Sequence record: NC_048048.2
DNA: 64,000 bases
Strand: one strand, 5' to 3'
Below the pieces are notes generated by a model, which saw only the letters and a program-made list of their open reading frames with translations, searched no databases and was not told where the DNA came from. The position numbers were made by a program, and so were the translations under genes. Shown piece after piece: positions 1-64,000 of this stretch. Positions within the stretch are counted from its first letter, which is position 1. The number at the start of each line of letters is the position of its first letter.

Positions 1-1
1 C

Positions 2-160
2 GTCTCCTGGGTGCCTGAAGGCGCCGACCGGCGTGTGGTGCTGCATGCCCAGCGCATTGCCGTCCTGGAGGCTCGCTTGGGCCTCCTGGATGGTGAGGGC
101 AATCTGCTGGAGCGGCCCAGGACGGCGCCGAAGTTCCTGGGCTTCAGGGACGACTTCTGA
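2..160 (+). CDS. 3' end of hypothetical protein (partial)
   Basis: open frame VSWVPEG...FRDDF* running in from the window edge; next ATG 2 nt after its stop. Confidence 0.7.
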   Translation, partial: VSWVPEGADRRVVLHAQRIAVLEARLGLLDGEGNLLERPRTAPKFLGFRDDF

Positions 161-162
161 TC

Positions 163-486
163 ATGAGCGACGAAGCCGAAAGCAAACGCCTCGCCGAATG
201 GGGCTTCTACGACGCCCTACGCTACAAGGCGCCAAGTCAAGACCATCCAGCCTATCGCGCTGAGTACGAGCGCATGGCCGGCGACATGATCGATCGCCTT
301 GATCCCTGCAAGTTCTGCGGCGCCAAGATGACCGTGATCGAGCCCAATGGCGAGGACTGGACTGGCATTACCTGTGCCAATCCCCAATGCACCGGCGACG
401 TCAGGATCGGATTGACAGACCCTGACAAGCATAGACGCTGGGTGATCCTGGCGGGCGCCTGGAACAATCGGGACATGATCGGATGA
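163..486 (+). CDS. Zn-ribbon protein, Lar/restriction-alleviation-like
   Basis: DPCKFCG...ITCANPQC motif. Confidence 0.6.
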   Translation: MSDEAESKRLAEWGFYDALRYKAPSQDHPAYRAEYERMAGDMIDRLDPCKFCGAKMTVIEPNGEDWTGITCANPQCTGDVRIGLTDPDKHRRWVILAGAWNNRDMIG

Positions 487-680
487 CCGTCGACAGCTTC
501 ACACGGGATGCCTTACTCGATCTGATGTTCGCGCAGCCTTCATCCAGCATCCTGAGAGAGCGAGGCCTGCGGGACCAGCGTGCCGGGAAGCCTCGCCTCT
601 CTGGGAACGAGCACTACTTGAGAGGCTACGAACTCGGGCAGGAGCTTGAACAGCGACTTCGTGAGGGAAACACGCCATGA
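483..680 (+). CDS. hypothetical protein with Rmf-like G-x-x-D-x-x-A-G...Y-x-x-G-Y motif
   Basis: ERGLRDQRAGKP...HYLRGYELG; ATGA overlap. Confidence 0.65.
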   Translation: MTVDSFTRDALLDLMFAQPSSSILRERGLRDQRAGKPRLSGNEHYLRGYELGQELEQRLREGNTP

Positions 681-1042
681 GCACTGAAGACCTCGGCGGC
701 CCGGTCTATGGCGATGAGCGGCTCTACGCCCATGCCGCAGGCTATAAGAAGACGTTAGACCAGATCAAGAGTGAGAACCTCTTCTACAATCCCGAGAAGG
801 CCAAGAACGAGCCGATTGACTACCTGAAGCTCACGGCCCACCGTCGCGCCAACCACATCGGCATGGCCATGACGGATTATGGTCGCATCTTCGTCGGGAC
901 CGAAGCTGAGATGCGCAAGGCGGCAAGCGAGCGGAGCGAGACGCGCCGGCGCGGCGTGCCTATCGCCGAGGTCTTCATCTACGGGCTCTCGATCGCGGCC
1001 ATGCTGATCCTGGCCTGGATCGCCTGGGGACCCCACGCGTAA
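677..1042 (+). CDS. hypothetical protein, C-terminal TM helix
   Basis: VFIYGLSIAAMLILAWIAW; ATGA overlap. Confidence 0.75.
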   Translation: MSTEDLGGPVYGDERLYAHAAGYKKTLDQIKSENLFYNPEKAKNEPIDYLKLTAHRRANHIGMAMTDYGRIFVGTEAEMRKAASERSETRRRGVPIAEVFIYGLSIAAMLILAWIAWGPHA

Positions 1043-1080
1043 GAACCCTGTTGACTTCCCACGTCATGGGGCCTATCACC
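1040..1080 (+). promoter_or_regulatory. sigma70-type promoter
   Basis: AAGAACCCTG-TTGACT(1051)-N17-TATCAC. Confidence 0.6.
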
Positions 1081-1110
1081 GTGTCAACTGCAATTGCACG
1101 GAGACCCATC

Positions 1111-1392
1111 GTGAAGATGGTCATCAAGAAGACGACCGGCATCCACTTCCACTGGTTCGCCGTGCTGGTGATCGCCGCGCTGTTCTGCGGCGCCGGCTAC
1201 GTCATCGGCGTGCAGGTCACGCCCCAGCAAGTCAGCCGACCCGTACTGCCGCCGGCCCAGCCGCTGAAGATCACCGTGCTTAAGGACGGCACGCTGATCG
1301 AGGACCCGCGCACCGGCTGCGCCTGGATCGAGCGCGGCTGGATGGGCACCTCGACCCTGCGCGGCGACAACTGCGAGAAGGTGGTCCGTTGA
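1111..1392 (+). CDS. membrane-anchored protein, DPxxGCAW family (paralog of 3425)
   Basis: GGAGA SD before GTG 1111; TM helix, then IEDPRTGCAW...LRGDNC. Confidence 0.75.
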   Translation: MKMVIKKTTGIHFHWFAVLVIAALFCGAGYVIGVQVTPQQVSRPVLPPAQPLKITVLKDGTLIEDPRTGCAWIERGWMGTSTLRGDNCEKVVR

Positions 1393-1772
1393 GCATCGTC
1401 GGCTCCATCGTCCTCGCCCTGGCGGTCGCTGGCGTGATCATCTGGTGGGTGAAGACCACCAGCGACTACGAGGCCAAGTTCAAGATCGCGGTCGACGCCA
1501 AGGGCGTGCCCGAGGTCTACTCTCTGGCGTTCTTCATCAAGAACATGCGCCAGGAGTTCGTCACCGACCTCACGCGCCCCGAAGAAAGCCGGATCACCAA
1601 TCCGACCGCCTATCAGGCGCGCCTGGGACAAGCCGCTTCGATCCTCACCCTGTCGGCCGGCGCGGTCGATCGCGCCATTCGAGCCGACAATGGCGAGGTC
1701 CTGGCCGCCGCCCTGCTATTGGCCGACAGCCTCAAGGCCGTCGCCGAGGTCAAGAAGCACACCAACCCGTGA
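1389..1772 (+). CDS. hypothetical protein, N-terminal TM anchor
   Basis: IVGSIVLALAVAGVIIWWV; overlapping start/stop. Confidence 0.75.
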   Translation: MSIVGSIVLALAVAGVIIWWVKTTSDYEAKFKIAVDAKGVPEVYSLAFFIKNMRQEFVTDLTRPEESRITNPTAYQARLGQAASILTLSAGAVDRAIRADNGEVLAAALLLADSLKAVAEVKKHTNP

Positions 1773-2047
1773 CAAGCTGCGCCTGCTCCGAGAAGAAGCG
1801 TCCGCTGCCGACGGCCCTGCCGGAGGGCTCCAACGAGCGTCCCCGGCAGTGGTTTGTCCTGCGCCGCAACGAGAGCAGCAGCGCCTTCAACGGCTACCGC
1901 CGGCAGTGGTCGGACAAGTCCTATGTGCAGTGCCGTGTCTGCGGCTGCGCCTGGGACACCAAGGCCGCCTATGTCAGCGACCTCCCCAACTGCGAATACT
2001 ATCCCGAGCGGGTCGCCCCCGCCGTCGAGCCCTGGACCGATCAATGA
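1769..2047 (+). CDS. Cys-rich hypothetical protein
   Basis: GTGA overlap; CAC...QCRVCGC. Confidence 0.7.
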   Translation: MTSCACSEKKRPLPTALPEGSNERPRQWFVLRRNESSSAFNGYRRQWSDKSYVQCRVCGCAWDTKAAYVSDLPNCEYYPERVAPAVEPWTDQ

Positions 2048-2451
2048 TCACGCTGCCCGAACCCCTCAAGCCCTGCCCGTTCTGCGGCGGCCCTTTCGCG
2101 ATCAGCCAGGAGCCGCACGACAATCACCCGATCGCGGGGATGTACTACATCTACCACACCGATCGGACGACGCCGGAGCGCTGGCACTGCCGGATCAACG
2201 TCGACAACCACTTTGACTCGGTCGAGGCGGCCGTGTCGTTCTGGAACGATCGTCACGTCCCCGATGAGCGGATCATCCTGCCCAAGATCAGGGTCGCCGA
2301 ACTTTGCTATAGCATGGGCTGGACCGCCGGCTACGGGCAAGCCCTGGTCGAGAAGGGCCTGTGCTTGGCCGACGCCTGGGACCTCGACAAGCCCGAAGCT
2401 ATCGCTCGCCTCCAGGCCGGAGGCGAAGACCCCGGAGAGGAGACGCCATGA
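2044..2451 (+). CDS. Lar/restriction-alleviation-like Zn-finger protein
   Basis: LKPCPFCGG N-terminus typical of the Lar family. Confidence 0.65.
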   Translation: MITLPEPLKPCPFCGGPFAISQEPHDNHPIAGMYYIYHTDRTTPERWHCRINVDNHFDSVEAAVSFWNDRHVPDERIILPKIRVAELCYSMGWTAGYGQALVEKGLCLADAWDLDKPEAIARLQAGGEDPGEETP

Positions 2452-2654
2452 CCGCCGCTGAACAGATCGCCGAAGCCGGCAAGCGCTACCTCTACTTCAA
2501 GAACTGGCGCACCAAGGAAGTCGCGGACAATCCGATCGACGTCACCAACCGCTCCGATCGCGAGATCGAGAAGATCAAGGCCGGCATGGCCATCAACATC
2601 GGCGGCGACTGGTACATCGGCGACACGTTATATGACCGCGAGGACGTGGCGTGA
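2448..2654 (+). CDS. hypothetical protein
   Basis: GGAGA SD, ATGA overlap. Confidence 0.7.
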   Translation: MTAAEQIAEAGKRYLYFKNWRTKEVADNPIDVTNRSDREIEKIKAGMAINIGGDWYIGDTLYDREDVA

Positions 2655-2995
2655 AGAAGCCGACCAAGGCTCAACTGCGTATCTTTTCGCGCGCCTATCA
2701 GCACCCGCTGAAGCTCGCTGAGCCGCATTGGTCCTGGCAGGGCCTCAAGCGTGCCAACTGGCACGCCACCATGAGCCGGCTGGTCGCCCAGGGATGGTTC
2801 AGGACCTATCCTCACGGCGGCGGCTACGAACTCACGGAACTGGGCATTGAGGTGTCCGGCGTCGGCCGACCTGCGTTCCTGATCGTCAAAGGCCAGGAGG
2901 CGGATATCGAGCATATGCACCGGTCGCTCCAGGACCACATGAAAGAGACCTACATCATCCCACGAGACGAGGAGGACACCGATGGACCTGCATGA
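2651..2995 (+). CDS. hypothetical protein, possible winged helix
   Basis: ATMSRLVAQGWF...GYELTELG wing-like pattern. Confidence 0.6.
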   Translation: MKKPTKAQLRIFSRAYQHPLKLAEPHWSWQGLKRANWHATMSRLVAQGWFRTYPHGGGYELTELGIEVSGVGRPAFLIVKGQEADIEHMHRSLQDHMKETYIIPRDEEDTDGPA

Positions 2996-3419
2996 ACTGC
3001 GCGAAGAGATCGAGAGCGGCCGGCGCATGCTTTCGAGCGAGGCGGTCGATCATCTGCGCGAGATCGGTGAGCCCTATGTCAAGCTCCAGAACGAACTGGC
3101 CCAGGCCGGCGGCCCCGTACTGCCATCCGGTTACGAGTTCCCGATGAACGTCGAGGGCTACGAGACGTCGTTCCACAAGGGCGAGGCGTCGGTCTACATC
3201 TGGGGGTCCTGGACGCGGCGCGGCTGCACCGACCCGGAATCGTGTCATCTGCCGGTCGCCTACGTCTACGGCACGTTGTCGGAACAGGCCAACATCCTGG
3301 CCGGCATCAAGCAGCAGATCGCCGACCTCCAGGGCGCCAAGGCCGCTGCCGCCGAGAAGGCCCAGTACGCCGAATACCTGCGCCTGAAGCAAATCTACGA
3401 ACCCGCCAGCGTCGGTTGA
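2982..3419 (+). CDS. hypothetical protein
   Basis: GGAGG SD, phage codon bias. Confidence 0.75.
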   Translation: MDLHELREEIESGRRMLSSEAVDHLREIGEPYVKLQNELAQAGGPVLPSGYEFPMNVEGYETSFHKGEASVYIWGSWTRRGCTDPESCHLPVAYVYGTLSEQANILAGIKQQIADLQGAKAAAAEKAQYAEYLRLKQIYEPASVG

Positions 3420-3424
3420 CAGCG

Positions 3425-3715
3425 ATGCACACCTACAAGGAACCCAACCGCATGCGCCTGATGCAACAAATCTGCCTTGTCGTCGCCACGCCCTTGGCGA
3501 TCTTCGCCCTGATCATCAGTCTCGTGGCCATCAACGGCAAGGCTCCGCCCGTCGAGAGCCCGTCCATGTCGCCCAAGCTGCGGGTCGAGCGTCTGGACGG
3601 CGACGGGCGCAAGCAACTGATCCAGGACCCGCAGTCGGGCTGCGCCTGGGTCTCGTCGGTCGAGAACGTCTACAAGCTGCGCGGTGGCCCCGAGTGCGAG
3701 GTCAAACGCCTCTAG
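3425..3715 (+). CDS. membrane-anchored protein, DPxxGCAW family (paralog of 1111)
   Basis: TM helix, then IQDPQSGCAW...LRGGPEC. Confidence 0.75.
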   Translation: MHTYKEPNRMRLMQQICLVVATPLAIFALIISLVAINGKAPPVESPSMSPKLRVERLDGDGRKQLIQDPQSGCAWVSSVENVYKLRGGPECEVKRL

Positions 3716-3724
3716 CCACTCCAC

Positions 3725-3765
3725 AAGAAATCGGTTGACAGTCTGATCAAAGCCTCGCTAGATGG
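3725..3765 (+). promoter_or_regulatory. sigma70-type promoter
   Basis: AAGAAATCGG-TTGACA(3735)...GCTAGAT(3757), matching the Caulobacter GCTANAW -10. Confidence 0.8.
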
Positions 3766-3790
3766 GGCCTCGAACCAAGGAGGTCCTTGC

Positions 3791-4216
3791 TTGCCAGATC
3801 AAAAACTCCTGAGCCTGCTCAACGAGCTTGAGTGCCTGGAGACCCCGTCGACCGCACTCGACCTGGAGCTATGGGGCCTGCTGTGCGCCAAGCCGGAGTC
3901 GCCCGATCCGCGCAAGGTCGGCGTCAAGCCGCCGGCCTTCACCGGGCGGTTCGAGGACGCCTGCTGGCTGGCCTGCTATCTGATCAAGCCCGAGGACCAC
4001 AGACTGCGCGCGGCGGTGATCGAGGAAGCGGTCATCACCGCTACTCACCGGCTGGCCGAGGACGATTCCAAGTGCCAGGGCAAGTTCTTCCTGGAGCGCG
4101 CCGCCGTCCACGTCTGCGAGAACGCGATCAAGGCGCTCATCGATCCCGAGGCCTTCCGGGCCTTCGCCTATCGCCGCAAGCGCGACCGCGCGCACACCGA
4201 ACTGATGGTCGACTGA
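3791..4216 (+). CDS. hypothetical protein
   Basis: AGGAGG SD before TTG start. Confidence 0.75.
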   Translation: MPDQKLLSLLNELECLETPSTALDLELWGLLCAKPESPDPRKVGVKPPAFTGRFEDACWLACYLIKPEDHRLRAAVIEEAVITATHRLAEDDSKCQGKFFLERAAVHVCENAIKALIDPEAFRAFAYRRKRDRAHTELMVD

Positions 4217-4449
4217 TGAAGCGGCCCACCACCTACACCAGCACCGCCTACTTCGCCGAGGAGCTTCGACTGGAAAGCATCGACCTCGTCCAGGACGTGC
4301 TGAACAACCTCCAGCAGACCCGCGACGGCGAGGTCCGCACCAAGAACCGCAAAGGCCGGCTGCGCGAGATCGACTACGCGTCCAGCATCATCGAGGGCCA
4401 AATCCTCAAGGTCTTCCAGAACCTGACCGTGGAGGGCACGAACAAATGA
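4216..4449 (+). CDS. hypothetical protein
   Basis: TGATG overlap. Confidence 0.7.
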   Translation: MKRPTTYTSTAYFAEELRLESIDLVQDVLNNLQQTRDGEVRTKNRKGRLREIDYASSIIEGQILKVFQNLTVEGTNK

Positions 4450-4901
4450 GCGACTCCGCCATCGCTGAGATCGACGAGCTTCTTGATGTTCTCAACGGTC
4501 CCATCCACCTGGGCAATCGCCTGCTCTACAACGCGCGCATCGCCATAGCCATCGCCCCGCACCGGCATTGGACCTCGGGCGTCGTCGAGCAGAAGATCGC
4601 CAGGACCAATCCGCGCAAGATCGTCACGACCTATCGCCAATCCGACGGCTCGCTAAGCTATGGCACCGCGTGGGCGCCGGAATGGATCGAAGACGCCGAC
4701 AAGGCCCTGACCTTCATCCGCCAGTCGTTCCCGCACGCGCGCCTGACGATCCACACGCCCTGCGACCTGGATGAGGCGGTCGTCACCGCCGAGGCCGATA
4801 TCGGGCATGCGCGCATGTCGACCTTCGGCCCGACCCTGGCCCAGGCCGTGATCGGCGCGGCGCTCATGCTCATCCGCAATCGCCTGACGGATCGCACATG
4901 A
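4446..4901 (+). CDS. hypothetical protein
   Basis: ATGA overlap. Confidence 0.75.
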   Translation: MSDSAIAEIDELLDVLNGPIHLGNRLLYNARIAIAIAPHRHWTSGVVEQKIARTNPRKIVTTYRQSDGSLSYGTAWAPEWIEDADKALTFIRQSFPHARLTIHTPCDLDEAVVTAEADIGHARMSTFGPTLAQAVIGAALMLIRNRLTDRT

Positions 4902-5290
4902 CCCCCACCGAAAAGGTGCTCAAGAACGCGCGCCACATCACCCAGGCCGAGCGGCACGTCTACGCGATCGGCGACGAGTGCTGGCGCGCTGACTATGCCC
5001 GCATCGAACGCGGCGAGGTCGTGCGCCAGATGCCCTGCGACTTCGACAGCCAGGGCAACATCATCCGGCGGGGTGACGAAGGCGGAGCTTACACCCTGAC
5101 GGTCGCCAAGTTCCCCTCGGGGTACCAGGAACAGACCTACGGCTGGAAGTTCTTTCCGACCAGGGAACTGGCGATCTACGAACTCCAGATGATCATCGAG
5201 CGCCGGATCAACGACACCAAGCGAGACCTCCAGAAGCTGGAAGACTTGCGTGACGCGGCCCTGGCGATGGACGTGCAGGTTCGCGAATGA
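4898..5290 (+). CDS. hypothetical protein
   Basis: ATGA overlap. Confidence 0.75.
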   Translation: MTPTEKVLKNARHITQAERHVYAIGDECWRADYARIERGEVVRQMPCDFDSQGNIIRRGDEGGAYTLTVAKFPSGYQEQTYGWKFFPTRELAIYELQMIIERRINDTKRDLQKLEDLRDAALAMDVQVRE

Positions 5291-5688
5291 CCGAAGACGC
5301 CGACAAAGGCCCTTGGAAGTGCTTCCACTGCGGCTACATCGCCAACACCGTGCGCGAGGGCCTGGATCACTTCGGCTACGACGAGACCGAGGCGCCCGCG
5401 TGCCTCCAGGTCCTGACCGAGACCGAGAAGGCCATCGTCGAGGACCGGCGTTTCTGGCGCCACCGGGCGCTCACCGCCGAAGACCATCTGGAGCAGGCCC
5501 ACCACGAGCTTCACATGGCCCGCTACGACATCCACCACCACTTCCGCGTCCATACCCTGGCCGAGGCCGGGAACGCCTACGACAACCTCAAGGGCGAGGT
5601 CGAGGCGTTGAAGGAGCGCGTGCGCTGGGTTCCGGCCTGGATCAGGCGTCTCTTCCTGCCGAAGGGGTACTACGATGTGCAGCCGTAG
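5287..5688 (+). CDS. hypothetical protein with CxxC motif
   Basis: WKCFHCGY; ATGA overlap. Confidence 0.75.
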   Translation: MTEDADKGPWKCFHCGYIANTVREGLDHFGYDETEAPACLQVLTETEKAIVEDRRFWRHRALTAEDHLEQAHHELHMARYDIHHHFRVHTLAEAGNAYDNLKGEVEALKERVRWVPAWIRRLFLPKGYYDVQP

Positions 5689-5995
5689 GAACGAGTATCT
5701 GCCGACGATCTGGGAGCGCGTGACCAACACCCGGTGGCTCTACCACTTCGACGAGCGCTACCTGGGCATCCCCCTGCACCGTACCTTCGGCGGCGCGATG
5801 CCTTGTCGCGTCCGGGCTAAGGACATGTCGACCTCGATCGGCAACCGCACGCGCCTCATGGTCCGCGCCACCGGCGAGGTCAACCCCAACCGCCTGCCAA
5901 CGCACCGCGTCTTTGGTGGCTATGTGCCAGCCAAGATTCGAGCGCGCCACCACGTCTGGACCATTTCCTGTCCTTCCACCGGCGCACGCCTCTAA
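5675..5995 (+). CDS. hypothetical protein
   Basis: overlaps upstream gene and fills the gap to a promoter. Confidence 0.6.
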   Translation: MCSRRNEYLPTIWERVTNTRWLYHFDERYLGIPLHRTFGGAMPCRVRAKDMSTSIGNRTRLMVRATGEVNPNRLPTHRVFGGYVPAKIRARHHVWTISCPSTGARL

Positions 5996-6000
5996 CTTCG

Positions 6001-6040
6001 TGACACGGTTGACGGCGCCGTGTCATCCTGAGATGATCGA
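6001..6040 (+). promoter_or_regulatory. promoter with palindrome over the -35
   Basis: TGACACGG-N9-CCGTGTCA (6001-6025) enclosing TTGACG at 6009. Confidence 0.55.
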
Positions 6041-6057
6041 AGCCTAGCCATTACCGA

Positions 6058-6828
6058 GTGACCATGACCGACTTCGACACCGCCGAGGCCAAGTTCAACA
6101 AGCTGATCAAGCGTCTCGCCATCAAGATCGGCCAATCCCAGACGCCCGTGCCGGGCTTTGCCGTGGGCCTGTCAGGCACCGACTCGGCCCTGGCCTTCCT
6201 GGCGCTGAACGCGGCGATCAAGATCGCCTGGGCCGACTACGGGCTCAAGCCGCGCCTGATGGGCATCCACTATGTCAACGCCAATCGGCTGCGCCAGGGC
6301 GCCTTCGAGAAGGTCGGCATCCCGTGGCTGCGTCGCGAGGTCCCCGAGGCCACCATCCAGGTGATCGCCCCGCCGGGCGGCAATCACGACCAATACCGCT
6401 GGGCCGACCTGCACGTGCGCGCCCTGAAGGCGATCGATCCGGTCAGCGGTGACCTCTCGCCCCTGCCGGTCGAGGAGAGCTTCTGGGTCTCGGGCACGAT
6501 CAACGCCACCGAGCACGCCCTGGGCAAGTACAGTCTGTTCGCCAACGCCGTCTCGATCCAGCCGATCCGCTCGATGTGGAAGTCGGAGATCATGGCCCTG
6601 GCCAAGCAATGGATGCCCGAGGAGATCGTCGAGGCTGCCCGCATCCCCGACTGCCTATGCGGTCGTGACGAGGTGGCGGCCGAGAATATCGAACTGGTCG
6701 ATGCGGTCCTGCGCAACGACTATGATCCGTCCAAGGTCAAGCCCAAGCTGCTCAAGACCATCGTCGACTATATCCGCGTGACCAGGGCCGAGCACGGCTT
6801 CCGTTCGCGCATCCCCTACGTGGTGTGA
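6058..6828 (+). CDS. NAD+ synthetase (NadE)-like adenine nucleotide alpha-hydrolase
   Basis: GFAVGLSGTDSALA PP-loop-like; GTINATE...GKYS...SIQPIRSMWKSEIMALAK...IPD parallels NadE GTxNxxE...PixdLxKxeV...P. Confidence 0.7.
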   Translation: MTMTDFDTAEAKFNKLIKRLAIKIGQSQTPVPGFAVGLSGTDSALAFLALNAAIKIAWADYGLKPRLMGIHYVNANRLRQGAFEKVGIPWLRREVPEATIQVIAPPGGNHDQYRWADLHVRALKAIDPVSGDLSPLPVEESFWVSGTINATEHALGKYSLFANAVSIQPIRSMWKSEIMALAKQWMPEEIVEAARIPDCLCGRDEVAAENIELVDAVLRNDYDPSKVKPKLLKTIVDYIRVTRAEHGFRSRIPYVV

Positions 6829-7157
6829 TCATGCCGGGTTCCTATGACATCGAGACTTCGGGCCTGCATTGGCCGGGGACGCCGCGCAAGACGCTGTCCA
6901 TGAAAGTGATCGGCGCCGACAAGACCATTAGCACCCTGCGACTGACCAGCAATCGCCTGGAAGGGCTCCAGTCCTTCGTGCGTGCGATCAAGGCTGAGCA
7001 GGAACGCTCGCGCAAGCAGTTCGCCGCGCGGCGTAAGCGCTACATCCAGACCGTGGGTCATCGCGATCGCGGCGCCGGCGGCCCGCTGCGCAAGGTCGAG
7101 CGCCTGACGCGGGAGGCCCACAAGCTGCGCCGCCAGTTCCGAGCCGCCCATGGCTGA
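6825..7157 (+). CDS. basic hypothetical protein
   Basis: GTGA overlap; Arg/Lys-rich C-terminal half. Confidence 0.7.
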   Translation: MIMPGSYDIETSGLHWPGTPRKTLSMKVIGADKTISTLRLTSNRLEGLQSFVRAIKAEQERSRKQFAARRKRYIQTVGHRDRGAGGPLRKVERLTREAHKLRRQFRAAHG

Positions 7158-7425
7158 TCACCGCTTCAACGTCCTGACGCCCATCGTCGAAAAGGTCCGA
7201 GAAAAGACGGACCTCAAGGCCGTGCGCAAGGCCCTGTGGTTTGAGCAGATCGCCCGCTTGGAGGCCAGGGTGCGCGAGGCCCCTGATGCCGAAGAGACCC
7301 AAGACTGGCTACTCGCTGAAATTGTCTGCGCCGCCTACTACACGCTCCGCTCGACCTTGGGCGGAAAGCAACTTCGGGCCGATGCGTTCCGCCGGCTCAT
7401 CTATCTGAGGAGCCAATTCGCGTGA
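7150..7425 (+). CDS. hypothetical protein
   Basis: coupled ORF. Confidence 0.7.
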   Translation: MADHRFNVLTPIVEKVREKTDLKAVRKALWFEQIARLEARVREAPDAEETQDWLLAEIVCAAYYTLRSTLGGKQLRADAFRRLIYLRSQFA

Positions 7426-7859
7426 AGCTGACCGTCACCACCGTCGAAAGCGTCGAGGCCTGGGGCGACACGCTGTCCCTTGTCAAGGTCAAGGGCATCG
7501 ACAAGACCGTCGTCGCCAACCGCAAGGAAGACGACTCGTTCCGCTGGACCGTTGGTGAGCCCGTGGTCTACGTGCCCGAGAACGCCATCCTGCCCGAAGA
7601 AGTCCTCAAGGCCCGAGGCTACTGGGACGAGGTCAAGAACAAGGGCCTCCTGGGCGGCTCCAAGGGCAACCGCGTCAAGAACCGCGTCTTCGGCCGCACC
7701 GAGGACAACCCCGGCGTGGAGTCCAGCGGCCTGCTGTTCAAGGTCGCGATCGAGCAGGGCTACGAGTGGTTCGTGATCGGCGGCGCTTTGGGTAACAAGC
7801 GCGTCTTCGAGGGCGACGATGTCGCCGAGTTCCTGGGCGTGACGGAGTATGTGGCATGA
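7422..7859 (+). CDS. stand-alone N-terminal OB/tRNA-binding domain of DRB0094-type RNA ligase
   Basis: VGEPVVYVPENAILP...NRVKNRVF...ESSGLL...EGDDVAEFLGVTEY matches GDxVVYxPxDxxLP...RVKxxxxRG..SxGL...EGDDVTxxLGIxKY. Confidence 0.6.
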   Translation: MKLTVTTVESVEAWGDTLSLVKVKGIDKTVVANRKEDDSFRWTVGEPVVYVPENAILPEEVLKARGYWDEVKNKGLLGGSKGNRVKNRVFGRTEDNPGVESSGLLFKVAIEQGYEWFVIGGALGNKRVFEGDDVAEFLGVTEYVA

Positions 7860-8299
7860 CCGAAGCTGCCGAACACGCCTATCTGCACGCCAAGATCAAG
7901 CACGCCATCCTCGACATTCATCTGGTCGGCAAGCGCATCATGGGTCTGGATGAAGTCGTCGACAACGTCATCAAGATCATGGAGGAGCAAGTCCTGATCA
8001 GCAATGACGCGCGTCGCTACGACTTGCCGCCCACGATCATCCGCGCTTTGTCCAAGTGCGGCTTCGTCATCCTGGGCGTCCACAAGGGCGAGCATCCTTC
8101 CATCTACCGGATCGACTGCACAGGCCAGAAGACGGTGTCCCTGGTGCGGACCCGCCATCCCCAGGAGACCTGGATGGTCCTGGGCGCCAGCTTCCAGGTC
8201 GAGGAGGACGCGCTGTCCGCCCTGGCCACCACGATCGCCAAGGACTGGGCCGACCACATGACCCGCGTCAGGCAGACCGAAGGCAAGGTCGCCGCATGA
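7856..8299 (+). CDS. hypothetical protein, YDLP paralog family
   Basis: RYDLPPTIIRALSK...LATTIAKDW. Confidence 0.75.
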   Translation: MTEAAEHAYLHAKIKHAILDIHLVGKRIMGLDEVVDNVIKIMEEQVLISNDARRYDLPPTIIRALSKCGFVILGVHKGEHPSIYRIDCTGQKTVSLVRTRHPQETWMVLGASFQVEEDALSALATTIAKDWADHMTRVRQTEGKVAA

Positions 8300-8709
8300 G
8301 CCTGCTCGATCTCGTCTCCCGCGCCGACATCGAGCGCGCCATCGCCAAGGCCACCGCTCCGAGGGGAACGGTCGCAGCCGCCGTCACGGCCATCCAGGAC
8401 CTCATCATGAAGGCCGAGACGCGGCAGGAACTGGCCAGCCAATACGACCTTCCCGTGGCTGTCCTGGACGCCTTCACCAAGGCGGACCTGCCAATCACCG
8501 AGATCGCCAGGAACCCGACCTACGGGTTCATCTGGGAAATCAACGTGCGGGTGCTCTACAACGACGACCTCCGCGAGAGCGAGCCTTTGGTCTATCTGGT
8601 CCAGGGCGCGCATGACGGCTGGCTCGTGGCCAACGAGCGCTATGACATCCCCAACAACAAGCTTGAGGCCCTGTCCCAGGCTCTCGGAAAGGTCAAGGAC
8701 CATGGCTAA
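8296..8709 (+). CDS. hypothetical protein, YDLP paralog family
   Basis: QYDLPVAVLDAFTK. Confidence 0.75.
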   Translation: MSLLDLVSRADIERAIAKATAPRGTVAAAVTAIQDLIMKAETRQELASQYDLPVAVLDAFTKADLPITEIARNPTYGFIWEINVRVLYNDDLRESEPLVYLVQGAHDGWLVANERYDIPNNKLEALSQALGKVKDHG

Positions 8710-9013
8710 GAAGCTCGATCCGACCCTCAAGGCCGTCCTGATCGGCGCGACGATCGCCGTGGCGCCGTTCCTGGGCATGGCCTATTACGCCGGCGCGCAG
8801 GCTGCGGCCTTCACGCCCAAAGGCGCGATCGAACCGGGCGGCTTCCGCTGGCGTGGCCTCTCCGCGCCGGCCAAGGTGACCAAGGTCGCCGAGATGCCCG
8901 AAAGCGACTGCGTCGTCTATCGCGTCGATACCGAGGGCTCCAAGCTCTACATCGTGCGAGGCAACTACCAGAACTGCTCGATCACTTCGACAAACGCACA
9001 GGACGACAACTGA
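8702..9013 (+). CDS. membrane-anchored hypothetical protein
   Basis: hydrophobic N-terminus; two Cys in the C-terminal domain. Confidence 0.7.
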   Translation: MAKKLDPTLKAVLIGATIAVAPFLGMAYYAGAQAAAFTPKGAIEPGGFRWRGLSAPAKVTKVAEMPESDCVVYRVDTEGSKLYIVRGNYQNCSITSTNAQDDN

Positions 9014-9015
9014 GC

Positions 9016-9411
9016 ATGCACGCCAAGATCACCGCCTATAAGGGTCTGCTCGTCATCGAGATGACGACCCTGGAATCGATCGTCGGCGAGGTTACCTGCT
9101 CGCTCGACACGCCCGGCACCTTTGGCCAAGTCATCAATGACACCGCCAAGCATCTGGGCATCTCCGAGGAGGGCATCGCCCTCATGAAGGCCTTCAAGAC
9201 CAACCGCAGCAGCCTGGGCGATATTGACTGGTTCGCCACCGGCGAGGGCAAGCACGCCTTCGGTTGGATCGGCGGTCCCTTCGCCCTGAAGGACCCCACC
9301 ACCGACGAGGGCTCGCGCGACTACCGTGTCTTCGACGGCGCCTATGTCTCGATCCCCAACGATGTGCCGCAGGGCGCCCGTGAGGCGATCGACGCCCAGG
9401 GTGAAGCCTGA
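9016..9411 (+). CDS. hypothetical protein
   Basis: coupled ORF. Confidence 0.75.
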   Translation: MHAKITAYKGLLVIEMTTLESIVGEVTCSLDTPGTFGQVINDTAKHLGISEEGIALMKAFKTNRSSLGDIDWFATGEGKHAFGWIGGPFALKDPTTDEGSRDYRVFDGAYVSIPNDVPQGAREAIDAQGEA

Positions 9412-9767
9412 TGGACCGCAAGGACCTCGACGCCATCCTACATCTGGCCGGCATCAAGCCGCTGGGCATCTGGGAGACCGTCAACGGCTACTCCAAGACC
9501 CGCGAGGACCCCTGGTACCTCGTCCACACCGACTTCGGCATGATCCACATCGGCTGGCGCAAGCGGGTGATCAGCATCGACTGGGAGCAGACCAAGGTCC
9601 GTGTCATCGTCACCGAAGACGACGTGACCAAGGACGAGACCCAGGTCCACGCCCACAGCATGGCTGACGCCGCCGTCTATCTGCGATACTGGCGTCTCTT
9701 CGCCGAGCACACCGCCGCCGTGGCGCGGCGTGATGCAATCGACGGCGCGCCGGTGACGTCATGCTAG
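9411..9767 (+). CDS. hypothetical protein
   Basis: TGATG overlap. Confidence 0.75.
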   Translation: MDRKDLDAILHLAGIKPLGIWETVNGYSKTREDPWYLVHTDFGMIHIGWRKRVISIDWEQTKVRVIVTEDDVTKDETQVHAHSMADAAVYLRYWRLFAEHTAAVARRDAIDGAPVTSC

Positions 9768-10207
9768 ACCTCAATCTTTCCGTCGAAGAGATCACCGACA
9801 TCCTCGAACGTGAACTGTCCTCCCACGAGGACATCATCTACGGCGAGAAGAACGCGGCCCAGAGCATCATCGACTATGTCCAGGCCAAGGCCCTGATCGC
9901 CTCGCAGCATGACGCCTACGGCCTGCCGCTGTCGATCCTGGAGACCTTTCGCAAGCACAGCCTGAAGGTCGAGTATGTCAACCGCAAGGATGACCTGCCC
10001 GATGCCATGGACGTCTACTTCGAAGGCGGTCGGGAAATCACCCTGTGCCATGTCGAGGTTCCAGTCGAGTCCTGGGTCGTCGTTTCCTGGAACGGCAAGC
10101 TCAAGCGCCCCGAAGTGGAGCTTTTGGCCACCGACATGGCCAAGGCCTGGGGCGCGGAACTGAAGGCCAAGGAAGCCGGCCAGCCCAAGGGCAAGAAGGT
10201 CCGCTAG
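9761..10207 (+). CDS. hypothetical protein, YDLP paralog family
   Basis: AYGLPLSILETFRK...LATDMAKAW. Confidence 0.75.
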   Translation: MLDLNLSVEEITDILERELSSHEDIIYGEKNAAQSIIDYVQAKALIASQHDAYGLPLSILETFRKHSLKVEYVNRKDDLPDAMDVYFEGGREITLCHVEVPVESWVVVSWNGKLKRPEVELLATDMAKAWGAELKAKEAGQPKGKKVR

Positions 10208-10212
10208 GCATC

Positions 10213-10256
10213 GTGCGAGAAAGTTGTTGACATCGGTCTCCGGGCTGGCCTAGATG
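10213..10256 (+). promoter_or_regulatory. sigma70-type promoter
   Basis: TGCGAGAAAGTTG-TTGACA(10227)-N17-CTAGAT. Confidence 0.75.
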
Positions 10257-10280
10257 GGGTCAACACCAACCGGAGGCCAG

Positions 10281-10583
10281 ATGCCCTCTCTCAGCGAAGC
10301 CACCGACCTGATGCTACTCAAGCAAGGTCTCGTGTCCCTGGAGGACCTGGAGCGCAGCCCCGTGCTCCGGCCGCTGAATTGCTGGACCCTGTTCCTCGAC
10401 ACCTTCAATCTGGGCTTCAGCCACGACTGGTCGCTGCCCTTCCTGGAGAAGACCGACTGGGGTCACCTGGAGGTCCAGACCTGCCATGTCTGCGGCGCCG
10501 TGCGTCGCCCGCGCTTTGGCCCCTACTACGGCGTGGCCTCCGCGCCAATGACCCCGCTCCAGATCGAAGGACGTGCTGCATGA
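10281..10583 (+). CDS. hypothetical protein with CxxC motif
   Basis: GGAGG SD; TCHVCG. Confidence 0.7.
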   Translation: MPSLSEATDLMLLKQGLVSLEDLERSPVLRPLNCWTLFLDTFNLGFSHDWSLPFLEKTDWGHLEVQTCHVCGAVRRPRFGPYYGVASAPMTPLQIEGRAA

Positions 10584-10831
10584 TCCCCGCCATTCGTCGG
10601 TTCTTCGGCCTCTGCGAGCACGACTGGGAGCGCATGCCTCAGACCGTCTCCAAGACCCTGGTCCCGGCCAACCCCCGCGTCGACACCTGCCTGGGCTTCG
10701 ACGTGGTGGTCGTCAAGACCTTCCACCAGCGCTGCTGCCTGCGGTGCGCCAAGGTCGAGGTCACCTGCATCGGTCACGAGACTTTCCCGCTCTCCACCTG
10801 GAAGGGCGACCGCTCGGAGCTTTCGATTTGA
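10580..10831 (+). CDS. Cys-rich hypothetical protein
   Basis: CEHDW...RCCLRCAK; ATGA overlap. Confidence 0.7.
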   Translation: MIPAIRRFFGLCEHDWERMPQTVSKTLVPANPRVDTCLGFDVVVVKTFHQRCCLRCAKVEVTCIGHETFPLSTWKGDRSELSI

Positions 10832-11580
10832 ACGCCCACATCACCCACTGTTTCCAGGGCGAGTACGAAGGCTCGTGCAAGTACGGCGACGAGGACTGCC
10901 CCGCGCGGTTCGTCGCGCCGGCTCTGGCACGCAAGGCCATGGCGGATTCACGCTACTTCTCCGACGACGAGGCGCCGTTCAGCGGTCAGGTCTTCGACGG
11001 CGACAACCGCCTGCTGCTGATCGTCGGCGAGAACGCGTCGGGTAAAAGCCTGATGTTCCGCGTCCTCAATGCCTACGCCAAGCGAGACCACGACCTGACC
11101 GGCATCACCATCTCGATCCGAGAGCGCACCGATTCCTCCGTCCCGTTCCGCCGCATGTTCATGTTCGGCGACGAGGCCGAGCAATCGACCGGCGCGACCT
11201 CGTTTAGCACCATCGAGATGGGCTTCAAGACGGCCAACGGCGAAAGCCAGGGCAAGAACCTGCTGATGATCGATGAGCCCGAGATGGGCCTGTCGGATGG
11301 CTATGCCCGCGCCCTGGGCGAGTACCTGGGCGAGCGCGCCCGCGACCTTCCCGACGCCTGCCACGGTCTTGTGGTGGTGACCCACAACCGTCCCCTGGTG
11401 AAGGGCATGCTGATGGGTCTGAGCGCCACGCCTGCCTTTGTCCACATGGGCGCGACGACGCCGCTGTTCGACTGGCTGGAACACCGCGAAACCCGGTCCG
11501 TGCGCGAACTGCGCGCGCTCAAGGAAACCGCCTCCGAGCGTCGCAAGCAAACCCAGAAACTGATGAACCGCAAGGACTGA
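10828..11580 (+). CDS. stand-alone ABC/AAA-type ATPase (start uncertain)
   Basis: Walker A GENASGKS, Walker B/D-loop LLMIDEPE, H-loop VVTHN. Confidence 0.8.
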   Translation: MNAHITHCFQGEYEGSCKYGDEDCPARFVAPALARKAMADSRYFSDDEAPFSGQVFDGDNRLLLIVGENASGKSLMFRVLNAYAKRDHDLTGITISIRERTDSSVPFRRMFMFGDEAEQSTGATSFSTIEMGFKTANGESQGKNLLMIDEPEMGLSDGYARALGEYLGERARDLPDACHGLVVVTHNRPLVKGMLMGLSATPAFVHMGATTPLFDWLEHRETRSVRELRALKETASERRKQTQKLMNRKD

Positions 11581-11581
11581 C

Positions 11582-11941
11582 ATGACTGAGCAGACTGAAA
11601 TCGCCAAGGCGAAGGCCTATCTGGAAACCCTCGCTTCCGACGGGACGCGCGTTGAGTTCGATGCGAACGGCTATCTCGCGCCCGAGGGCGTCGACGCTAT
11701 CCGCACGGTCCTGGCCCACCTGGGCGCCCCCAAGGCTGGAGTCGCCAACCACGGCGTTTCGAAAGAGCACGCCTACGAGAACATCCGCTTTGCGGTGTTC
11801 GACGCCCTGATCGCCAAGATGCCGCGCGGCTCGTACGACTACCTGGAGCAGGCCGCCGAGGTCGCTGCCGAGGCGCTGAAGAACCCGGCCTTCGCCTGGG
11901 TCTTCGACGTCCTGGCCGAGAAAGAGGACGCGCCGTCGTGA
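11582..11941 (+). CDS. hypothetical protein
   Basis: coupled ORF. Confidence 0.75.
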   Translation: MTEQTEIAKAKAYLETLASDGTRVEFDANGYLAPEGVDAIRTVLAHLGAPKAGVANHGVSKEHAYENIRFAVFDALIAKMPRGSYDYLEQAAEVAAEALKNPAFAWVFDVLAEKEDAPS

Positions 11942-12492
11942 GCGACGATCGTCTCGACCCGCCGGTCCTCCAGAAGCTGATCTACAAGCACTTCTACAAC
12001 GGACCCGTGGGCGGCGCCGCGCTGCGTCTGGCCAAGATCATCAACCGCCACGCCCAGGGCCTGCCGATCATGGCCTTCGAAGAGGTCCTGAACGAGTTCC
12101 TGGTCCAGCGCCTGGGGCTAAACGAGACGACCGATCCCAAGCTGGCGGCCGAGAACAAGGAGGCCCTGGCGGCCGAGCGGGCGAGCTTCTGGAAAGCCCT
12201 GAACGGCAAGGTGGATGGCGGCATCGTCCATGACCTGATCGCCTATGCCCGCGCCAAGGACCTCTATGAGTGCTTGACCGAGAAGGTTCAGCAGTTCGAT
12301 CAGCCCGTCATCAATGCCTTTGGCATGACCGTCGACCAGACGATCGCGCACTTGCAGAGCGTCATCGCCGATCGCACTGCCGATTTGGCTGCGGCGACCG
12401 ACCCGAACAGGCGCGCTGACCTGGAGGCGGTGATCGCCGACGTCCGGGCGGCCCTGGCCAAATTGCAGCCCATAGAAGGAGTCCAATCGTGA
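11938..12492 (+). CDS. hypothetical helical protein
   Basis: GTGA overlap. Confidence 0.75.
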   Translation: MSDDRLDPPVLQKLIYKHFYNGPVGGAALRLAKIINRHAQGLPIMAFEEVLNEFLVQRLGLNETTDPKLAAENKEALAAERASFWKALNGKVDGGIVHDLIAYARAKDLYECLTEKVQQFDQPVINAFGMTVDQTIAHLQSVIADRTADLAAATDPNRRADLEAVIADVRAALAKLQPIEGVQS

Positions 12493-12905
12493 GCCAGGAC
12501 ATCGCCACCTCGACCCTGCCCTTCTTCCTGGGCGCGCTGGTCAAGTACGCCAAGGACGGTCCCAGTTCGTGGATGCTCTGCGAGCGGGCCGAGGACCAGG
12601 ACTATCTACCTGAGTTGATCAAGGGGACCTGGACGACCGACGGTCATCCCAACTGCTCCCACTTCTCGCCGGAGTTCGTCTACGGCTTCTTCGCCACCAG
12701 GGAAGAGGCCGCCAGAGCCTGGGCGGTCGCCGGCGCCGCGTGGCGCACCAACGCGCTCCTGCTTCAAAGGCTGCGCAGCCAACTGGCGCTCGCCGAGACC
12801 GAGCAACGCCAATCGGCGATCACCGTGGCCAGGGAACTGGCCACCATGATTGAAACCGTTCGCGGCGAGGACATCGTCGCGACCATCAAACTCGTGGACG
12901 TCTAA
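12489..12905 (+). CDS. hypothetical protein
   Basis: GTGA overlap. Confidence 0.75.
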   Translation: MSQDIATSTLPFFLGALVKYAKDGPSSWMLCERAEDQDYLPELIKGTWTTDGHPNCSHFSPEFVYGFFATREEAARAWAVAGAAWRTNALLLQRLRSQLALAETEQRQSAITVARELATMIETVRGEDIVATIKLVDV

Positions 12906-12906
12906 C

Positions 12907-13152
12907 ATGGGCCGCAAGCTGATCCTCACCCGTCTCAATCCAGAGCGTGAACTGTCCCGCGCCGACCAGCGCACCTTTGAGGACATCCAGGCCCTTCTGG
13001 GCAAGGCCGGGCAACTGGCCGATCGCCTCGGCCCAGACGTCTCGGTGGTCATGGAACTCTGGGACGCCGAGGAGACCGGCAACACCGTGCGTGGCCGGCT
13101 CCAATACGGCTGCTCGGGCGCCTCGATCTGCTCCTCGCGCATCGCCCCTTGA
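12907..13152 (+). CDS. hypothetical protein
   Basis: ATG 1 nt after upstream stop. Confidence 0.65.
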   Translation: MGRKLILTRLNPERELSRADQRTFEDIQALLGKAGQLADRLGPDVSVVMELWDAEETGNTVRGRLQYGCSGASICSSRIAP

Positions 13153-13190
13153 CGCTATTCATGACGCCATGCTACGGCTGGCGTCATGAA
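13149..13190 (+). promoter_or_regulatory. promoter with perfect 12-bp inverted repeat over the -10 and start codon
   Basis: TTGACG(13149); TTCATGACGCCA-N9-TGGCGTCATGAA (13158-13190). Confidence 0.65.
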
Positions 13191-13674
13191 AGAGCTTTAC
13201 CACCAGGACCTGCACGCGGTCGTCTCCGCCTCCGGTAAGAGCCGTCTCGTCTACGGCTCGGCAAAGGACGCCACGGCGCGCGCCGAGCAGCTATCGCGCC
13301 TGGAAGGTGGCTCCCTGGTCCAGACGTGGCCGGTCAGCGACGTCTACCACATCCTGCATGACACCGAGTTCAACGCCGCCGAGCGCCGGCGCGCGGTCAA
13401 CACCGTCACGCTCCTGGGACAGGCGGCCAAGTCCTCGCCGCTCACCGTCTACAAGGCGCCCGGCGACGTGCGCCCGGTCGAGCCGGATGCCTCGCGTGAG
13501 GTGACCGAGGCCGGCCTGCGCATCGACGCCGGCATGATCATCCACAAGCTCCAGAACGGCCTCTCACCTGTGACCCTGTCCCAGGCGCAGATCGACACCC
13601 TGGTCGACGCCTGGGCGCTGATGCTCCGCGATGTCGGTCGCCTGCATGATCTGGAACTGATGCAGGACGCCTGA
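13186..13674 (+). CDS. hypothetical protein, probably leaderless
   Basis: ATG lies just downstream of the -10, no SD. Confidence 0.7.
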   Translation: MKELYHQDLHAVVSASGKSRLVYGSAKDATARAEQLSRLEGGSLVQTWPVSDVYHILHDTEFNAAERRRAVNTVTLLGQAAKSSPLTVYKAPGDVRPVEPDASREVTEAGLRIDAGMIIHKLQNGLSPVTLSQAQIDTLVDAWALMLRDVGRLHDLELMQDA

Positions 13675-13717
13675 TCCGCGTTCCACCCTGGCATTAACCC
13701 TAACGACGAGACGCCCC

Positions 13718-13999
13718 GTGACCGACAGCTACTACACCGAGGATGGCGATGAGTATGCCGAGCGCGCGGCCCACTGCGAGGGCATGCTGGGCTTCTTCCG
13801 CGAGGCCGAGCAGGAGATCGCCCGTCTGTACCCGCCGATCGATCGCGCGCTGAACGAGGCCAGCTACACCATGAGCGAGATCGGCCTGTGGATCGATCAG
13901 GAGGGCGGCATCTCCATTCCGGCCATCATCCAGGCCTGGGCGCTGGTGGAGACGCTGCGCCGCAATGGCGGGCAGTTCCCCTCCAAGCTGCGGATGTAG
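13718..13999 (+). CDS. acidic hypothetical protein, AWxLVE family
   Basis: IQAWALVETLRRNG. Confidence 0.75.
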   Translation: MTDSYYTEDGDEYAERAAHCEGMLGFFREAEQEIARLYPPIDRALNEASYTMSEIGLWIDQEGGISIPAIIQAWALVETLRRNGGQFPSKLRM

Positions 14000-14003
14000 T
14001 CCC

Positions 14004-14279
14004 ATGAGCAACGCCCTCACCAGCGGCTATGTCCAGGAGATCGAGGACGCCGATCGAAAGGTCCTGGCCGAGGACCGCGACCGCTTCAATGGTCCGCTGT
14101 TCGAAGAGGCCCTGCAAGACGACACCCTCAAGCGCGAGGTCGCCAAGGGTATCGACGCCATGATCCAGTCGGGCATCTGGTTCAGCGACGCCGATCTCCA
14201 TGACGCCCTTCAGGCATGGTCGCTGGTCGAGGCCATCCGCCGCAACGGCAACACCTACCCGGCGGAGCTTGAGGCGTGA
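14004..14279 (+). CDS. acidic hypothetical protein, AWxLVE family
   Basis: LQAWSLVEAIRRNG. Confidence 0.75.
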   Translation: MSNALTSGYVQEIEDADRKVLAEDRDRFNGPLFEEALQDDTLKREVAKGIDAMIQSGIWFSDADLHDALQAWSLVEAIRRNGNTYPAELEA

Positions 14280-14713
14280 TCTCCTGGCCCGAGACCTACA
14301 GCTTCACCCGTGAGGAGATGCTGGCCTTCGTCAAGCAGCACGACGCCTATTCGGAGGCCTTCCGCTCGGCGTTCCTGGGGCTTGTGGCGGCCTCTTCGGG
14401 CGATCGCGCCATCACCATCCTGGGCTTGACCCGCGAGGGCCAGCGCGATGATCGCTTCTGCTATCTGGGCCACATCACCGGCGCCGATGAGCGGCTGCTG
14501 ATCCGCTGCTTCGAGAACGTGCGCTTTGGCGAGGCGCCGCCGGTCCTCACCGAAGAGGGCAGCAACGTGCTGCACTTCATCGCCCAGTTCTATCCCGACG
14601 AGATCAACGACCACATCGGCCCCTTCAGCAAGGCCTATGCGCACCTGCGCGCCCCACCCAAGCCCAAGGCCGACAAGAAACCCAAGAAGGACAAGACCGA
14701 TGTCGTGGTTTGA
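14276..14713 (+). CDS. hypothetical protein
   Basis: GTGA overlap. Confidence 0.75.
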   Translation: MISWPETYSFTREEMLAFVKQHDAYSEAFRSAFLGLVAASSGDRAITILGLTREGQRDDRFCYLGHITGADERLLIRCFENVRFGEAPPVLTEEGSNVLHFIAQFYPDEINDHIGPFSKAYAHLRAPPKPKADKKPKKDKTDVVV

Positions 14714-15095
14714 CGACTTCAAGGCGTGGCTGGGATACACCCGCCAGCACAAGAACCCCGAGGCCGGCGAGTTCCGCATCCACCAGTTCGCGCCCAACAG
14801 CTTCGTCGTGCAGATTTTCGATGGCGGCGATTGGAAGGGCCTTTCGCCGCTCGGCCGCATCGCCAACTTCCGGGCGCATGTCGAGTTCCACGAGAGCTTC
14901 GACCAAGCCGTCGAGAAGATGACCAACCTGCGCGCCCGCTGGTCAAGACTGTACGAGGGCGAGATCGAGCGTCTGCTGGGCAGCGAGATCAACTACTATC
15001 CCGAGAGCCTCCATCCGGTGCGCAAGCATGGCAAACGCTCGTGGAAGGTCGAGAACAAGGCCACCGAAGTCGCCCTGAAAGGGTTCGGCGGTTGA
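14700..15095 (+). CDS. hypothetical protein (paralog of 15146)
   Basis: FRIHQFAPNSFVVQ...ESFDQAVE...NYYP. Confidence 0.75.
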   Translation: MSWFDDFKAWLGYTRQHKNPEAGEFRIHQFAPNSFVVQIFDGGDWKGLSPLGRIANFRAHVEFHESFDQAVEKMTNLRARWSRLYEGEIERLLGSEINYYPESLHPVRKHGKRSWKVENKATEVALKGFGG

Positions 15096-15121
15096 CGCCA
15101 ATCGCGGCGCCATGATAGCCA
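15092..15121 (+). promoter_or_regulatory. sigma70-type promoter
   Basis: TTGACG(15092)...TGATAGCCA in the intergenic gap. Confidence 0.5.
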
Positions 15122-15145
15122 AGACGTCATAGAAAAGGAATCGAC

Positions 15146-15544
15146 ATGCCCTGGTGGTGGCCCTTCAAGCGCAAGGCCCAGGTCGAAGTGACCGAGCCCG
15201 TCCGCACGCTCCAGCCCTACGACGTCCGGGTCGTCCAGGTGGATGCCGACACCTTCTATGTCGAGGCCTACGTCGACAACGTCTGGCGTCGTATGCTCTC
15301 CATGCGCCACTCCGACTGGCGCCTGACCCTGGCCAGTGGTAAGGCCTGGAAAACCTTCGAGGAGGCCAAGGCCGCTGCCGAGGCTTTCACGGCCTACCGT
15401 GTCGACTGGATCGCCAAGGAAGCCATCCGGCTGCGCGAGCATCGCAACAACTTCTATCCGACCGAGTACGTGCGCGAGCCAGTCAACGTGGGCATGAACC
15501 ACGAGGCCAAGGCGGCTTCGAACTTCCGCCTGAGCTTCGGATGA
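15146..15544 (+). CDS. hypothetical protein (paralog of 14700)
   Basis: AAGGA SD; VRVVQVDADTFYVE...KTFEEAKA...NFYP. Confidence 0.75.
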   Translation: MPWWWPFKRKAQVEVTEPVRTLQPYDVRVVQVDADTFYVEAYVDNVWRRMLSMRHSDWRLTLASGKAWKTFEEAKAAAEAFTAYRVDWIAKEAIRLREHRNNFYPTEYVREPVNVGMNHEAKAASNFRLSFG

Positions 15545-15852
15545 GAAACCGCGCTCACCAAGTCCTGGCCCTGCTCGCCGAAGCCTCCGACGAAGGCTTC
15601 GATGATATCCTGTGCGATGGCGCCTGCTATGTCGGGCACGTTCGCATCAGCCGGGGCACGGTGACCGAGCTTCTGATCCACATGGCCATCTCGCGCGCCG
15701 ATGAGGATACCGAGCGCTACACGATCAACGCCACCGGTCTGGCCATCCACCGACGGCCGGCGCTGGCGTGCGACATCCTCAAGGCAATCGGCCAGGGCAT
15801 CGCGTTCACGGTGGACGAGAACGACCAGATCGAGGTCCTGGACTATCCTTGA
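15541..15852 (+). CDS. hypothetical protein
   Basis: ATGA overlap. Confidence 0.75.
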   Translation: MRNRAHQVLALLAEASDEGFDDILCDGACYVGHVRISRGTVTELLIHMAISRADEDTERYTINATGLAIHRRPALACDILKAIGQGIAFTVDENDQIEVLDYP

Positions 15853-16337
15853 TGGCCAAGACCCTGATCCTCGAACAGGCGATCGAACGCTTCCCGGTCC
15901 TGCTCCTCCTGGCGCAGGGCGTGGGCCGCTGGACGCGTCTGCGCGACACCAGCATCGACGAGTCTACCCTATCGGTCCTGGTCGCCGAGGGCGTTGTCGA
16001 AGTCGGCCGCTACAAGCCCGATCAGCGGGTGCGCGGACGCGTGCGGACCTTCCGGGCTCTGGCCCTGACCGCCAAGGGCGAACTGCTGTCGGCCATGCTG
16101 CGCGACGCCTTTCGCGAGCGCAATCTGGCCTGGAGCTACGGCCCAGACGATGGCATCGGGCGCGTGGCCATGCGCGCCGACTGGGGCCAGCCCAAGATCG
16201 AGTACGTCGCTGACGGATACCTGGGCCGGCGCCGTAAGGTGATCACCGCCCGGCCAGATAACCACAAGACCAAGATGAAGAAAGCCGCCCAGCAGGCCCT
16301 GGCCAAGTGGCGGCTTTGGCAGAAAGCACCGACATGA
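15852..16337 (+). CDS. hypothetical protein
   Basis: TGATG overlap. Confidence 0.75.
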   Translation: MAKTLILEQAIERFPVLLLLAQGVGRWTRLRDTSIDESTLSVLVAEGVVEVGRYKPDQRVRGRVRTFRALALTAKGELLSAMLRDAFRERNLAWSYGPDDGIGRVAMRADWGQPKIEYVADGYLGRRRKVITARPDNHKTKMKKAAQQALAKWRLWQKAPT

Positions 16338-16612
16338 GCGATTACGAGCGTCAATTCGAGGAACGGTTCGACGACCTGGAGGTCGATCGTCGCCGCGCGC
16401 GCAGCCTGATCGACGACTTCGCCACGCATGCCGTGCCCGAGGACAAGAAGGACGCGGTCGACAAGCTGATCGGGCTGGCCAACTACTTCGATCACCTGGA
16501 GATCAAGCTGGACGTGGAGACGGCGATCGCCGCCTGGGCGTTGGTCGAGGAGGCGCTGCTGTGCGCCCCCGAGGAGATCGACGACCTGATCGCCGACATC
16601 GAACGAGGCTGA
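16334..16612 (+). CDS. acidic hypothetical protein, AWxLVE family
   Basis: IAAWALVEE. Confidence 0.7.
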   Translation: MSDYERQFEERFDDLEVDRRRARSLIDDFATHAVPEDKKDAVDKLIGLANYFDHLEIKLDVETAIAAWALVEEALLCAPEEIDDLIADIERG

Positions 16613-16614
16613 AG

Positions 16615-17289
16615 ATGCAGACCGGCATCGTCGATCGCACCTTCGAGACGCGCAAGGAATACTGGGTCGCACGGGGCTTCTCAAAGAAGCTCAACTGCTA
16701 CGTCTATCCCCACCACGGTTGGTCCTGGATTTCCTGGACGCGGCAGATCGGGGACACCCACGACACCCTGGAACAGGCTCGGAACAACATCCGGGGCGGC
16801 TATATCGAGGACATGATCGAGACCCAAGAGGTCGTCGACATCGAGTTCCTGCACTACAAGCGCACCCGCCAAATCGCCGAGCATGTCGAGGTCGTGGCCT
16901 ATAATCACGATGGCGAGCCCTCGACCTTGGCGGAGCCGACCGTGGTGGTCGAGAACTGGACACTACGCCCGGACGACTACATCGGCATCGGCAGTGACGA
17001 CGGCCGCGACATTTCCATCTATGGTCGCATCACCGCCCTGCGCGATGGCAAGGCTTATATCGACGTCCTCAATGGCGGCTGGACCTTGGTCGTGCGTATG
17101 GACGGCGACAAAACCATCGTCGACGCCGAATCCGACTGCTGCCAAGGCGGCGACGAGGACGAAGAGTCCAGGGCTGGCCGGCCCGTGCGCGTCCTCTTCC
17201 AGGGCGTTCCAAATCCGAACGAGGACCCTGGCTGCTACACCACCCAGATGAACGCGTGGCGCGATCAGCAGGAGGGCGTGGCGGCATGA
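16615..17289 (+). CDS. hypothetical two-domain protein
   Basis: coupled ORF. Confidence 0.75.
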   Translation: MQTGIVDRTFETRKEYWVARGFSKKLNCYVYPHHGWSWISWTRQIGDTHDTLEQARNNIRGGYIEDMIETQEVVDIEFLHYKRTRQIAEHVEVVAYNHDGEPSTLAEPTVVVENWTLRPDDYIGIGSDDGRDISIYGRITALRDGKAYIDVLNGGWTLVVRMDGDKTIVDAESDCCQGGDEDEESRAGRPVRVLFQGVPNPNEDPGCYTTQMNAWRDQQEGVAA

Positions 17290-17618
17290 CCGAGATCGCA
17301 CACTATCGGCATCCAGCCCAAAGCACGCGTTGGGAAACGGATTTCTATGTCTTCGCCAAGGTCGAGTTTCCTTCGAGCCAGGGTAAACCGATGTTCGAGG
17401 AAGTCGTCTGGGGCTCCGACTTCGCCAGGACCGGATGGCGCAAGGTCAATGCCGAAGGTGTCAGTCCGGTCGGTTTCGCGCGCCGCGAGGATGCCGACAA
17501 GGATGTGATGTCCGATCGCGCGCGCTGGTTCAACGGCCAGGAACTCACCGCCGTCCACGATTTGCGCTTCCTCAAGCGCACCGTCGTCACCGCGACCTAT
17601 TACGAGGACGTTCCGTGA
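17286..17618 (+). CDS. hypothetical protein
   Basis: GGAGG SD, ATGA overlap. Confidence 0.75.
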   Translation: MTEIAHYRHPAQSTRWETDFYVFAKVEFPSSQGKPMFEEVVWGSDFARTGWRKVNAEGVSPVGFARREDADKDVMSDRARWFNGQELTAVHDLRFLKRTVVTATYYEDVP

Positions 17619-17917
17619 CCGCCGACCTCGAAGTGATTCTGCGCACCTACCACAAGTCCGGCCGCAACGGCGACCGGGCCATGCGCGACACGCCCTACCG
17701 CGACTACGAGGTCGTCCTGCGCCGCGTCGCCGATCGCGTCGAGGTCCCCGTCCGCCTCTTCGATGGATATGACAGTTTCAACGTTTCGATCCGCTCTGAT
17801 CAGCACCGCCTCGCCGATGCCCTGGCAAACCAGTTGGCCGACTTCTTCCACACGTCCGTCATCCGCGAAGACTATGAGCCCCAGGTCACCACGACCTGGG
17901 TCAAACGAGAACAGTAA
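17615..17917 (+). CDS. hypothetical protein
   Basis: GTGA overlap. Confidence 0.7.
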   Translation: MTADLEVILRTYHKSGRNGDRAMRDTPYRDYEVVLRRVADRVEVPVRLFDGYDSFNVSIRSDQHRLADALANQLADFFHTSVIREDYEPQVTTTWVKREQ

Positions 17918-17927
17918 GGGGGAACCC

Positions 17928-18533
17928 ATGGACCGCCGTTCATTCTTGGCCGCAGGCCTCGCTACCGCCCTGGCGCCGGCCATCGCCCAGGCCTATCCGC
18001 TCACCGATCCGACCAAGCTGATCGATAGCTTCCTGATCGACCGTGTCACCAGCGGTGATCTGGCCTTCCAGCCCAAGACGCCGGCCATGCTCTCCCTGGC
18101 CCGCAATATGACCAGTCGCCTCTTCATGGAGCCGGTGGACACCACCTCCTATCGCCTGTCCGACTGGGGCGTGCAGCGCGGTCACTTCCTGCTGGTCGAC
18201 CGTCTGTTCGATCCCTCCAAGGGTGGCGCCAAGAAGCTGATCCGTGACGTCTACGCGCTGAGCAAGGAACACCACCGTGATCCTGCGGGGCGGCGCTTCG
18301 TGCCCGTCACCGGCGGCCGTGATCGTGATCTGATCGCCCGCATGCAGTCGCGCGATCGCGCGCCCGGCGGCATCGTCACCACCACCCTGACCCGCGCCCA
18401 GGCCCAGCAGAACGACTGGCGCATGGCCTTTCTGCGCGCCGGCCGCCTGCGTCCGTCGGGCTACCTGCACACCAGCGACATCCTGCTGCTGGAGCCGACA
18501 GCGGCCTTCCCCAAGCTGACGCGTGTGGCATGA
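17928..18533 (+). CDS. Tat-signal exported protein
   Basis: MDRRSFLAAGLATALAPAIAQA/YP. Confidence 0.8.
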   Translation: MDRRSFLAAGLATALAPAIAQAYPLTDPTKLIDSFLIDRVTSGDLAFQPKTPAMLSLARNMTSRLFMEPVDTTSYRLSDWGVQRGHFLLVDRLFDPSKGGAKKLIRDVYALSKEHHRDPAGRRFVPVTGGRDRDLIARMQSRDRAPGGIVTTTLTRAQAQQNDWRMAFLRAGRLRPSGYLHTSDILLLEPTAAFPKLTRVA

Positions 18534-18847
18534 TCCCGCCTCCGATCGTCCAGGACCAGCATAAGGTCGAGACCTACTTCGTCGTCCACGCCCAGGCGCG
18601 GTCGACCAAGAACGGCAGCGTCTGGCCGATCTACCTCGCAGGTGACCGGGTCCTGAAGGGCTGGGCGCAGTATCCCTACCACATGACCGGCGACCCGCCG
18701 TTTCGGTTCCAGGCCATAGAGGCGGCTAGGGCCGCCGCCGCCAAGGACACCGTCGGCTACAAGGTCGAGAACATCGTGGTCACCGAGCACGTTGTCGATA
18801 CCCGCACCACCATCAGGACGATCGATCACCGATGCACTACGACCTGA
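18530..18847 (+). CDS. hypothetical protein
   Basis: ATGA overlap. Confidence 0.7.
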   Translation: MIPPPIVQDQHKVETYFVVHAQARSTKNGSVWPIYLAGDRVLKGWAQYPYHMTGDPPFRFQAIEAARAAAAKDTVGYKVENIVVTEHVVDTRTTIRTIDHRCTTT

Positions 18848-19086
18848 AGCAAGAACTGTGCATCATGGGCGAGGACGTGGAACGCGACCTCGACGTCCAT
18901 GGCGGCTTCGATTGGATGGTGCTGTCCTATTCTGCGACCATCTTCTCCCATCCTGTCCTTGTCGAGCGCTTCGAATCCGAGGAGATAGCGATCCTCGCGG
19001 GACGCCAGCGGATCGAAGATGGCTATCGCCATGTCGACGTCGTCAAGCAAGTCGCCTATTCCTGTGTCCCCTGGATCGAGGACTGA
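18832..19086 (+). CDS. hypothetical protein
   Basis: overlapping ORF filling the gap. Confidence 0.65.
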   Translation: MHYDLKQELCIMGEDVERDLDVHGGFDWMVLSYSATIFSHPVLVERFESEEIAILAGRQRIEDGYRHVDVVKQVAYSCVPWIED

Positions 19087-19089
19087 CCC

Positions 19090-19839
19090 ATGAGCATCAC
19101 CCGCCGCGCCATCCTGGCCTCCGCCGGCCTTGCCGGAGCCCTCTTCGCCGTGCCGGCGATCGCCAAGGCGCCGGTGAGCGAGCGCATCGAAAAGTGGCTG
19201 GCCCAGATGGTCCACGACGGCAACTACTCGGTCCATGTCCAGGCGGTCGATCCCGAGGTGCTGGAAGCCTTGCGCGCCGGCGCGCTCGCTGAGCAGCATG
19301 ACGCCTGGGTCCCTGACAGTCCCTCCAACGTCGTCACCATCTCCCGCCGCGACATGGTTCGCCTGACGCCGCGCGGCGTCGAGATGGGACAGGTCTTCCT
19401 GGCCGCCCGCCTGGGCCTGCACGCGCGCTACCTGATGGCCCAGGCGATCGACACCAAGCCCGCCAAGCCGGGCTATGCCTACAAGGTTTTGCGCGGCAGC
19501 GAGGCCGAGAACGCCAACTTCAAGCGGTTGTTCGGCAAGGCCTATTCCAACGGCGCCTTGCCGCGCACGGTCTTGACGCCCGAGCAGGCGGCCAAGGGTG
19601 ACTGGCGCATGGTCCTGCTGCGCGAGGCCTATCTTCGCTCCGTCGCCGCTGGCTCGACTCTCATCGCCCTGGAGCGCACACCCGCCGGGCAGGACTGGTA
19701 TCAGGCCTGCCTGATCGACCAGCAGTACGATCGCGTCGAGGCGCGCCTCAAGAAGATGGGCATCAAACCTGTCTTCGACATGAACCGGGCCGAGGCCTTC
19801 ATGGTCGACTTTGGTCGCGGCAAGATCGTGGGCGCCTGA
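19090..19839 (+). CDS. Tat-signal exported protein (paralog of 17928)
   Basis: MSITRRAILASAGLAGALFAVPAIAKA/PV; LTPEQAAKGDWRM shared with 17928. Confidence 0.8.
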   Translation: MSITRRAILASAGLAGALFAVPAIAKAPVSERIEKWLAQMVHDGNYSVHVQAVDPEVLEALRAGALAEQHDAWVPDSPSNVVTISRRDMVRLTPRGVEMGQVFLAARLGLHARYLMAQAIDTKPAKPGYAYKVLRGSEAENANFKRLFGKAYSNGALPRTVLTPEQAAKGDWRMVLLREAYLRSVAAGSTLIALERTPAGQDWYQACLIDQQYDRVEARLKKMGIKPVFDMNRAEAFMVDFGRGKIVGA

Positions 19840-20165
19840 TGATCGATCGTCGCGCCCTCCTGGCGGGCCTCTTCACCGCACCCGTGACCCTGCCGGCCAT
19901 CGCCCAGGCCCTGCCCGTCGATCCCGATCCGGGGCCGGGCAAGATGTACCTTGGCGTTGATCCAGGCGCCCGCGACTTCGGCACCGCGATCTGGATGGTG
20001 CAAGACACGAACGGCGCCTACAGGATCACCTGCCACAAGAGCCAAGGTGGGACCTGGGACGACGCCGTCTACCTCTCGACCGACGGTGTCAACCAAACCA
20101 AGCTGATGCCCGGTCAGAGCCTGATCCTGCGCGGTAACGGCGTCATGGAGCACCTGCGTCGATGA
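19839..20165 (+). CDS. Tat-signal exported protein
   Basis: MIDRRALLAGLFTAPVTLPAIAQA/LP. Confidence 0.75.
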   Translation: MIDRRALLAGLFTAPVTLPAIAQALPVDPDPGPGKMYLGVDPGARDFGTAIWMVQDTNGAYRITCHKSQGGTWDDAVYLSTDGVNQTKLMPGQSLILRGNGVMEHLRR

Positions 20166-20548
20166 CCGAGCAATTCACCGTCGAGGAGATCGACCGCTTC
20201 CGCCAGTGGTACAACCACATGGAGGACAGCAATTTCGACTACATCGAGGCCGAGGACGCGCAGTTGGCGATCAAGGTCCACGACCTCGTGGGCCGGCGCG
20301 TCAGCAGCCGCACGCGCGACCTTGCCTTCCCGCCCAAGCACTTCCTGCTCTCCTTCGACGAGGAGGACATGCGCGCCCAGGACTCGGTGTCGGTGACCCT
20401 GACCCTGATCACCATCCTCAAGCACCGAGGCATCGCCTTCGACATCACTTCGGAGTCGACGATCACCCTGGCCTGCGCCGCCGAGACGCTCGACGAGATC
20501 ATGCCCGATCTCCCCGGCTGGCGTCACGCGCCTCTCTACCAGTTCTGA
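20162..20548 (+). CDS. hypothetical protein
   Basis: ATGA overlap. Confidence 0.75.
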   Translation: MTEQFTVEEIDRFRQWYNHMEDSNFDYIEAEDAQLAIKVHDLVGRRVSSRTRDLAFPPKHFLLSFDEEDMRAQDSVSVTLTLITILKHRGIAFDITSESTITLACAAETLDEIMPDLPGWRHAPLYQF

Positions 20549-20560
20549 GCGGACCTGCCC

Positions 20561-20779
20561 GTGACCATCTTCATCGATCAAGTCATCCCGGCCGCTGCGC
20601 GCACGCCCCTTTTCGTGGTCTGCCTGACGCCGCTGAACGAAACCGCGCCGCTCGTCTATGAAACGCGTCCCACCCGCAAGGAGGCCGAGGACTTCGCCTA
20701 TGCCAGCCTGAGCCGAGGCTACCGCCGCGCCGATGTCTTCGAACAGGTTCCCGTCGCTTCCTATAGGATCGAGCGATGA
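20561..20779 (+). CDS. hypothetical protein
   Basis: GTG start, coupled downstream. Confidence 0.65.
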   Translation: MTIFIDQVIPAAARTPLFVVCLTPLNETAPLVYETRPTRKEAEDFAYASLSRGYRRADVFEQVPVASYRIER

Positions 20780-21114
20780 GCGCGCCCGCACCGCCCGGCG
20801 ATCTCGTCGGCAATGGCGACGCCGTCTGGGGATGGGCCGATCGCCTGTCCAGACATACCCACGACCTGCACAAGAGCCGCGAGCTTTGGCAGCAGATCGT
20901 CCAGGGCGACATGTTCTGCGGCTCGTGTCGGCTGTGGATGACCAAGTCCTGTCCCCGTGAGCACAATGACGGTCTCTCCGGCTACAGCCGAGGTCCGTCC
21001 AGCGGAGCCTTGAAGTGCAGTCAGTACCAGATCAGCCCGTCGGCGGCGAAGCTCCTGGAGGAGCGCAAGGCGCAGTACCAGGAAGTGAGCCTGCGCCTCA
21101 AGGCTGGTGGGTAG
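20776..21114 (+). CDS. Cys-rich hypothetical protein
   Basis: FCGSC...SCP...KCSQY. Confidence 0.7.
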   Translation: MSAPAPPGDLVGNGDAVWGWADRLSRHTHDLHKSRELWQQIVQGDMFCGSCRLWMTKSCPREHNDGLSGYSRGPSSGALKCSQYQISPSAAKLLEERKAQYQEVSLRLKAGG

Positions 21115-21488
21115 ACTGGTCCTATGAGGACGGTCTTCGCCAGCAGGAGGCTCGCCGCGAGAAGTGGTTCCAGAACCTGCTGATCAACGCCTCCTGGGAC
21201 GCCTTGGCCAAGATCGCCTGCCCCGACGAAGGGCTGCGCGGCATCGCCCATGATGGTCAACTCTTCTGGTGGAACCCCTGGCTGGCCACCCACGGCGACG
21301 CCATGCGTTGGCTGGACAAGCGCGGTTTCGAGGGCCGCGACGCCTGCATCGAGATGCACTTCGACGAGGACGGCAGGCTCTATCTGACGGCCTGGGACCA
21401 GACGACCTATGACGAGGCCCTGGCCCACCCGTCGCTGAATGGCAAGACCTGCAAGCCCTACCGGGCGCGGCGAGGCCTGCCGCGCTAG
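21015..21488 (+). CDS. Trp-rich hypothetical protein (true start unclear, probably near 21110)
   Basis: phage-like codon use from about 21110; no clean start codon at the junction. Confidence 0.55.
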   Translation: MQSVPDQPVGGEAPGGAQGAVPGSEPAPQGWWVDWSYEDGLRQQEARREKWFQNLLINASWDALAKIACPDEGLRGIAHDGQLFWWNPWLATHGDAMRWLDKRGFEGRDACIEMHFDEDGRLYLTAWDQTTYDEALAHPSLNGKTCKPYRARRGLPR

Positions 21489-21503
21489 TCTGGCACGAGC
21501 CGC

Positions 21504-21545
21504 TTGACAGCCCTCCGGCACTGTGCGAGAAAGCTGTTGACGCAG
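21504..21545 (+). promoter_or_regulatory. promoter of the cassette class
   Basis: TTGACA(21504)-N14-TGCGAGAA followed by a second GCTG-TTGACG. Confidence 0.65.
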
Positions 21546-21562
21546 CCGCCCGGAGGACCTCG

Positions 21563-22069
21563 ATGATCACCGCACTTCAGCTTCAGAACGCCCTGGGCGC
21601 CAACGGCTTCGTGCATGTTCGCACGTCCAAGCCCGGCCAGATCGTCAAGCTGATGCGCACCGTCGAGGGTCTGGCGGTCAAGACGCCCCAGGGCGAGTTC
21701 AAGGAATTTTCCGCCAACGCCTGGAAGCGCGTCGCCGCCTTCGTCAACAAGCAGTTTGGCCTGCGGCGCCCGCCGGCTCCGCGCCTGGACGCGGACGAGC
21801 GCTTCGAGCGCGATCGCCGACTGGCCGACCAAGCCGATGATCGGCTGCGCGAGTTCGACTACACCCTGATGTGGCGTAATCAATACGCCAGCGGCTCCGA
21901 TCATCGTTCGTTCGGGGCATGCCACGCCGTCGATCGCAGGGGGCTCAATACCCTCTGTGGCCGCAAGGTCCCCCAGCACCTGACCACCTACGAGGTCGAC
22001 AATCTCGACTGCCGTCAGTGCATCAAGATCGAGCGCAAGCTGAAATCCCTGGTCTCCAAGGTCTACTAA
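21563..22069 (+). CDS. hypothetical protein with C-terminal Zn finger
   Basis: GGAGG SD; CH...LCG...DCRQC. Confidence 0.75.
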   Translation: MITALQLQNALGANGFVHVRTSKPGQIVKLMRTVEGLAVKTPQGEFKEFSANAWKRVAAFVNKQFGLRRPPAPRLDADERFERDRRLADQADDRLREFDYTLMWRNQYASGSDHRSFGACHAVDRRGLNTLCGRKVPQHLTTYEVDNLDCRQCIKIERKLKSLVSKVY

Positions 22070-23149
22070 GTGCTGCCTGTCGACACCCACGCCAAACTCC
22101 TCACCCGCGACCAGTTCCGCGAGGGCGTCTTCGCGCGCGATGGATACGCCTGCGTCTTCTGCAAGCGCACCGCCGAGGAGACCAAGGAAGGCAAGCTCGA
22201 CGCCCACCACATCCTGGAGCGCCGGCTGTTCCAGGCCCCGCACGAGAAGGGCGGCTATTTCCTCAACAACGGCGCCACGGTCTGCGAGCACCATCATCGC
22301 CTGTGCGAAGCGACGCAAATCTCCACCGACGAGGTCTATGCCGCCTGCGGCATCACGCGGCGCGTCCTGCCCGATCACCTCTACAGCGACTTCGACTACG
22401 ACAAGTGGGGCAACATCGTTCTGCCGACCGGCGAGCGCCTGAAGGGCGAACTCTTCAGCGACGAGTCGGTCCAGAAGGTCATGGCCGAGGCCTCGCCGCT
22501 GCCGGTCTTCAAGCACTACGTCAAGTACCCCCGCACCAATCACCTGCCCTGGTCGCCCGGCCTCAACGACGATGACCGGGTGCTCAAGGACATGGGCGCC
22601 TTCATAGGCGAGCGGGTGATCGTCACCACCAAGATGGACGGCGAGCAGACCAACATGTACCGGGACCACTTCCACGCCCGGTCGGTCGAGAGCGCCCACC
22701 ACGAAAGCCAGGGCTGGGCCAAGAACTTCTGGTCGCAGATTTGCGGTGACATTCCCGAGGCATGGCGCGTCTGCGGCGAGAACCTCTACGCCAAGCACTC
22801 GATCGCCTACGACAACCTGCCCACCTACTTCATGGGCTTTGGCGTCTGGACCGATCTCAACGTCTGCCTCTCCTGGGACGACACCCTGGAATGGTTCGAG
22901 CTTCTGGGCGTCACGCCCGTGCCGGTGATCTATGACGGCGTCTATGACGAGAAGCTGATCCGGGGGCTCTACGACGAGAAGACCTGGGACACCTGCGAGG
23001 GCTATGTCATGCGCGTGGCGCGGTCCTTCTCCTATGGCGAGTTCCGTTCCTGCGTGGGCAAGTTCGTCCGCGCCGGCCACGTCCAGACCACCAAGCACTG
23101 GAAGCACGGGCAGCGGGTCGAGAAGAACGGCCTGCTGGTCAGCCCTTGA
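22070..23149 (+). CDS. HNH domain-RNA ligase fusion
   Basis: N-term REGVFARDGYACVFC...DAHHI...NGATVCEHHH; C-term KYPRTNHLPWSPG, motif I TTKMDGE, CGENLYAKHSIAY, EGYVMR, KFVRAGHVQT. Confidence 0.85.
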   Translation: MLPVDTHAKLLTRDQFREGVFARDGYACVFCKRTAEETKEGKLDAHHILERRLFQAPHEKGGYFLNNGATVCEHHHRLCEATQISTDEVYAACGITRRVLPDHLYSDFDYDKWGNIVLPTGERLKGELFSDESVQKVMAEASPLPVFKHYVKYPRTNHLPWSPGLNDDDRVLKDMGAFIGERVIVTTKMDGEQTNMYRDHFHARSVESAHHESQGWAKNFWSQICGDIPEAWRVCGENLYAKHSIAYDNLPTYFMGFGVWTDLNVCLSWDDTLEWFELLGVTPVPVIYDGVYDEKLIRGLYDEKTWDTCEGYVMRVARSFSYGEFRSCVGKFVRAGHVQTTKHWKHGQRVEKNGLLVSP

Positions 23150-23613
23150 CGCAGGACCTCCTGGCCCTGGCGCGCCAACGGCGCGAGGAGATGTACGCGC
23201 GCATCGCCGCGCGGATGAACGTCGACTACGCCGTTCAGGCGCCGCCCCCGGAGGCTGGTGACCAAGGCCACTGGCGTCGGCGCCCCGGCGACAAGACGCG
23301 CCTCTCCCTGGTCCGCGAGGTCCAGAAGAACCGCTGCTATCTGTGCGGCAATCCGATGTCGCCAAAGGCCCGTCGCAAAGCCTCCGCCAGTCGCGACCAT
23401 GTCGTGGCCAAGGCGCGCGGCGGCAAGAACGCCGAAAACATCCTCCTGGCCCACACCCGTTGCAACAGCGAGCGAGGCTCCCGCCGCGCCTATCCGTGCG
23501 AACTGATCTATCTCCAGGCCGTCAATCTCGTGCTCGACGCGAGGATGAGGCGCAACAAGCCGCGCGGACATCGCTTCGCCGCCAAGCTGCGCGCCTTGAT
23601 GGAGGGCTCGTGA
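23146..23613 (+). CDS. HNH endonuclease
   Basis: CYLCG...SRDHVVAKARGG...NILLAHTRCNSERG. Confidence 0.85.
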   Translation: MTQDLLALARQRREEMYARIAARMNVDYAVQAPPPEAGDQGHWRRRPGDKTRLSLVREVQKNRCYLCGNPMSPKARRKASASRDHVVAKARGGKNAENILLAHTRCNSERGSRRAYPCELIYLQAVNLVLDARMRRNKPRGHRFAAKLRALMEGS

Positions 23614-24725
23614 AGACCTTTAGGACCAATCGCATCCGTCTAGGCCAGTTTCGCATCCGCGATCGTAGCAACCAGCGCGCCAAGACCGCGATCATGGGCG
23701 CGGTGATCGAAGCCCAGGGTAAGCCGCGCAAGCGCGCCGCCATGCTGGAGGCGGAAAACCACGCCAAGCGCTATCGAGCCCCGCGCGACCTGGGCGAGGT
23801 CCTGCCCAAGCACGGGCCGCCGGCCCCAGAGCCGCCTCCCCCGGAAAAGAACTGGCGCTCCAAGCCTCGGCCTCGATACGACATCGACCATCTGGTGTCG
23901 GTCTATCTTGATCACCGCCGATCGCTGGCCAGAGCCGCGCGCGCCCTGGAGATGCACCCCTCGACCCTGCAAGCCAACCTCAAGCGCCATAGGCCCGAGG
24001 TCCTCCTGCCGAAGGGTCAGCGCTACGATCACGACGCCGCGCTCGAATGGCTCCAGGCCGGCGGGCAGATCGAGGACGTCGCCGCCGCCTTCGCCGTCAC
24101 GCCGACCATGATCGAGGCGATGCTGAAGGCCCGCGCGCCTGACCTCCTGCCGACCAAGCGTGAAGTCGACGAAGACGCCGTCCGCGCCGCCTATCTCGTC
24201 TCGGACCTGGACTTTGGCGACTTCGCCAAGCAGCAGGGCTTGACTCCGCACCGCGCGCGTCGGATCACCAAAGGCCTGAAGCGGCCCTATCGGCGCCACA
24301 AAGCCTACACGATCTCCGCGCGCGACGTGGCGATCCTGGCCAAGTTCGATCAGGAAGGCCTGTCGACACGCACCCTGGCCAAGGTCTTCGGAGTAAGCGC
24401 CCAGCGCATTTCTCAAATCCTGCTCAAGCACGGTCGCAGCCCCAGCCACCATAAACAGCAGAATCAATTCGCCGAACGTCACGCCCGCAAGGAAGCCAAG
24501 GCCAAGGCGCGCGCCGCCCAGAAGGCGGCCTTCAAGGCCAAGCGCGACGCCGACGGGTTCAGGCGCTACGACATCGCCAAGGCCCGCGCCCTCTATCTGG
24601 AGGGGCTGTCCCAGACCGAGGTCGCCCGCCGCGTCGGCGTCCATCCCGTGACCATTCACCTCATGGTCCATCGCGACTTTCCCGAGATCGTCGCCGAACG
24701 CGCCCGTCTGCGAAAGAAGGCTTGA
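23610..24725 (+). CDS. tandem multi-HTH DNA-binding protein
   Basis: five HTH-like segments, e.g. LSTRTLAKVFGVSAQRISQIL and LSQTEVARRVGVHPVTIH. Confidence 0.75.
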   Translation: MKTFRTNRIRLGQFRIRDRSNQRAKTAIMGAVIEAQGKPRKRAAMLEAENHAKRYRAPRDLGEVLPKHGPPAPEPPPPEKNWRSKPRPRYDIDHLVSVYLDHRRSLARAARALEMHPSTLQANLKRHRPEVLLPKGQRYDHDAALEWLQAGGQIEDVAAAFAVTPTMIEAMLKARAPDLLPTKREVDEDAVRAAYLVSDLDFGDFAKQQGLTPHRARRITKGLKRPYRRHKAYTISARDVAILAKFDQEGLSTRTLAKVFGVSAQRISQILLKHGRSPSHHKQQNQFAERHARKEAKAKARAAQKAAFKAKRDADGFRRYDIAKARALYLEGLSQTEVARRVGVHPVTIHLMVHRDFPEIVAERARLRKKA

Positions 24726-24760
24726 CCTTGCTCCGGCATCGTGCGAGAACCCTGTTGACA
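24722..24760 (+). promoter_or_regulatory. promoter of the cassette class
   Basis: TTGACC(24722)-N14-TGCGAGAA then CCTG-TTGACA. Confidence 0.6.
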
Positions 24761-24798
24761 CGCCGACAGGCGCCAACCGCGAACGGAGGGCCAAGACC

Positions 24799-24972
24799 AT
24801 GAAGACCGCTGACCTGGGCCAGGGCTGGTACGCCAACGCCAACGACGATGGCAGCTTCACGATCCGCAATCCCGACAAGGGCCAGCGCATCAACATGACC
24901 GGCGAGGAGGCCAAGCGCTTCGTCGCCCTCTATCGCGAAGCCGAGGCGGAAGTCGCGGGTAAGGCCGACTAA
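24799..24972 (+). CDS. 57-aa hypothetical protein
   Basis: GGAGG SD; MKTADLGQGWY...GKAD*. Confidence 0.7.
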   Translation: MKTADLGQGWYANANDDGSFTIRNPDKGQRINMTGEEAKRFVALYREAEAEVAGKAD

Positions 24973-24974
24973 TC

Positions 24975-25427
24975 ATGAAGCTTGGCCCCAACGACATGTT
25001 CGTCGTCCGTGATGTCATGGGCGGCGTCGCCGTGGCCTTCCGCTCGGAGAGCGTCAGCGGCAACCAGAGCCACTCTCTGGACATCGCCCGCTTCGCCTTC
25101 GCGACCTATCCGACGATCGGGGCGGCCCAGGACGCCGCCCTGGCCCTGCGCAACAAGCTCAACGAGGCCCTGGTCAGCGAACGTCTGGCCAGTCTCGTCC
25201 TGACCTCGCCCGAGTGGGACCCCTTGCAGGTCTACATCACGGGCGATCAGGTCGCCTACAACGGCGAGGTCTTCGAGTATTGCGAGGCCGAGCCGACCCG
25301 GCTGGGGAGCGCTCGCCCCGACTACTCGCCCCGCTGGGAGAACGTCAAGAACATCGGCCGGCTCAACCATCGCCGCGCCGAACTGATCCGCCAAAACGCC
25401 ACGCCAGAAGAGGAGTCTGCGTCGTGA
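24975..25427 (+). CDS. protein with CBM5/12 (chitin-binding type 3)-like C-terminal module
   Basis: EWDPLQVYITGDQVAYNGEVFE...RPDYSPRWE. Confidence 0.65.
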   Translation: MKLGPNDMFVVRDVMGGVAVAFRSESVSGNQSHSLDIARFAFATYPTIGAAQDAALALRNKLNEALVSERLASLVLTSPEWDPLQVYITGDQVAYNGEVFEYCEAEPTRLGSARPDYSPRWENVKNIGRLNHRRAELIRQNATPEEESAS

Positions 25428-25942
25428 ACCACAACGAAATGGCCGTCCTCTACGTCACCGACCGCTGCGATGACGACGGCGACACCTACATCTTCCTGAC
25501 CTTCGACAACGAAGACGAGGCCAATGCCCTGGAGCGCCGGCTGTCGTCGGCCCTGTCGCGCACCCACAGCAACGACGGCCTCTCGTACGAGGCCTATCGC
25601 CGCCGGCGCCTTGCCGCGCTCGTCGAGGTCGAACCGGCCCTGGACAGCTTCTCGCCTTTCCACGAGATGAACCACCAGCGCATGTCGTTCCACGTCGACG
25701 TGGTCCCGCTGCGGCAGGCGCCGCGCACTCGCATGCAGGTCAGCCAGCACCAGCCCTCGGCGATCGCCCAGGACATCGGCCGCCAGGAGATCGACTCGCT
25801 GCGCCTCGCCGGCATGAACGTCGAGCGCGCCCTGCTGGAGCACGCCTATCACATCCTGCTGGCGGACATGCCTCGGCATGAGATCAACGACAGCGCCACC
25901 ATGGCCGCCATCCGCGCGGTCGTCATCGACAAGGTTGCCTGA
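25424..25942 (+). CDS. hypothetical protein
   Basis: GGAG SD, GTGA overlap. Confidence 0.75.
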   Translation: MNHNEMAVLYVTDRCDDDGDTYIFLTFDNEDEANALERRLSSALSRTHSNDGLSYEAYRRRRLAALVEVEPALDSFSPFHEMNHQRMSFHVDVVPLRQAPRTRMQVSQHQPSAIAQDIGRQEIDSLRLAGMNVERALLEHAYHILLADMPRHEINDSATMAAIRAVVIDKVA

Positions 25943-25943
25943 C

Positions 25944-26261
25944 ATGGACATGTTCGAAAACGCCACCAACATCGCCTGCGCCGTGATGGCCGTATGGTTC
26001 GCCGGCGCCGTCTGCTATCTGGTCGTCATGATCGCCCTGGCGTTGATTTCCAATGCGATCAGCGCGACGTTCAAGTGCGAGAGCGCCCTGACCGCCGCGA
26101 TCGGCGTGCAGATGGACCGCTTCGGCTACGACGCCAACGCCCTGACGGTCGCGGCCGTCTGGTTCATCGCTGTCCCGTTCCACATCCTGTGGACGATCAC
26201 CGACACGATCAAGGCCCTGCGCGCCAAGAAGCCCTCGGAGCCCTACCAGGGCTGCGTCTGA
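25944..26261 (+). CDS. two-TM membrane protein
   Basis: two hydrophobic segments. Confidence 0.7.
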   Translation: MDMFENATNIACAVMAVWFAGAVCYLVVMIALALISNAISATFKCESALTAAIGVQMDRFGYDANALTVAAVWFIAVPFHILWTITDTIKALRAKKPSEPYQGCV

Positions 26262-26264
26262 CCC

Positions 26265-26444
26265 ATGATCACCGCGCAGGAAGAACGCGACGCCCGCGAG
26301 GAGGGCTGGCAGGCGGCCAAGGCCGGCAAGCGCAAGTCCTCCAATCCCCACTTCGGGACGCGCGGGCGCGCCTGGGCGCAAGGCTGGATCGCCGGCAAGG
26401 ATGACAGCGAGACGCCGCAGCGGCCTGACCTCGACGAGGCGTGA
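26265..26444 (+). CDS. Rmf/CrpP-like small protein
   Basis: EEGWQAAKAGKRKSSNPH...RAWAQGWIAG. Confidence 0.65.
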   Translation: MITAQEERDAREEGWQAAKAGKRKSSNPHFGTRGRAWAQGWIAGKDDSETPQRPDLDEA

Positions 26445-26541
26445 GATCGTGATGGCCTGAGGCCGTGACGAAGTGAGAGTTTGAAGTCGCGAGCGGGTCG
26501 CCGAAGGCGGCGCGTGATGCGTCCATAAGCAAGGAACCCAG

Positions 26542-27456
26542 ATGACAGACGCTGTGACGGGCAAGGACCTCTACGAGCAGGAGGTCAACAACGCCAACAT
26601 CCACTCCAACCGCATGTACGCCTGGGACGAACTGACGCCCCTGCTCAAGGCGGAGTGGAACCACAAGGCCGCCCAGATGGCAGCCAACAAGGCCCCGCCC
26701 GTCGAGCCGCCAATCACCCCGCTCGACCGCGACATCCTCGACCTCTTCCAGGAAGAGGGCGCCGAGACGATCCTGGAGCTTATCCCGCTCCTGCTGCAAC
26801 TGATCCGCGCCATCGCCCAGGTCCAGAAGACCGCCTCCAAGGTCCAGCGCTTCGGCAACGTCAAGAACCCGTTCGCCGGCGACGGCGTCAAGCCCAACTT
26901 CGAACTGCTGGAGGACGAGCTTGGCGACATGCTGACCCTGGCCGGCATCCTCGGTTCGCGCGGCATCATCAACAAGGAGCGCGTCGACGCCCGCATCGCC
27001 TGGAAGACCGGCATGCTCAAGACCCACGGCTCGATCGACTGGACCAAGCTCGACCTGCCCGAGAACCAGCCGCGCACCTTGAAGGACGCCACCGACGAGG
27101 ACTTGGCCGGCCCGAACTTCGGCGGCTATGTCAACAAGGCGCCCTACCAGGAAATGCGGCTGCGCCAAGCCATGACCGGCAACAACGCGCCGGCCGAGAA
27201 GGACTGGGTCGAGGCCCTGAAGGTCCTCAACGCCTTCCTGCGCCTGACGCCCGAGGAACTGGGCCACCGCCAGGAAATGGCGATCGTGCGCAAGGGCAGC
27301 GGCTTCCCGGCCAGGGACTTCAACGACTACCCACTCGAACACCAGAACGAGATCAAGCGCCGAGGCGCGGCGATCCTGGACATGCTGTTCGACCGCAACA
27401 TCGCCGATGCGCTGGGCCTGTCCGCCGACGACTTCACGTCGCAAGAAAACGGTTGA
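26542..27456 (+). CDS. multidomain protein with central MazG-like pyrophosphatase segment
   Basis: QVQKTASKVQRFG...NFELLEDELGDMLTL. Confidence 0.6.
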   Translation: MTDAVTGKDLYEQEVNNANIHSNRMYAWDELTPLLKAEWNHKAAQMAANKAPPVEPPITPLDRDILDLFQEEGAETILELIPLLLQLIRAIAQVQKTASKVQRFGNVKNPFAGDGVKPNFELLEDELGDMLTLAGILGSRGIINKERVDARIAWKTGMLKTHGSIDWTKLDLPENQPRTLKDATDEDLAGPNFGGYVNKAPYQEMRLRQAMTGNNAPAEKDWVEALKVLNAFLRLTPEELGHRQEMAIVRKGSGFPARDFNDYPLEHQNEIKRRGAAILDMLFDRNIADALGLSADDFTSQENG

Positions 27457-27480
27457 CACCCTCCGCCTAGCGTGGGACAA
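27441..27480 (+). promoter_or_regulatory. promoter of the cassette class
   Basis: GCAAGAAAACGG-TTGACA(27453)-N14-TGGGACAA. Confidence 0.6.
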
Positions 27481-27512
27481 GGGCGCATCGCTGAACAACC
27501 AAGGAGACGCCC

Positions 27513-27884
27513 GTGCTGCAAATGGTGAAACTGGACCCACGCATCGGCGTGCTTCAGACCGAACGCGGCACGGCCTTCTACGCCTATCCCGGCGGCTATG
27601 ACGCCCCGCCCGTGCGCGGCAGCCGCGAGAAGGTCGAGTACGCCCTGGGCCTGCGCCGGCGCTTCAATGCGCTGGGCGACGTCCCCTTCGGTCCCTACCT
27701 GACCGTCTATGACGTCGAGGTCACGGTGCGCTACCGCCATCGGCGCGTCAGCCGCGCGCCCTTCCGGTTCGAAGGTATCCGCGCCCCGTCCAAGTCGGCC
27801 GCCAACCAGGAAGCCCGTCGCCTGCTAAAGCACGGTCACGGCGGCCTGCCGTTGTGCAAGGCCACCCTGCGCGTGGAGCACTAA
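27513..27884 (+). CDS. hypothetical protein
   Basis: AAGGAG SD before GTG. Confidence 0.75.
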   Translation: MLQMVKLDPRIGVLQTERGTAFYAYPGGYDAPPVRGSREKVEYALGLRRRFNALGDVPFGPYLTVYDVEVTVRYRHRRVSRAPFRFEGIRAPSKSAANQEARRLLKHGHGGLPLCKATLRVEH

Positions 27885-27887
27885 GCC

Positions 27888-28256
27888 ATGAAGACGACCC
27901 ACAAGCTCACCCAGGAAGAAGCCAACCTGATCCGCACCACCGCCTGCAAGAAGGTCGGGCGCGGGCGCGTCAAGCTGGAAGTCAACGTCCGCGCCGACGA
28001 CTTCGGCGGCGAGGGCTTCAACATGCTGGCCATGAACGGCCAACACGAGATGATCGACACCGTGCCCTGGAGCCGGTTCCGCAGCCGTGTCTTCCCGCTG
28101 GTCGACGGCGCCGCCATGCTCGACGTGGCGATCCAGTCCTCGCACAACGATGGCGACGGCCCCGAACTGCTCGACCATGTCAAGCCGGTCTGGGAGAACG
28201 GCGTGCTGGTGCGGATCGAAGGCTATCAGCGCATCCTGTGGCAGCGCGCCGCGTGA
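27888..28256 (+). CDS. hypothetical protein
   Basis: coupled ORF. Confidence 0.75.
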   Translation: MKTTHKLTQEEANLIRTTACKKVGRGRVKLEVNVRADDFGGEGFNMLAMNGQHEMIDTVPWSRFRSRVFPLVDGAAMLDVAIQSSHNDGDGPELLDHVKPVWENGVLVRIEGYQRILWQRAA

Positions 28257-28483
28257 GTCGCCTGGACCCCAAGGACCGGTTCTGGGCCGGCGGCAGCGGC
28301 GAAGGCTGGTTCGTCAAGTTCCACCGCGAGCCGTCCTGGCATCCGGGCGCGCCCGAGGAAAGCACGATCGCCGTCTTCGCCGCGCGCGACTACGTCGATG
28401 GCGAAACGGGCGCCGCCAAGGCCGCCAGCGCCCTGGCCGCCGATCTGAATCAAGCCCTGGACAAGGTGCGTACGAGCGCATGA
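28253..28483 (+). CDS. hypothetical protein
   Basis: GTGA overlap. Confidence 0.65.
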   Translation: MSRLDPKDRFWAGGSGEGWFVKFHREPSWHPGAPEESTIAVFAARDYVDGETGAAKAASALAADLNQALDKVRTSA

Positions 28484-28953
28484 CCGAGCCCGTCATTCCT
28501 TCCCTGACGCTTCTGGCCCTGCTGCGCGAGGCCCAGTCGAGCGTGATCCTGTCCTGCGGGACCGAGATCAACTACATCGACGCCGACGTGCTGGTGGCCA
28601 ACGTGGCCGAGTACATCAGCGATCACACCGTCTCCTGGCTGGAGCACCTGCTGGTCGGCGTCCACGTCACCGAGGCCGAGCAAGAACTGTCGATCGGGCA
28701 GAACGACCCGGAGTTCCCGACCTATGTGGGCCTGCGCATCTGGGCGCACCGCGTCGAGGGCAAATGGAACCGTGACTTTCTCACCATGCTGCGCGCCCGG
28801 CCGGTCCAGCAGTCTCCCGCCATCAAGGATGCCCTGGCCGACCCCGACCCCGCCGACTGGGCGGTCAAGCGCTACCTGAACAAGGGAGACGTCATCGTCC
28901 GCCTCAACAAGGACGGCGTGATCGTCGACGTCGAGGCCGTCAAGCTGGTCTGA
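28480..28953 (+). CDS. hypothetical protein
   Basis: ATGA overlap. Confidence 0.75.
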   Translation: MTEPVIPSLTLLALLREAQSSVILSCGTEINYIDADVLVANVAEYISDHTVSWLEHLLVGVHVTEAEQELSIGQNDPEFPTYVGLRIWAHRVEGKWNRDFLTMLRARPVQQSPAIKDALADPDPADWAVKRYLNKGDVIVRLNKDGVIVDVEAVKLV

Positions 28954-28955
28954 CG

Positions 28956-29189
28956 ATGAACCGCAAGCCCCGTCCCGTCAGCGTGCGCGGCAAGGCCGAA
29001 CTGGTCGAGGGCACCAAGGTGCGCTTCATCTGTCCGCTGGGCCACACCCAGGTCGAGGACCTGGGCCGCAAATCCTTGCCGCTGCCCAGGCGCTACTCGG
29101 CCGAGGCGGTCAAGCGGCTGGCCCACTGGTGGCGCCAGGGCGTCACCTTCGACTGCAAGCGCTGCACCAGGGACAACCACAAGACTTAG
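28956..29189 (+). CDS. small Zn-ribbon-like protein
   Basis: FICPLGH...FDCKRC. Confidence 0.7.
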   Translation: MNRKPRPVSVRGKAELVEGTKVRFICPLGHTQVEDLGRKSLPLPRRYSAEAVKRLAHWWRQGVTFDCKRCTRDNHKT

Positions 29190-29251
29190 GTCGATTAAAT
29201 AGACTCGATACTGTCAATCACGTCACGGTGTCATTTCGGCTTGCATAGTCG

Positions 29252-29266
29252 TTAATCATGCCTTAA
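29252..29266. promoter_or_regulatory. CtrA-type site upstream of a Tat-protein gene
   Basis: TTAA-TCATGCC-TTAA (exact N7). Confidence 0.6.
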
Positions 29267-29296
29267 AAGGGACCCTAAATCCAGAGGGACCTTCAC

Positions 29297-30079
29297 ATGA
29301 CCACCCGCCGCGCTCTCCTCTCCGCTGGTATGGCCCTGGCCGCCACGTCGGCCATACCGGGTATGGCTGCCGCCAAGACCCTGAAAAACAAGGACGATTT
29401 CGATAAACGCGTCCTCGACGTCCTGGCCAACGGCGCCAAGACGGGCGGCGGGTTCCAGGAAAATCTCGACCGCGATGTCGCCGACTATCTGGTCAAGCAT
29501 ACCCTGGCCTACGGCATCACCCTCAAGAGCTTCGGCGACTACCACGTCGCCAACACCACCAAGCCCACGACCGTCGACATCTACGGCCTGACCAAGGAAG
29601 GCCTCCAGGCCGGCAACATCGTCCTGGCCGATCGCCTCTCGCCTGACGCCGGCGCCATGCTGCGCAAAGCCTTCGCCCACCGGGTCCCCGCCGGCGCGAG
29701 CCCTTGGGGCACGCGGGCCGACGTCGTGCGCAACCTCTACGCCCACTTGACCGGTCCCACCCACGAGGGCCGCTTGCCGGTCGCGCCTCTGGTCCTGAAC
29801 GAGACCACCTACCGCAAGGACTACATCCTCGAAAATCTGGAGAAGGGCGCCCTGCGGCCGGCCAAGTGGTCGGGGGATTCCTACGCCGAAGGCGGCATCC
29901 TCTGGGTCGAGCGCACCCCCACCTTCCTGATCGGCCGGGACTTCCACGACGGCATACACTGGGAGATCGACTCCGTCGCCCTCAACAAGGACATCGTCCA
30001 GTTCCAATCCCTGCCGGCCCACGAGCGCGACACCTACCGCCGCCTGATCACCGCGTACGCGCCCGGCCTGTTCGGCTAG
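29297..30079 (+). CDS. Tat-signal exported protein
   Basis: MTTRRALLSAGMALAATSAIPGMAAA/KT. Confidence 0.8.
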   Translation: MTTRRALLSAGMALAATSAIPGMAAAKTLKNKDDFDKRVLDVLANGAKTGGGFQENLDRDVADYLVKHTLAYGITLKSFGDYHVANTTKPTTVDIYGLTKEGLQAGNIVLADRLSPDAGAMLRKAFAHRVPAGASPWGTRADVVRNLYAHLTGPTHEGRLPVAPLVLNETTYRKDYILENLEKGALRPAKWSGDSYAEGGILWVERTPTFLIGRDFHDGIHWEIDSVALNKDIVQFQSLPAHERDTYRRLITAYAPGLFG

Positions 30080-30275
30080 CAGCGCATCCCGCGACGCGGT
30101 TCGCCCACCTCAGGGTCGAAGTGTGCCGCGCGAAGCGCTCGCGTTATGGTATTTCAAAGTTGCCTAACGGTTGCCGTATCAACAGGTTTTCTCAATTTCT
30201 GAGAGTCATCGCCCGGCGGCCGTCTTGGCACGCCCCCGCGAGGCGATCTCTCATGACCCGAGCCCAGGAGGTCCC

Positions 30276-30542
30276 ATGCCACGCGGCGGCGTCCATCGCT
30301 ATGTGATCGGCCAGCGCTGGTACTCCAGCCAGGAAGTCCAGAGCCTGATCGTCGAGACCCTGCCCAAGCTGCCGGCCGGCGGGCGCACAGCCGCCAAGCT
30401 CGATCTGGCGTTCGGCTCGGTCGATCTGGCCCAGACCACCATCTCGGCCATGCTCAAGAAGCTCGCCGCCCAGGGCCGCGTGCGCAAGGTGCGGCACGGT
30501 CACTACGAACTCCCCTCCCGAACCAGGGCCTCCCATGACTGA
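30276..30542 (+). CDS. winged-helix protein
   Basis: AGGAGG SD; TTISAMLKKLAAQGRVRKVRHGHYEL. Confidence 0.7.
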   Translation: MPRGGVHRYVIGQRWYSSQEVQSLIVETLPKLPAGGRTAAKLDLAFGSVDLAQTTISAMLKKLAAQGRVRKVRHGHYELPSRTRASHD

Positions 30543-31707
30543 ACCCAAGAAGCGCGGCCGACCTCCCGGCGAAGCCAACCTCAAGCGCCGCGTCGCCGGC
30601 AAGGCCTACGGCACCCGCGAGTTCAAGAACCTCGTGCTGGAGACGATCAAGCAGGTCCCGACCGGCGAGCAGACCATCGACGGCATCCTGAAAATCTGGG
30701 GCGACCCGCTCTGGCACGAGGCCGAAGCCAAGCTCGACCTGCGCCGGGTGATCAGCCGCTTCCACGACCAGGGCAACCTGATCCGCATCGATCGCGGCGT
30801 CTACGAGGTCGCCGAAATCCTCAAGCTGACCGCCAGCCACGACATCCAGCTTCTCGCCGAGCAGGCCCTGCGCGAGGCCGGCGGCTTCATGAAGGCCAAG
30901 GCCCTGCGCAAGGCGCTCGGCTATAGCTCCCAGGACGCGGTCAACGCCAATCTGTTCACCGCCCTGCGCATGGAAGGCTCGCGCATCCGCCGCGACTGCC
31001 ACGAGCGCTACACCTACAACCTGCCCGAACCGGACCTCAAGCGCCTGATCCTGCCGCCGATCTGGGCCAGCGCCTACTATCGCGGCGTCTATCTCGGCGC
31101 GGCCCCCTCCCCCGAGCCGGGCGCGACGCCGTGGATGGAGTTCTTCGACAGCCACATCGCCAAGGTCGGCGAAGCCCTCTACCTGTCGCGCAAGGCCGCC
31201 GGCGCCGAACTGGAAGACGTCCTCGACTATCCGGCCATCACCAAGGCCCTGGACGCCGCGCGCATCCGCAACCCCGCGCGCCTGACCAATCGCGAGATCA
31301 TCCGCCAGATCGAGGAGATGCCCGACAACATCATCGTCGTGGGTCACCGCGAGACGCGGGCCGGCAAGCTGGTCGAGATCAGGGCCACCACGCCGCGCGA
31401 CGAAAGTGATCCGCGCCTCGTCGACATCCGCAACGTCCGCCTCGACATCCTGGCCAACCTGGAAAGCCCGCGCCCCGACCAGCTTCATCCTGAGCACTTC
31501 GACCGCTTCGACTACGAGAGCCTGGGCCGCGACTTCTTCGAAGCCTGGGGCAGCGTGTTCCATATCGACCCCGTCGCCCTGTCGTGGGGGAACCTTGGCC
31601 TGCGCGAAGACGGCGGCTGGCACAGCGTCAAGGGCAGCAAGCTGACCACCAACGTCACGGCGCTGGACGGCGGCTGGGAAGAGGAGCCCGACGCCGAAGG
31701 CGATTAA
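30535..31707 (+). CDS. tandem winged-helix DNA-binding protein
   Basis: LRRVISRFHDQGNLIRIDRGVYE and a second ALRKALG...RIRRD...RYTY unit. Confidence 0.65.
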   Translation: MTEPKKRGRPPGEANLKRRVAGKAYGTREFKNLVLETIKQVPTGEQTIDGILKIWGDPLWHEAEAKLDLRRVISRFHDQGNLIRIDRGVYEVAEILKLTASHDIQLLAEQALREAGGFMKAKALRKALGYSSQDAVNANLFTALRMEGSRIRRDCHERYTYNLPEPDLKRLILPPIWASAYYRGVYLGAAPSPEPGATPWMEFFDSHIAKVGEALYLSRKAAGAELEDVLDYPAITKALDAARIRNPARLTNREIIRQIEEMPDNIIVVGHRETRAGKLVEIRATTPRDESDPRLVDIRNVRLDILANLESPRPDQLHPEHFDRFDYESLGRDFFEAWGSVFHIDPVALSWGNLGLREDGGWHSVKGSKLTTNVTALDGGWEEEPDAEGD

Positions 31708-31839
31708 GGGCGCGCCTCACCAGCAAAAATCAGCAGTTCAATCCAGTTGTTGACTATAAGCATAGAATAAAGACTAGGCTCCGAGCCCCAGCAAACACTG
31801 GGCCGGGGCCTATTTGCTGCGCCCAGGGCTGCGCGCCGC

Positions 31840-32140
31840 ACACCACCTTCCCCCAGAAAGCTAGACGCATATATTGTAGATTAAAAGACGAGCATAAAGG
31901 CTAGGGCAGGAGGGCTGAACACCACCTTCCCCCAGAAAGCTAGACACACATATTGTCGATTAAACGTAGAACATAAAGGCTAATGGGATGCAGGCCCATC
32001 TGTGGGACACAGGGCTTGCCCCAGAAAGCTAGACACACATATTGTCATCTAAACGTATAGCATAAAGGCTAATGCACCTCACACCATACAGGGCATAGGC
32101 TGTGCCTTTCAATGAACCACACTACCATTTAGCCTTTATC
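31840..32140. repeat. AT-rich region with three imperfect 55-64 bp direct repeats (candidate origin)
   Basis: CCCCAGAAAGCTAGAC..ATATTGT..TAAA..CATAAAGGCTA at about 31840, 31919 and 32019; inverted TAGCCTTTAT near 32130. Confidence 0.8.
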
Positions 32141-32516
32141 TTCTACTTATAAATAACAATATTCTCACTCTATGGGGTAAGGAAAATAGGAATCTAGTAT
32201 AGAAGAGAGTAGTAGGGATTGTGCAGCGTATGGTTGTATGGTTGCCAGATCGAATGGGCGTCAGGGAGACACGGAAGAGGCCCGCTCCGCGTAGGACGAC
32301 ACTGAGGGGTCGGTTTGAACTTCCGCTGAAATGCGCACTCAGACTGCTCAAATTCGGTAATCCCTAAACCGGGGACGGTCGACACCAGAAGACGCGACCG
32401 GCGAAGGAGGGCGCAGCCCGAGTGAGGTGGGAGGCGTAGCAAACCTATGGACCTCTGCTTCCCAACCATAGGACCTCCTGGTTCAAACCTCTGGACCTCC
32501 TGGCGTAGCGACGCTC

Positions 32517-32561
32517 GAAGATGGAGGCCCTGAAGATGGCGGCCCTGAAGATGGAGGCCCG
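32517..32561. repeat. 3 x 15-bp tandem repeat
   Basis: GAAGATGG(A/C)GGCCC(T/G) three times. Confidence 0.85.
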
Positions 32562-32702
32562 ACCGGCGATCGAGGCGCAGCCGAGGAGACGGGATGGGAT
32601 GGGAAAGGATTCATGACCCGATGTCGCGTTTCTTGACGTGTGTCACGTGACGTGTCATGAAGGTTACCGAAGATGGTTAATGCGCCATCCAAGGACCACC
32701 CG

Positions 32703-33428
32703 ATGTTCACCTCCATCCGCGCCGCCGATCCGCAAGACCCGCGTCCCCAACTGACGGACGAGGCCACCCTGCGCGCGGCGATCGCCACCACCCTGCCGCT
32801 CTACGTGGCCCTGGCCAAGACGCGCGGCGCCGATCTCGTCGGCGACCAGATCAGCTTCGCCCTCGAAGTGGCCTTGAAGAAGGCGCGCACCTCTGACGGC
32901 GACTGGGCCTGGAACGCCGCGCGGCTGATGGAGGACGCCTTCGGTCTGCCGGGCGATGGCAAGCTGCTCGCCCTGGTCGAGACGACCATCGCCCGGCTGA
33001 AGATCGAGTGGGAGAGCCTGACCCGCGCCTGGGTCATGCGCACCGGCTACCGCATCCCCGCCGCGCTCGACGAGAAGGTCGAGGCCGTGGTCAATGGGGT
33101 TCCGGTGGTGGGCAAGATCGTCGGCGTCTCTCGCGCGCTCGGCGTGGCCTACATGGACAACGAGGCCCACACCGAGACCTACCGCATCGACGGCGAGGAC
33201 ATCATCGCCAACTACACCCAGGGCCGCTTCTCGCCCGAGACCCCGGTCCTGGGCTCGCGCTACGAGGACGCCCCCGCGCTCGCCGCTGCGGCCGAAGCCG
33301 CCCGAGGCAAGACCCGCAAGCTGCCGGCCGCGCCGTCCGATGATGCGGCCTCGCGTCAGCAGCGCATCGCCGACGCCTATCGCAATGGCTCGTTCGGCGC
33401 TGATCTCGACGGACCCGGAGCGGCCTGA
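32703..33428 (+). CDS. hypothetical protein
   Basis: AAGGA SD before ATG 32703. Confidence 0.8.
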   Translation: MFTSIRAADPQDPRPQLTDEATLRAAIATTLPLYVALAKTRGADLVGDQISFALEVALKKARTSDGDWAWNAARLMEDAFGLPGDGKLLALVETTIARLKIEWESLTRAWVMRTGYRIPAALDEKVEAVVNGVPVVGKIVGVSRALGVAYMDNEAHTETYRIDGEDIIANYTQGRFSPETPVLGSRYEDAPALAAAAEAARGKTRKLPAAPSDDAASRQQRIADAYRNGSFGADLDGPGAA

Positions 33429-33547
33429 TGATCGACACCAACACCTTCCTGTTCAGCATGGGCATGATGGCCGCCGTGGTCATCGCCCTGACCCTGCTGA
33501 TCCGCGTCGCCGACGCCCGCTACGACTATGAGCGGGGTGTCAAGTGA
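33428..33547 (+). CDS. 39-aa single-TM peptide
   Basis: MIDTNTFLFSMGMMAAVVIALTLLIRV...; TGATG overlap. Confidence 0.7.
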   Translation: MIDTNTFLFSMGMMAAVVIALTLLIRVADARYDYERGVK

Positions 33548-33642
33548 TCGGCCTGACCTTCCTGGCCGTGCTGGCCTTCGGGGCCTTCTTCCTGTGGCTG
33601 CTGGGCTTCGACTTCGAGTTCACCGGACCGGACGCCGCCTGA
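33544..33642 (+). CDS. 32-aa single-TM peptide
   Basis: MIGLTFLAVLAFGAFFLWLLGF...; GTGA overlap. Confidence 0.65.
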   Translation: MIGLTFLAVLAFGAFFLWLLGFDFEFTGPDAA

Positions 33643-33800
33643 TGGACACCCTTGGCCTCATCCTGCTGCTGATCGTCGCGGTGCTGATCCTCGCCATCGC
33701 GCTCGGCTTCTGGGCCACCATCGCCCTGGTCAACATCCTGGCCAAGGAGGTGCGCGTGGTCATCGCCGACCAGCGCCATCTTCCCAAGGAGGCCTCGTGA
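33642..33800 (+). CDS. 52-aa TM peptide
   Basis: MDTLGLILLLIVAVLILAIALGFW...; TGATG overlap. Confidence 0.7.
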   Translation: MDTLGLILLLIVAVLILAIALGFWATIALVNILAKEVRVVIADQRHLPKEAS

Positions 33801-33946
33801 TCAACGCCCTCCTGATCCTGGCCATCCTGTGCCTGGGGCCGTTCGCCCTCCTGGCGGCGATCCTGCTGTTTTCGGCCCTGTTCTCCTGGGCGGCCTTCCG
33901 CCACGCCGACGTGCAGAAGACCCTGACCGTCAAGGTGGGGCCGTAA
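33797..33946 (+). CDS. 49-aa TM peptide
   Basis: AGGAGG SD; MINALLILAILCLGPFALLAAILLFS... Confidence 0.7.
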   Translation: MINALLILAILCLGPFALLAAILLFSALFSWAAFRHADVQKTLTVKVGP

Positions 33947-33947
33947 G

Positions 33948-34136
33948 ATGGAAGTCCTGGCCCTGATGGGCGCGATCCTTGGCGTGGCCTTCGCCCTGCT
34001 GTTTGGCGCGGCGGCCGTCTATCTGGCCCTGCTGCTGGGCGCGATCGTGCTGGGCTTCCTGGCCCTGTTCATTTCCGGGTTCGCCATGATGGTCGACGAG
34101 ATCGTCGACATGGTGCGCGACCACTACCGCCGGTGA
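33948..34136 (+). CDS. 62-aa two-TM peptide
   Basis: MEVLALMGAILGVAFALLFG... Confidence 0.7.
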   Translation: MEVLALMGAILGVAFALLFGAAAVYLALLLGAIVLGFLALFISGFAMMVDEIVDMVRDHYRR

Positions 34137-34210
34137 GCATCGTCACGGCCCTGATGGCCGCGTCGCTGATCGCCATCCTCTACCACCTCAAGCCGGGCGC
34201 GCACCGATGA
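34133..34210 (+). CDS. 25-aa TM peptide
   Basis: MSIVTALMAASLIAILYHLKPGAHR; overlaps at both ends. Confidence 0.55.
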   Translation: MSIVTALMAASLIAILYHLKPGAHR

Positions 34211-34377
34211 GCACCTTCCTGCAAGTCTCCCTGGTCCTGGCCGGCGTCCTGATGGTCATCGGCCTGTCCTGGGCCATGGGCCATTTCGAGGAGTTCATGC
34301 GCGGCTCCCTGGGCGCCCCGGAGCTTCCGGCCCACGACCTGCCCGATGAACCCGAGTTCGGATCGGAGCGTCCGTGA
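34207..34377 (+). CDS. 56-aa TM peptide
   Basis: MSTFLQVSLVLAGVLMVIGLSW...; ATGA overlap. Confidence 0.7.
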   Translation: MSTFLQVSLVLAGVLMVIGLSWAMGHFEEFMRGSLGAPELPAHDLPDEPEFGSERP

Positions 34378-34460
34378 CGGAGATCATCTTCCCCGCCTGC
34401 GTGGCGCTGGCCCTGGTCATCGCGATCTTCCGCCTGATCGACCACTACGACGGGACCTGA
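34374..34460 (+). CDS. 28-aa TM peptide
   Basis: MTEIIFPACVALALVIAIFRLIDHYDGT; GGAG SD, GTGA overlap. Confidence 0.6.
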   Translation: MTEIIFPACVALALVIAIFRLIDHYDGT

Positions 34461-34465
34461 CGTCC

Positions 34466-34537
34466 GTGAGCCTGCTTCTCGTCGCCGCCTTCATCGTCTG
34501 GCTGGCCTACGCCGCCGCCCGCAATCTTCGAGTCTGA
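34466..34537 (+). CDS. 23-aa TM peptide
   Basis: MSLLLVAAFIVWLAYAAARNLRV. Confidence 0.55.
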   Translation: MSLLLVAAFIVWLAYAAARNLRV

Positions 34538-34541
34538 TCCG

Positions 34542-34700
34542 ATGACCTATTTCGCTCTCGTCCTGGCCCTGTCGCTGGTCAACACCGGCGCCCAGATCAC
34601 CACCGCCTATCGCAACTGCGAGGAAGGTCAGGTCGCCTGGGGCGTTATCCTGGCCCTGGCCCAGGCCATCGCCCTGGCCGTCTACAAGGCGCCCGCATGA
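34542..34700 (+). CDS. 52-aa two-TM peptide
   Basis: MTYFALVLALSLVN...WGVILALAQAIALAVY. Confidence 0.65.
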   Translation: MTYFALVLALSLVNTGAQITTAYRNCEEGQVAWGVILALAQAIALAVYKAPA

Positions 34701-34876
34701 CCGGCTTTGTCGTCACCCTGCTGATCACCGCGATCGTCTATCACGCCCTGATCCTGCGCGATGTCTTCTGCGAGTTCTCGCGCGACGAGGGCCAGCAGCT
34801 TTTCCACGGCGTCGCCGCCGGCCTGCTGCTGATGTTCGAGATCGTCGCCGTCGGTAGCCTCTGGATGGGCAAGTAA
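34697..34876 (+). CDS. 59-aa two-TM peptide
   Basis: MTGFVVTLLITAIVY...GLLLMFEIVAVGSLW; ATGA overlap. Confidence 0.7.
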   Translation: MTGFVVTLLITAIVYHALILRDVFCEFSRDEGQQLFHGVAAGLLLMFEIVAVGSLWMGK

Positions 34877-34879
34877 GCC

Positions 34880-35089
34880 ATGGCGCTCGCCTACGTCCTC
34901 GCCGACATTCTGGCCATCGCCGCCGGCGTCTATGGTGCGATCACCGGCGCCGTCTGCACCATGGACGATACGCTCAATCGTGAGCACAGCCTGCTGGTCG
35001 GCCTGTGGGTCCTGATCTGCCTGGGTTCGGCGACCATCGCCGCCCTGGGCGTGGTCGATCTGGTCATGAGGCTGCCGCCCGCGTCATGA
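34880..35089 (+). CDS. 69-aa two-TM peptide
   Basis: MALAYVLADILAIAAGVY...LLVGLWVLICLG. Confidence 0.7.
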   Translation: MALAYVLADILAIAAGVYGAITGAVCTMDDTLNREHSLLVGLWVLICLGSATIAALGVVDLVMRLPPAS

Positions 35090-35111
35090 CCCGTATCTCG
35101 GCCGCTTTGTC

Positions 35112-35303
35112 GTGGAGCCTTCCGTCGTGAGTGTGGCGGCAGCAGGCGCGGTGGGGGCTTACGCCGCCCAGCGTATGCGTGAGGGAGGCTACCCGCCTCT
35201 CGCGCCCATGACCCGCGCCGAGAAGTGGGGTCTCGTAGGGGAGGCTGTGGTCATCGTCATGATCTTCGCCGCCCTGGCCTGGGTCTACAGTCTGGGGTCC
35301 TGA
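35112..35303 (+). CDS. TM peptide (start uncertain)
   Basis: KWGLVGEAVVIVMIFAALAWVY; TGATG overlap with the resolvase gene. Confidence 0.55.
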   Translation: MEPSVVSVAAAGAVGAYAAQRMREGGYPPLAPMTRAEKWGLVGEAVVIVMIFAALAWVYSLGS

Positions 35304-35821
35304 TGTCTAGAATTCTCGGCGTCGACCCCGGCGTCAAGGGCGCCCTGGCCCTGCTCGACACCACCAACTGGACCATCGCCATCCGCGACATGCCCCTGGA
35401 GATCGGCACCAAGGGCAAGGAGAAGGTCTCCGCGCGCGGTCTGCTCGATGCGATCGCCGCCGCCAAGCCCGACGCGGCTTTCCTCGAAGAGGTCTACGCC
35501 TCGCCGCAGATGGGCGTGACCTCGGCCTTCTCGTTCGGCGACGGCTTTGGCTGCACCCGCACCGCGATCCTGGCCTATGGCTGCGTCCTTTGGCCGATCC
35601 GTCCCCAGGTGTGGAAGGCGGCCATGAAGGTCCCCAAGGACAAGAAGCAGGCCACCACCCGCGCCAGCCAGCTTGTCCCGGCCGCCCACGGCCTGTTCTT
35701 CGGCCCGCGCGGCGGCGCCTTCGATGGCCGAGCCGAAGCTGCGCTCCTGGCCCTCTATGGCTGCTTCCACCTGAAATCCACGCCCCCCAGGCCTCTCAAG
35801 GTCGTCGAGTTCCCCGAGTAG
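35303..35821 (+). CDS. RuvC-like Holliday junction resolvase
   Basis: ILGVDPG, FLEEV, FSFG, WK, DGRAEAALLA: the RuvC D-E-D/E acidic set. Confidence 0.85.
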   Translation: MSRILGVDPGVKGALALLDTTNWTIAIRDMPLEIGTKGKEKVSARGLLDAIAAAKPDAAFLEEVYASPQMGVTSAFSFGDGFGCTRTAILAYGCVLWPIRPQVWKAAMKVPKDKKQATTRASQLVPAAHGLFFGPRGGAFDGRAEAALLALYGCFHLKSTPPRPLKVVEFPE

Positions 35822-35829
35822 TACCCAGT

Positions 35830-36339
35830 ATGACCTTTTTCACCGTCCAGCCCTACCGGGTCCGCCAGCGCAAGACGCGGCTGAAGATCAAGAGCGCCCT
35901 GGAGCGCATCGACCTGATGCCGCGCCCGCAGGCCACAGTCCACCCGTTCGCGCCCAAGAAAAAGCGCGCCCGACTGACCGGGCCATACCAACCGGTGACC
36001 GGCCATACCCGGCCCTACCAAGTGATCGGCGGCGTCCATCCGGTCTATGACGAGTGCTTCGCCACCGCCGACCACGTCTACGAGGAACCGCGCAGCCCCC
36101 AGATCGTCCCGACCGGCATCCTCGACGAGCGCGGGATCATGCTCTGCCGCGTCTCCATGCCGATCAAGCAGCAGATGGGCTTTTGCACCGGCGGCAACGC
36201 CTGGACCGGTGACTTCGACGAGGAGGTCGAGGCCCTGATGCCGGCCGACATGCTGCGCATCTCCACCGGCGGCGGCGGGGTCAGCGAGATCGACGCCTCC
36301 GAGTTCGACGAGGACTTCGACGACGAGGACGAGGACTGA
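35830..36339 (+). CDS. hypothetical protein with acidic tail
   Basis: ends SEFDEDFDDEDED. Confidence 0.75.
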   Translation: MTFFTVQPYRVRQRKTRLKIKSALERIDLMPRPQATVHPFAPKKKRARLTGPYQPVTGHTRPYQVIGGVHPVYDECFATADHVYEEPRSPQIVPTGILDERGIMLCRVSMPIKQQMGFCTGGNAWTGDFDEEVEALMPADMLRISTGGGGVSEIDASEFDEDFDDEDED

Positions 36340-36566
36340 TGGCCTATTTCAACGACCGCGATTGGCAGATGGCCGGCCTGATGCTCGCCCTGGGCATGGT
36401 CACCCTGTTCGCCATCATCGGCGCGGCTATCGGCGCCGTCGTCGCCCTGCCGTTCATGCTCTGGTACCACGACTTTTTGCCGCTGCCGGCCTTTCTGGCC
36501 GTTGGCGCCGGGGCGGGCGTGGTCTTCACCGGCGTGGCCATGCGCCCCTGGGACATCCTGGCATGA
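36339..36566 (+). CDS. two-TM membrane protein
   Basis: TGATG overlap; two hydrophobic segments. Confidence 0.7.
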   Translation: MAYFNDRDWQMAGLMLALGMVTLFAIIGAAIGAVVALPFMLWYHDFLPLPAFLAVGAGAGVVFTGVAMRPWDILA

Positions 36567-36886
36567 CCCGCGCCACCGATGCGATGCTCAAGCTCGCCGC
36601 CGAGATCGAGGAGGCCGAAAGCCGCCTGTCGGCCGCCACCGACTACTGGGCCGATCGCCAGAAGGACTACCTCAACGCCACCGAGGAGACCGACGACGCC
36701 AAGGTCCTGGCCGCCATTCAACTCAAAGCCCTGGTCGCCTATGAGCAGGTGGTCGACGCCATCGCCTTCAAGGGCGTGATGGTCGTCCAGCTTCGACGCC
36801 TCCAGAAGGCCCGCAGCGACGAGATCGCCCGCCGGGGCCAAGCCCGCAAGCGCCTGGGCGGCGCCGACGATCGCGAGGCGGCCTGA
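36563..36886 (+). CDS. coiled-coil hypothetical protein
   Basis: ATGA overlap. Confidence 0.75.
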   Translation: MTRATDAMLKLAAEIEEAESRLSAATDYWADRQKDYLNATEETDDAKVLAAIQLKALVAYEQVVDAIAFKGVMVVQLRRLQKARSDEIARRGQARKRLGGADDREAA

Positions 36887-36887
36887 C

Positions 36888-37610
36888 ATGCCCGTGCTCG
36901 CCAACGCCAAGCAGGAGCTTTACTGCAAGCACCGCGCCAACGGCTTCGTGCCCAAGAAGGCCGCCCAGGCCGCCGGCTACGCCACCGGCAGCGCCGTCTA
37001 CCAGGGCCTGGAGGAAGACGCCGATGTCGTCGCCCGCATCCATGAACTGATCGACGAGCGCAATGAGGCGAAAGCCGCGCGCATGGCCGCCGCCCAGGCC
37101 AAGGCGCTCGCCGAGGGCCACACCGTCGGCACCATGACCGGCGTCTCCCACGCCTGGGTCATCGAGCAATTGAAGATGAACGCCGAGGACGCGCGCGAGA
37201 GCGGCGACTTCAAGGAAAGCAACGCGTCCCTGAAGCTGATCGGCGAAGCCTTGGGCATGTGGGGCGGAGGCCTTGCCGGCAAGGACGGCGCCGGCCCTGG
37301 CCTGCTCAATGGACCGGGCGAAGGCCCGACCCTGATCGACATCGACTCGATCGAGAAGCTGATCGGCGTCACCGACCAGTTCCACCAAGCCGCCTTGGCC
37401 GCGCCCGCCGAACTCAGTGTCGAGGACCGCGACATCGCCATGAACCTGATCGCGGGCCAGGGCTCGAAGAATCTGGCTGGCGATCGCCAGCTTTCCACCG
37501 GCAGCGAGACCGACGTCGCCCTGCAACTGCTCGACGCCCTTGACGAGGGCGAGAGCGAAATCGCCGCGCGCGAGATCATCCCGCCGCCGCCCTATCAAGA
37601 CGAGGACTAG
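36888..37610 (+). CDS. terS: terminase small subunit
   Basis: LANAKQELYC...KKAAQAAGYA...VVARIHEL (Terminase_2-type N-terminus); upstream of TerL. Confidence 0.75.
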   Translation: MPVLANAKQELYCKHRANGFVPKKAAQAAGYATGSAVYQGLEEDADVVARIHELIDERNEAKAARMAAAQAKALAEGHTVGTMTGVSHAWVIEQLKMNAEDARESGDFKESNASLKLIGEALGMWGGGLAGKDGAGPGLLNGPGEGPTLIDIDSIEKLIGVTDQFHQAALAAPAELSVEDRDIAMNLIAGQGSKNLAGDRQLSTGSETDVALQLLDALDEGESEIAAREIIPPPPYQDED

Positions 37611-37615
37611 AGATC

Positions 37616-37765
37616 ATGGGCCAGCCCAACTTCGCTCCCAATTCGCCGCTGGTCGGCTTCAAGAAGTTCCTGCTCGGCGGCACGGCCGTCTATCGCCTCG
37701 CCATGACCGAGACCACCGTCAAGTCGGCCTATGGCGAGATCAAGGCCTGGGGCGTGCGGGGCTGA
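37616..37765 (+). CDS. 49-aa hypothetical protein
   Basis: MGQPNFAPNS...WGVRG*, coupled downstream. Confidence 0.55.
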   Translation: MGQPNFAPNSPLVGFKKFLLGGTAVYRLAMTETTVKSAYGEIKAWGVRG

Positions 37766-37914
37766 TGCGCGCGCGTCTGGCCCTCCTCCTGGCCGGGATC
37801 ACCGGCGCTCTGGTCTTGTCGCTCACCCGCCCGGTCAGCGCCAGGACCAAGCTGATCTCCCTGGCCGCGCGTCCGCCCTGGGTGGGCAGAAAGCTCCCCG
37901 CCCACACCGCCTGA
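37765..37914 (+). CDS. 49-aa protein with signal/TM segment
   Basis: MRARLALLLAGITGALVLSL; TGATG overlap. Confidence 0.5.
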   Translation: MRARLALLLAGITGALVLSLTRPVSARTKLISLAARPPWVGRKLPAHTA

Positions 37915-38001
37915 AACCTTTCAAGGCCCGCCCGATCAACGAGGCGGGCCAAACCCATTTTCGATGACGAGTAGCCCTCACCAACCTGGACTGCTCATCC
38001 T

Positions 38002-40818
38002 GTGACCCTTAGTACCCTTAAGCCCCCCGTTTCGCCCTATCCCCACGAGGAGCGCGCCAAGCGTCGCGCCGGCGTGCGCCGCATGCGCAAGCTCGCCGAG
38101 GACATCCGCGACGATCACGTCCGGGGCCGGGACCAGGACCCCCAGCGCGCCACCGCCGCCACCGCCATCACCGGCGTGTCCGAGCCCCGGCACCAAGTCG
38201 CCGTGCTGGAGCAGATCGCCGACAAAATCCAGACCGAGCACCTGGACAAGCTCTATCCGCTGGCGCGCGACGACTTCTCGGCCTTCTGCGAGGTCATCAG
38301 CCCCGAGGAGCCGCCCGAAAGCCCCTGGCACATCTGGCTGACAAATTTCCTGCAAGAGGTCGAGCTTTCGCCCGATCTCAACAAGGTCGTGCTCAACGTG
38401 CCGCCCGGCCACGCCAAGCCCCTGCACGAGGACACCCTGGTGCTGATGGGCGATGGCGCCTATCGGCCGCTCAAGGACATCGCCGTCGGCGATACGGTCT
38501 GGACCCATGCCGGCCGCGCCCGCCCCGTCACCGCCGTCCACGAGCAGGGCAAGCTTTCCACCGTCGAGATCGTCACCGAGGCCGGCCGTATCGTGCGCGC
38601 CGCCCCCGACCACCCGTTCCTGGTCAAGCTGGGGACCAGGGACGATGGGACCCCGATCGCCGAGTGGATCAACGCCGGCGACCTGCGGCCGGGCATGCCC
38701 GTGGTGCTCTCGGCCCACAAGCCGCCGAGCATTGAGCGCCTGCGCTATGACGGCGACCACACCACGCCCGAGACCTACGACAAGCACCTGCGCCGGGCCG
38801 AGGCGCTGGGCTACATGGCGCTGGGCGGCGCCCTGCACTGGCAGAAGTCCAAGACCCAGGTCACCCCCTCGCCGGACTTTAGGCTGTCGACCCACAAGCG
38901 CGCGCTGATGAAGCACATCGTCAAGCTGGTCAAGACCGGCCTTGGCCATCACATCAGCGTCTGCAAGGTCGCCTCCCAGAACACCTTCGTCGCGCGCCTG
39001 GGCGTCAAGGGCTTTCGCGATCTCAACGCCGGCGACTGGTTCACCTACGAGCCCGAAAAGCGCCGCGTCCCGCCGGTCATCTTCACGTCGAGCAAGGACG
39101 AGATCGCCGCCTTTCTGGGCGCGGCCTTCTCCCTGCGCGGCGAGGTCATCCGCCGGCTGCGCGGCAAGAACCTGCGCCTCTACCATCGCTCGATGGACCT
39201 GCTGCTGGACGTGCAGAAGTTGTGTGCGACGCTGGGGGCCACAGGAAGCCTCGACAGGGGCGATCCTGATTTTGGCGGCCGACCCTGCCTGAACCTCGAC
39301 TTCGCCGCTGTGGAGGCCCTCCAGGCGGCCGGAGTGACCTTCGACGGCGAGACCGACATCGACCTCGTCAACCAGCCGCCCTTCACCATGCTGATCCCGC
39401 GTCCGAGCGACACCGACGCGGTCGTCTCGGTGCTGCCGGCCAAGAAGGCCCGCTGCCTGTGCCTGACCGTCGAGGAGGACCACAGCTTCACGGCCGAGAC
39501 CCTGGTGGTCAAGAACTCCACCTACGCCTCGCGCCTGTTCGTGGCGTGGCGCCTGGGCCGCGATCCCAACCAGCGCATCATCGGCGGCGGCCACAGCCAG
39601 AACTTCGTCGAAAACGAGTTCTCGGCCAAAATCCGCAACATCGTCGAGAGCCCCGAGTTCCAGCGCGTCTTCCCCGGCATCACCGTCGACCACAAGACCA
39701 ACGCCAAGCAGCAGTGGGCGATCGCCGGCTACAAGGGCCAGTACGTGGCGCGCGGCGTGGGCCAGGGCATCCACGGTTTCCGCGCCACCTTCATCTGCGT
39801 CGACGACCCCTACTCCAAGATCGAGGACGCCAACAGCCCCGTCCACCGCCGCAAGGTCGAGCAGTGGTTCGACGCCGATATCGGCTCTCGCGCCCTGCCC
39901 AACTGCAAGACCTTCCTCATCATGACCCGCTTCCATGGCGAGGATTTGACTAATCACCTGGAGGAGATGAATAAGGTCCTCCCCGACAATGCAAAGTGGA
40001 AGATCGTTACTGTTCCGGCGATCTGTTTTGATGAAGAGACTGATCTTCTAGGCCGCAAGATCGGGGAATTTTTGTGGGATTACTATCCGTTGTCCTACTT
40101 TGTTGACAAGAAGATTCAGTTTGGATTTTTGGGTTTCGCCCTCACCTACCAACAGGTGTCGTCTGCCGCAAATCCCGACAACATCGCCAGCAAGTTCAAC
40201 TTCTACGATTTTCTGCCCCACGAGTCGCCTGAAGCCAAGGCCCGCGCGCCGCTCGACCAGTTCGGTCGGCCGCAGATTAACGAGAGTGATTTTTACCGGC
40301 GCACCATCGTCTCGGTCGACACCGCCTCCAAGACCACCGAACGGGCCGACTACACCGTCGTCCAGGTCTGGCGCGAGGATTTCAAGGGCAAGCACTATCT
40401 CGTCCATCAGGATCGCCGGAAGGTTGAGTTCAACGATCTGATCTCGATGATCGAGGCGCCGGCCATCAAGTACCGGGCCGATCAAATCCTTGTCGAGGAC
40501 AAGGGCTCGGGCACCCAGTACCTCCAGAACCGGGGCTCGACCGACAACCAGAAGCGTCAGGCCCCCTGCCCGCTGGTGGCGGTCAATCCGGGCGTGGCCG
40601 GCAAGAGCTTCCGCTTCGATGGGGTCACGCCGATGATCGAGGCCGGCGATGTCTGGCTGCCCAAGGACGCCCCCTGGATCGAGCAGCTTCTGGTCGAGGT
40701 GGGCCAGTTCCCCGACAGCGCCCACGATGACCAAGTCGACGCCATGAGCCAGTACCTCAACCACGCCAAGAAGAACCGCACCCGTTACGGCAGCCGCAAG
40801 ATCACCAAGCACACCTGA
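38002..40818 (+). CDS. terL: terminase large subunit, intein-containing (start uncertain)
   Basis: Walker A VPPGHAK/ST split by intein; Walker B ICVDDP; IMTRFH; nuclease SVDTAS, VEDKGSG and HDDQVDAMSQ. Confidence 0.95.
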   Translation: MTLSTLKPPVSPYPHEERAKRRAGVRRMRKLAEDIRDDHVRGRDQDPQRATAATAITGVSEPRHQVAVLEQIADKIQTEHLDKLYPLARDDFSAFCEVISPEEPPESPWHIWLTNFLQEVELSPDLNKVVLNVPPGHAKPLHEDTLVLMGDGAYRPLKDIAVGDTVWTHAGRARPVTAVHEQGKLSTVEIVTEAGRIVRAAPDHPFLVKLGTRDDGTPIAEWINAGDLRPGMPVVLSAHKPPSIERLRYDGDHTTPETYDKHLRRAEALGYMALGGALHWQKSKTQVTPSPDFRLSTHKRALMKHIVKLVKTGLGHHISVCKVASQNTFVARLGVKGFRDLNAGDWFTYEPEKRRVPPVIFTSSKDEIAAFLGAAFSLRGEVIRRLRGKNLRLYHRSMDLLLDVQKLCATLGATGSLDRGDPDFGGRPCLNLDFAAVEALQAAGVTFDGETDIDLVNQPPFTMLIPRPSDTDAVVSVLPAKKARCLCLTVEEDHSFTAETLVVKNSTYASRLFVAWRLGRDPNQRIIGGGHSQNFVENEFSAKIRNIVESPEFQRVFPGITVDHKTNAKQQWAIAGYKGQYVARGVGQGIHGFRATFICVDDPYSKIEDANSPVHRRKVEQWFDADIGSRALPNCKTFLIMTRFHGEDLTNHLEEMNKVLPDNAKWKIVTVPAICFDEETDLLGRKIGEFLWDYYPLSYFVDKKIQFGFLGFALTYQQVSSAANPDNIASKFNFYDFLPHESPEAKARAPLDQFGRPQINESDFYRRTIVSVDTASKTTERADYTVVQVWREDFKGKHYLVHQDRRKVEFNDLISMIEAPAIKYRADQILVEDKGSGTQYLQNRGSTDNQKRQAPCPLVAVNPGVAGKSFRFDGVTPMIEAGDVWLPKDAPWIEQLLVEVGQFPDSAHDDQVDAMSQYLNHAKKNRTRYGSRKITKHT
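38419..39516 (+). mobile_element. 366-aa intein with degenerate LAGLIDADG domain
   Basis: block A PLHEDTLV, block B AAPDHPF, block F RCLCLTVEEDHSF, block G VVKN/S; block C LGYMALGG and block E FLGAAFSLRG. Confidence 0.9.
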
Positions 40819-41258
40819 TGACCACCCTGGCTTACAAGGACGGCGTCCTGGCCGCCGACACCCGCATCTGCGACGGCACCCTGATGCTGGGCGTCTTCAC
40901 CAAGATCAGGCGCATCGGCCCGGTCTTGACGGCCGGCTGCGGCAACGCCCAGGACGTGGCCAAGTTCAACGCCTGGGTCAGCAGCGGGATGGAGGGCGAG
41001 TTCAGTATGGGCGAAAGCGAGTGCTGGCTGATCGCCCCCGGCCAGCCTGTCCTGATCTACGAGAACGACACCTTCCTGCGCATCGACGCGCCGTTCTACG
41101 CCAGCGGCACGGGCGGCGAGATCGCCCGAGGCGCCATGGCGATGGGGGCCGACGCGGTCACGGCCGTGCGCCAAGCCATCCTCCACGACAGCGCCACAGG
41201 CCCGCCGATCGACGTCCTCTACCTGGACGGCCGCCCCGGCGAGCGGCTGGCGGCCTGA
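40818..41258 (+). CDS. HslV/proteasome-beta-like Ntn hydrolase
   Basis: MTTLAY...LAADT...TKI...AGCG...ASGTGGEIARGAM...D..TG. Confidence 0.8.
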   Translation: MTTLAYKDGVLAADTRICDGTLMLGVFTKIRRIGPVLTAGCGNAQDVAKFNAWVSSGMEGEFSMGESECWLIAPGQPVLIYENDTFLRIDAPFYASGTGGEIARGAMAMGADAVTAVRQAILHDSATGPPIDVLYLDGRPGERLAA

Positions 41259-41330
41259 TCCGCCCAAGACCACGATCGGCGACATCTTCAGACAGTCGCC
41301 GATCGTCGACTTTGCCCCCTGTGGGGCGCG

Positions 41331-41371
41331 TTAACCATGTTTGTTTACCCTCTTTGGCCCGTTAACCTTAA
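41331..41371. promoter_or_regulatory. CtrA-type half sites
   Basis: TTAACCAT at 41331 and TTAACCTTAA at 41362 in the intergenic gap. Confidence 0.5.
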
Positions 41372-41434
41372 TAAAATCCCTGGTAGTACCAAGTAGGACC
41401 GGCACTACCAGCGGTAATACCGGAGAAAACGCCC

Positions 41435-41998
41435 GTGTTTCGCTACATCGCTGCCCTTTTCGACCACATCGTCCACTACAAGCTCGCCCCCGCCCACCTG
41501 AAGGTGGAGAACCAGGGCGCCCTGGAGCGGCTCCAGGCGGCCGATCGCCAGATCGAGGCCGGCGTCTATGCCGGCAGCGACGTGCGCGGCACCCGCGCCT
41601 ACGCCTTCCACCACATCCCGCCGCGCGAGCGCCTGATCGCCGCCAACAAGGGCCGCGACGTCACCAGCCTCACCCCGCGCCGCGAGCGTCGCCTGTCGGT
41701 GGCCGGCAAGAAGCCCTGGGAGCCGCTGCTGGTCACCGAGCCGCCGCGTGATCCCGAGGAACTGGCGCGCGAGCGCGAGGATGAGGCCCGTGCCCTGCGC
41801 GACAGCGCCGAGCATCTGGCCAAGCGCGCGGCCACGCGTCTGGCGCGCCAGCGGATGCGCGAACGCTACGCGCCTTATCGCAGCGCGGGTCAGGAGGTGC
41901 TGAGCAACGTCGGCCTGGACGCCACCTGGGTGCGGGCTGGCTATCAGCAGGCCATCGACGACGCCCATCCGATCGCCGAGACCCCGGACGAAGTCTAG
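41435..41998 (+). CDS. hypothetical protein
   Basis: GGAGA SD before GTG. Confidence 0.75.
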   Translation: MFRYIAALFDHIVHYKLAPAHLKVENQGALERLQAADRQIEAGVYAGSDVRGTRAYAFHHIPPRERLIAANKGRDVTSLTPRRERRLSVAGKKPWEPLLVTEPPRDPEELAREREDEARALRDSAEHLAKRAATRLARQRMRERYAPYRSAGQEVLSNVGLDATWVRAGYQQAIDDAHPIAETPDEV

Positions 41999-42100
41999 GG
42001 ACCCTCGTCCCAACCGCTCGGGGACCCGGCCGGAAAAAGGCCAGGGACCCTGGCGGAAAAACCTCCAGGGACCCTGCGCCAGACGAGCCAGGGACCCTGG
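41996..42100. repeat. GGGACCC repeat cluster
   Basis: five GGGACCC, three as CCAGGGACCCTG (42041, 42065, 42088). Confidence 0.8.
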
Positions 42101-42138
42101 CCAAAATCGCTTCCAACCCAGACGGAAATTCGTAAGCC

Positions 42139-42285
42139 ATGCCCCACGACCTCCTCGCCCTCGTCTATTTCACCCTGGCCAGCCTCCTGGCGCTCGCCAT
42201 CCTCTTTGGCGAACTCGACTGGGATATCGACGGCCGCCGGGGCAGCCTCAAAGGCCCGCTCGCCCCGCCCGGTCCTAGTTCATAG
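42139..42285 (+). CDS. 48-aa TM peptide
   Basis: MPHDLLALVYFTLASLLALAILFG. Confidence 0.55.
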   Translation: MPHDLLALVYFTLASLLALAILFGELDWDIDGRRGSLKGPLAPPGPSS

Positions 42286-42922
42286 TTTTCGTGACAACAT
42301 TTGATTTCATTGGGCTTTTTGGCCTGCTGTCACGATTCAAAAGGTTTCACGCGTGCCCCGAGCCCTGCAAATCCACCCAAAATGGGCGATTTTGATCGAT
42401 CTCGGGCTCTGGCTGATCGTCAGGATCATCGCATTGGTCCACAATGCGAGGCCGGAGGCCGGTGCGCCACCCACCAAAGCGTGAGACATGTCAAGCCCCC
42501 TGGCTTGGCGTGTCATAGTTTGTCCGAAAGGTGACAGGGCGGGCGCAAAAGAAATCCGGTTGACTCCGCAAACCCAGGCCAGACTTGACGTTGCGCCATT
42601 CTCCGCAGGTCTTGCGGCGATTGCCCAGGCTATTCTCCGCACGTGTCCGCAAAACCGCCTATGTGACGCCCTGCTTGACACGGCGGGGGCGCTGTGACAC
42701 ACAAAAGGCTCGGGCGTGCGCTCGGATGGAAAGCCCCGCTGTCGGCTTCACGCCAAGGCCTGGGTGGACCACCAGCGCTAGACCTGCCCGCCGGCGCCCT
42801 CGACCCCATGCGATCGCCGGCGGGACCCCACCGCCTTGGCCTGCCACACCCGGCGAGGACCCAGGGCGAGAAACGCCCACCAGAGCCCGCCGCCCTGGTG
42901 GGCGTTTTGGTGTCCGGGCCTG

Positions 42923-43125
42923 GACTTGACGTCGGCCCATTTCGCCGCCGACTTGACGCCGGATCATTTGCCCGGCCGACTTGACGCCAGCGCATTTCCC
43001 CCAGACTTGACGCGAACGCATTTCGAATTTGACGCGAGCGCGTTTCCTTCCCAAATTTGACGCGAGTCCATTTCAAACTTGACTTGACGTCATTTCATTT
43101 CCTTGACCTGACGCCGTTCCGTTCC
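42923..43125. repeat. array of 8 TTGACG-N6-CATTT units
   Basis: hexamer at 42926, 42953, 42981, 43007, 43029, 43057, 43084 and (CTGACG) 43108. Confidence 0.9.
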
Positions 43126-43133
43126 GCCGGGCC

Positions 43134-43360
43134 TTAAGGTTAACGGCGGATTAACCATACGGCGAGTAAGGTTAATTTTCAAGGTTAACGGGTAGGATGA
43201 ACGAACGTGGTTAACGGGCCTTAAGGTTAAATCTTAAGGTTAACAGGCGTTAAGGTTAACGCTTAGGGTGAAAAATTAAGGTTAACGCGCCCGGCCGGAC
43301 CGCCCAGGCCCTACCGGCGCCGTTAAGGTTAACGCCAGGGGTCGAATCGTTAAGGTTAAC
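43134..43360. repeat. dense TTAAGGTTAA / CtrA-type cluster
   Basis: about ten AGGTTAA/TTAAGGTTAA copies, including TTAA-N7-TTAACCAT. Confidence 0.85.
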
Positions 43361-43364
43361 ACCC

Positions 43365-43481
43365 AAAAACAGCGAAAATCAGCAAAAATCGTCCAAAAAC
43401 AGTGAAAATCAGCGAAAAATAGCGCTTTTCAGCCTGAAAATCGCAAAAAATCCGTGTTTTGGCCCATTTTTGGGTCATTTT
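43365..43481. other. helically phased A/T tracts (intrinsic bend)
   Basis: A4-6 at 43365, 43375, 43384, 43395, 43405, 43415, 43437, 43445; T tracts at 43426, 43457, 43467, 43478. Confidence 0.8.
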
Positions 43482-43550
43482 CGCGCTCTGACCCGCTTCT
43501 GGGCCAGCCCGAACGGGCGCCGGCCGGGTCGTGATCCCCCGGCCGGTGGG

Positions 43551-43613
43551 TCAGTGGAGAATCCAGAGCAACAGCGCCAGAGCCGCCAGTGACCAGCCGT
43601 TCAGCAATTTCAG
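43551..43613 (-). CDS. 20-aa hydrophobic peptide (KLL...LLWxLH family), CTG start
   Basis: (L/M)KLLNGWSLAALALLLWILH*; GAGAGG SD; similar to 53876 and 57615. Confidence 0.5.
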   Translation of the reverse strand: MKLLNGWSLAALALLLWILH

Positions 43614-43756
43614 GTGTGCGCCTCTCTCGTCTGCCGTGGCCGCTCGCCACGCTTCCTTCATCGCATACAAGAAAACTGTTGCCAAGCCCCAAAGATCGCT
43701 TGACAGCATAAAAGCCCAATGCGACAAGGGGACATCCAAACGGGAGACACCCCCCA

Positions 43757-44329
43757 ATGACCACCGAAACCCTCGACCTCCTCTATCCGGTCCTGATGCT
43801 GGAGCAGAAGATTCCCCACCGCGAAGGCATGTTGCGGCTGGCCATCGTCCTGCGCGACTTCGGCCCCAAGGCGCCCCATCGCTACGTCACCCACCTGCGG
43901 GCTGAAAACCCCGTGCCGGGCTCTGACCACGCCTTCACCTACAGCTATGAGCATGGCACCTATTCGGCCGACCTGCGCCGCGCCCTGGCCGTCTATTTCG
44001 AGCGCGTCACCGAGCGGGTCATGACCGCCATGGTCGTGCTCCACGACCTGCCCGAGGTCGCGCCGCCGGCGCCGACCGTCACCGTGCCGCTCGAACTGGC
44101 CCAGACCGCCTATGGCCTGATCGATGACAACGAACTGGACCTCTCCAAGGCCTGCGGCAACGTCACCTTGGTCGAGGCCGCCATTACCGGTCTGGCCGCC
44201 GTCCTGGGACCGCGCCGCTACTTCCGCGATGTCGAGGAAGGCAACGCCAAGCTTCTGGAGGCCTTCGAAGCCCAGCAAGCCGCGCGTGACGCGGCCCTAG
44301 AAGCCGAATCCGAAGAGGAAGAGGCCTAA
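43757..44329 (+). CDS. cassette gene, hypothetical
   Basis: GGGAGACACCCC leader. Confidence 0.8.
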   Translation: MTTETLDLLYPVLMLEQKIPHREGMLRLAIVLRDFGPKAPHRYVTHLRAENPVPGSDHAFTYSYEHGTYSADLRRALAVYFERVTERVMTAMVVLHDLPEVAPPAPTVTVPLELAQTAYGLIDDNELDLSKACGNVTLVEAAITGLAAVLGPRRYFRDVEEGNAKLLEAFEAQQAARDAALEAESEEEEA

Positions 44330-44499
44330 AAAGCCCGCCCAGGCCTCCCCGGCCTGGGCGTGAGCCCTCCAGGGGCCGTTAAGGTTAACGCCAGGGGCCG
44401 GGACGTTAAGGTTAAGGCCGAAAATAGTGCGAGAAACCTGTTGACACGCATTGCGGCCCTATGCGAGAACAAGGCTCCACTTCATGAGGAGCGCCAAGC

Positions 44500-45126
44500 A
44501 TGGCCCTGCCCGATCACTTCCTGGTTTCCGTCGACGGCTCGCTCTATGACACGCGGGTGCAAGGCTGGAACCAAGCCGCGCCGCTGCGGATCAATTACCG
44601 GATCGTCAATCGCGACATCCACGGCATGAGCGAGGTCAAGGCCGCCTTGCGCTGCGGCGCCTTTACCGACATCGGCGGCTATCCGCTGTATTTCGTCACG
44701 CAGGACGGCCGCGCCCTGTCCTTCGACAGCGCCCGCAAGATGCTCTATCAGATCGCCGACGATTTCCAGCATGGCGCCTCGACCGGCTGGCGGATCACCG
44801 GCGCCCTCATCAACTACGAGGATCACGACCTCGTCTGCGATCACAGCGGCGAGAAGATTCCGGCCGCCTATGATCCGGTGCAATGGGCCGCAGGCTGCAA
44901 TGTCTCGGGCTTCATGCCCGACAGCGAGCCTTCCCACCATGCGACCTGGGAAGAGGCCAAGGAAGACTTGCGCGCCCAGGTCGAACTGGCGCGCGAGCCC
45001 TACGAGATCGGTTCGGACGAGGACGACGCCCTAGCCCGCGTCGCCCGCGCCCTGGAGGCCCTTAAGGAAGGCCAAGAGCTTAACATGGGCGCCATCGGCT
45101 ATCGCTGGTGGGTCGAACGCCTGTAA
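44500..45126 (+). CDS. cassette gene, hypothetical
   Basis: GAGGAG SD; YPLYFVTQDG...CDHSGEKIPAAY. Confidence 0.8.
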   Translation: MALPDHFLVSVDGSLYDTRVQGWNQAAPLRINYRIVNRDIHGMSEVKAALRCGAFTDIGGYPLYFVTQDGRALSFDSARKMLYQIADDFQHGASTGWRITGALINYEDHDLVCDHSGEKIPAAYDPVQWAAGCNVSGFMPDSEPSHHATWEEAKEDLRAQVELAREPYEIGSDEDDALARVARALEALKEGQELNMGAIGYRWWVERL

Positions 45127-45147
45127 ACCAAGGAAAGGACCCCTTCC

Positions 45148-45294
45148 ATGTTCATTCTCATCGTCGGCAATCCCAGCGACGGCTTCACTTATTACGGCCC
45201 CTTCGACGAGCATGACGACGCCGTCACCTATGCCGAGGCGACCGGCACCGAGGGCAACCCCTGGTGGGTCGCGCCCCTGGAAGCGGCGGACTAG
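45148..45294 (+). CDS. 48-aa hypothetical protein
   Basis: AAGGA SD; MFILIVGNPSDGFTYYGPF. Confidence 0.7.
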   Translation: MFILIVGNPSDGFTYYGPFDEHDDAVTYAEATGTEGNPWWVAPLEAAD

Positions 45295-45300
45295 CCCGTC

Positions 45301-45435
45301 ATGACCGCTCTCGAAAAGCGCGGCTACAAGGCCGCCCAGGCGGGCGTCAAGTGGTGGAACAACCCCCACCCCAGCGGCTCCCCGGCCGCCTATCAGTGGG
45401 ACAAGGGCCACACCCGCCACCGCCTCGGACGCTAG
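45301..45435 (+). CDS. 44-aa Rmf/CrpP-like protein
   Basis: KRGYKAAQAG...NPHPSGSPAAYQWDKG. Confidence 0.6.
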   Translation: MTALEKRGYKAAQAGVKWWNNPHPSGSPAAYQWDKGHTRHRLGR

Positions 45436-45614
45436 CCGAGCCCAGGCCTTCGCGCCTGGGCTTTGCCCGCCCCCTGGGCGTTAAGGTTAAGGCCGAAAAT
45501 AGTTCAAGAAACCTGTTGACACGCATCAGGCTCCCATGCGAGAACAGGATCAGACGAAACGACAAGACCACAAAGGAGGCCGCCATGAAGTAGCGACAAT
45601 CTGGAGCACAACTC

Positions 45615-46001
45615 ATGGAATTCTTCGTCCGCACCACGCTGGTCAGCATCGCCCGCCACTGGGAGGACGGCGCCGACGTGATCGCCACCTGCTATTGCGT
45701 CTGTGTCGAGTACCCGGACGGCGCCCGCTATGTCCACGACTATCAGCCGGTCGACCGCTATGTCAGCGCCGACGACGAAGGCGAGCCCATCTATCCCTGG
45801 CGGGACGGCGAGGCCATCAAGGCCAAGCTGGACGCCTTGCGCGATGAGATCGCCGCCCACGTCGCCGCTGGCGGGAGCCTCGATCCTGGCCACTGGTTCG
45901 AGGTCGATCCGCGCTACGGCTCCCCGGCCTATATGGGCCTGGACGCCTTCGGGTTCTTCCGGGCGCGCGAAAAGCAAGAGGCCGCCGAGCGCGGCGACTG
46001 A
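45615..46001 (+). CDS. cassette gene, hypothetical
   Basis: GGAG SD; ...DPRYGSPAY. Confidence 0.8.
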   Translation: MEFFVRTTLVSIARHWEDGADVIATCYCVCVEYPDGARYVHDYQPVDRYVSADDEGEPIYPWRDGEAIKAKLDALRDEIAAHVAAGGSLDPGHWFEVDPRYGSPAYMGLDAFGFFRAREKQEAAERGD

Positions 46002-46008
46002 CACCCAA

Positions 46009-46036
46009 AAGGCCCGCCCATCCGGCGGGCCTTTTT
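46009..46036 (+). terminator. intrinsic terminator
   Basis: AAGGCCCGCC-loop-GGCGGGCCTTTTT. Confidence 0.8.
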
Positions 46037-46055
46037 CCTTGACCACCGCCTGGGG

Positions 46056-46082
46056 TTAACCTTAAGGCCGCGTTAAGGTTAA
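46056..46082. promoter_or_regulatory. extended CtrA-type box (example; exact N7 copies also near 47122, 47797, 49537, 51660, 54325, 56380, 57734, 63014)
   Basis: TTAACC-TTAA-N7-TTAA-GGTTAA. Confidence 0.8.
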
Positions 46083-46183
46083 GCCCGCCCAGGCCCGTAA
46101 AAAGATGCAAGAAACCTGTTGACACGCATGGAAGGCCTATGCGAGAACAGGGCTCAACACCAACGCCAGCCGGGAGACACCCC

Positions 46184-46774
46184 ATGGCCCTCGTCACCGA
46201 ATCCTTTGTCGTCGATCTGGCCTGCGGGCGCGCCCTGACCAACGGCGAGCGCCGCATGGTCGCCGCCGTGATCGACTCGCTTCTCGACCCGCATTTCAAG
46301 TCGACCGCCTGGGTCAAGGGCGGCGACCATCGCGAGGCCGTCCACTACTGCGACCGCGTGACGCCCTACAGCCTGCACGGCGAGAACGCCAACGCCGCGC
46401 GCGTGCGCACCGAGGCCCTGACCACCCGCGACCATGACGCCCCCGTCCTGCTGTCGCTGTCGGTCGGCGACACCATCGGCGAAATCGCCCGCTTCTACAC
46501 CATCGCCGCCGCTGTCGAATATCTCGACGGCAACCCCGATATCGATCCGACCTCGCTGCACATGGGCGCCTACACCATTGACGCCCCGTTCGGCGTGGCC
46601 AATGACATCGAGGCTGACAAGCTCCTCTATGACCTGGGCTATCGCCTGCACGCCATGGCCGGCGGGTCCTGGACCTACAGCGATCCGCAGGGCCGCCTGT
46701 GGGACGGCGGCGGCAAGCGCGAAGCCGTGGTCATGATCGCTCTGAAGCAAGCCGCCGACGCTGAAGAGGCCTAA
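46184..46774 (+). CDS. cassette gene, hypothetical
   Basis: GGGAGACACCCC leader. Confidence 0.8.
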   Translation: MALVTESFVVDLACGRALTNGERRMVAAVIDSLLDPHFKSTAWVKGGDHREAVHYCDRVTPYSLHGENANAARVRTEALTTRDHDAPVLLSLSVGDTIGEIARFYTIAAAVEYLDGNPDIDPTSLHMGAYTIDAPFGVANDIEADKLLYDLGYRLHAMAGGSWTYSDPQGRLWDGGGKREAVVMIALKQAADAEEA

Positions 46775-46779
46775 GGCCC

Positions 46780-47103
46780 GTGAAGCGCCGTCACGCCCTC
46801 TTCCTGTCGGTGATCGCTTCGGCGCCCGACGTGGTGATCCTGCAAGCTCCGGCGCACTTCCTGCGCTGGAGCGACCACCGCAAGGCCATCCTGGCGTTCA
46901 TGCGCCAGACCTACGGCGTCAAGGCCGCCGACGTTCACGCCGTCGAAGGCGTCGCCGGCTATGCCGAACCCGACCCGACCGACGACCCCGCCGTCCTGGC
47001 GCGCTTTCAAGCCGCCTTCGCCGGGTCTGACAACTTCCCCAAGGTCGCCCTGGCGGCCTGGGACGGGCAGGCCTATCGGCTGGTCCGCCGGCCTCTGGCG
47101 TGA
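46780..47103 (+). CDS. hypothetical protein
   Basis: GTG start after upstream stop. Confidence 0.65.
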   Translation: MKRRHALFLSVIASAPDVVILQAPAHFLRWSDHRKAILAFMRQTYGVKAADVHAVEGVAGYAEPDPTDDPAVLARFQAAFAGSDNFPKVALAAWDGQAYRLVRRPLA

Positions 47104-47227
47104 GGCCGCCACCGCCCAGGCTTAACCTTAACGTGGCGTTAAGGTTAAGGCCGAAAATAGTTCAAGAAAGCTGTTGACAGCATAGGAGGCTTATGCGAGA
47201 AAGGCTCATCGAAACGGGAGACACCCC

Positions 47228-47743
47228 ATGGACGACACCTATCCGCCCCTGACCCCCGGCCAGCAAGCCGCCCTGGTCGCCTTCGCCGACCAGCATGGCG
47301 GCCTGGGCGAGGCCTGGAAAGAGGCCCTGAGCGACGCCTGGAGGACGTGCAGCGAGCCCGATGCGCTCAAGGCCGACCTGCGGACCATCCGCAACACCTA
47401 TGGCCCCTCCTGGCTCTATGACGAATACGCCTGGGGCTGGCGCCCGACCCTTCCCGACTGGGAGCGCGCCGGCCGCTGGACCGACACCCCGCCGCAGCCG
47501 ACGCCGGGCAAGGCTCGCTGGAGCGCCGCCTTCGACCCGCCGGCCATCGGCGACCGGGTGCGCGTGACCACCAACGGCCTGGGCTGGGCGCGGGTCACCG
47601 GCTACTTCGTCGAAGCCGACTGGCTGGGCGTGATTGTCAAGCTGGAGGCCCCGGCCGACTGGTATGTCAAACAGAACGGCGGCAACGTCCCCGGCCACAG
47701 CTTCGGGACCGAGATCGCCCTGACCGACCCCGCGACCGACTGA
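47228..47743 (+). CDS. cassette gene, Trp-rich hypothetical with SH3-like C-terminus
   Basis: conserved leader; PAIGDRVRVTTNGLGWARV. Confidence 0.8.
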   Translation: MDDTYPPLTPGQQAALVAFADQHGGLGEAWKEALSDAWRTCSEPDALKADLRTIRNTYGPSWLYDEYAWGWRPTLPDWERAGRWTDTPPQPTPGKARWSAAFDPPAIGDRVRVTTNGLGWARVTGYFVEADWLGVIVKLEAPADWYVKQNGGNVPGHSFGTEIALTDPATD

Positions 47744-47923
47744 CCTGGACGGCCCTGGCTGGGAGACCAGCCGGGGCGAGGCCTAACCCGGCGCGGTTAA
47801 CCTTAACCGCCCATTAAGGTTAACCGCCGGCGCCCTGGGGCGGGCGAAAGAAAATGCAAGAAAACTGTTGACACGCATCTGAGGGCTATGCGAGAAAGGG
47901 CCATCGAACAACGGAGGCCCCTC

Positions 47924-48766
47924 ATGGCCAAGCTATTCAGCGACCTTCAGGACCTTGCCAACTCGACCTATGTCGTGCGCATCGTCGACAATGGCGGCCA
48001 GAGCGCCGACCGCTACACGATCGTCACCGCCGATGGCGACTATTACGCCTACAGCGCCAATCCCGCCCATCCCCAAGGCGTGGGCCTGAGCGGCGAGGGC
48101 ATCGACCCGCAAGTGCTGGTCGACTGGGTGGAGCGCGGCGAAGCCGTCGACCTGACCATCGGCGAGCTACCCGAGGCCGCCGCCCGCTGTCTGCTGGCGT
48201 CGATCAACGCCAGCGTCGAGGACTTCCTGTCGGCTGTCGAGGACCCGACCAGCAACGCCGTGGCCCCGACCCGCGAAAAGGCGGAGATCAATGACGGCGT
48301 GATGGATTGCTTCGGCAAGGGCATCTATCGCGTGGGCGAGGGTTTCGCCGTGCGCATGGATGGCCTGGACGCGGGCGATGATCGCGGCCCCTTCATGAGC
48401 GCTGTCGAGGCGGTCAAGGCCACCCTCCCCGATGAATACGCCTGGGCTGGCGAGGAATACCTGTCGCCGCGCGACATGACCAAGATCACGCCCGAAGCCA
48501 AGCCGCTCGTTCTGGTCCACGCCCTGGAGGCCATTCGCGACTATGAATATCAGCGCGACAACCCCGGCTCGTTCTTCGACGGGCTGAACGAGGACGACAC
48601 TGACGCGGGCCTGGGCATCGTGCGCCGCACGCGCTACCTGTCCAAGGTCACCGATGATGCGACCATCGTCGGGCTGATCGGCGAGGCGCCGGCCTTCGCC
48701 CTGGCCCATGAATGTCTCGACCAACTGTGGACCCTGGCGCAAGAGCGGTGGGAGGCGGGCCAGTGA
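47924..48766 (+). CDS. cassette gene, hypothetical
   Basis: GGAGG SD; RIVDNGGQSADRYTIV. Confidence 0.8.
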   Translation: MAKLFSDLQDLANSTYVVRIVDNGGQSADRYTIVTADGDYYAYSANPAHPQGVGLSGEGIDPQVLVDWVERGEAVDLTIGELPEAAARCLLASINASVEDFLSAVEDPTSNAVAPTREKAEINDGVMDCFGKGIYRVGEGFAVRMDGLDAGDDRGPFMSAVEAVKATLPDEYAWAGEEYLSPRDMTKITPEAKPLVLVHALEAIRDYEYQRDNPGSFFDGLNEDDTDAGLGIVRRTRYLSKVTDDATIVGLIGEAPAFALAHECLDQLWTLAQERWEAGQ

Positions 48767-48966
48767 GCGCCCGCGAACGCCGCGCCCTCTCCGAACTGCT
48801 GGCCCTGTTCCACGCGGTCAACAGCGGCCACGTCAAGGGCCGCAACCCCTACGCCTTCCCGGCCGTCAAGCTCGCCAACGAGGTATTGACGGGCGACCCG
48901 CTGGACGGGGTTTCCACGTCGCCGAAGCCCTGGACCGGCATCGCGAGGCGGACGGCAAGGCCTTGA
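48763..48966 (+). CDS. hypothetical protein
   Basis: GGAGG SD, GTGA overlap. Confidence 0.65.
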   Translation: MSARERRALSELLALFHAVNSGHVKGRNPYAFPAVKLANEVLTGDPLDGVSTSPKPWTGIARRTARP

Positions 48967-49070
48967 TTTTCGAGGTCGGCGGTTGCCCGGACGGCTGCTT
49001 GCTGTCCTACAGCGGCGCGGTTCCGCGCTGCGTCAACTGCGACACCGAATATCCCGAAGAAAACGGTTGA
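48963..49070 (+). CDS. 35-aa Cys-rich peptide
   Basis: TTGA overlap; GCPDGC...RCVNC. Confidence 0.45.
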   Translation: MIFEVGGCPDGCLLSYSGAVPRCVNCDTEYPEENG

Positions 49071-49121
49071 CAGCATAAGGGAGCTATGCGAGAAAGGGTC
49101 ATCAACGGAGACACCCCGCCC

Positions 49122-49262
49122 ATGTGGACCGAAAAGACCTTCAAGACCCGCGCCGCCAAGGAGGCCTGGATCGCCCGCAATGAAGACCGCTATCAGATCG
49201 TCGAGATCGTGGTCTGCAACGCCTACGGCGTGACCTACAAGCCCCTCCGACGCGTCTACTAG
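49122..49262 (+). CDS. 46-aa cassette gene
   Basis: conserved leader; MWTEKTFKTRAAKEAW. Confidence 0.75.
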   Translation: MWTEKTFKTRAAKEAWIARNEDRYQIVEIVVCNAYGVTYKPLRRVY

Positions 49263-49272
49263 GAGACCTCGC

Positions 49273-49464
49273 ATGATCCCCGACTCGGTCCGTAACCCGC
49301 AAGATCATTGGACCCCCATCGCCACCCGCGCCAAGGCTGACGCCCTGGCCTATCGCTACAACCAAGATGACGCCGGCCCCGGCCTCTACGAGGTCCACGA
49401 AAAGGGCGAAAGCTTCGCCATCGCCTACTATGACGAAGACGGCGCCTTCTGCGGCTACGTCTAA
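49273..49464 (+). CDS. 63-aa hypothetical protein
   Basis: AGGAG SD. Confidence 0.75.
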   Translation: MIPDSVRNPQDHWTPIATRAKADALAYRYNQDDAGPGLYEVHEKGESFAIAYYDEDGAFCGYV

Positions 49465-49481
49465 CCCGCTCCTGTCAACTT

Positions 49482-49518
49482 GAAGGCCGGCGCCGCTCTC
49501 CTGGCGCCGGCCTTTTTC
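49482..49518 (+). terminator. intrinsic terminator
   Basis: AAGGCCGGCGCC-loop-GGCGCCGGCCTTTTT. Confidence 0.85.
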
Positions 49519-49673
49519 TTGCCCGCCGCCTGGGTCTTAACCTTAAGGCGAGATTAAGGTTAACGCCGCCTTAAGGTTAACCGGTGCCCCGCATCCCGCC
49601 CGGATGCAAAAAACCTGTTGACACGCATTTCGACCCTATGCGAGAAAGGCGACGAACACGGGAGACACCCCTT

Positions 49674-50672
49674 ATGACCACGACCATTCCCGGCGCCGAG
49701 CATACGATGATCGGACAAGCCGCCTATCGCTCGACCAAGCGCCCCGACCAAGTGCGCGAGATGGCCTATGGCGCGTTCCCGGCCGCGACGTCGGACTCGC
49801 CCTTCGCCGTCAAGCCGGCCTGTGGCAAGGTCCCGAGCGCGCGCGTGCTGGAGGACTTCGACCCCGCCGACGTCTTCACGACCAGAGCCAATGATCGCGG
49901 CGGCTTCTATGCCTCCGCCAACTTCGGCGGCTCTGAGGTGTCGTGGATCAGCATCGCCGGCTATGGCGACACCGAGGAGGCCGCCCGCGCCGATCTCATG
50001 GCCCGGTTCATCGCCGACCGCGACGGCAAGGGCAAATTTGGCCCTCACCATCCCCTGGTCGGCTATGACTGGGGCTATAAGCTCGCCCCGTTCTGGGACA
50101 TGCTGGAGCGCGAGGCCGCCATTCGCCAGCCCTTCAAGCGCCAGCTTTACCTGGGCAAGCTGAAGTCCGGCCGCCCTAATCCCAAGGGCTTTGACGTGTT
50201 CGTCGATGTCGAATGGACCGGCGTGCGCCTGTCGCTGTCGGGCGTCATCGGCCCCAAGGCCAATGGCAACGCCTGGGACGGCGCAGGCCAGATCGTCGGC
50301 AGTCTCAAGCGCAAGGACTTTCTGGAGTTCGCCCCGTCCTGGCATTATGGATCGGCCCTTGACGGTCTGGTCCAGGCCTGGACCCGCTGGCACCTGAACG
50401 ACCTGCGCGCCGGCACGCTTCGGCAGGAAGACCACCTGCGCGGCTATGAGGCCAAGCGCAACATTGAGCAGGCCAAGGCCGCCGGCGCCCATTCTCTCGA
50501 CGCCACCCGCGCCGAACTGGCGCGCGTCCATATGGAGCCCGACACCTGGGAGCGCCACAACGGCCGGCCCTATAGCTACGGCTCCGCATGGCTTCGCGAG
50601 GAGGTCCCCACCTACGTTCTCGACTTCCTGCGCAATCTCCCCGCCCCCACCAAAATCAGCCCCTGGAGGTAA
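49674..50672 (+). CDS. cassette gene, hypothetical multidomain
   Basis: conserved leader; WTRWHLNDLRAG...YSYGSAWLREEVP. Confidence 0.8.
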   Translation: MTTTIPGAEHTMIGQAAYRSTKRPDQVREMAYGAFPAATSDSPFAVKPACGKVPSARVLEDFDPADVFTTRANDRGGFYASANFGGSEVSWISIAGYGDTEEAARADLMARFIADRDGKGKFGPHHPLVGYDWGYKLAPFWDMLEREAAIRQPFKRQLYLGKLKSGRPNPKGFDVFVDVEWTGVRLSLSGVIGPKANGNAWDGAGQIVGSLKRKDFLEFAPSWHYGSALDGLVQAWTRWHLNDLRAGTLRQEDHLRGYEAKRNIEQAKAAGAHSLDATRAELARVHMEPDTWERHNGRPYSYGSAWLREEVPTYVLDFLRNLPAPTKISPWR

Positions 50673-50679
50673 CCCGCCC

Positions 50680-51114
50680 ATGGCCATCAACACCGCCGGC
50701 CTCGTCGGCAAGCTCAAGGAAGCCCTCGCCGCCGCCCCCAACCTGACCCTATGGGCCAAGGAACGCGGCCTCTTCCATCAGAACGTTTCGGCCGCCGCGC
50801 GCGGCGACACCGTGCCGCAAGAAAGCATCGCCAAGGCCCTGGGCTTCCGACGCGTCCACGTCCAGGCCTATCTGGCGCCGGGCGAAGCCCTGCCGCTCCT
50901 GCCGCCCGGCTGGGAGGAGGTGCTTCCCGGTTCGGCGACCCCGGTCGACTGGAAGCCCCGCGACAAGGCCGCCGCCCCCGCCCCGCGCCGGGTCGGTTCG
51001 CCCGACCAGATGGCCAAGGCCCGCGACGCGCGCCGGCCGCGTTCCGCGCCGGTCCAGCCCCCGGCCCAAACCGCCGGCAAGCCTCGCCGCAAGAAAGTGC
51101 AAGAAACCGGTTGA
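50680..51114 (+). CDS. XRE/Cro-type HTH protein
   Basis: NLTLWAKERGLFHQNVSAAARGDTVPQESIAKALGF. Confidence 0.7.
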   Translation: MAINTAGLVGKLKEALAAAPNLTLWAKERGLFHQNVSAAARGDTVPQESIAKALGFRRVHVQAYLAPGEALPLLPPGWEEVLPGSATPVDWKPRDKAAAPAPRRVGSPDQMAKARDARRPRSAPVQPPAQTAGKPRRKKVQETG

Positions 51115-51164
51115 CAGCATAAGGCGGCTATGCGAGAAAGGCTCATCACTTCTGGAGCAAGCCC

Positions 51165-51374
51165 ATGGCCGCCTTCATCTGCACCGCCGATCTCAACGCC
51201 CTGGTCGAGGACATCGCCTATGACGTGGAGATGGAAGACCGCGCCGCCGAGGAACTCGACGGCCTGGACTTTGGCGACCGCTGTTACTACGGCGACCGCG
51301 CTTACCATGGCCAGCTTGAGCTTGCCCGGATCATCGAGACGGCCGTCGCCGCTCATCCCATCCTGTACGCCTAG
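51165..51374 (+). CDS. acidic 69-aa cassette gene
   Basis: GGAG SD downstream of promoter. Confidence 0.75.
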   Translation: MAAFICTADLNALVEDIAYDVEMEDRAAEELDGLDFGDRCYYGDRAYHGQLELARIIETAVAAHPILYA

Positions 51375-51390
51375 CAGAGGAGGCGCCGCT

Positions 51391-51603
51391 TTGCCACGCT
51401 ACCGCACCGACTACAGCGAAGACGACGGAAAAACCGTCATCATCGAGGAAGGCCTGACGAGGACGCAGGCCATGCAAAAGGCCGCGATCCTGTCGCGCAA
51501 GCACGGGACCGCCTACGCCGTCGCCTCCGACGACAAGGGCCGCGACACCGGCCAAAGGGTCTATGCTGACGGCCGGTTCAGCTACCAAGACGACAAGTTC
51601 TAA
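51391..51603 (+). CDS. 70-aa hypothetical protein
   Basis: AGGAGG SD before TTG. Confidence 0.7.
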   Translation: MPRYRTDYSEDDGKTVIIEEGLTRTQAMQKAAILSRKHGTAYAVASDDKGRDTGQRVYADGRFSYQDDKF

Positions 51604-51606
51604 GGC

Positions 51607-51634
51607 AAGAGGCCCGGAGCGATCCGGGCCTTTT
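51607..51634 (+). terminator. intrinsic terminator
   Basis: AGGCCCGG-loop-CCGGGCCTTTT. Confidence 0.8.
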
Positions 51635-51779
51635 GTCTGTCCCCCGCCCGGCGATAACCTTAACGCCGCGTTAAGGTTAACCCCCTGGGACGGGGGGCGC
51701 CGCCGCAAAAACTGCAAGAAAACTGTTGACACGCATTTCGACCCTATGCGAGAAAGGCGCATCAACCACGGAGGACAAC

Positions 51780-52511
51780 ATGTCCACGCACCCGCTGATC
51801 GCCGCCGCCCTGGCCAATCTTCGCGAAGGCCCGGCCATGGTCGCCGGCCCCGACCACGTCACCAAGGTCACGTCCTACGAACTGACCCGCGCGGTCATGT
51901 TCAAGGCCGCCGACCAGATCGAACGGGCTCTGAGCGATTTCCCCGCCCCGCCCGCCTGCCTGGGCGCCTTCCTGATGACCGAGTTCGACCGCCTGGGCGA
52001 CAACTGGGGCGCCCTGGGCGACGCCATCACCGAAGGCGAGGCCCTGGCCAATGCTGAAACCGTCCTGGCGTGGTACTTCAACGCCACCCGTGACGACGGC
52101 GACCCGGACGGCTACACGCTCAAACTCGCTGGCGCCCTGCCCAACGACGCCGAGGCCGCCCGCATCCGCCGCGACTACGCCGCCGCCCTGGAGGCGCAAG
52201 AGCAGGCCAAGGCCGCCGAGGCTCGCGCCTTCGCCGACCGTCACGCCGCCCTAGGTTCGGCCGAAGCCGTCGCCGACCTCCTGGGCTCGCTGTTCGACAC
52301 GCCGCGCACCGCCGCCGAGGCCCTGGGCTACAGCTTCCATTTCGTCCCGGTGATCGGCGGCGAGATCGAGGGCGAACGCGCCTGGATCGGCGAGGACAAG
52401 GCCGGCGAGCGCGTCCATGGCGACTACGCCAGCGCCGACCAAGCCGCCCGCGCCGCCCTCATCTACCACGTGCGCGCCAACCAAGCCGCCCAAATCGTCA
52501 AGGACGCCTGA
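51780..52511 (+). CDS. cassette gene, Ala-rich hypothetical
   Basis: GGAGG SD. Confidence 0.8.
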
Positions 52512-52513
52512 CC

Positions 52514-53140
52514 ATGACCGCCGCCGCATCCCTCTTCGAACAAGCCCAGATCGAGGCCGCTCAAGCCGCCATCGACGCCAACACCGCGCGCGTTGGGCTG
52601 GAGACCGAGGACGCCACGCCCGGAACCGACCTTTTCCACCTGCTGGGCTCGCTGCTGACCTGGGCCGACGCCTGGGCCGTGGACTTCGACGACATCCTGT
52701 CTCAGGTCCGCGAACCGGTGAACCTCTCCAAGACCGTGACCCGCTTTGATCCGGCCACCTATGGCCAAGACCAGCGGCTTGCGGCCATCCGCGCCAATCT
52801 CGACCAGCGCAACACCCCTTCCGTTCCGGTCCTGACCCGCGACGAGGCCGAAACCGAGGCCATGCGCGATCTCGCCGCCGTGGTCGGCAAGGTGATCAAG
52901 GTCCACGATATCACCGGCTATTTCGGCGAGACGGGCCAAGAGGACTTGCGCCCCCACGACGGCGCGCCGGCCTTTTCGGTGATCGTCCTGCCGTCCGACC
53001 GGGACGACGTGATCTACTGGAATGACGAGCATCTGGACGTTCGGTGGAACGTCACCCCCGCGCCGGGCGAAACCCGCCTCTACGAACTGCGCTCGCTCTG
53101 GGTGTTCGGGCGCGGCTATGTCATCGAAGGCGAGGGCTGA
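52514..53140 (+). CDS. hypothetical two-domain protein
   Basis: coupled ORF; DLFHLLGSLLTWAD. Confidence 0.75.
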   Translation: MTAAASLFEQAQIEAAQAAIDANTARVGLETEDATPGTDLFHLLGSLLTWADAWAVDFDDILSQVREPVNLSKTVTRFDPATYGQDQRLAAIRANLDQRNTPSVPVLTRDEAETEAMRDLAAVVGKVIKVHDITGYFGETGQEDLRPHDGAPAFSVIVLPSDRDDVIYWNDEHLDVRWNVTPAPGETRLYELRSLWVFGRGYVIEGEG

Positions 53141-53142
53141 TC

Positions 53143-53451
53143 ATGGCCATGCCCCTGGGCTTGCGGACCACCGCCACCAGCTACGCCATTGACGTGGACG
53201 ATGACCAGTTTCTGGCCATGATCCAGGCCGAAGGCTACAAGGGCGGTGATTTCGAGCCGTCCCTGTTCGACAAGCTGCAAAAGACCCCCGCCCGCGACAT
53301 CGAATATAACGGCCACTTCGGCGCGTCGGTCTATTTCACCCTCACCGAGGAAGACGACACCCCCGCCCTACGCGCCGAGCTTGGCCGGATGATCGCCGAA
53401 CACCTAACCCTCTGCGTCGCCCACATGGCGACCTACGACAAGGACGCCTGA
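53143..53451 (+). CDS. hypothetical protein
   Basis: coupled ORF. Confidence 0.75.
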   Translation: MAMPLGLRTTATSYAIDVDDDQFLAMIQAEGYKGGDFEPSLFDKLQKTPARDIEYNGHFGASVYFTLTEEDDTPALRAELGRMIAEHLTLCVAHMATYDKDA

Positions 53452-53453
53452 CC

Positions 53454-53759
53454 ATGCTGAATATCGAGGACCAGACGATTCGCCTTCGCGAGGAAGGCAA
53501 GAACAAGACCACCACCGTCATTGGCGGGGTGCTGCTGTTCTTCTCCTATTCGACCCTGGTCGGCTTTCGCTGTCCGCGCCTGGGGATGGTGATCAACCCG
53601 GCCGCCAAGAGCTACGGCGTCACCACCGCCCGCCACGTCGGCGAATTTGGCCTAGGCGCGCCGGGCGTGGGTAAAACCGCCACCGAAGAAGACTTTCAGC
53701 GCCTCGCCATGGGCGCGGTCATGGGTTCGTCCGGGCCTGACTACCTACTGTTGAATTAA
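53454..53759 (+). CDS. hypothetical protein
   Basis: AAGGA SD; LFFSYSTLVG...YGVTTARHV. Confidence 0.75.
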   Translation: MLNIEDQTIRLREEGKNKTTTVIGGVLLFFSYSTLVGFRCPRLGMVINPAAKSYGVTTARHVGEFGLGAPGVGKTATEEDFQRLAMGAVMGSSGPDYLLLN

Positions 53760-53875
53760 GCCCCGAGACGAGCACTAGGGCTGTCACGAATCCCCTCATC
53801 TATGACAGCTTAAGAGCCCGTTTAGTCTTCCCTGTACTCTGTTGCGCCAGTATCGGCGCGGAAAGTGATGCGCCT

Positions 53876-53938
53876 ATGAAGCTCCTCGAAGGTGGCGGAC
53901 TGCTGGCCCTGTGCTTCCTTTTCTGGCTCCTCCACTGA
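53876..53938 (+). CDS. 20-aa hydrophobic peptide
   Basis: MKLLEGGGLLALCFLFWLLH*; near-identical protein at 57615. Confidence 0.65.
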   Translation: MKLLEGGGLLALCFLFWLLH

Positions 53939-54002
53939 CAAGGCTGTTGACAGCATCAAGGCCCTATGCGAGAAAGGCTCATCGCCACCGGAGACACCCG
54001 CG

Positions 54003-54269
54003 ATGACCGATTACGACGATTGGGGCCAAGAGGCCTATATGGACCACCTCCATGATCAGGCCGTTGACGAGGCTTTCGAGCGCCACGCCGACGACGCCTA
54101 TGAGGACGACCTGGGCGCCGAAGACCCGGACCTCGAATTCCCCGATGAGGCGGACGACGAGGAAGACCTTCGCCGGGCCGAAGGGCTCATGCCCTGGGCG
54201 ACCCCCGAGGGCGTCGAGCCTGGGCAGTTCCCCCGCCGGGCCTATGACGACGACGAAATCCCGTTCTGA
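54003..54269 (+). CDS. acidic protein ending in an SSB-like C-terminal tip
   Basis: very D/E-rich 88 aa ending RRAYDDDEIPF*. Confidence 0.8.
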   Translation: MTDYDDWGQEAYMDHLHDQAVDEAFERHADDAYEDDLGAEDPDLEFPDEADDEEDLRRAEGLMPWATPEGVEPGQFPRRAYDDDEIPF

Positions 54270-54282
54270 CCTCCTCCCTTCG

Positions 54283-54310
54283 AAAGGCCCCGCGCGGGCC
54301 TTTCTTTTTG
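54283..54310 (+). terminator. intrinsic terminator
   Basis: GAAAGGCCC-loop-GGGCCTTTCTTTTT. Confidence 0.8.
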
Positions 54311-54479
54311 CCCCGCGCCTGGGGTTAACCTTAACGCCGCCTTAAGGTTAACCCGGCCGGATCGTTTTTCGTCTTTTGTGTCGGGCCGTCTTTCGTTTTC
54401 CGTGTCGAGGTGCAAGAAAGCTGTTGACAGCATAAAAGCCCTATGCGAGAAAGGCTCATCGCAACCAAGGAGCCCGACC

Positions 54480-54671
54480 ATGGGACTCAAGATCGAAATC
54501 GACACCGGCAACGAGGCCTTCCAAGGCGTGGCCGGCGAGCATTGCGCCACCCTCCTGCATGAGGTCGCCCGCAAGCTCGATCAAGGCGCCCGCGCCGGCA
54601 ATATCTACGACGGCAACGGCAACAAGGTCGGGACCTACGAACTCGACCACACCGACGCCCCGGAGTCGTGA
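54480..54671 (+). CDS. 63-aa cassette gene
   Basis: AAGGAG SD; IYDGNGNKVG. Confidence 0.75.
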   Translation: MGLKIEIDTGNEAFQGVAGEHCATLLHEVARKLDQGARAGNIYDGNGNKVGTYELDHTDAPES

Positions 54672-54674
54672 GCC

Positions 54675-55001
54675 GTGGCCAGCTACGTCATCCAGATCAG
54701 CGTGAACGTGGAGGTCGATGACCTCCCCGTTCTGTTGGCCGCCGCCATGGCCAAGGCCACGGGCGACGACGGCCTGACCGAAGATCAAGCCCGCGATATC
54801 CTGACCAACTCCGACCCTCTGGGCCGGCCGGATGTCAAGGCCTGTCTGACCATGCTGTTTGATCCGGGCGTCAGCCCGGACGGCACGTCGATCAATGACA
54901 GCATCGTCACCCGCGAGGACTACGACCAAGACGAGGCCATGGACGCCTATGAGGCCGCCCACGGCGAGGACGAGGAAGGGGAAGGCGATGACGAGGACTA
55001 G
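54675..55001 (+). CDS. acidic hypothetical protein
   Basis: GGAG SD; D/E-rich tail. Confidence 0.75.
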   Translation: MASYVIQISVNVEVDDLPVLLAAAMAKATGDDGLTEDQARDILTNSDPLGRPDVKACLTMLFDPGVSPDGTSINDSIVTREDYDQDEAMDAYEAAHGEDEEGEGDDED

Positions 55002-55338
55002 GAGCAAGAAGCGCGTCCCGCAACGCCTGCTTCTGGCCAATCGCGCGCCCCTGGTCGCCGGGCCTGACCCCGCCACCCGCCGCCACTGGTGGGAGCTTCT
55101 GGAGAGCGTCGGCGAGCCGCGCGACCTTGAGGCCCTGCTGGTCGTGGCGATTGACCAAGACGCGGCCGAAACCGTCGCCGGGGTCTTTCCGCTCGCCGGC
55201 GCCGACTATGAAGCCCAGAGCCGCAAGGCCGACGCCCTGGCCGCCGCCACCACCCGCCCCCGCAGCCCTGGCCAGCGCGACGCGCTCAACGCCTATGTGC
55301 TGCACGTCAATGACCCGAACGCCGAGCATCATCCATGA
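54988..55338 (+). CDS. hypothetical protein
   Basis: overlapping coupled ORF. Confidence 0.65.
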   Translation: MTRTRSKKRVPQRLLLANRAPLVAGPDPATRRHWWELLESVGEPRDLEALLVVAIDQDAAETVAGVFPLAGADYEAQSRKADALAAATTRPRSPGQRDALNAYVLHVNDPNAEHHP

Positions 55339-55586
55339 GCTATTCCGGCCCGATCACCATCGCCCAAGGCCAGCGCTTCCAACTAGACAGCTACGGCAAC
55401 GGCGCGGCCTATGCCTTCTATGACCGCACCGCCGGCGCCAGCGTCTGGCTGGACGGCGACGACGCCACCCAGTTTCGCGCCGACTTCGACAACGCCGAAG
55501 ACCGCCGCCCCCATGACGGGCCTGACCAGATCATGGCCCATCTGTGGGACGAACACGACTACGGCGCCGCCGCCACGCCGCTCTAA
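55335..55586 (+). CDS. hypothetical protein
   Basis: ATGA overlap. Confidence 0.75.
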   Translation: MSYSGPITIAQGQRFQLDSYGNGAAYAFYDRTAGASVWLDGDDATQFRADFDNAEDRRPHDGPDQIMAHLWDEHDYGAAATPL

Positions 55587-55590
55587 GTCA

Positions 55591-55620
55591 AGGCCCGCCC
55601 ATCCCCCTGGGCGGGCCTTG
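55591..55620 (+). terminator. intrinsic terminator
   Basis: AAGGCCCGCCCA-loop-TGGGCGGGCCTT. Confidence 0.7.
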
Positions 55621-55729
55621 TCCTGGGCGATCGGCGTTAACCTTAACGCGCAAGAAAACTGTTGACACGCATTGCAGCCCTATGCGAGAAAGAGCGCCTA
55701 GGCCGCTTTGGCCCCTGGAGACTTGCGTC

Positions 55730-56311
55730 ATGGAACACCGCGACTTCGTTCCCCACATCATCACCGCCCGCACCGTGGATGGAACCGTCTACTACGAGTC
55801 CAGCCACTGCACCGCCTTCCATCTGGGCTATGCCCGCGCCATGGACAAGGCCGACGCCGAGCGCCGGGCCGCCGCCTGGAAGCGCGCGGAAAAGGACGGC
55901 GCCCCGCAAGCCACCATCGACGAGGGAACCTATGGGATCACCGTCGTGGCCACCACCTGGGAGGCCCTGGACAAGGCCCGCGCCCATCGCGCCGAGCTTG
56001 AGCGCCTGGAGGCCAATTTCCTCGCCGAGGAGGCCCATGACGACCAGTTCGACGACTATGAAGAACCGGTCATGAGCCCCGAGGATATCGCTGCCGAGGA
56101 AGAGGCCGCCCGCGACTATCTGGCCACCATCCAGCCCCATAAGGCCGGCGACGTGGTGCGGATCACCGACGAGGGCCATCCCCATTTCGGGGCGCTGGCC
56201 ACCGTCGCCGAGGCCGAATGGAGCGGCTATCTCGTCCTTGACCTGGGCGCGGGCCTGACCTGGGGCTGGGCGACGGGCGTGCAATCGACGGCCGATTTCC
56301 CCCAGCCTTGA
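55730..56311 (+). CDS. cassette gene with KOW/SH3-like C-terminus
   Basis: GGAGA SD; KAGDVVRITDEGHPHFGALATV. Confidence 0.75.
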   Translation: MEHRDFVPHIITARTVDGTVYYESSHCTAFHLGYARAMDKADAERRAAAWKRAEKDGAPQATIDEGTYGITVVATTWEALDKARAHRAELERLEANFLAEEAHDDQFDDYEEPVMSPEDIAAEEEAARDYLATIQPHKAGDVVRITDEGHPHFGALATVAEAEWSGYLVLDLGAGLTWGWATGVQSTADFPQP

Positions 56312-56331
56312 AAGCTGGCCTCGCGCCAGCA

Positions 56332-56362
56332 AAAAGGCCCGTCCCCTGGCGGGGCGGGCCTT
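56332..56362. terminator. terminator between convergent genes
   Basis: AAAAAGGCCCG...CGGGCCTT hairpin. Confidence 0.65.
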
Positions 56363-56419
56363 GTCCGGTCCGATCGGGATTAACCTTAACGAGAGATTAA
56401 GGTTAACGCGCCCTTAAGG

Positions 56420-56665
56420 TTAACTGGTGGCGTTCTTGCGCGTCGTGGCCTGGGGATTGGCCTTGAGCCATGCGTCGGCTTCCGTGCGGGTCGAGAACGG
56501 CGCCCCGCCAATGCCCTGCGTGCCGTCATCCCATTGAATGGTCCAACCCACGTCCTTGATTTCCCAATCCTCCGCCACGCCATGGGGAATCGGCGTATGA
56601 AGCGCGATGCGGGTAAAGGGCGCGCGCTTGAGTTGACGGATGCGCGCCGGAATGACTTGCGGCAT
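56420..56665 (-). CDS. 81-aa hypothetical protein on the minus strand
   Basis: AAGGA SD; own minus-strand promoter TTGACA(56744)-N16-TACATT. Confidence 0.75.
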   Translation of the reverse strand: MPQVIPARIRQLKRAPFTRIALHTPIPHGVAEDWEIKDVGWTIQWDDGTQGIGGAPFSTRTEADAWLKANPQATTRKNATS

Positions 56666-56843
56666 GTGTGGAATTTCCTTGACAAAGGCCTTGCCCCATG
56701 GGCGGCCCGAAAGGCGAATGTAGCAAGCGGCGCTTTCGTGTCAAGAAATGCGACATGGGCTAGAATCCTGTTGACACGCATTGCGGTCCTATGCGAGAAA
56801 GATCGGGCAAAGGCGCATCCCGCGCCGCTGGGAGACACCCCGC

Positions 56844-57614
56844 ATGGACCTGACCACCTTTACGGCCAAGGCTGATTTCGTGCTCTGCAATGAGCCGGTG
56901 ACCATCACCGTCAAGCCCGCCGGCCGCCCGCTCTACCTGTCGTTTTCCATCGACCAGATCGGCATGATCGGCGGCGCCGAGGAGCTTTACGCCAAGGCCG
57001 AACAACACGGCGTCGAGGACCTGATAACGGTTCTCAACATTTCCAACGTCCTGTCGCTGAAGTCCATCGAGACCTATGACGACGAAGACCGCGAGGCCGT
57101 CGAAAGCCTGCGCTACGCCCTGCTCATGCTCGACGGCGAGCGCTACGCTTCGGATGTCCAGTTCGAGGACGTGGACGAGGCCGAGTTTTCCAACCGCGAC
57201 GACACCATTGACAGCCGGCAAATCGTCGAGCGGGTCGAGGTGCTTCGGAGCGCCCTGGAAACCGCCGGCTTCGACACCGCCGACCTGTCCGCCCTGGAAG
57301 ACCTCGACGCCGACGAAGCCGTCAAGGACGCCGACCAGCGCGACGCCTTCAACGCCATCCGCGAGGAATTCCTGATCCTGGCGCGCATGGTCGAGGAGGG
57401 CGGCAACTACGGCGAGGATTGGCGGTTCGGCGCGACTCTGGTCCGCGAATCCTACTTCACCGAGTTCGCGCAAGAAGAGTGCGAAAGCCTGGGCTTCATC
57501 TCCAAGGACTTCCCGTCCTGGATCGCCATCGACTGGGAAAAGACCGCCGAAACGATGCTACACGACTACACCGAAATCGACTTCGACGGCGTGAGCTACT
57601 ACGTCCGCGCCTAG
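56844..57614 (+). CDS. acidic ArdA-like antirestriction/DNA-mimic protein
   Basis: D/E-rich; C-terminal YFTEFAQE...SWIAIDWEKTAETMLHDYTEIDFDGVSYY resembles the ArdA C-terminal IDYExxARDL pattern. Confidence 0.55.
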   Translation: MDLTTFTAKADFVLCNEPVTITVKPAGRPLYLSFSIDQIGMIGGAEELYAKAEQHGVEDLITVLNISNVLSLKSIETYDDEDREAVESLRYALLMLDGERYASDVQFEDVDEAEFSNRDDTIDSRQIVERVEVLRSALETAGFDTADLSALEDLDADEAVKDADQRDAFNAIREEFLILARMVEEGGNYGEDWRFGATLVRESYFTEFAQEECESLGFISKDFPSWIAIDWEKTAETMLHDYTEIDFDGVSYYVRA

Positions 57615-57677
57615 GTGAAGCTCCTCGAAGGCGGCGGCCTGCTCGCGCTCTGCTTCCTCCTCTGGTTGCTTCACTAA
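57615..57677 (+). CDS. 20-aa hydrophobic peptide
   Basis: MKLLEGGGLLALCFLLWLLH*; GTG directly after the upstream TAG. Confidence 0.65.
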   Translation: MKLLEGGGLLALCFLLWLLH

Positions 57678-57716
57678 ACCCGGCCGGCGTCCATGACCTG
57701 GGCGCCGGCCTTTTCT
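57678..57716 (+). terminator. intrinsic terminator
   Basis: GGCCGGCG-loop-CGCCGGCCTTTT. Confidence 0.75.
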
Positions 57717-57774
57717 TACCGCGCCGATCGGGGTTAACCTTAACGCCGTCTTAAGGTTAACGGCGGGCCTGGAG

Positions 57775-57877
57775 GCGAGGGCGTCAAGGCCGCGAGCTAG
57801 GATTACACGCGATGGCTTAGCCGGCGTCCAGCCGGCGGCGCCTTCGACCACCGCGAGGCGGCCTTGACCCTCGCAAT
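57775..57877 (-). ncRNA. candidate structured ~100-nt small RNA
   Basis: 17-bp closing stem with a 2-nt bulge, 9-bp inner stem with G-U pairs only on the minus strand, GCCGGC hairpin; minus-strand TTGACA-N16-CGAGAT promoter at 57903-57876. Confidence 0.6.
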
Positions 57878-57988
57878 CTCGCCGATCCGCGACCAAGTGT
57901 CAACCGTTTTCTTTTTCCAAGAAACCTGTTGACACGCATCGAACGCCTATGCGAGAAAGACTCAACGTCAACGCCTGGAACCCTATCC

Positions 57989-58645
57989 ATGCCCCGCACC
58001 GTCACCAAACAGGTCTACACCTTCAAGGAACTGAATCCCAAGGCCAAGCAAAAGGCCATCGAGTGGTATCGTGGCCTGAACGATCAAGACTCCGGTTGGT
58101 GGGATTTCGTCTATGACGAAGCCGACCGCATCGCCGAAGCCTTCGGGATCACCCTGCGCCGCAAGGAAGCCGGCAAGCCCAATAGCGGCCCGGACATCAT
58201 GTTCACCGGCTTCTGGAGTCAAGGCGACGGCGCCTGTTTCCAAGGCCGCTACGAGTCGCCCCAAACCCCGGCCGTCGAAGCCTTCGCCGCCCTGGGGATC
58301 GAAGACGCCACGCTCAAGGCTCTGGCCGCCCGCCTCGACGCCCTGAGCGCCAAGGTGCGCTTGATCAGCACGGTCAAGCACTCCGGTCACTACTATCACG
58401 AGTATTGCACCGACTTCGAAACCGAGCGCATGGTTCCCGACGACGCCGGCGACGACTTCGATATCTACGATTTCGACCACGAGGACGAAAAGGAACTGAT
58501 CGACATTCTTCGCAGCTTCATGAAGTGGATTTATCGCCAGCTTGAGGCCGTGGACGAAGATCGCAATTCCGATGAGACGATCAGCGAAACCCTGACCGAC
58601 TCCGATTACGAATTCGAGGCGGACGGCTCGCCGACCAACGACTAG
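57989..58645 (+). CDS. acidic cassette gene of a widespread mobile-element family
   Basis: VYTFKEL...AKQKAIEW...WWDFVY...FTGFWSQGDGACF...YEFEADG. Confidence 0.8.
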   Translation: MPRTVTKQVYTFKELNPKAKQKAIEWYRGLNDQDSGWWDFVYDEADRIAEAFGITLRRKEAGKPNSGPDIMFTGFWSQGDGACFQGRYESPQTPAVEAFAALGIEDATLKALAARLDALSAKVRLISTVKHSGHYYHEYCTDFETERMVPDDAGDDFDIYDFDHEDEKELIDILRSFMKWIYRQLEAVDEDRNSDETISETLTDSDYEFEADGSPTND

Positions 58646-58700
58646 GCCAAGCCCGCCGCGCCCGGCCTCAACGCCGGGCGCGTGTCGGGTTTTGGTTTTT
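58646..58700 (+). terminator. intrinsic terminator
   Basis: GCGCCCGGC-loop-GCCGGGCGC followed by T-rich tail. Confidence 0.6.
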
Positions 58701-58819
58701 CAAGGTCCTGTTAAGGTTAACGAAAAAAGCCCTCGGACGGCCTGAGAAAAACGCAAGAAAACTGTTGACACGCATCCAAGCCCTATGCGAGAAAGGCTCA
58801 TCGCAACGGGAGACACCCC

Positions 58820-59107
58820 ATGACGACCCAAGCCAAGAAGCGCCGCAAGCGCTACCCGCCCAAGAGCGACGCGGCCAAGGCCCGCGCCGCCGCCAAGAGC
58901 AAGGCGTTCTTCGCCCGTCACGCGCTCAAGGCCACCGAGGCCACGATTGCCGCCATGAAGGCCGGCGATCAAAAGGCCGTCCAACGCCACGCCAAGGACG
59001 CCCGGCGCCTGACCCGCTGGATGAACCACAAGCGCGACATCGCCGCCGCCTTCGCGGCCGTCTTCAACATTCGGGCCGCCGCCCAAGCCCTGAGAGCCGC
59101 CGCATGA
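58820..59107 (+). CDS. basic Ala/Lys/Arg-rich cassette gene
   Basis: conserved leader. Confidence 0.8.
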   Translation: MTTQAKKRRKRYPPKSDAAKARAAAKSKAFFARHALKATEATIAAMKAGDQKAVQRHAKDARRLTRWMNHKRDIAAAFAAVFNIRAAAQALRAAA

Positions 59108-59319
59108 CCCGTCGCCCTGCCTTTCTGACCGTCCTGGGCGGGATTGGCCTCATCCTGGCCAGCTTCGTCCTTTCGGCCGCCAGCGCCCCGGAAAAGCGGG
59201 TTCTCGTGGGTCAATACTGCGACGGCGACCCCGTGCGCCTCTACGGCCTGGAAGACGGCGAGGAAGCCGCGCAAGCGTGCGCCATCGTCGAAGTCCACGC
59301 CCTGCCCAAGGGCTTCTGA
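59104..59319 (+). CDS. small secreted or membrane protein
   Basis: MTRRPAFLTVLGGIGLILASFVLSAASA; two Cys. Confidence 0.65.
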   Translation: MTRRPAFLTVLGGIGLILASFVLSAASAPEKRVLVGQYCDGDPVRLYGLEDGEEAAQACAIVEVHALPKGF

Positions 59320-59321
59320 CC

Positions 59322-59579
59322 ATGGCCGCCCCGAACGACAGCCGCGAGGAGCCGGTCAAGGTCGAAGACCTCAAGGGCGGCATGATGTGCGATCTTGAGG
59401 GCGACATGTACGCCGACAACGCCGGGCGCTTCCCGGAATTCGAGTTCGCCTATGCCGTCGTCGTCGAAGTCGACACGGCCCCGCGCTACGAGGCGCCGGG
59501 GACGGTCCTGGTCGAGTTCGACAAGATCACCGTGGCCTTTCCCAAGGGCCACACCCTGCCGACCATCAAGGAACCCTAG
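59322..59579 (+). CDS. hypothetical protein
   Basis: coupled ORF. Confidence 0.75.
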   Translation: MAAPNDSREEPVKVEDLKGGMMCDLEGDMYADNAGRFPEFEFAYAVVVEVDTAPRYEAPGTVLVEFDKITVAFPKGHTLPTIKEP

Positions 59580-59581
59580 AC

Positions 59582-60115
59582 ATGGAACGCCTCAACGTCC
59601 ACGTGCTGACCGTCACCTATGACAGCGGCAACCCCGTCCCGCCGTTCGTCGCCCTGGGCATGTCCAAGGAGGAACTTGACGACACCCTGGAGGCCCTGGC
59701 GCGCGAGGAAGTCGATAACCGCTATTTCGAGGAAGAAGACCTCTTAGACGACCTCGCCAAGTTCCTGACCGCCGAACGCGTCGCCGAGCTTGAGCCCCTG
59801 GGCCTGGACGCCATCGGCCTACTGACTCCGGTCGAAATCGTCGACATGGCCAAGCGCTTCGCCTCGATCACGCCAAGCTTTGACGTGCTCCCGCTCTACC
59901 GCGACCCGCCGCCCGTCCGCGCCTTCGATCTCGACGACCGCGAAGCCGCCGCCGTCCTGACCGGCCTGCGCATGATCCAAGCCCAAGGCGTCCCGGACGA
60001 TCTCGACGACCTCGCCACCAATGGCGGCGCCTTCGAGCCCCTGGACGGCGACGCCATCGACGGGCTCTGTGTGCGGATCAATTTCGACGTGACCGGCGAG
60101 GCGCCGGCCTCCTGA
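59582..60115 (+). CDS. acidic hypothetical protein
   Basis: AAGGA SD. Confidence 0.75.
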   Translation: MERLNVHVLTVTYDSGNPVPPFVALGMSKEELDDTLEALAREEVDNRYFEEEDLLDDLAKFLTAERVAELEPLGLDAIGLLTPVEIVDMAKRFASITPSFDVLPLYRDPPPVRAFDLDDREAAAVLTGLRMIQAQGVPDDLDDLATNGGAFEPLDGDAIDGLCVRINFDVTGEAPAS

Positions 60116-60195
60116 CGCAAGAAAGCTGTTGACAGCATAATCCGCCTATGCGAGAAAAGGCTGTCAACGGCGATCCCCGCCGCATGGAGACACCC

Positions 60196-60540
60196 ATGAA
60201 GTTCATCAAGACCGACATCCTCGACCACGGCCGCGCCTCGACCCTGCGCAACGCCCTGGGCACGGCCCTGGAGCGCTACACCGAAATCGGCAAGGAATTC
60301 GAGGGCTACCTGAACGACTATCAGGCCCTGGACGAGGCGGGCAAGGAAGCCTGGAAGGCCCGCAACCACTGGATCAACCCGCGCGCCCTGCCCGACCTCA
60401 AGACCCAGTTCGAGCGCCAAGCCGCCGACGTGCAAGACCTCATCAACTGGCTTGACGGCGACAAGTTCATGAACGAAGACGGCGATTTCCCCAAAGGGAC
60501 CGAGTTCACCATTGTCGCCGGCCTGATCCGCGACTTCTAA
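60196..60540 (+). CDS. cassette gene, hypothetical
   Basis: GGAGACACCC leader. Confidence 0.8.
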   Translation: MKFIKTDILDHGRASTLRNALGTALERYTEIGKEFEGYLNDYQALDEAGKEAWKARNHWINPRALPDLKTQFERQAADVQDLINWLDGDKFMNEDGDFPKGTEFTIVAGLIRDF

Positions 60541-60550
60541 ACGCCCTGGT

Positions 60551-60579
60551 CAAGGCCCGCCCTCACGGCGGGCCTTTTC
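60551..60579 (+). terminator. intrinsic terminator
   Basis: AAGGCCCGCC-loop-GGCGGGCCTTTT. Confidence 0.8.
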
Positions 60580-60734
60580 CTTGACCTCGCGCCGTTGTTA
60601 ACCTTAACGTGCAATCGTTCGCCTGTTAACCTTAACGGGACATGCCTGATCCGTTAACCATAGCCTGCAAAAAAGCTGTTGACTCGCATCCAAGCCCTAT
60701 GCGAGAAAGGGTCATCAGCAACGGGAACGATCCC

Positions 60735-61133
60735 ATGACCCAAGAATACACCGCCGAAGAACGCCAAGCCAAGTTGACCGAAATGGCCGATCACTGGCGC
60801 GAGCAACTGAAGGACGCCCAAGCCCGCCTGGACATGACCGTCCTCGTCGGTCAAGGATTCGTCTGCGCTCTGGAGCGCGATCTTTCCATGGCTATCCGCG
60901 CTGACGGTCCCGACCGCTATCGCCTGTGGCCAGTATCGGCGCGCATGGTTCCCATCCTCCACTTCACCAAACTTGACGCCATGCGGGTCGCCGCGCACTG
61001 GAATGGCAACCTCCCCGACGATAAGCAGGACCTGCGAGTCGTCGCCACCCATTACCGCGACGTGCTTCAAGCCTATGTCGAGACCGCAACGGCGCAAATC
61101 GCCTGGATCGAAGGCGGCTGCAAGGCCGCCTGA
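60735..61133 (+). CDS. cassette gene, hypothetical
   Basis: GGGA SD after promoter. Confidence 0.8.
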   Translation: MTQEYTAEERQAKLTEMADHWREQLKDAQARLDMTVLVGQGFVCALERDLSMAIRADGPDRYRLWPVSARMVPILHFTKLDAMRVAAHWNGNLPDDKQDLRVVATHYRDVLQAYVETATAQIAWIEGGCKAA

Positions 61134-61323
61134 CCTTGACGCCCTCCGGCTCCGGCCGGAGGGTTAATTTCTGCCCAGCCCGCGTTAAGGTTAACCCGCC
61201 GCCGGCCTGGGATTAACCTTAACCCGCAACCGTTTGCGGGTTAACCATTCGATGCAAGAAAGGTGTTGACACGCATTTAGGCCCTATGCGAGAAACGCCT
61301 ATCAGCAACCGGGAAACACCCCC

Positions 61324-61887
61324 ATGCCGCAATTCGTTCTCGACACTTCGGGCAAGGCCCGTGTTGGCGCCACCAAGAATTTTCCGAACGGCGTCACCAT
61401 CAACTGGAATGATCTCGACGCCTTCACCCAAGGCTATATCGAGGCGCTGTTTTTCACCGAAAATTCCCCGGCCTTCACGTCGGACGAATGGCACGGCGAG
61501 GAATGTCAAGCCGCGCTTGAGGCCGGCACGTCTGACGGCTCGCTCCCCGGTGACGCCGGTTTCGCCGACCTTCATGAAACCGCCCTGGCCACCATCGTCG
61601 AGGAGTGCGCCGCCTTCCAACGCGAAAACGCCGACCTGTTGGCGCAAGCCTATGGCCACAACTTCCCGGCGCGGGTGATCGGCGACGGCACCTTGCCCGA
61701 TTCCCACCGCCCGGCGTGGGACTATGACGAGGCGGCGGCGGGGCGGGATTTCTGGTACACTCGCAACGGCCATGGCGTCGGCTTTTGGGATCGCGGCCTA
61801 GGCGAGGTCGGCGACAAGCTTTCCGACGCCTGCCGTTACTCTGAGGTTTACGTGTCGTTCGAGGCTGACGGCAAGGTTCATCTCTAA
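61324..61887 (+). CDS. cassette gene, conserved phage hypothetical
   Basis: conserved leader; FTQGYIEAL...GRDFWYTRNGHGVGFWDR. Confidence 0.8.
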   Translation: MPQFVLDTSGKARVGATKNFPNGVTINWNDLDAFTQGYIEALFFTENSPAFTSDEWHGEECQAALEAGTSDGSLPGDAGFADLHETALATIVEECAAFQRENADLLAQAYGHNFPARVIGDGTLPDSHRPAWDYDEAAAGRDFWYTRNGHGVGFWDRGLGEVGDKLSDACRYSEVYVSFEADGKVHL

Positions 61888-61893
61888 CCCGGC

Positions 61894-61921
61894 AAAGGCC
61901 CGCTTGACAGCGGGCCTTTTT
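61894..61921 (+). terminator. intrinsic terminator
   Basis: AAAGGCCCGCT-TGAC-AGCGGGCCTTTTT. Confidence 0.85.
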
Positions 61922-62049
61922 CGTGCCTGCCCCACCTGGGTTAACCTTAACGCCAGCCCGCTTCGCCTTAACGCTCTTTTTGCAAGAAAACAGTTGACTC
62001 GCATCCAAGCCCCATGCGAGAAAAGGTCATCAACCACGGAGCGCCGCAC

Positions 62050-62424
62050 ATGGCCAAAACCGAAACCGTCGACCTCGCCCTGGTCATGCTCGATGAGCAA
62101 AAGGCCGCCCTGGGCGCCTCCCGGACCTTCACCTTTCACGAAGTCCGCGCGGCGTTCATCGACGCCAAGGCCCTGACCACGCTTGAGGCCACCTTGCACA
62201 AGATCGCTGAACACGAGTGCAACGGCTATCGCAGCGACATCACCGAACGTTTCGACATCCGCCGCCGCGACAAGGCGCAAGCCGCCGCCACGGCCATTGC
62301 CGAGCGCTACGGCCTGACGCTCGATTTCAACGGCGACCCGCGCGGTTCGGCCCTGAAGATCAAGACCCCGCACACCGGCCGTTACAACGGCTTTGGCGGG
62401 CGTGAGGATGGATGGTGCGTCTAG
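62050..62424 (+). CDS. cassette gene, hypothetical
   Basis: GGAG SD; IAEHECNG...FNGDPRG. Confidence 0.8.
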   Translation: MAKTETVDLALVMLDEQKAALGASRTFTFHEVRAAFIDAKALTTLEATLHKIAEHECNGYRSDITERFDIRRRDKAQAAATAIAERYGLTLDFNGDPRGSALKIKTPHTGRYNGFGGREDGWCV

Positions 62425-62493
62425 CGCCATCCTGACCCCCTTCCACCCCCTGTAGCGCGTCCCTCTCAAACCCCTGGCCCTAGGAGACACCCC

Positions 62494-62664
62494 ATGGCCC
62501 GCACCACCACCCACACCCGCACCGACAAGGCCAAGCGCGAGACGCTGGCGCCGTGGGAATATGACCGCCAGCACAAGGCGGACAAGAAAGCCGCCAAGGC
62601 GTGGCGCACCGATCGCCAAGGCCGCCGCGCCCTGGCCTCTTCGGACGCCTTCAAGGCCCACTAG
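62494..62664 (+). CDS. 56-aa basic protein
   Basis: AGGAGACACCCC leader; MARTTTHTR. Confidence 0.7.
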   Translation: MARTTTHTRTDKAKRETLAPWEYDRQHKADKKAAKAWRTDRQGRRALASSDAFKAH

Positions 62665-62757
62665 GCGGGCTCGAAAAAAGTTCGGCTCGATGCGAGAAAG
62701 CTGTTGACTCGCATCGAGCCCCTATGCGATAAAGGGTCATCAAACGGAGACACCGAC

Positions 62758-62922
62758 ATGACCCACCTGCAACGCGCCACCACCGACCAAGTCACCGTCG
62801 AGCACTACGCCGTTTCGGGCGGTCAACTGACCGTCACCCGCGCCCCCGCCCGCGCCCCGATCTATCGCCTGAACGGCTTCAAGATCACCTACTTCGAGGC
62901 CAAGCGTAAGCTCGCCGCCTAA
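62758..62922 (+). CDS. 54-aa cassette gene
   Basis: conserved leader. Confidence 0.75.
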   Translation: MTHLQRATTDQVTVEHYAVSGGQLTVTRAPARAPIYRLNGFKITYFEAKRKLAA

Positions 62923-62936
62923 GACCCCTCCCCGAT

Positions 62937-62966
62937 AAGGCCCCCTCCCTGGAGCGGGGCCTTTTT
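62937..62966 (+). terminator. intrinsic terminator
   Basis: AAGGCCCC...GGGGCCTTTTT. Confidence 0.7.
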
Positions 62967-63156
62967 CGTGGCCGTTAGCCAAGCGTTAAGGTTAACCCGT
63001 AGGGTTGATTTCGTTAACCTTAATGGGGCGTTAAGGTTAACGGGCCGGCCCAGGCTGTTAACCCTGCGGGCGAAGAAAGTGCGATCCTGTGCAAGAAAGC
63101 TGTTGACTGCATAAGCGTCCTATGCGACAAAGGGTCATCAACAACGGAGCTACCCG

Positions 63157-63327
63157 ATGTCCTTCCGCCTGACCCTCACTGACGAAGCCCGCTTCACCGC
63201 CGCGCGCGGCGCGGTCCGCACCGTCCGCGAACAGGCCCGCCCTGAGCCGGCCAAGGACGGCTCGGGCAAGTACGTCCTGGCCTCGCAAGACGCTCTGTCG
63301 CGCATCCGCGCCGTGCTGGGCAACTAA
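63157..63327 (+). CDS. 56-aa cassette gene
   Basis: GGAG SD after promoter. Confidence 0.7.
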   Translation: MSFRLTLTDEARFTAARGAVRTVREQARPEPAKDGSGKYVLASQDALSRIRAVLGN

Positions 63328-63330
63328 GCC

Positions 63331-63516
63331 ATGAAGGTCACGGCGCACTATGGCAACGGGCTCTCGCGGGTGATCCCCTGCGAGACGCCGCAAGCCGCTC
63401 TGGACGCGATCAAAGCCGCGCTGCGCTATGATCGTTCGGCGACCTTCACGGTTGACAAGCGCCTCACCCAAGGCGCGCCGACCCGCGCGGCCTCCGAACG
63501 GGTTTGGCTGCTGTAG
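63331..63516 (+). CDS. 61-aa hypothetical protein
   Basis: coupled ORF. Confidence 0.65.
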   Translation: MKVTAHYGNGLSRVIPCETPQAALDAIKAALRYDRSATFTVDKRLTQGAPTRAASERVWLL

Positions 63517-63602
63517 AAGAAAAAAGCGAGTCGACGCAAAAAAGCTGTTGACTCGCATAAGGCCCGTATGCGATAAAAGGTCATCAGCAACGGAGACACC
63601 CG

Positions 63603-63800
63603 ATGACCTTCCACCACACCATGATGAGCAAGCTGGACGCGGCCCAACAGTCGGGCGAACTGTCCTATGCCCAGCACGCCGACATGCGCGCCACCCTGCG
63701 CGAGGCGAACATGCGCGGTCAGGTCTTCACCTCGATGATCGAACTGCGCCAAGCCTGCAAGGGCGCGGGCCGCGACTATCAGGGCCGCTTCGCCAGCTAA
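63603..63800 (+). CDS. 65-aa cassette gene
   Basis: conserved leader. Confidence 0.75.
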   Translation: MTFHHTMMSKLDAAQQSGELSYAQHADMRATLREANMRGQVFTSMIELRQACKGAGRDYQGRFAS

Positions 63801-63833
63801 GGCGGCCCAAACCCTCCCAAAGCCCCGACCCCT

Positions 63834-63860
63834 AGGCCCGCCCTTCGAGGCGGGCCTTTT
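63834..63860 (+). terminator. intrinsic terminator
   Basis: AGGCCCGCC-CTTCGA-GGCGGGCCTTTT. Confidence 0.85.
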
Positions 63861-64000
63861 GGCGTCTGCGCCTCGGGGAGGCTCCAAGCCCCCGCCCGCC
63901 GGCGACGGTAAATAAGAAGGTTCCAAGAAAGTATGGCCCTACCGGAAGGGGTCCAGGGACCCAAGGCCGGGGTCTGTTGCATTTCTGCCACAGGCCCCTC

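Follow-up and report, generated by a model that had tools for sequence, protein, structure and literature searches.

The right end of the Caulobacter phage CcrSC genome carries a series of TTAA-containing boxes at the borders of its early-gene cassettes, and the question they raise is which protein reads them and why they lie where they do. The window analyzed here is the whole 64,000-nt stretch of NC_048048.2 that forms this right end; the host given in the record is Caulobacter vibrioides CB15. The part of the window that matters is the following:

40055..64000, + strand: direct terminal repeat (DTR), right copy of CcrSC, 23,946 bp (NC_048048.2 annotation)

The left and right DTR copies of CcrSC are identical, and the right one contains every box unit of the window. 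Exact TTAA-N7-TTAA sites occur 13 times in the window versus 0.01 expected from shuffles, and 12 of the 13 fall in the 23.9-kb DTR versus a single one in the 269.6-kb unique part of the genome. All 12 DTR sites are located between annotated genes, the one at 56403 overlapping the last 3 bases of gp031. CcrSC thus displays the LPEG signature, in which predicted CtrA sites are intergenic and concentrated in the DTR or gap.

A tighter repeated unit is the 10-mer TTAAGGTTAA, which reads TTAACCTTAA on the reverse strand. Exact copies number 38 in the window, versus 0.01 expected, all of them in the DTR; the 269.6-kb unique part has 3. These 38 copies contain 76 of the 92 TTAA tetramers of the DTR, and the N7 boxes arise because 10-mers stand at 17-bp spacing; about half of the units are lone or spaced at 13, 16, 26, 27 or 28 bp and form no N7 box. 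The preliminary description had taken the repeated unit to be an N7 site with flanking half-sites; the extension is real, but the selected unit is the 10-mer and not the N7 box. It had also counted nine or more exact N7 sites between 46056 and 63040, each within an extended palindrome. There are 11 sites in that range, but the exact palindrome TTAACCTTAA-N7-TTAAGGTTAA occurs eight times (starts 46056, 47122, 47797, 49537, 54325, 56380, 57734 and 63014), and a ninth at 51654 has a single mismatch. The tandem N7 sites described at 49537 and 56380 are present, with a third unit providing the second N7 site at each. The array begins at 41362 rather than at 46056, and 11 copies had been missed, including the densest cluster, which has eight exact copies at 43134-43359. 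The DTR has only 4 true copies of TTAACCAT. The box groups are as follows:

41362..41371, - strand: lone 10-mer, reading TTAACCTTAA along the + strand; a TTAACCAT lies about 30 bp upstream
43134..43359, + strand: densest cluster, ten units in the same (+) orientation, of which 8 are exact 10-mers and 2 have one mismatch
43140-43154: best-scoring N7 site, in cluster 43134-43359, PSSM 17.2 (PMC9437464 Table S6, among the sites listed)
44379..44415, + strand: 10-mer pair, 27 bp apart, 25 bp upstream of promoter 44441
45481..45490, + strand: lone 10-mer, 19 nt past terminator 45440-45468; promoter 45516 follows after 25 bp
46056..46082, unstranded: exact extended palindrome, N7 box 46062-46076, 22 nt past terminator 46009-46040
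47122..47148, unstranded: exact extended palindrome, N7 box 47128-47142
47797..47823, unstranded: exact extended palindrome, N7 box 47803-47817
49537..49580, unstranded: two tandem N7 boxes formed by three 10-mers at 17-bp pitch, 23 nt past terminator 49484-49520
51654..51680, unstranded: palindrome whose left unit has one mismatch (ATAACCTTAA), N7 box 51660-51674, 22 nt past terminator 51610-51638
54325..54351, unstranded: exact extended palindrome, 20 nt past terminator 54282-54311
55637..55646, - strand: lone 10-mer, 19 nt past terminator 55592-55624; promoter 55662 follows after 15 bp
56380..56423, unstranded: three 10-mers at 17-bp pitch, 19 nt past terminator 56336-56367
57734..57760, unstranded: exact extended palindrome, 23 nt past terminator 57682-57717; next promoter after 168 bp
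58711..58720, + strand: lone 10-mer, 21 nt past hairpin and T run 58667-58696
60598..60661, - strand: two 10-mers and TTAACCAT at 28-bp pitch, 22 nt past terminator 60553-60582
61185..61248, unstranded: two 10-mers (+,-) and TTAACCAT at 28-bp pitch, 21 nt past terminator 61142-61170
61941..61950, - strand: lone 10-mer, 23 nt past terminator 61896-61924
62986..63040, unstranded: three 10-mers spaced 28 then 17 bp, N7 box 63020-63034, 23 nt past terminator 62938-62969

The cluster at 43134-43359 is within a 1.47-kb non-coding gap, flanked by an iteron-like array and phased A-tract repeats. The third unit of array 56380-56423, which lies between convergent genes, includes the stop codon of gp031, a gene on the minus strand; the next + strand promoter is 347 bp off. 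From the end of the last 10-mer of array 60598-60661 to the -35 there are 43 bp.

We compared the units with their counterparts in CcrBL9. Identity between CcrSC and CcrBL9 is 97.5% at 10-mer positions versus 88.9% in other intergenic sequence (Fisher p = 5e-9), and only 64.5% in the N7 spacers. On these sequence comparisons, purifying selection acts on all of the 10-mer but leaves the N7 spacer free. Across 8 phage sequences, 149 of 160 occurrences of TTAA-N2-TTAA have CC/GG as their central dinucleotide, which agrees with the extended half-site TTAACCAT already described. RB23 retains the outer GGTTAAC although its inner half-site has often degenerated (TTAGGGTTAA), an odd pattern if CtrA needs the inner N7 pair.

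The 10-mer is found in phages of 48 to 66% GC, with 23 copies in each 79-kb Delta-like phage, 28 in a 163-kb phage (G049), where one 10-mer per cassette is the rule, and further copies in the 87-kb phage Delta, all 6 of whose exact 10-mers are in its CtrA-bound gap. As a host word it occurs at chance level, with 34 matches in 41 Caulobacter genomes versus 33 for a reversed control; TTAACCWT is about twofold enriched in two Caulobacter genomes. A few cassette genes are common to the Delta-like phages and the CcrSC DTR, so exchange, and not convergence, could account for the spread of the motif. Domain searches found no Trans_reg_C, DUF1153/SciP or GcrA domain encoded by CcrSC and no Pfam DNA-binding domain in any of the 45 DTR proteins. 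No small protein common to CcrSC, Delta and G046/G048 was found, and the only proteins common to all 10-mer-bearing phages are large structural and enzyme proteins. This spread among phages, together with the lack of a shared small protein or of a phage DNA-binding domain, favors a host factor over a phage factor.

It is possible, though unlikely, that another sequence-specific protein, either a phage early or virion protein or a different host protein, reads the whole of TTAAGGTTAA, with the N7 boxes a by-product of the 17-bp spacing. Such a reader would fit a unit conserved throughout its ten positions, the outer TTAA and central GG among them, as well as the half of the units that form no N7 box, the decay of the inner but not the outer half-site in RB23, the lone units of G049, the perfect palindromy of paired sites and the chance-level frequency of the word in host genomes. 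A phage-encoded reader is opposed by the 45 DTR proteins without a recognizable DNA-binding domain and by the restriction of shared proteins to large structural and enzyme proteins, and also by timing, because the sites precede early promoters and the binder must therefore be present at time zero. Any such reader must further contend with the shift by CtrA~P of a Delta probe built of these units.

Next to be considered is where the units stand relative to terminators and promoters. The cassette promoters are stereotyped, as in this example and in the full set of -35 positions:

46119..46144, + strand: cassette promoter, one example of 23 stereotyped promoters, with AAGAAAnCTG, TTGACA(C) and GCAT-N9/10-ATGCGA in that order
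-35 hexamer starts, promoters 1-12 of 23: 43700, 44441, 45516, 46119, 47174, 47868, 49067, 49618, 51111, 51726, 53947, 54424
-35 hexamer starts, promoters 13-23 of 23: 55662, 56771, 57929, 58765, 60129, 60679, 61266, 61994, 62704, 63103, 63548

The boxes had been placed between the terminator and promoter of most cassettes, and this is correct in that 15 of the 23 promoters have a 10-mer no more than 260 bp upstream and a GC-rich hairpin with a T run precedes 13 of the 16 cassette box groups; the other 8 promoters, however, have no box at all. The distance from the terminator stem to the first 10-mer is 21.3 +/- 1.6 nt in CcrSC (range 19-23 nt, n = 13), and in six other phage sequences it is 17-23 nt in 36 of 42 cases. 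The terminator-box linkers within CcrSC are weakly paralogous (0.415 versus 0.331 for shuffles), so the constant spacing within this phage may be partly inherited and not selected. Judged by its position, a site at a fixed short distance 3′ of a hairpin and U tract has the arrangement that a terminator with a downstream roadblock would be predicted to have.

All 23 CcrSC cassette promoters have their own -35, TTGACA or TTGACT, with 15-347 bp between it and the end of the closest upstream 10-mer. At none of the 23 does a box overlap or abut the -35, the layout of CtrA-activated promoters, and none has TTAA within the promoter core, the CtrA-repressed layout. The first unit is thus 19-23 nt past the terminator yet 15-347 bp from a TTGACA promoter, and therefore these are not classical -35 CtrA boxes; activating CtrA sites are known to lie near the -35, unlike the boxes of CcrSC. 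We accordingly regard it as very improbable that the cassettes use classical CtrA-dependent promoters of the phiCbK kind, where CtrA~P at a box overlapping the -35 directly recruits RNA polymerase. That arrangement does exist in relatives, since phiCbK gp005/gp018 and 14 CcrPW DTR promoters have the second TTAA inside a weak -35, TTGTTAA, and the phiCbK promoters need ctrA; but in CcrSC the consensus -35 elements and the 8 promoters without a box speak against it, as does the failure to find a conserved -10-like element at a fixed distance downstream of the boxes.

The same position at cassette borders, beside near-identical promoters and terminators, could instead mean that the palindromes are mainly signals for recombination and shuffling that act without a regulatory protein. 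In T4-type phages, PeSL cassettes, small early ORFs bracketed by a stereotyped promoter and a stem-loop, are prone to modular exchange. Single cassette genes are common to distant phages, and the 7-bp spacer of the 54325 palindrome is the exact reverse complement in CcrBL9, with the 57734 spacer nearly so. Recombination signals, however, would need no exact TTAA-containing word conserved over phages of such different GC content, and they leave unexplained the lone units, the same-orientation cluster at 43134-43359 and the CtrA~P shift of the Delta probe, all of which makes this reading improbable.

The reading of the boxes as CtrA sites is already known in kind from Mascolo et al. 2022 (PMC9437464), since that paper lists the CcrSC boxes and shows CtrA~P binding and regulation in phiCbK and Delta; the CcrSC sites themselves are predicted. 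The CcrSC N7 sites appear as predicted CtrA sites in its Supplementary Table 6, and CcrSC is labeled LPEG in its Table S7. The published PSSM scores run from 9.6 to 17.2 for the N7 sites among those listed, i.e., left of 63020, and the palindromic sites with C and G flanks (CTTAA...TTAAG) reach only 9.6-13.6, far under the best. As given there, CtrA~P binding and ctrA-dependent expression were demonstrated for phiCbK, Delta and Cp1R7A-A1, and for phiCbK and Delta the results were positive both in EMSA with CtrA~P and in reporters in ctrA(ts). In the Delta probe that shifted, two perfect 10-mers and a third, imperfect one follow each other at 17-bp pitch. The initial view, that a phage whose host has CtrA carries boxes of the CtrA type, agrees with both the published predictions and the shift of a probe carrying the same 10-mers. 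The ctrA 5′ primer from that paper matches more than 100 Caulobacterales genomes. In the text covered we found no mention of the extended palindrome or its 10-mer unit, of a constraint on the central GG and the outer half-site, or of the post-terminator spacing. Neither this ten-letter unit nor its constant position some 21 nt past terminators appears to have been described before, and we found no earlier description of four points: selection on the 10-mer with a free spacer, its not being a host word, its presence in distant phages and its terminator-locked position.

A further proposal had been that the array titrates CtrA and so pushes the swarmer cell into S phase. Many sites on DNA replicated to high copy number might act as a sink, but nothing supportive emerged, with just 12 full sites per DTR copy and 24 per genome. 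CtrA numbers in the thousands of copies, a level that a single infecting genome cannot bring down, and the strict post-terminator placement has no role in a sink, so we consider this highly doubtful.

We conclude that the boxes are probably arrays of a doubled half-site, TTAACC plus TTAA, selected in the early-gene cassettes of the DTR as binding sites of a conserved protein of the host, with phosphorylated CtrA the likeliest candidate, and coupled to terminators; we put the probability of this reading at roughly 0.55. SciP, a CtrA partner, may also take part, because its ChIP-seq consensus RTTAACCATR matches GTTAACCTTA, the unit with a 5′ G, at 9 of 10 positions. Against the CtrA reading are the roughly half of the 10-mers that have no N7 box, the low PSSM scores of the palindromic sites and the fact that the host does not use the 10-mer. 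A perfect palindrome is also more what a symmetric dimer would call for than the head-to-tail dimer of OmpR-type proteins.

The units themselves, the selection on them, their occurrence across phage lineages and their spacing are shown by the sequences; we infer the identity of the CcrSC binder and the direction and mechanism of its effect. Two 10-mers at 17-bp spacing would bind one CtrA dimer on the inner TTAA-N7-TTAA, and longer arrays would tile more dimers. In CcrSC and its genus, the boxes lie outside the promoter, which has its own consensus -35, each array starting about 21 nt after the stem of the preceding cassette's intrinsic terminator. The bound protein would feed the host cell-cycle state into the cassette boundary, where it could keep RNA polymerase at the terminator or act as an insulator that prevents the enzyme from sliding on into the following cassette, and could also modulate the downstream promoter from an upstream position.

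Among known systems, PeSL cassettes resemble those of CcrSC in having small early ORFs between a stereotyped promoter and a stem-loop. We know of no host-regulator boxes in PeSLs and of no sequence relation between them and the CcrSC cassettes. The closer relatives phiCbK and CcrPW are, like CcrSC, Dolichocephalovirinae with TTAA-N7-TTAA upstream of DTR cassettes, and the phiCbK promoters are CtrA-dependent; but they use a single box, TTAAC-N6-TTAA, over the weak -35 and have only 2 doubled units per DTR, whereas the CcrSC box is doubled, upstream and apart from a consensus -35. The LPEG phages of PMC9437464 include CcrSC, whose sites are intergenic, DTR-confined and upstream of small genes without known function, although the experiments there used phiCbK, Delta and Cp1R7A-A1 and CcrSC, a Bertelyvirus, is none of these. 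Delta shares with CcrSC both the 10-mers and their 17-bp pitch, with a CtrA~P shift in EMSA, and has neighboring GAAAATCAG-type A-tract repeats as at CcrSC 43360-43460, but it has a single dense cluster in one 1.3-kb gap of its genome, unlike the one array per cassette of CcrSC, and its unit centers include CG and CA besides CC/GG. The Caulobacter CtrA half-site and SciP motif, TTAACCAT/RTTAACCATR, has TTAACC in common with the CcrSC unit, and some arrays end in a true copy of TTAACCAT near the promoter, but the eighth base of the unit is T, not A, and is followed by a full second TTAA. Finally, LacI on O1 acts as a roadblock that stalls elongating RNA polymerase and blocks its sliding after termination in single-molecule experiments (PMC11364550), and the CcrSC boxes, which would sit at the front edge of a polymerase on the U tract, may be its functional analogs.

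By megablast, window positions 43000-51000 match Caulobacter phage CcrSC at 100% identity. The CcrSC record (MH588547.2 / NC_048048.2) is 317,489 bp long, and the window corresponds to record bases 253,490-317,489. Given the annotated length of the direct terminal repeat (DTR; 23,946 bp, both copies identical), window positions 40055-64000 are the right DTR, and a DTR coordinate is the window coordinate minus 40054. All but one of the annotated DTR genes are small, on the plus strand, and without known function. The N7 site, TTAA-N7-TTAA, occurs 13 times in the window versus 0.01 expected from shuffles, and 12 of these sites are in the DTR versus 1 in the 269.6-kb unique part of the genome. 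The window's sole N7 site outside the DTR (29252-29266, TTAATCATGCCTTAA) has no 10-mer context of the kind described below. These counts bear out, as far as it goes, the preliminary description of doubled CtrA-type boxes, which had placed them at 46056-63040 and extended them to a longer palindrome. The extended palindrome, TTAACCTTAA-N7-TTAAGGTTAA, is exact at eight sites but has a single mismatch at the ninth, at 51654, and the tandem N7 pairs noticed at 49537 and 56380 are indeed present, each made by a third unit. The range itself holds N7 arrays but is too narrow, as the array starts at 41362 and eleven units were missed, including eight at 43134-43359.

The repeated element is the 10-mer TTAAGGTTAA (TTAACCTTAA on the other strand), and the N7 boxes are a product of its 17-bp spacing. 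Each DTR copy contains 38 units versus only three elsewhere in CcrSC (record positions 60983, 112993, and 157987), and units account for 76 of the 92 DTR occurrences of TTAA. The commonest TTAA spacing in the DTR is by far TTAA-N2-TTAA, and each pair of units set 17 bp apart gives an N7 box. Eight of the 17-bp unit pairs are (-,+) and two are (+,+); roughly half of the units belong to no N7 box, being solitary or spaced at 13, 16, 26, 27, or 28 bp; one-mismatch near-copies are rare (three). Across eight phage sequences, the TTAA-N2-TTAA center is CC/GG in 149 of 160 cases, so the unit reads TTAACC+TTAA, which recalls the known ungapped CtrA motif TTAACCAT. The unit also recalls the SciP ChIP-seq consensus RTTAACCATR, which GTTAACCTTA matches at 9 of 10 positions.

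In the DTR alignment of CcrSC with its relative CcrBL9, the 10-mer positions are 97.5% identical versus 88.9% for other intergenic positions (Fisher p = 5e-9), whereas identity falls to 64.5% in the N7 spacers (p = 3e-8). The 7-bp spacer of the palindrome at 54325 (54335-54341) is exactly reverse-complemented in CcrBL9 (cgccgcc versus ggcggcg), and that of the palindrome at 57734 (57744-57750) is nearly so, while the arms of both are unchanged; thus, the sequence and orientation of the spacer are irrelevant. The pattern suggests loop flipping between the 10-bp inverted arms of these two palindromes.

Outside these phages, the 10-mer occurs 34 times in 41 Caulobacter genomes versus 33 times for the reversed control, a density several thousand times below that of the DTR, and TTAACCWT shows only about a twofold enrichment in two host genomes. 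When IMG/VR was scanned for the exact pattern, the extended palindrome turned up in CcrBL9 plus seven contigs of uncultivated viruses (48-66% GC). Two complete 79-kb phages, G046 and G048, have 23 units each, clustered in ∼5 kb, and the 163-kb uncultivated phage G049 has 28. The 87-kb phage Delta has six exact units, all within its CtrA-binding gap; the Delta probe used in EMSA includes two of the exact kind and a near copy, at a 17-bp pitch. G046 and G048 are Delta-like, with ∼40 ORFs in common, and they have in common with CcrSC only distant structural or enzyme proteins and single cassette genes. The DTR cassette genes with homologues beside the box clusters of distant phages are as follows:

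63603-63797, gp046
44500-45123, gp006
56844-57611, gp032

The homologues of this set, at Delta 1574-1759, G046 63742-64086, and G048 3881-4315, adjoin the box clusters of those phages, and early cassettes seem to have been exchanged between phage lineages. The doubled box is common to several distant phage lineages whose known members infect Caulobacterales.

Mascolo et al. (2022) applied a CtrA matrix to 499 phage genomes and saw predicted sites cluster in the DTRs or gaps of pilus- and flagellum-tropic alphaproteobacterial phages ("LPEG"), naming CcrSC among them; the N7 sites of the CcrSC DTR, at least those ahead of 63020, are listed in Supplementary Table 6, with scores of 9.6-17.2 (PMC9437464). 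They also report that CtrA~P shifted probes in EMSA and that reporter output changed in a ctrA(ts)-dependent way for phiCbK gp005 and gp018 (activation), Delta DELTA_120 (repression), and Cp1R7A-A1, and they propose "lytic deferment" (PMC9437464). Thus, the main suggestion of the preliminary description, that early expression is tied to host cell-cycle state, is a published hypothesis, and the boxes are published predictions. The CtrA reading is plausible and was put forward before as a prediction for CcrSC itself.

As for a phage-encoded binder, the whole CcrSC genome yielded no OmpR-type winged helix, DUF1153 (SciP family), or GcrA domain and no CtrA-like, SciP-like, or GcrA-like protein, and Pfam and PHROGs scans identified no DNA-binding family among the 45 DTR proteins. 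At blastp E < 1e-3, CcrSC, Delta, and G046/G048 have no small protein in common, and the proteins common to all 10-mer-bearing phages are only portal, capsid, tail, and enzyme-sized ones. Moreover, the units sit before early promoters, which have to be active on a genome that has only just entered the cell. Taken with the Delta EMSA, these observations favor a conserved host protein as the binder, with CtrA the obvious candidate, and we place the probability that CtrA~P binds the CcrSC boxes with a regulatory role at roughly 0.55. A search for RNA-seq runs holding CcrSC returned metagenome DNA runs only, with small shares.

We think it unlikely that another protein reads the whole 10-mer, a reading in whose favor are the perfect palindromes, the lone units, and the modest CtrA matrix scores of the boxes, which are caused by their C/G flanks. 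The relative RB23 points the same way, as many of its units are TTAGGGTTAA or TTAACCCTAA (e.g., DTR 4016-4090 and 5340-5420), where the inner half-site has decayed to TTAG but the outer GGTTAAC is kept. The RB23 DTR has just 4 exact N7 boxes despite 99 TTAA, and an additional TTAACCA lies ∼20 bp before the A-rich stretch of the promoter. If CtrA does not bind, there is a widespread new TTAAGGTTAA-binding factor to be found.

The eight-unit cluster at 43134-43359 lies inside a 1.47-kb non-coding gap. From 42923 to 43460, some eight iteron-like units (TTGACG-N7-CATTT) come first, followed by the densest 10-mer cluster and then by phased AAAATCAGC-type A-tract repeats. The CtrA-bound gap of Delta also has GAAAATCAG-type repeats adjoining its 10-mers, and RB23 has repeats similar to the A-tract repeats of CcrSC. 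By analogy with Cori and its CtrA boxes, the gap resembles a control or origin region common to these phages.

The cassettes, small early genes with their own stereotyped promoters, are served by 23 near-identical plus-strand promoters in the DTR, each consisting of A-rich AAGAAAnCTG, then TTGACA or TTGACT, then GCAT-N9/10-ATGCGA, for example:

46119-46144, cassette promoter core

Between most promoters and the start codon is a GGAGACACCCC-type leader. All 23 have the GCAT-N9/10-ATGC inverted repeat between the -35 and a weak -10-like CTATGCGA, and this repeat may be an operator for a second regulator. At least one unit is present ≤260 bp upstream of 15 of the 23, and the eight unit-free promoters are mostly in short internal gaps that also have no terminator. 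In CcrSC, CcrBL9, and RB23, the promoter has its own consensus -35, and the last unit ends 15-347 bp upstream; the CcrSC distances (15, 25, 25, 25, 36, 37, 43-45 six times, 62, 72, and 168 bp) form recurrent classes with no single helical phase. Two arrays have no nearby promoter: that at 57734, 168 bp from its promoter, and that at 56380, which lies between convergent genes with the next promoter 347 bp off and is kept in CcrBL9 and RB23. One of the genes is beside the latter array:

56420-56665, minus strand, gp031, the only minus-strand DTR gene

The third 10-mer (56414-56423) of this triple array contains the gp031 stop codon, so the gp031 transcript runs into the boxes and a two-way terminator at 56336-56367.

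Terminators were located with a custom hairpin/T-run search, as a generic scan for sigma-70 promoters and terminators proved overly stringent on the GC-rich CcrSC and missed most cassette signals. A GC-rich hairpin with a T run precedes 13 of 16 cassette box groups in CcrSC, and the first unit is 19-23 nt past the terminator stem (mean 21.3, sd 1.6, n = 13). Six other phage sequences have a spacing of 17-23 nt in 36 of 42 cases.

Terminator-to-unit spacings of 17-23 nt, by phage sequence
CcrBL9: 9/13
RB23: 13/13
G046: 4/5
G047: 2/3
G049: 3/3
Contig UViG_3300037350: 5/5

A control scan in the opposite orientation gave few hairpins, with no preferred distance to units. The terminator-box linkers within CcrSC are weakly paralogous (0.415 versus 0.331 for shuffles), so inheritance may explain part of the constant spacing within CcrSC. 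Judged by eye, the G046 and G049 linkers, which are AT-rich, have no obvious likeness to those of CcrSC. G049 has a rigid module of terminator, 21 nt, one TTAACCTTAA, N17, TTAACCAT, N18, and TTGACC that recurs in at least five cassettes in series, and its 43-45-bp geometry is common to six CcrSC promoters. It is a cleaner version of the CcrSC terminator-box-promoter layout and would be suited to experiments. The palindrome itself was ruled out as a terminator, as no T run follows it on either strand.

An intrinsic terminator releases ∼7-9 nt after the stem, and the footprint of RNA polymerase extends roughly 14-18 bp beyond the active site in the forward direction, so a protein on a unit beginning 20-24 nt past the stem would meet the front of a polymerase sitting on the U tract. 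Roadblocks stall elongating polymerase and stop the sliding of polymerase left on DNA after termination (PMC11364550). From this geometry and known roadblocks, we infer that the boxes may make cassette borders dependent on a bound host regulator. In this scheme, CtrA~P, possibly assisted by SciP, would sit ∼21 nt past every intrinsic terminator and thereby control if polymerase is to stop there, read through, or slide on into the early cassette that follows. The boxes could possibly also modulate the downstream promoter from their upstream position. That the doubled box is a terminator-tied and not a promoter-tied module, by which a host cell-cycle regulator sets cassette insulation, is a tentative idea that we hold with considerable doubt; if true, cassette insulation would depend on the host cell cycle. 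The other earlier proposal, titration of CtrA by the array, is unsupported: a genome has just 24 full sites, and placement after terminators would be needless for a sink.

In the text of PMC9437464 that we covered, neither the 10-mer nor the extended palindrome nor the terminator relation is mentioned; a literature search on the 10-mer word gave nothing relevant, and one on the genus gave no other paper on the Bertelyvirus DTR. The selected 10-mer unit, its chance-level host counts, its spread over distant phages, and its locked place after terminators appear to be new, and these traits amount to a variant architecture open to direct testing. The 10-mer has practical use as a marker, too, since searching for the exact word leads to the early regions of uncultivated relatives. 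If CtrA does bind the boxes after the terminators, the phage employs the cell-cycle regulator not at promoters but at gene boundaries, which would be a new mode of CtrA action and would supply a terminator-plus-box part, simple and portable, with which to study protein-assisted termination. The idea that CtrA controls phiCbK-type phages is recent, and few sites have been tested. In CcrPW (14 sites) and phiCbK (3 sites), a single box has its second TTAA within a weak -35, TTGTTAA, which is the classical CtrA-dependent layout. In contrast, the CcrSC box is separate from, and upstream of, a consensus -35, and CcrSC and its genus have a different architecture in which a strong, self-sufficient promoter stands apart from an exactly conserved doubled box after each terminator.

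What the first reader, a model, noticed from the sequence alone, without database searches (positions are those of the whole stretch)
54003..54269. SSB C-terminal tail mimic expressed from its own cassette
Seen: an 88-aa, very acidic, low-complexity protein with no OB fold, ending DDDEIPF-stop, with a dedicated promoter and terminator. Known: bacterial SSB ends in an acidic D-D-x-I-P-F tip that docks RecQ, ExoI, PriA, RecO and DNA Pol III subunits. Inference: a free SSB-tip decoy that titrates host genome-maintenance enzymes or SSB-sensing defences at the start of infection.
Basis: partly seen in the sequence, partly recalled or inferred. Interest (0 to 1): 0.78.

Follow-up and report, generated by a model that had tools for sequence, protein, structure and literature searches.

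The report
Phage protein with host SSB tail
A giant Caulobacter phage makes a small, very acidic protein with no DNA-binding fold whose last six residues are identical to the docking tail of its host's single-stranded-DNA-binding protein, so it most likely plugs into, and blocks or hijacks, an enzyme that normally docks on that tail.

Summary
The window is the last 64 kb of Caulobacter phage CcrSC. The ORF at 54003-54269 is CcrSC_gp025, annotated hypothetical. It has 88 aa, 32 D/E against 5 R, and ends DDDEIPF-stop. It lies between a copy of a 19-fold repeated host-type promoter motif and a hairpin terminator, inside the 23.9 kb terminal repeat, so there are two copies per genome.

All 120 Caulobacter and Caulobacteraceae SSBs I retrieved end in DDEIPF. 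In bacteria that ending is almost exclusive to SSB. gp025 has no detectable fold or family. Its last 33 residues are invariant in relatives despite synonymous changes, and the most divergent relative still encodes DDDEIPF.

The pure "decoy" reading needs amending on four points:
- Two other unrelated CcrSC proteins, an HNH endonuclease and gp372, also end DEIPF.
- Many non-SSB proteins on viral contigs carry the same tip.
- The phage has no detectable SSB of its own.
- About 26 invariant residues precede the tip.

I therefore read gp025 as a targeted SSB-tail mimic that docks on one particular tail-binding protein. Whether it inhibits that protein or recruits it was not tested. I found no homologue outside the genus Bertelyvirus and no published precedent.

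The parts
53947..53977 (+). Promoter-like repeat upstream of gp025: a TTGACAG -35-like box, then a CTATGCGAGAAAGG block
   Evidence: Exact copy of a motif found 4 times, plus 15 copies of a sister motif. All are on the + strand at 43.7-63.6 kb, with 0 expected by chance. Conserved in CcrBL9, C2 and BL47. The -35 part fits the Caulobacter RpoD consensus TTGaCgS (PMC8144410). No transcript data.
53990..53994 (+). Ribosome-binding site GGAGA, 8 nt before the ATG
   Evidence: Read directly from the sequence. The same GGAGAC leader recurs after most promoter copies.
54003..54269 (+). CcrSC_gp025 coding sequence: 88 aa plus stop, an acidic protein with no OB fold
   Evidence: pN/pS is 0.23-0.43 against relatives. 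No family, PHROG or PDB match.
54003..54167 (+). Residues 1-55: acidic, predicted helical, the more variable part
   Evidence: AlphaFold2 helices 4-35 and 49-59 at low confidence. Composition. pN/pS 0.24-0.59. 72% identical in the metagenomic relative P0003.
54168..54245 (+). Residues 56-81: invariant proline-rich linker that includes an M-P-W motif
   Evidence: Identical in CcrSC, CcrBL9, C2, BL47 and J4, with 2-7 synonymous and 0 non-synonymous changes over residues 56-88. G-x-MPW, PG and PR are kept in the 44%-identical piece of L257. Predicted coil.
54246..54266 (+). Residues 82-88: DDDEIPF, the SSB C-terminal tip copy, with Phe as the last residue
   Evidence: Last six residues identical to 120 of 120 Caulobacteraceae SSBs, of which 118 end DLDDEIPF. 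Invariant in all relatives examined.
54282..54309 (+). Intrinsic terminator: 9-bp GC-rich stem, 5-nt loop and a T-run
   Evidence: A different hairpin plus T-run sits at the same position in C2 and BL47.

Best explanation
gp025 is a small, largely disordered acidic protein. It is expressed from its own host-type promoter in the terminal repeat.

Its C-terminal DDDEIPF is a copy of the host SSB tip. I propose that the tip inserts into the pocket that an SSB-interacting protein uses to dock on SSB-coated single-stranded DNA.

The invariant 26-residue segment before the tip, and possibly the acidic helices acting as a nucleic-acid-like surface, would add contacts. That would make gp025 a tight and selective competitor for one partner, or a few, rather than a general sponge.

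The proposed result is that a host genome-maintenance enzyme is uncoupled from SSB-coated phage DNA intermediates.

Shown:
- identity of the tip with the host SSB tip;
- its position at the very C-terminus;
- its conservation;
- absence of a recognisable SSB domain;
- the cassette layout.

Inferred:
- binding to a tail pocket;
- which partner is bound;
- that the effect is inhibition;
- early timing.
For: - The tip equals the host tip. A Caulobacter sp. SSB (NF004972 E=4.5e-74) and 120 of 120 close SSBs end DDEIPF.
- LDDEIPF is the SSB tail in 5,795 of 18,841 alphaproteobacterial assemblies (PMC13490951).
- In bacteria the ending is nearly exclusive to SSB. Of 120 ORFs with this ending, 108 have the SSB OB domain and 7 more are cut SSB fragments.
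- Against chance: DEIPF occurs 3 times among 4,012 phage ORFs, always C-terminal, with 0.0003 expected.
- Purifying selection: 0 non-synonymous against 2-7 synonymous changes in the last 33 codons.
- The most divergent relative still encodes DDDEIPF although the linker is only 44% identical.
- No OB fold or any family match.
- E. coli SSB recruits at least 17 partners through its nine-residue tip (PMC10018359).
- Blocking that contact with small molecules is an established inhibitory principle (PMC5872125).
- Cassette layout and double gene dose in the repeat.
Against: - No binding, structural or expression data exist.
- The AlphaFold2 model is of low confidence.
- The phage seems to lack its own SSB (PMC3556154). 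Its own T7-like polymerase and RecE-like exonuclease may themselves need the host tail, so a competitor could harm the phage unless it is selective.
- The same tip on an HNH endonuclease and on gp372, and on helicase-primases and many unknown proteins on viral contigs, shows that phages also use the tip for recruitment. Inhibition is therefore not the only reading.
- The host strain CB15's own SSB was not read. The comparison rests on congeners.
Confidence: 0.45

Rival explanations
1. Docking tag or adaptor. The tip does not block anything. It delivers gp025, and whatever its N-terminal helices hold, to a protein with an SSB-tail pocket. That protein could be host-encoded. It could also be phage-encoded, for example the T7-like DNA polymerase, which in a phage without its own SSB is expected to recognise the host SSB tail.
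For: - Three unrelated CcrSC proteins share the tip, one of them an enzyme, the HNH endonuclease (PF01844 E=9e-9; phrog_11604 E=3e-36).
- On IMG/VR viral contigs the tip sits on gp2.5-like SSBs, helicase-primases and many other proteins.
- No SSB was detected in phiCbK-like phages, and host proteins were suggested to complete the replisome (PMC3556154).
- From my own knowledge: the acidic C-terminal tails of the T7 SSB and T7 helicase both dock on T7 DNA polymerase.
Against: - gp025 has no recognisable second domain to deliver.
- It lies in the repeat block of orphan genes, far from the replication module.
- Its extreme acidity fits a competitor or nucleic-acid mimic better than a bridge.
Confidence: 0.27
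2. gp025 acts on host SSB itself. As an acidic, single-stranded-DNA-like polypeptide that carries SSB's own tip, it binds the DNA-binding face of SSB and changes how much free SSB is available or how SSB binds DNA.
For: - Net charge of about -27 with no lysine.
- From my own knowledge: the SSB tip can fold back on SSB's own OB fold when DNA is absent.
- The phage depends on host SSB.
Against: - The tip-to-OB contact is weak in the studied systems.
- The invariant proline-rich linker has no counterpart in SSB. The host linker is Gly-rich and ends in SFSADL before the tip.
- There is no direct evidence.
Confidence: 0.1
3. gp025 is a generic double-stranded-DNA mimic against restriction or other nucleases, of the Ocr or ArdA kind. 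The IPF ending would then be incidental or serve another purpose such as stability.
For: It is a small, very acidic protein in a block of orphan genes with host-type promoters.
Against: - No match to any DNA-mimic family.
- No confident fold.
- The strongest constraint lies on the C-terminal 33 residues, not on the acidic part.
- The exact host tip appears three times in one phage.
Confidence: 0.08
4. The ending arose by chance, or the ORF is not a real gene.
For: None beyond the small size and the biased composition.
Against: - The expected number of C-terminal DEIPF endings is 0.0003, and 3 are observed.
- The ORF is conserved with synonymous changes in five relatives.
- It is annotated in every Bertelyvirus record.
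Confidence: 0.02

Closest known systems
C-terminal tip of bacterial SSB (SSB-Ct; DDDIPF in E. coli, DLDDEIPF in Caulobacteraceae)
   Same: - An acidic run followed by I-P-F as the very last residues.
- The last six residues are identical to those of the host genus.
- It sits on a segment predicted to be coil.
   Different: - No OB fold and no Gly-rich linker.
- 88 aa in total.
- Residue -7 is D where the host has L.
- An invariant Pro-rich segment with M-P-W precedes the tip.
Phage and prophage SSBs that carry a host-like tip (DUF669 prophage proteins with DDDIPF, PMC13687109; gp2.5-like and other phage SSB families ending DDEIPF in IMG/VR)
   Same: A viral protein that copies the host SSB tip, presumably to reach host partner proteins.
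   Different: Those proteins bind single-stranded DNA and replace SSB. gp025 has no detectable DNA-binding domain, so it can only compete or bridge.
Acidic C-terminal tails of the T7 SSB (gp2.5) and T7 helicase-primase (gp4), which dock on T7 DNA polymerase (my own knowledge; T7 replisome parts named in PMC3556154)
   Same: - An acidic tail ending in an aromatic residue used as a docking module on several proteins of one phage.
- CcrSC has a T7-like polymerase and three tip-bearing proteins.
   Different: - The CcrSC tips copy the host SSB tip exactly.
- None of the three carriers is a recognisable SSB or helicase.
DNA-mimic proteins of phages and plasmids (Ocr, ArdA and similar)
   Same: Small, strongly acidic proteins in regions of host-modifying genes.
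   Different: - No sequence or confident structural similarity.
- In gp025 the conserved part is the tail, not the acidic body.
Synthetic competitors of SSB-partner contacts (small-molecule inhibitors of the DnaG-SSB contact; PMC5872125)
   Same: They occupy the SSB-Ct pocket of a partner protein, which is the proposed mode of action.
   Different: They are laboratory reagents. gp025 would be a natural, genetically encoded version with extra specificity elements.

Membership tests
Bacterial SSB (PF00436 / TIGR00621) | N-terminal OB-fold domain that binds single-stranded DNA | tested here: not met
   No Pfam hit at E<=10. No hit with an OB profile built from 108 SSBs. The AlphaFold2 model has no strands (low confidence).
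Bacterial SSB (PF00436 / TIGR00621) | Gly/Gln/Pro-rich disordered linker between the OB fold and the tip | tested here: not met
   The gp025 segment before the tip is Pro-rich with M-P-W and two R-R pairs. The host linkers are Gly-rich and end in SFSADL before the tip. There is no similarity beyond the tip.
Bacterial SSB (PF00436 / TIGR00621) | Acidic C-terminal tip ending I-P-F | tested here: met
   DDDEIPF-stop. The host genus has DLDDEIPF.
SSB-Ct type docking motif (short linear motif) | Phe is the last residue, leaving a free carboxylate | tested here: met
   The stop codon follows TTC directly at 54267. The same holds in CcrBL9, C2, BL47 and J4.
SSB-Ct type docking motif (short linear motif) | The motif matches the SSB tip of the host lineage | tested here: met
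   6 of 6 residues identical to 120 of 120 Caulobacter and Caulobacteraceae SSBs, including isolate Root655. The SSB of strain CB15 itself was not read.
SSB-Ct type docking motif (short linear motif) | The motif lies on a flexible, exposed segment | tested here: inconclusive
   Residues 60-88 are modelled as coil, but the whole model has pLDDT 57.
SSB-Ct type docking motif (short linear motif) | Binds the hydrophobic pocket and basic rim of an SSB-interacting protein | not testable with these tools
   No complex prediction or binding data were available.
DNA-mimic anti-restriction proteins (Ocr / ArdA) | Membership of the family by sequence or fold | tested here: not met
   No Pfam or PHROG match. 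No PDB sequence match. The model is too poor for a fold search.
Phage SSB families (gp2.5-like, phrog_18154, phrog_9002) | Sequence similarity to the family | tested here: not met
   The only PHROG hit is phrog_7384 at E=2.8. Profiles of nine clusters of tip-bearing viral proteins find nothing in CcrSC.

The most novel reading that the evidence does not exclude
Phages that lack an SSB of their own put an exact copy of the host SSB tip on several unrelated proteins, wiring them into the host SSB-partner network. gp025 would then be the first natural, free-standing competitor for the SSB-tail pocket. It would act as a host-takeover or counter-defence factor that switches off a chosen host genome-maintenance enzyme early in infection. 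The many small non-SSB proteins ending DDEIPF on viral contigs would be further, independently evolved members of this class.
Probability: 0.35. Interest if true: 0.8.

Novelty: new variant of a known kind. Interest (0 to 1): 0.62.

Why it matters
The SSB tail is the hub through which bacteria bring replication, recombination and repair enzymes to single-stranded DNA. It is also studied as an antibacterial target.

A natural protein that presents this tail without any DNA-binding domain would show that phages exploit the hub by mimicry. It would also point to which partner matters most for a phage that replicates with a T7-like polymerase but without its own SSB.

Three tip-bearing proteins in one genome, and dozens of unrelated tip-bearing proteins on viral contigs, suggest a general docking code. 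Such a code could be read from sequence alone and used to predict phage-host pairs and protein contacts.

Tried and rejected
Searches that found nothing or little
- Pfam, PHROG and PDB sequence searches with gp025 gave nothing usable.
- The word-indexed search of 5.8 billion proteins found only Bertelyvirus proteins. The full HMMER scan of 1.84 billion representatives found only a Bertelyvirus protein and one phage-like metagenomic contig.
- tblastn against phages found only Bertelyvirus. blastn against plasmids found nothing.
- Neighbouring repeat genes have no informative family matches.
- Literature searches for a free SSB-tail decoy or mimic in phages found none. That library is not complete.
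- The supplement of PMC13490951 is not held.

Structure
- AlphaFold2 of gp025 was of low confidence, so I ran no fold search.
- AlphaFold2 of gp372 (pLDDT 61) gave helices plus a three-stranded sheet. It is not a recognisable OB fold and is too uncertain to search with.

Looking for a phage SSB. All three attempts were negative:
- tblastn with the Caulobacter SSB;
- PHROG scan of replication-module ORFs;
- profiles of the bacterial OB domain and of nine viral clusters.

Other points
- I considered and rejected the idea that gp025 is a truncated host ssb copy. There is no similarity beyond the tip.
- One search_dna_similar call failed on a length limit and I corrected it.

While planning I recalled from memory a few short SSB and T7 tail motifs and a guess at the Caulobacter SSB ending. 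None was used as evidence or as tool input. The DNA pattern was back-translated from the last six residues of gp025 itself, which are also quoted in PMC13490951.

Full report
WHERE THE WINDOW COMES FROM

The window matches Caulobacter phage CcrSC (MH588547.2, 317,489 bp, genus Bertelyvirus, host Caulobacter vibrioides CB15) at 100% identity. From the coordinates of the match and the record length, the window is the last 64 kb of the record. Window positions from about 40055 to 64000 are the right copy of a 23,946 bp direct terminal repeat. The left copy is identical over the 14.4 kb I compared. The ORF of the finding is annotated as CcrSC_gp025, hypothetical protein. It is therefore present twice per genome.

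THE OBSERVATION

The ORF at 54003-54269 (+) encodes 88 residues ending DDDEIPF, followed directly by TGA. It has 32 Asp+Glu, 5 Arg and no Lys.

It has no Pfam, PHROG or PDB sequence match even at permissive thresholds. Confidence is low (pLDDT 57, pTM 0.20). It supports "no OB fold" only weakly, and I did not use it for a fold search.

The cassette has these parts:
- At 53947-53977 lies a TTGACAG...CTATGCGAGAAAGG motif. It has 4 copies, and a sister motif (TTGACACGCAT-N9-CTATGCGAGAA) has 15 more. All are on the + strand between 43.7 and 63.6 kb, each a few tens of bases before a GGAGA and a start codon. None is expected by chance.
- The -35 part fits the Caulobacter RpoD consensus TTGaCgS. The -10 region fits GCtANAWC only partly (PMC8144410). 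The E. coli-type consensus scan reports nothing here.
- A 9-bp GC-rich hairpin with a T-run follows the stop at 54282-54309. In C2 and BL47 the sequence there differs but again forms a hairpin plus T-run.

"Own promoter and terminator" is thus well supported by sequence, though not by transcript data.

IS THE ENDING MORE THAN CHANCE?

I read the whole non-redundant CcrSC genome (plus the window) and listed every stop-to-stop ORF of at least 40 codons in six frames, 4,012 in all. DEIPF occurs three times. All three are the last five residues of an annotated gene. The expected number of C-terminal occurrences is about 0.0003.

THE HOST TAIL

- The hit in a Caulobacter sp. genome is a 159-aa protein that matches the SSB models (NF004972 E=4.5e-74; TIGR00621) and ends SFSADLDDEIPF. 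A Caulobacteraceae and a Phenylobacterium genome give the same.
- Searching with that SSB returned 120 close relatives, 76-98% identical. Several are named Caulobacter sp., including isolate Root655. All 120 end DDEIPF and 118 end DLDDEIPF.
- A recent paper reports LDDEIPF as the SSB tail in 5,795 of 18,841 alphaproteobacterial assemblies (PMC13490951).
- The E. coli form is DDDIPF (PMC5872125).

gp025 therefore carries the alphaproteobacterial, host-type form of the tip, identical over the last six residues. I did not read the SSB of strain CB15 itself.

HOW EXCLUSIVE THE ENDING IS

Among the 120 bacterial ORFs with this ending, 108 have the SSB OB domain. Seven more are Gly-rich SSB fragments cut by the end of the fetched stretch. 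Five ORFs remain without an SSB domain. In cellular genomes the ending is in practice a signature of SSB.

CONSERVATION

Homologues exist only in Bertelyvirus phages: CcrBL9, C1, C2, J4, BL47, RB23 and two unnamed isolates.
- Residues 56-88 are identical in all relatives examined. CcrSC, CcrBL9 and C2 differ by 2-7 synonymous and 0 non-synonymous changes there.
- The N-terminal part evolves faster, with pN/pS of 0.24-0.59.
- A full HMMER pass over 1.84 billion representative proteins added one more relative, on a 7.5 kb phage-like metagenomic contig.
- There the gene as assembled lies in two reading frames, with one frameshift. It could be an assembly error or a pseudogene.
- The first piece is 72% identical to residues 2-56 of gp025.
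- The second piece, read as it stands, is 44% identical to residues 54-88. It keeps G-x-MPW, PG, PR and the full DDDEIPF-stop.

WHAT CHANGES THE PICTURE

First, the two other CcrSC proteins ending DEIPF are unrelated to gp025 and to each other.
- gp112 is an HNH endonuclease in the head-gene region (PF01844 E=8.8e-9; phrog_11604 E=2.8e-36). It has an acidic tail ending DADEIPF.
- gp372 is a 143-aa protein of unknown family ending PLDDEIPF, the exact seven-residue host form.
- CcrBL9 keeps both tails.
- In J4 the gp372 homologue, 45% identical, ends in I-P-F plus one further residue.
- In C2 the HNH gene has one premature in-frame stop relative to CcrSC, and its annotated product does not end in the tip.
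- The HNH homologues of phiCbK and of a Brevundimonas phage have no acidic tail at all.

Second, the same scan on IMG/VR viral contigs also stopped at 120 loci.
- Only 29 of those ORFs have the bacterial-type OB domain.
- The 88 others of at least 40 aa form 41 clusters.
- These include gp2.5-like SSBs, two small phage-SSB families, helicase-primases and a Pam3 gp34-like family.
- Many are of unknown function, among them small acidic proteins with no SSB domain.

Third, CcrSC has no detectable SSB.
- None is annotated.
- tblastn with the Caulobacter SSB finds only low-complexity noise.
- Profiles of the bacterial OB domain and of nine viral clusters find nothing.
- The replication module holds a T7-like polymerase, an exonuclease subunit, a RecE-like exonuclease and helicases, but no SSB.
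- The phiCbK genome paper reached the same conclusion for phiCbK and its relatives. It suggested that host proteins complete the replisome (PMC3556154).

INTERPRETATION

I regard the tip as a functional copy of the host SSB docking motif with about 0.75 confidence. It is identical to the host form, sits at the free C-terminus, is under strong constraint, is otherwise almost exclusive to SSB, and was acquired three times in one genome.

What gp025 does with it is inferred. gp025 has no domain that could bind DNA, so it cannot replace SSB. It can only occupy a tail pocket. A global sponge seems unlikely for two reasons. The phage itself probably relies on host SSB and its tail, and a bare tip would not need 26 further invariant residues.

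I therefore favour a selective, two-part ligand. The tip sits in the pocket, and the M-P-W linker, and perhaps the acidic helices on the DNA-binding face, contact the same target. This would uncouple one host genome-maintenance enzyme from SSB-coated phage DNA (0.45).

The main rival is that the tip is a delivery tag, as it plausibly is for the HNH endonuclease. The pocket might then even belong to a phage protein such as the T7-like polymerase (0.27). Less likely are action on SSB itself (0.10) and a generic DNA mimic with an incidental tail (0.08). Chance is excluded for practical purposes (0.02).

Early expression is suggested only by the host-type promoter and by the position in a T5-like long terminal repeat. 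PMC3556154 draws that analogy for the repeat itself.

COMPARISON WITH WHAT IS KNOWN

The motif is the well-studied SSB-Ct. E. coli SSB recruits at least 17 partners through it (PMC10018359). Phage and prophage SSB-like proteins that copy the host tip have been noted (PMC13687109).

gp025 is not a member of the SSB family, because the defining OB fold is absent. It is not a member of any DNA-mimic family either. In the full-text library I could search, I found no description of a free, domain-less carrier of the tip.

I file gp025 as a new variant of a known kind: SSB-tail mimicry on a protein that is not an SSB.

A SLIP TO RECORD

While planning I recalled a few short tail motifs from memory. 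The scan pattern came from gp025's own last six residues.

Noticed in passing
L006:27094-27552 (record 51040-51498, gp112) and L010:11873-12304 (record 235819-236250, gp372): Two further CcrSC proteins end in the host SSB tip. One is an HNH endonuclease with an acidic tail ending DADEIPF. The other is a 143-aa orphan ending PLDDEIPF. Together with gp025 they are the only three DEIPF occurrences in the phage's six-frame ORFs.
   Followed up: partly
L015 (phage C2, HNH homologue): Relative to CcrSC, the C2 HNH gene has one premature in-frame stop, and its annotated product does not end in the tip. I did not check whether this is shared by C1, J4, BL47 and RB23.
   Followed up: partly
L257 (Logan contig SRR27946880_1473): This contig carries the most divergent gp025 relative. 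As assembled it is in two reading frames, with one frameshift. The second frame still ends DDDEIPF-stop. It could be an assembly error or a pseudogene.
   Followed up: partly
window 53876-53938 (+): An unannotated 20-codon ORF encodes a hydrophobic peptide ending LWLLH. CcrBL9 has the identical sequence. C2 keeps the start and stop with mostly synonymous changes. The end of the peptide is also seen upstream of the gene on L257. It may be a small membrane peptide.
   Followed up: partly
window 53780-53809: A conserved inverted repeat, GCTGTCA-N16-TGACAGC, lies upstream of the micro-ORF. It is kept in CcrBL9 and C2 while the flanks diverge. Its function is unknown.
   Followed up: no
window 43700-63576 (+): There are 19 near-identical promoter-like units. 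Each has an A-rich GCAAGAAA block, a TTGAC box, a CTATGCGAGAA block and a short leader with GGAGAC. They head the gene cassettes of the terminal repeat, whose products are almost all orphans.
   Followed up: partly
window 43140-63034; nearest to the finding 54331-54345 (inside the palindrome 54324-54352): The window holds 13 TTAA-N7-TTAA sites (the CtrA-box form) against 0.01 expected, and 12 of them lie at 43.1-63.0 kb. Four sit in a GTTAACCTTAA-N7-TTAAGGTTAAC palindrome. One lies between the gp025 terminator and the next promoter. This fits the CtrA-site enrichment reported for the repeats of these phages (PMC9437464).
   Followed up: partly
L137-L256 (IMG/VR contigs): Of 120 viral ORFs ending DDEIPF, only 29 have a bacterial-type SSB domain. 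The rest include gp2.5-like SSBs, small phage SSBs, helicase-primases, a Pam3 gp34-like family and many unknowns. Small acidic non-SSB proteins such as L207 and L171 (104-109 aa) are among them.
   Followed up: partly
L107 and L129 (bacterial genome contigs): Two long bacterial non-SSB ORFs end DDEIPF. L107 is 615 codons stop-to-stop, and its tail closely resembles that of the viral helicase-primase cluster, so it is probably prophage-borne. L129 is 345 codons.
   Followed up: no
L008 (record 123947-173946): The replication module has a T7-like DNA polymerase, an exonuclease subunit (phrog_192), a RecE-like exonuclease (phrog_434) and helicases. It has no recognisable SSB or single-strand annealing protein.
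   Followed up: partly
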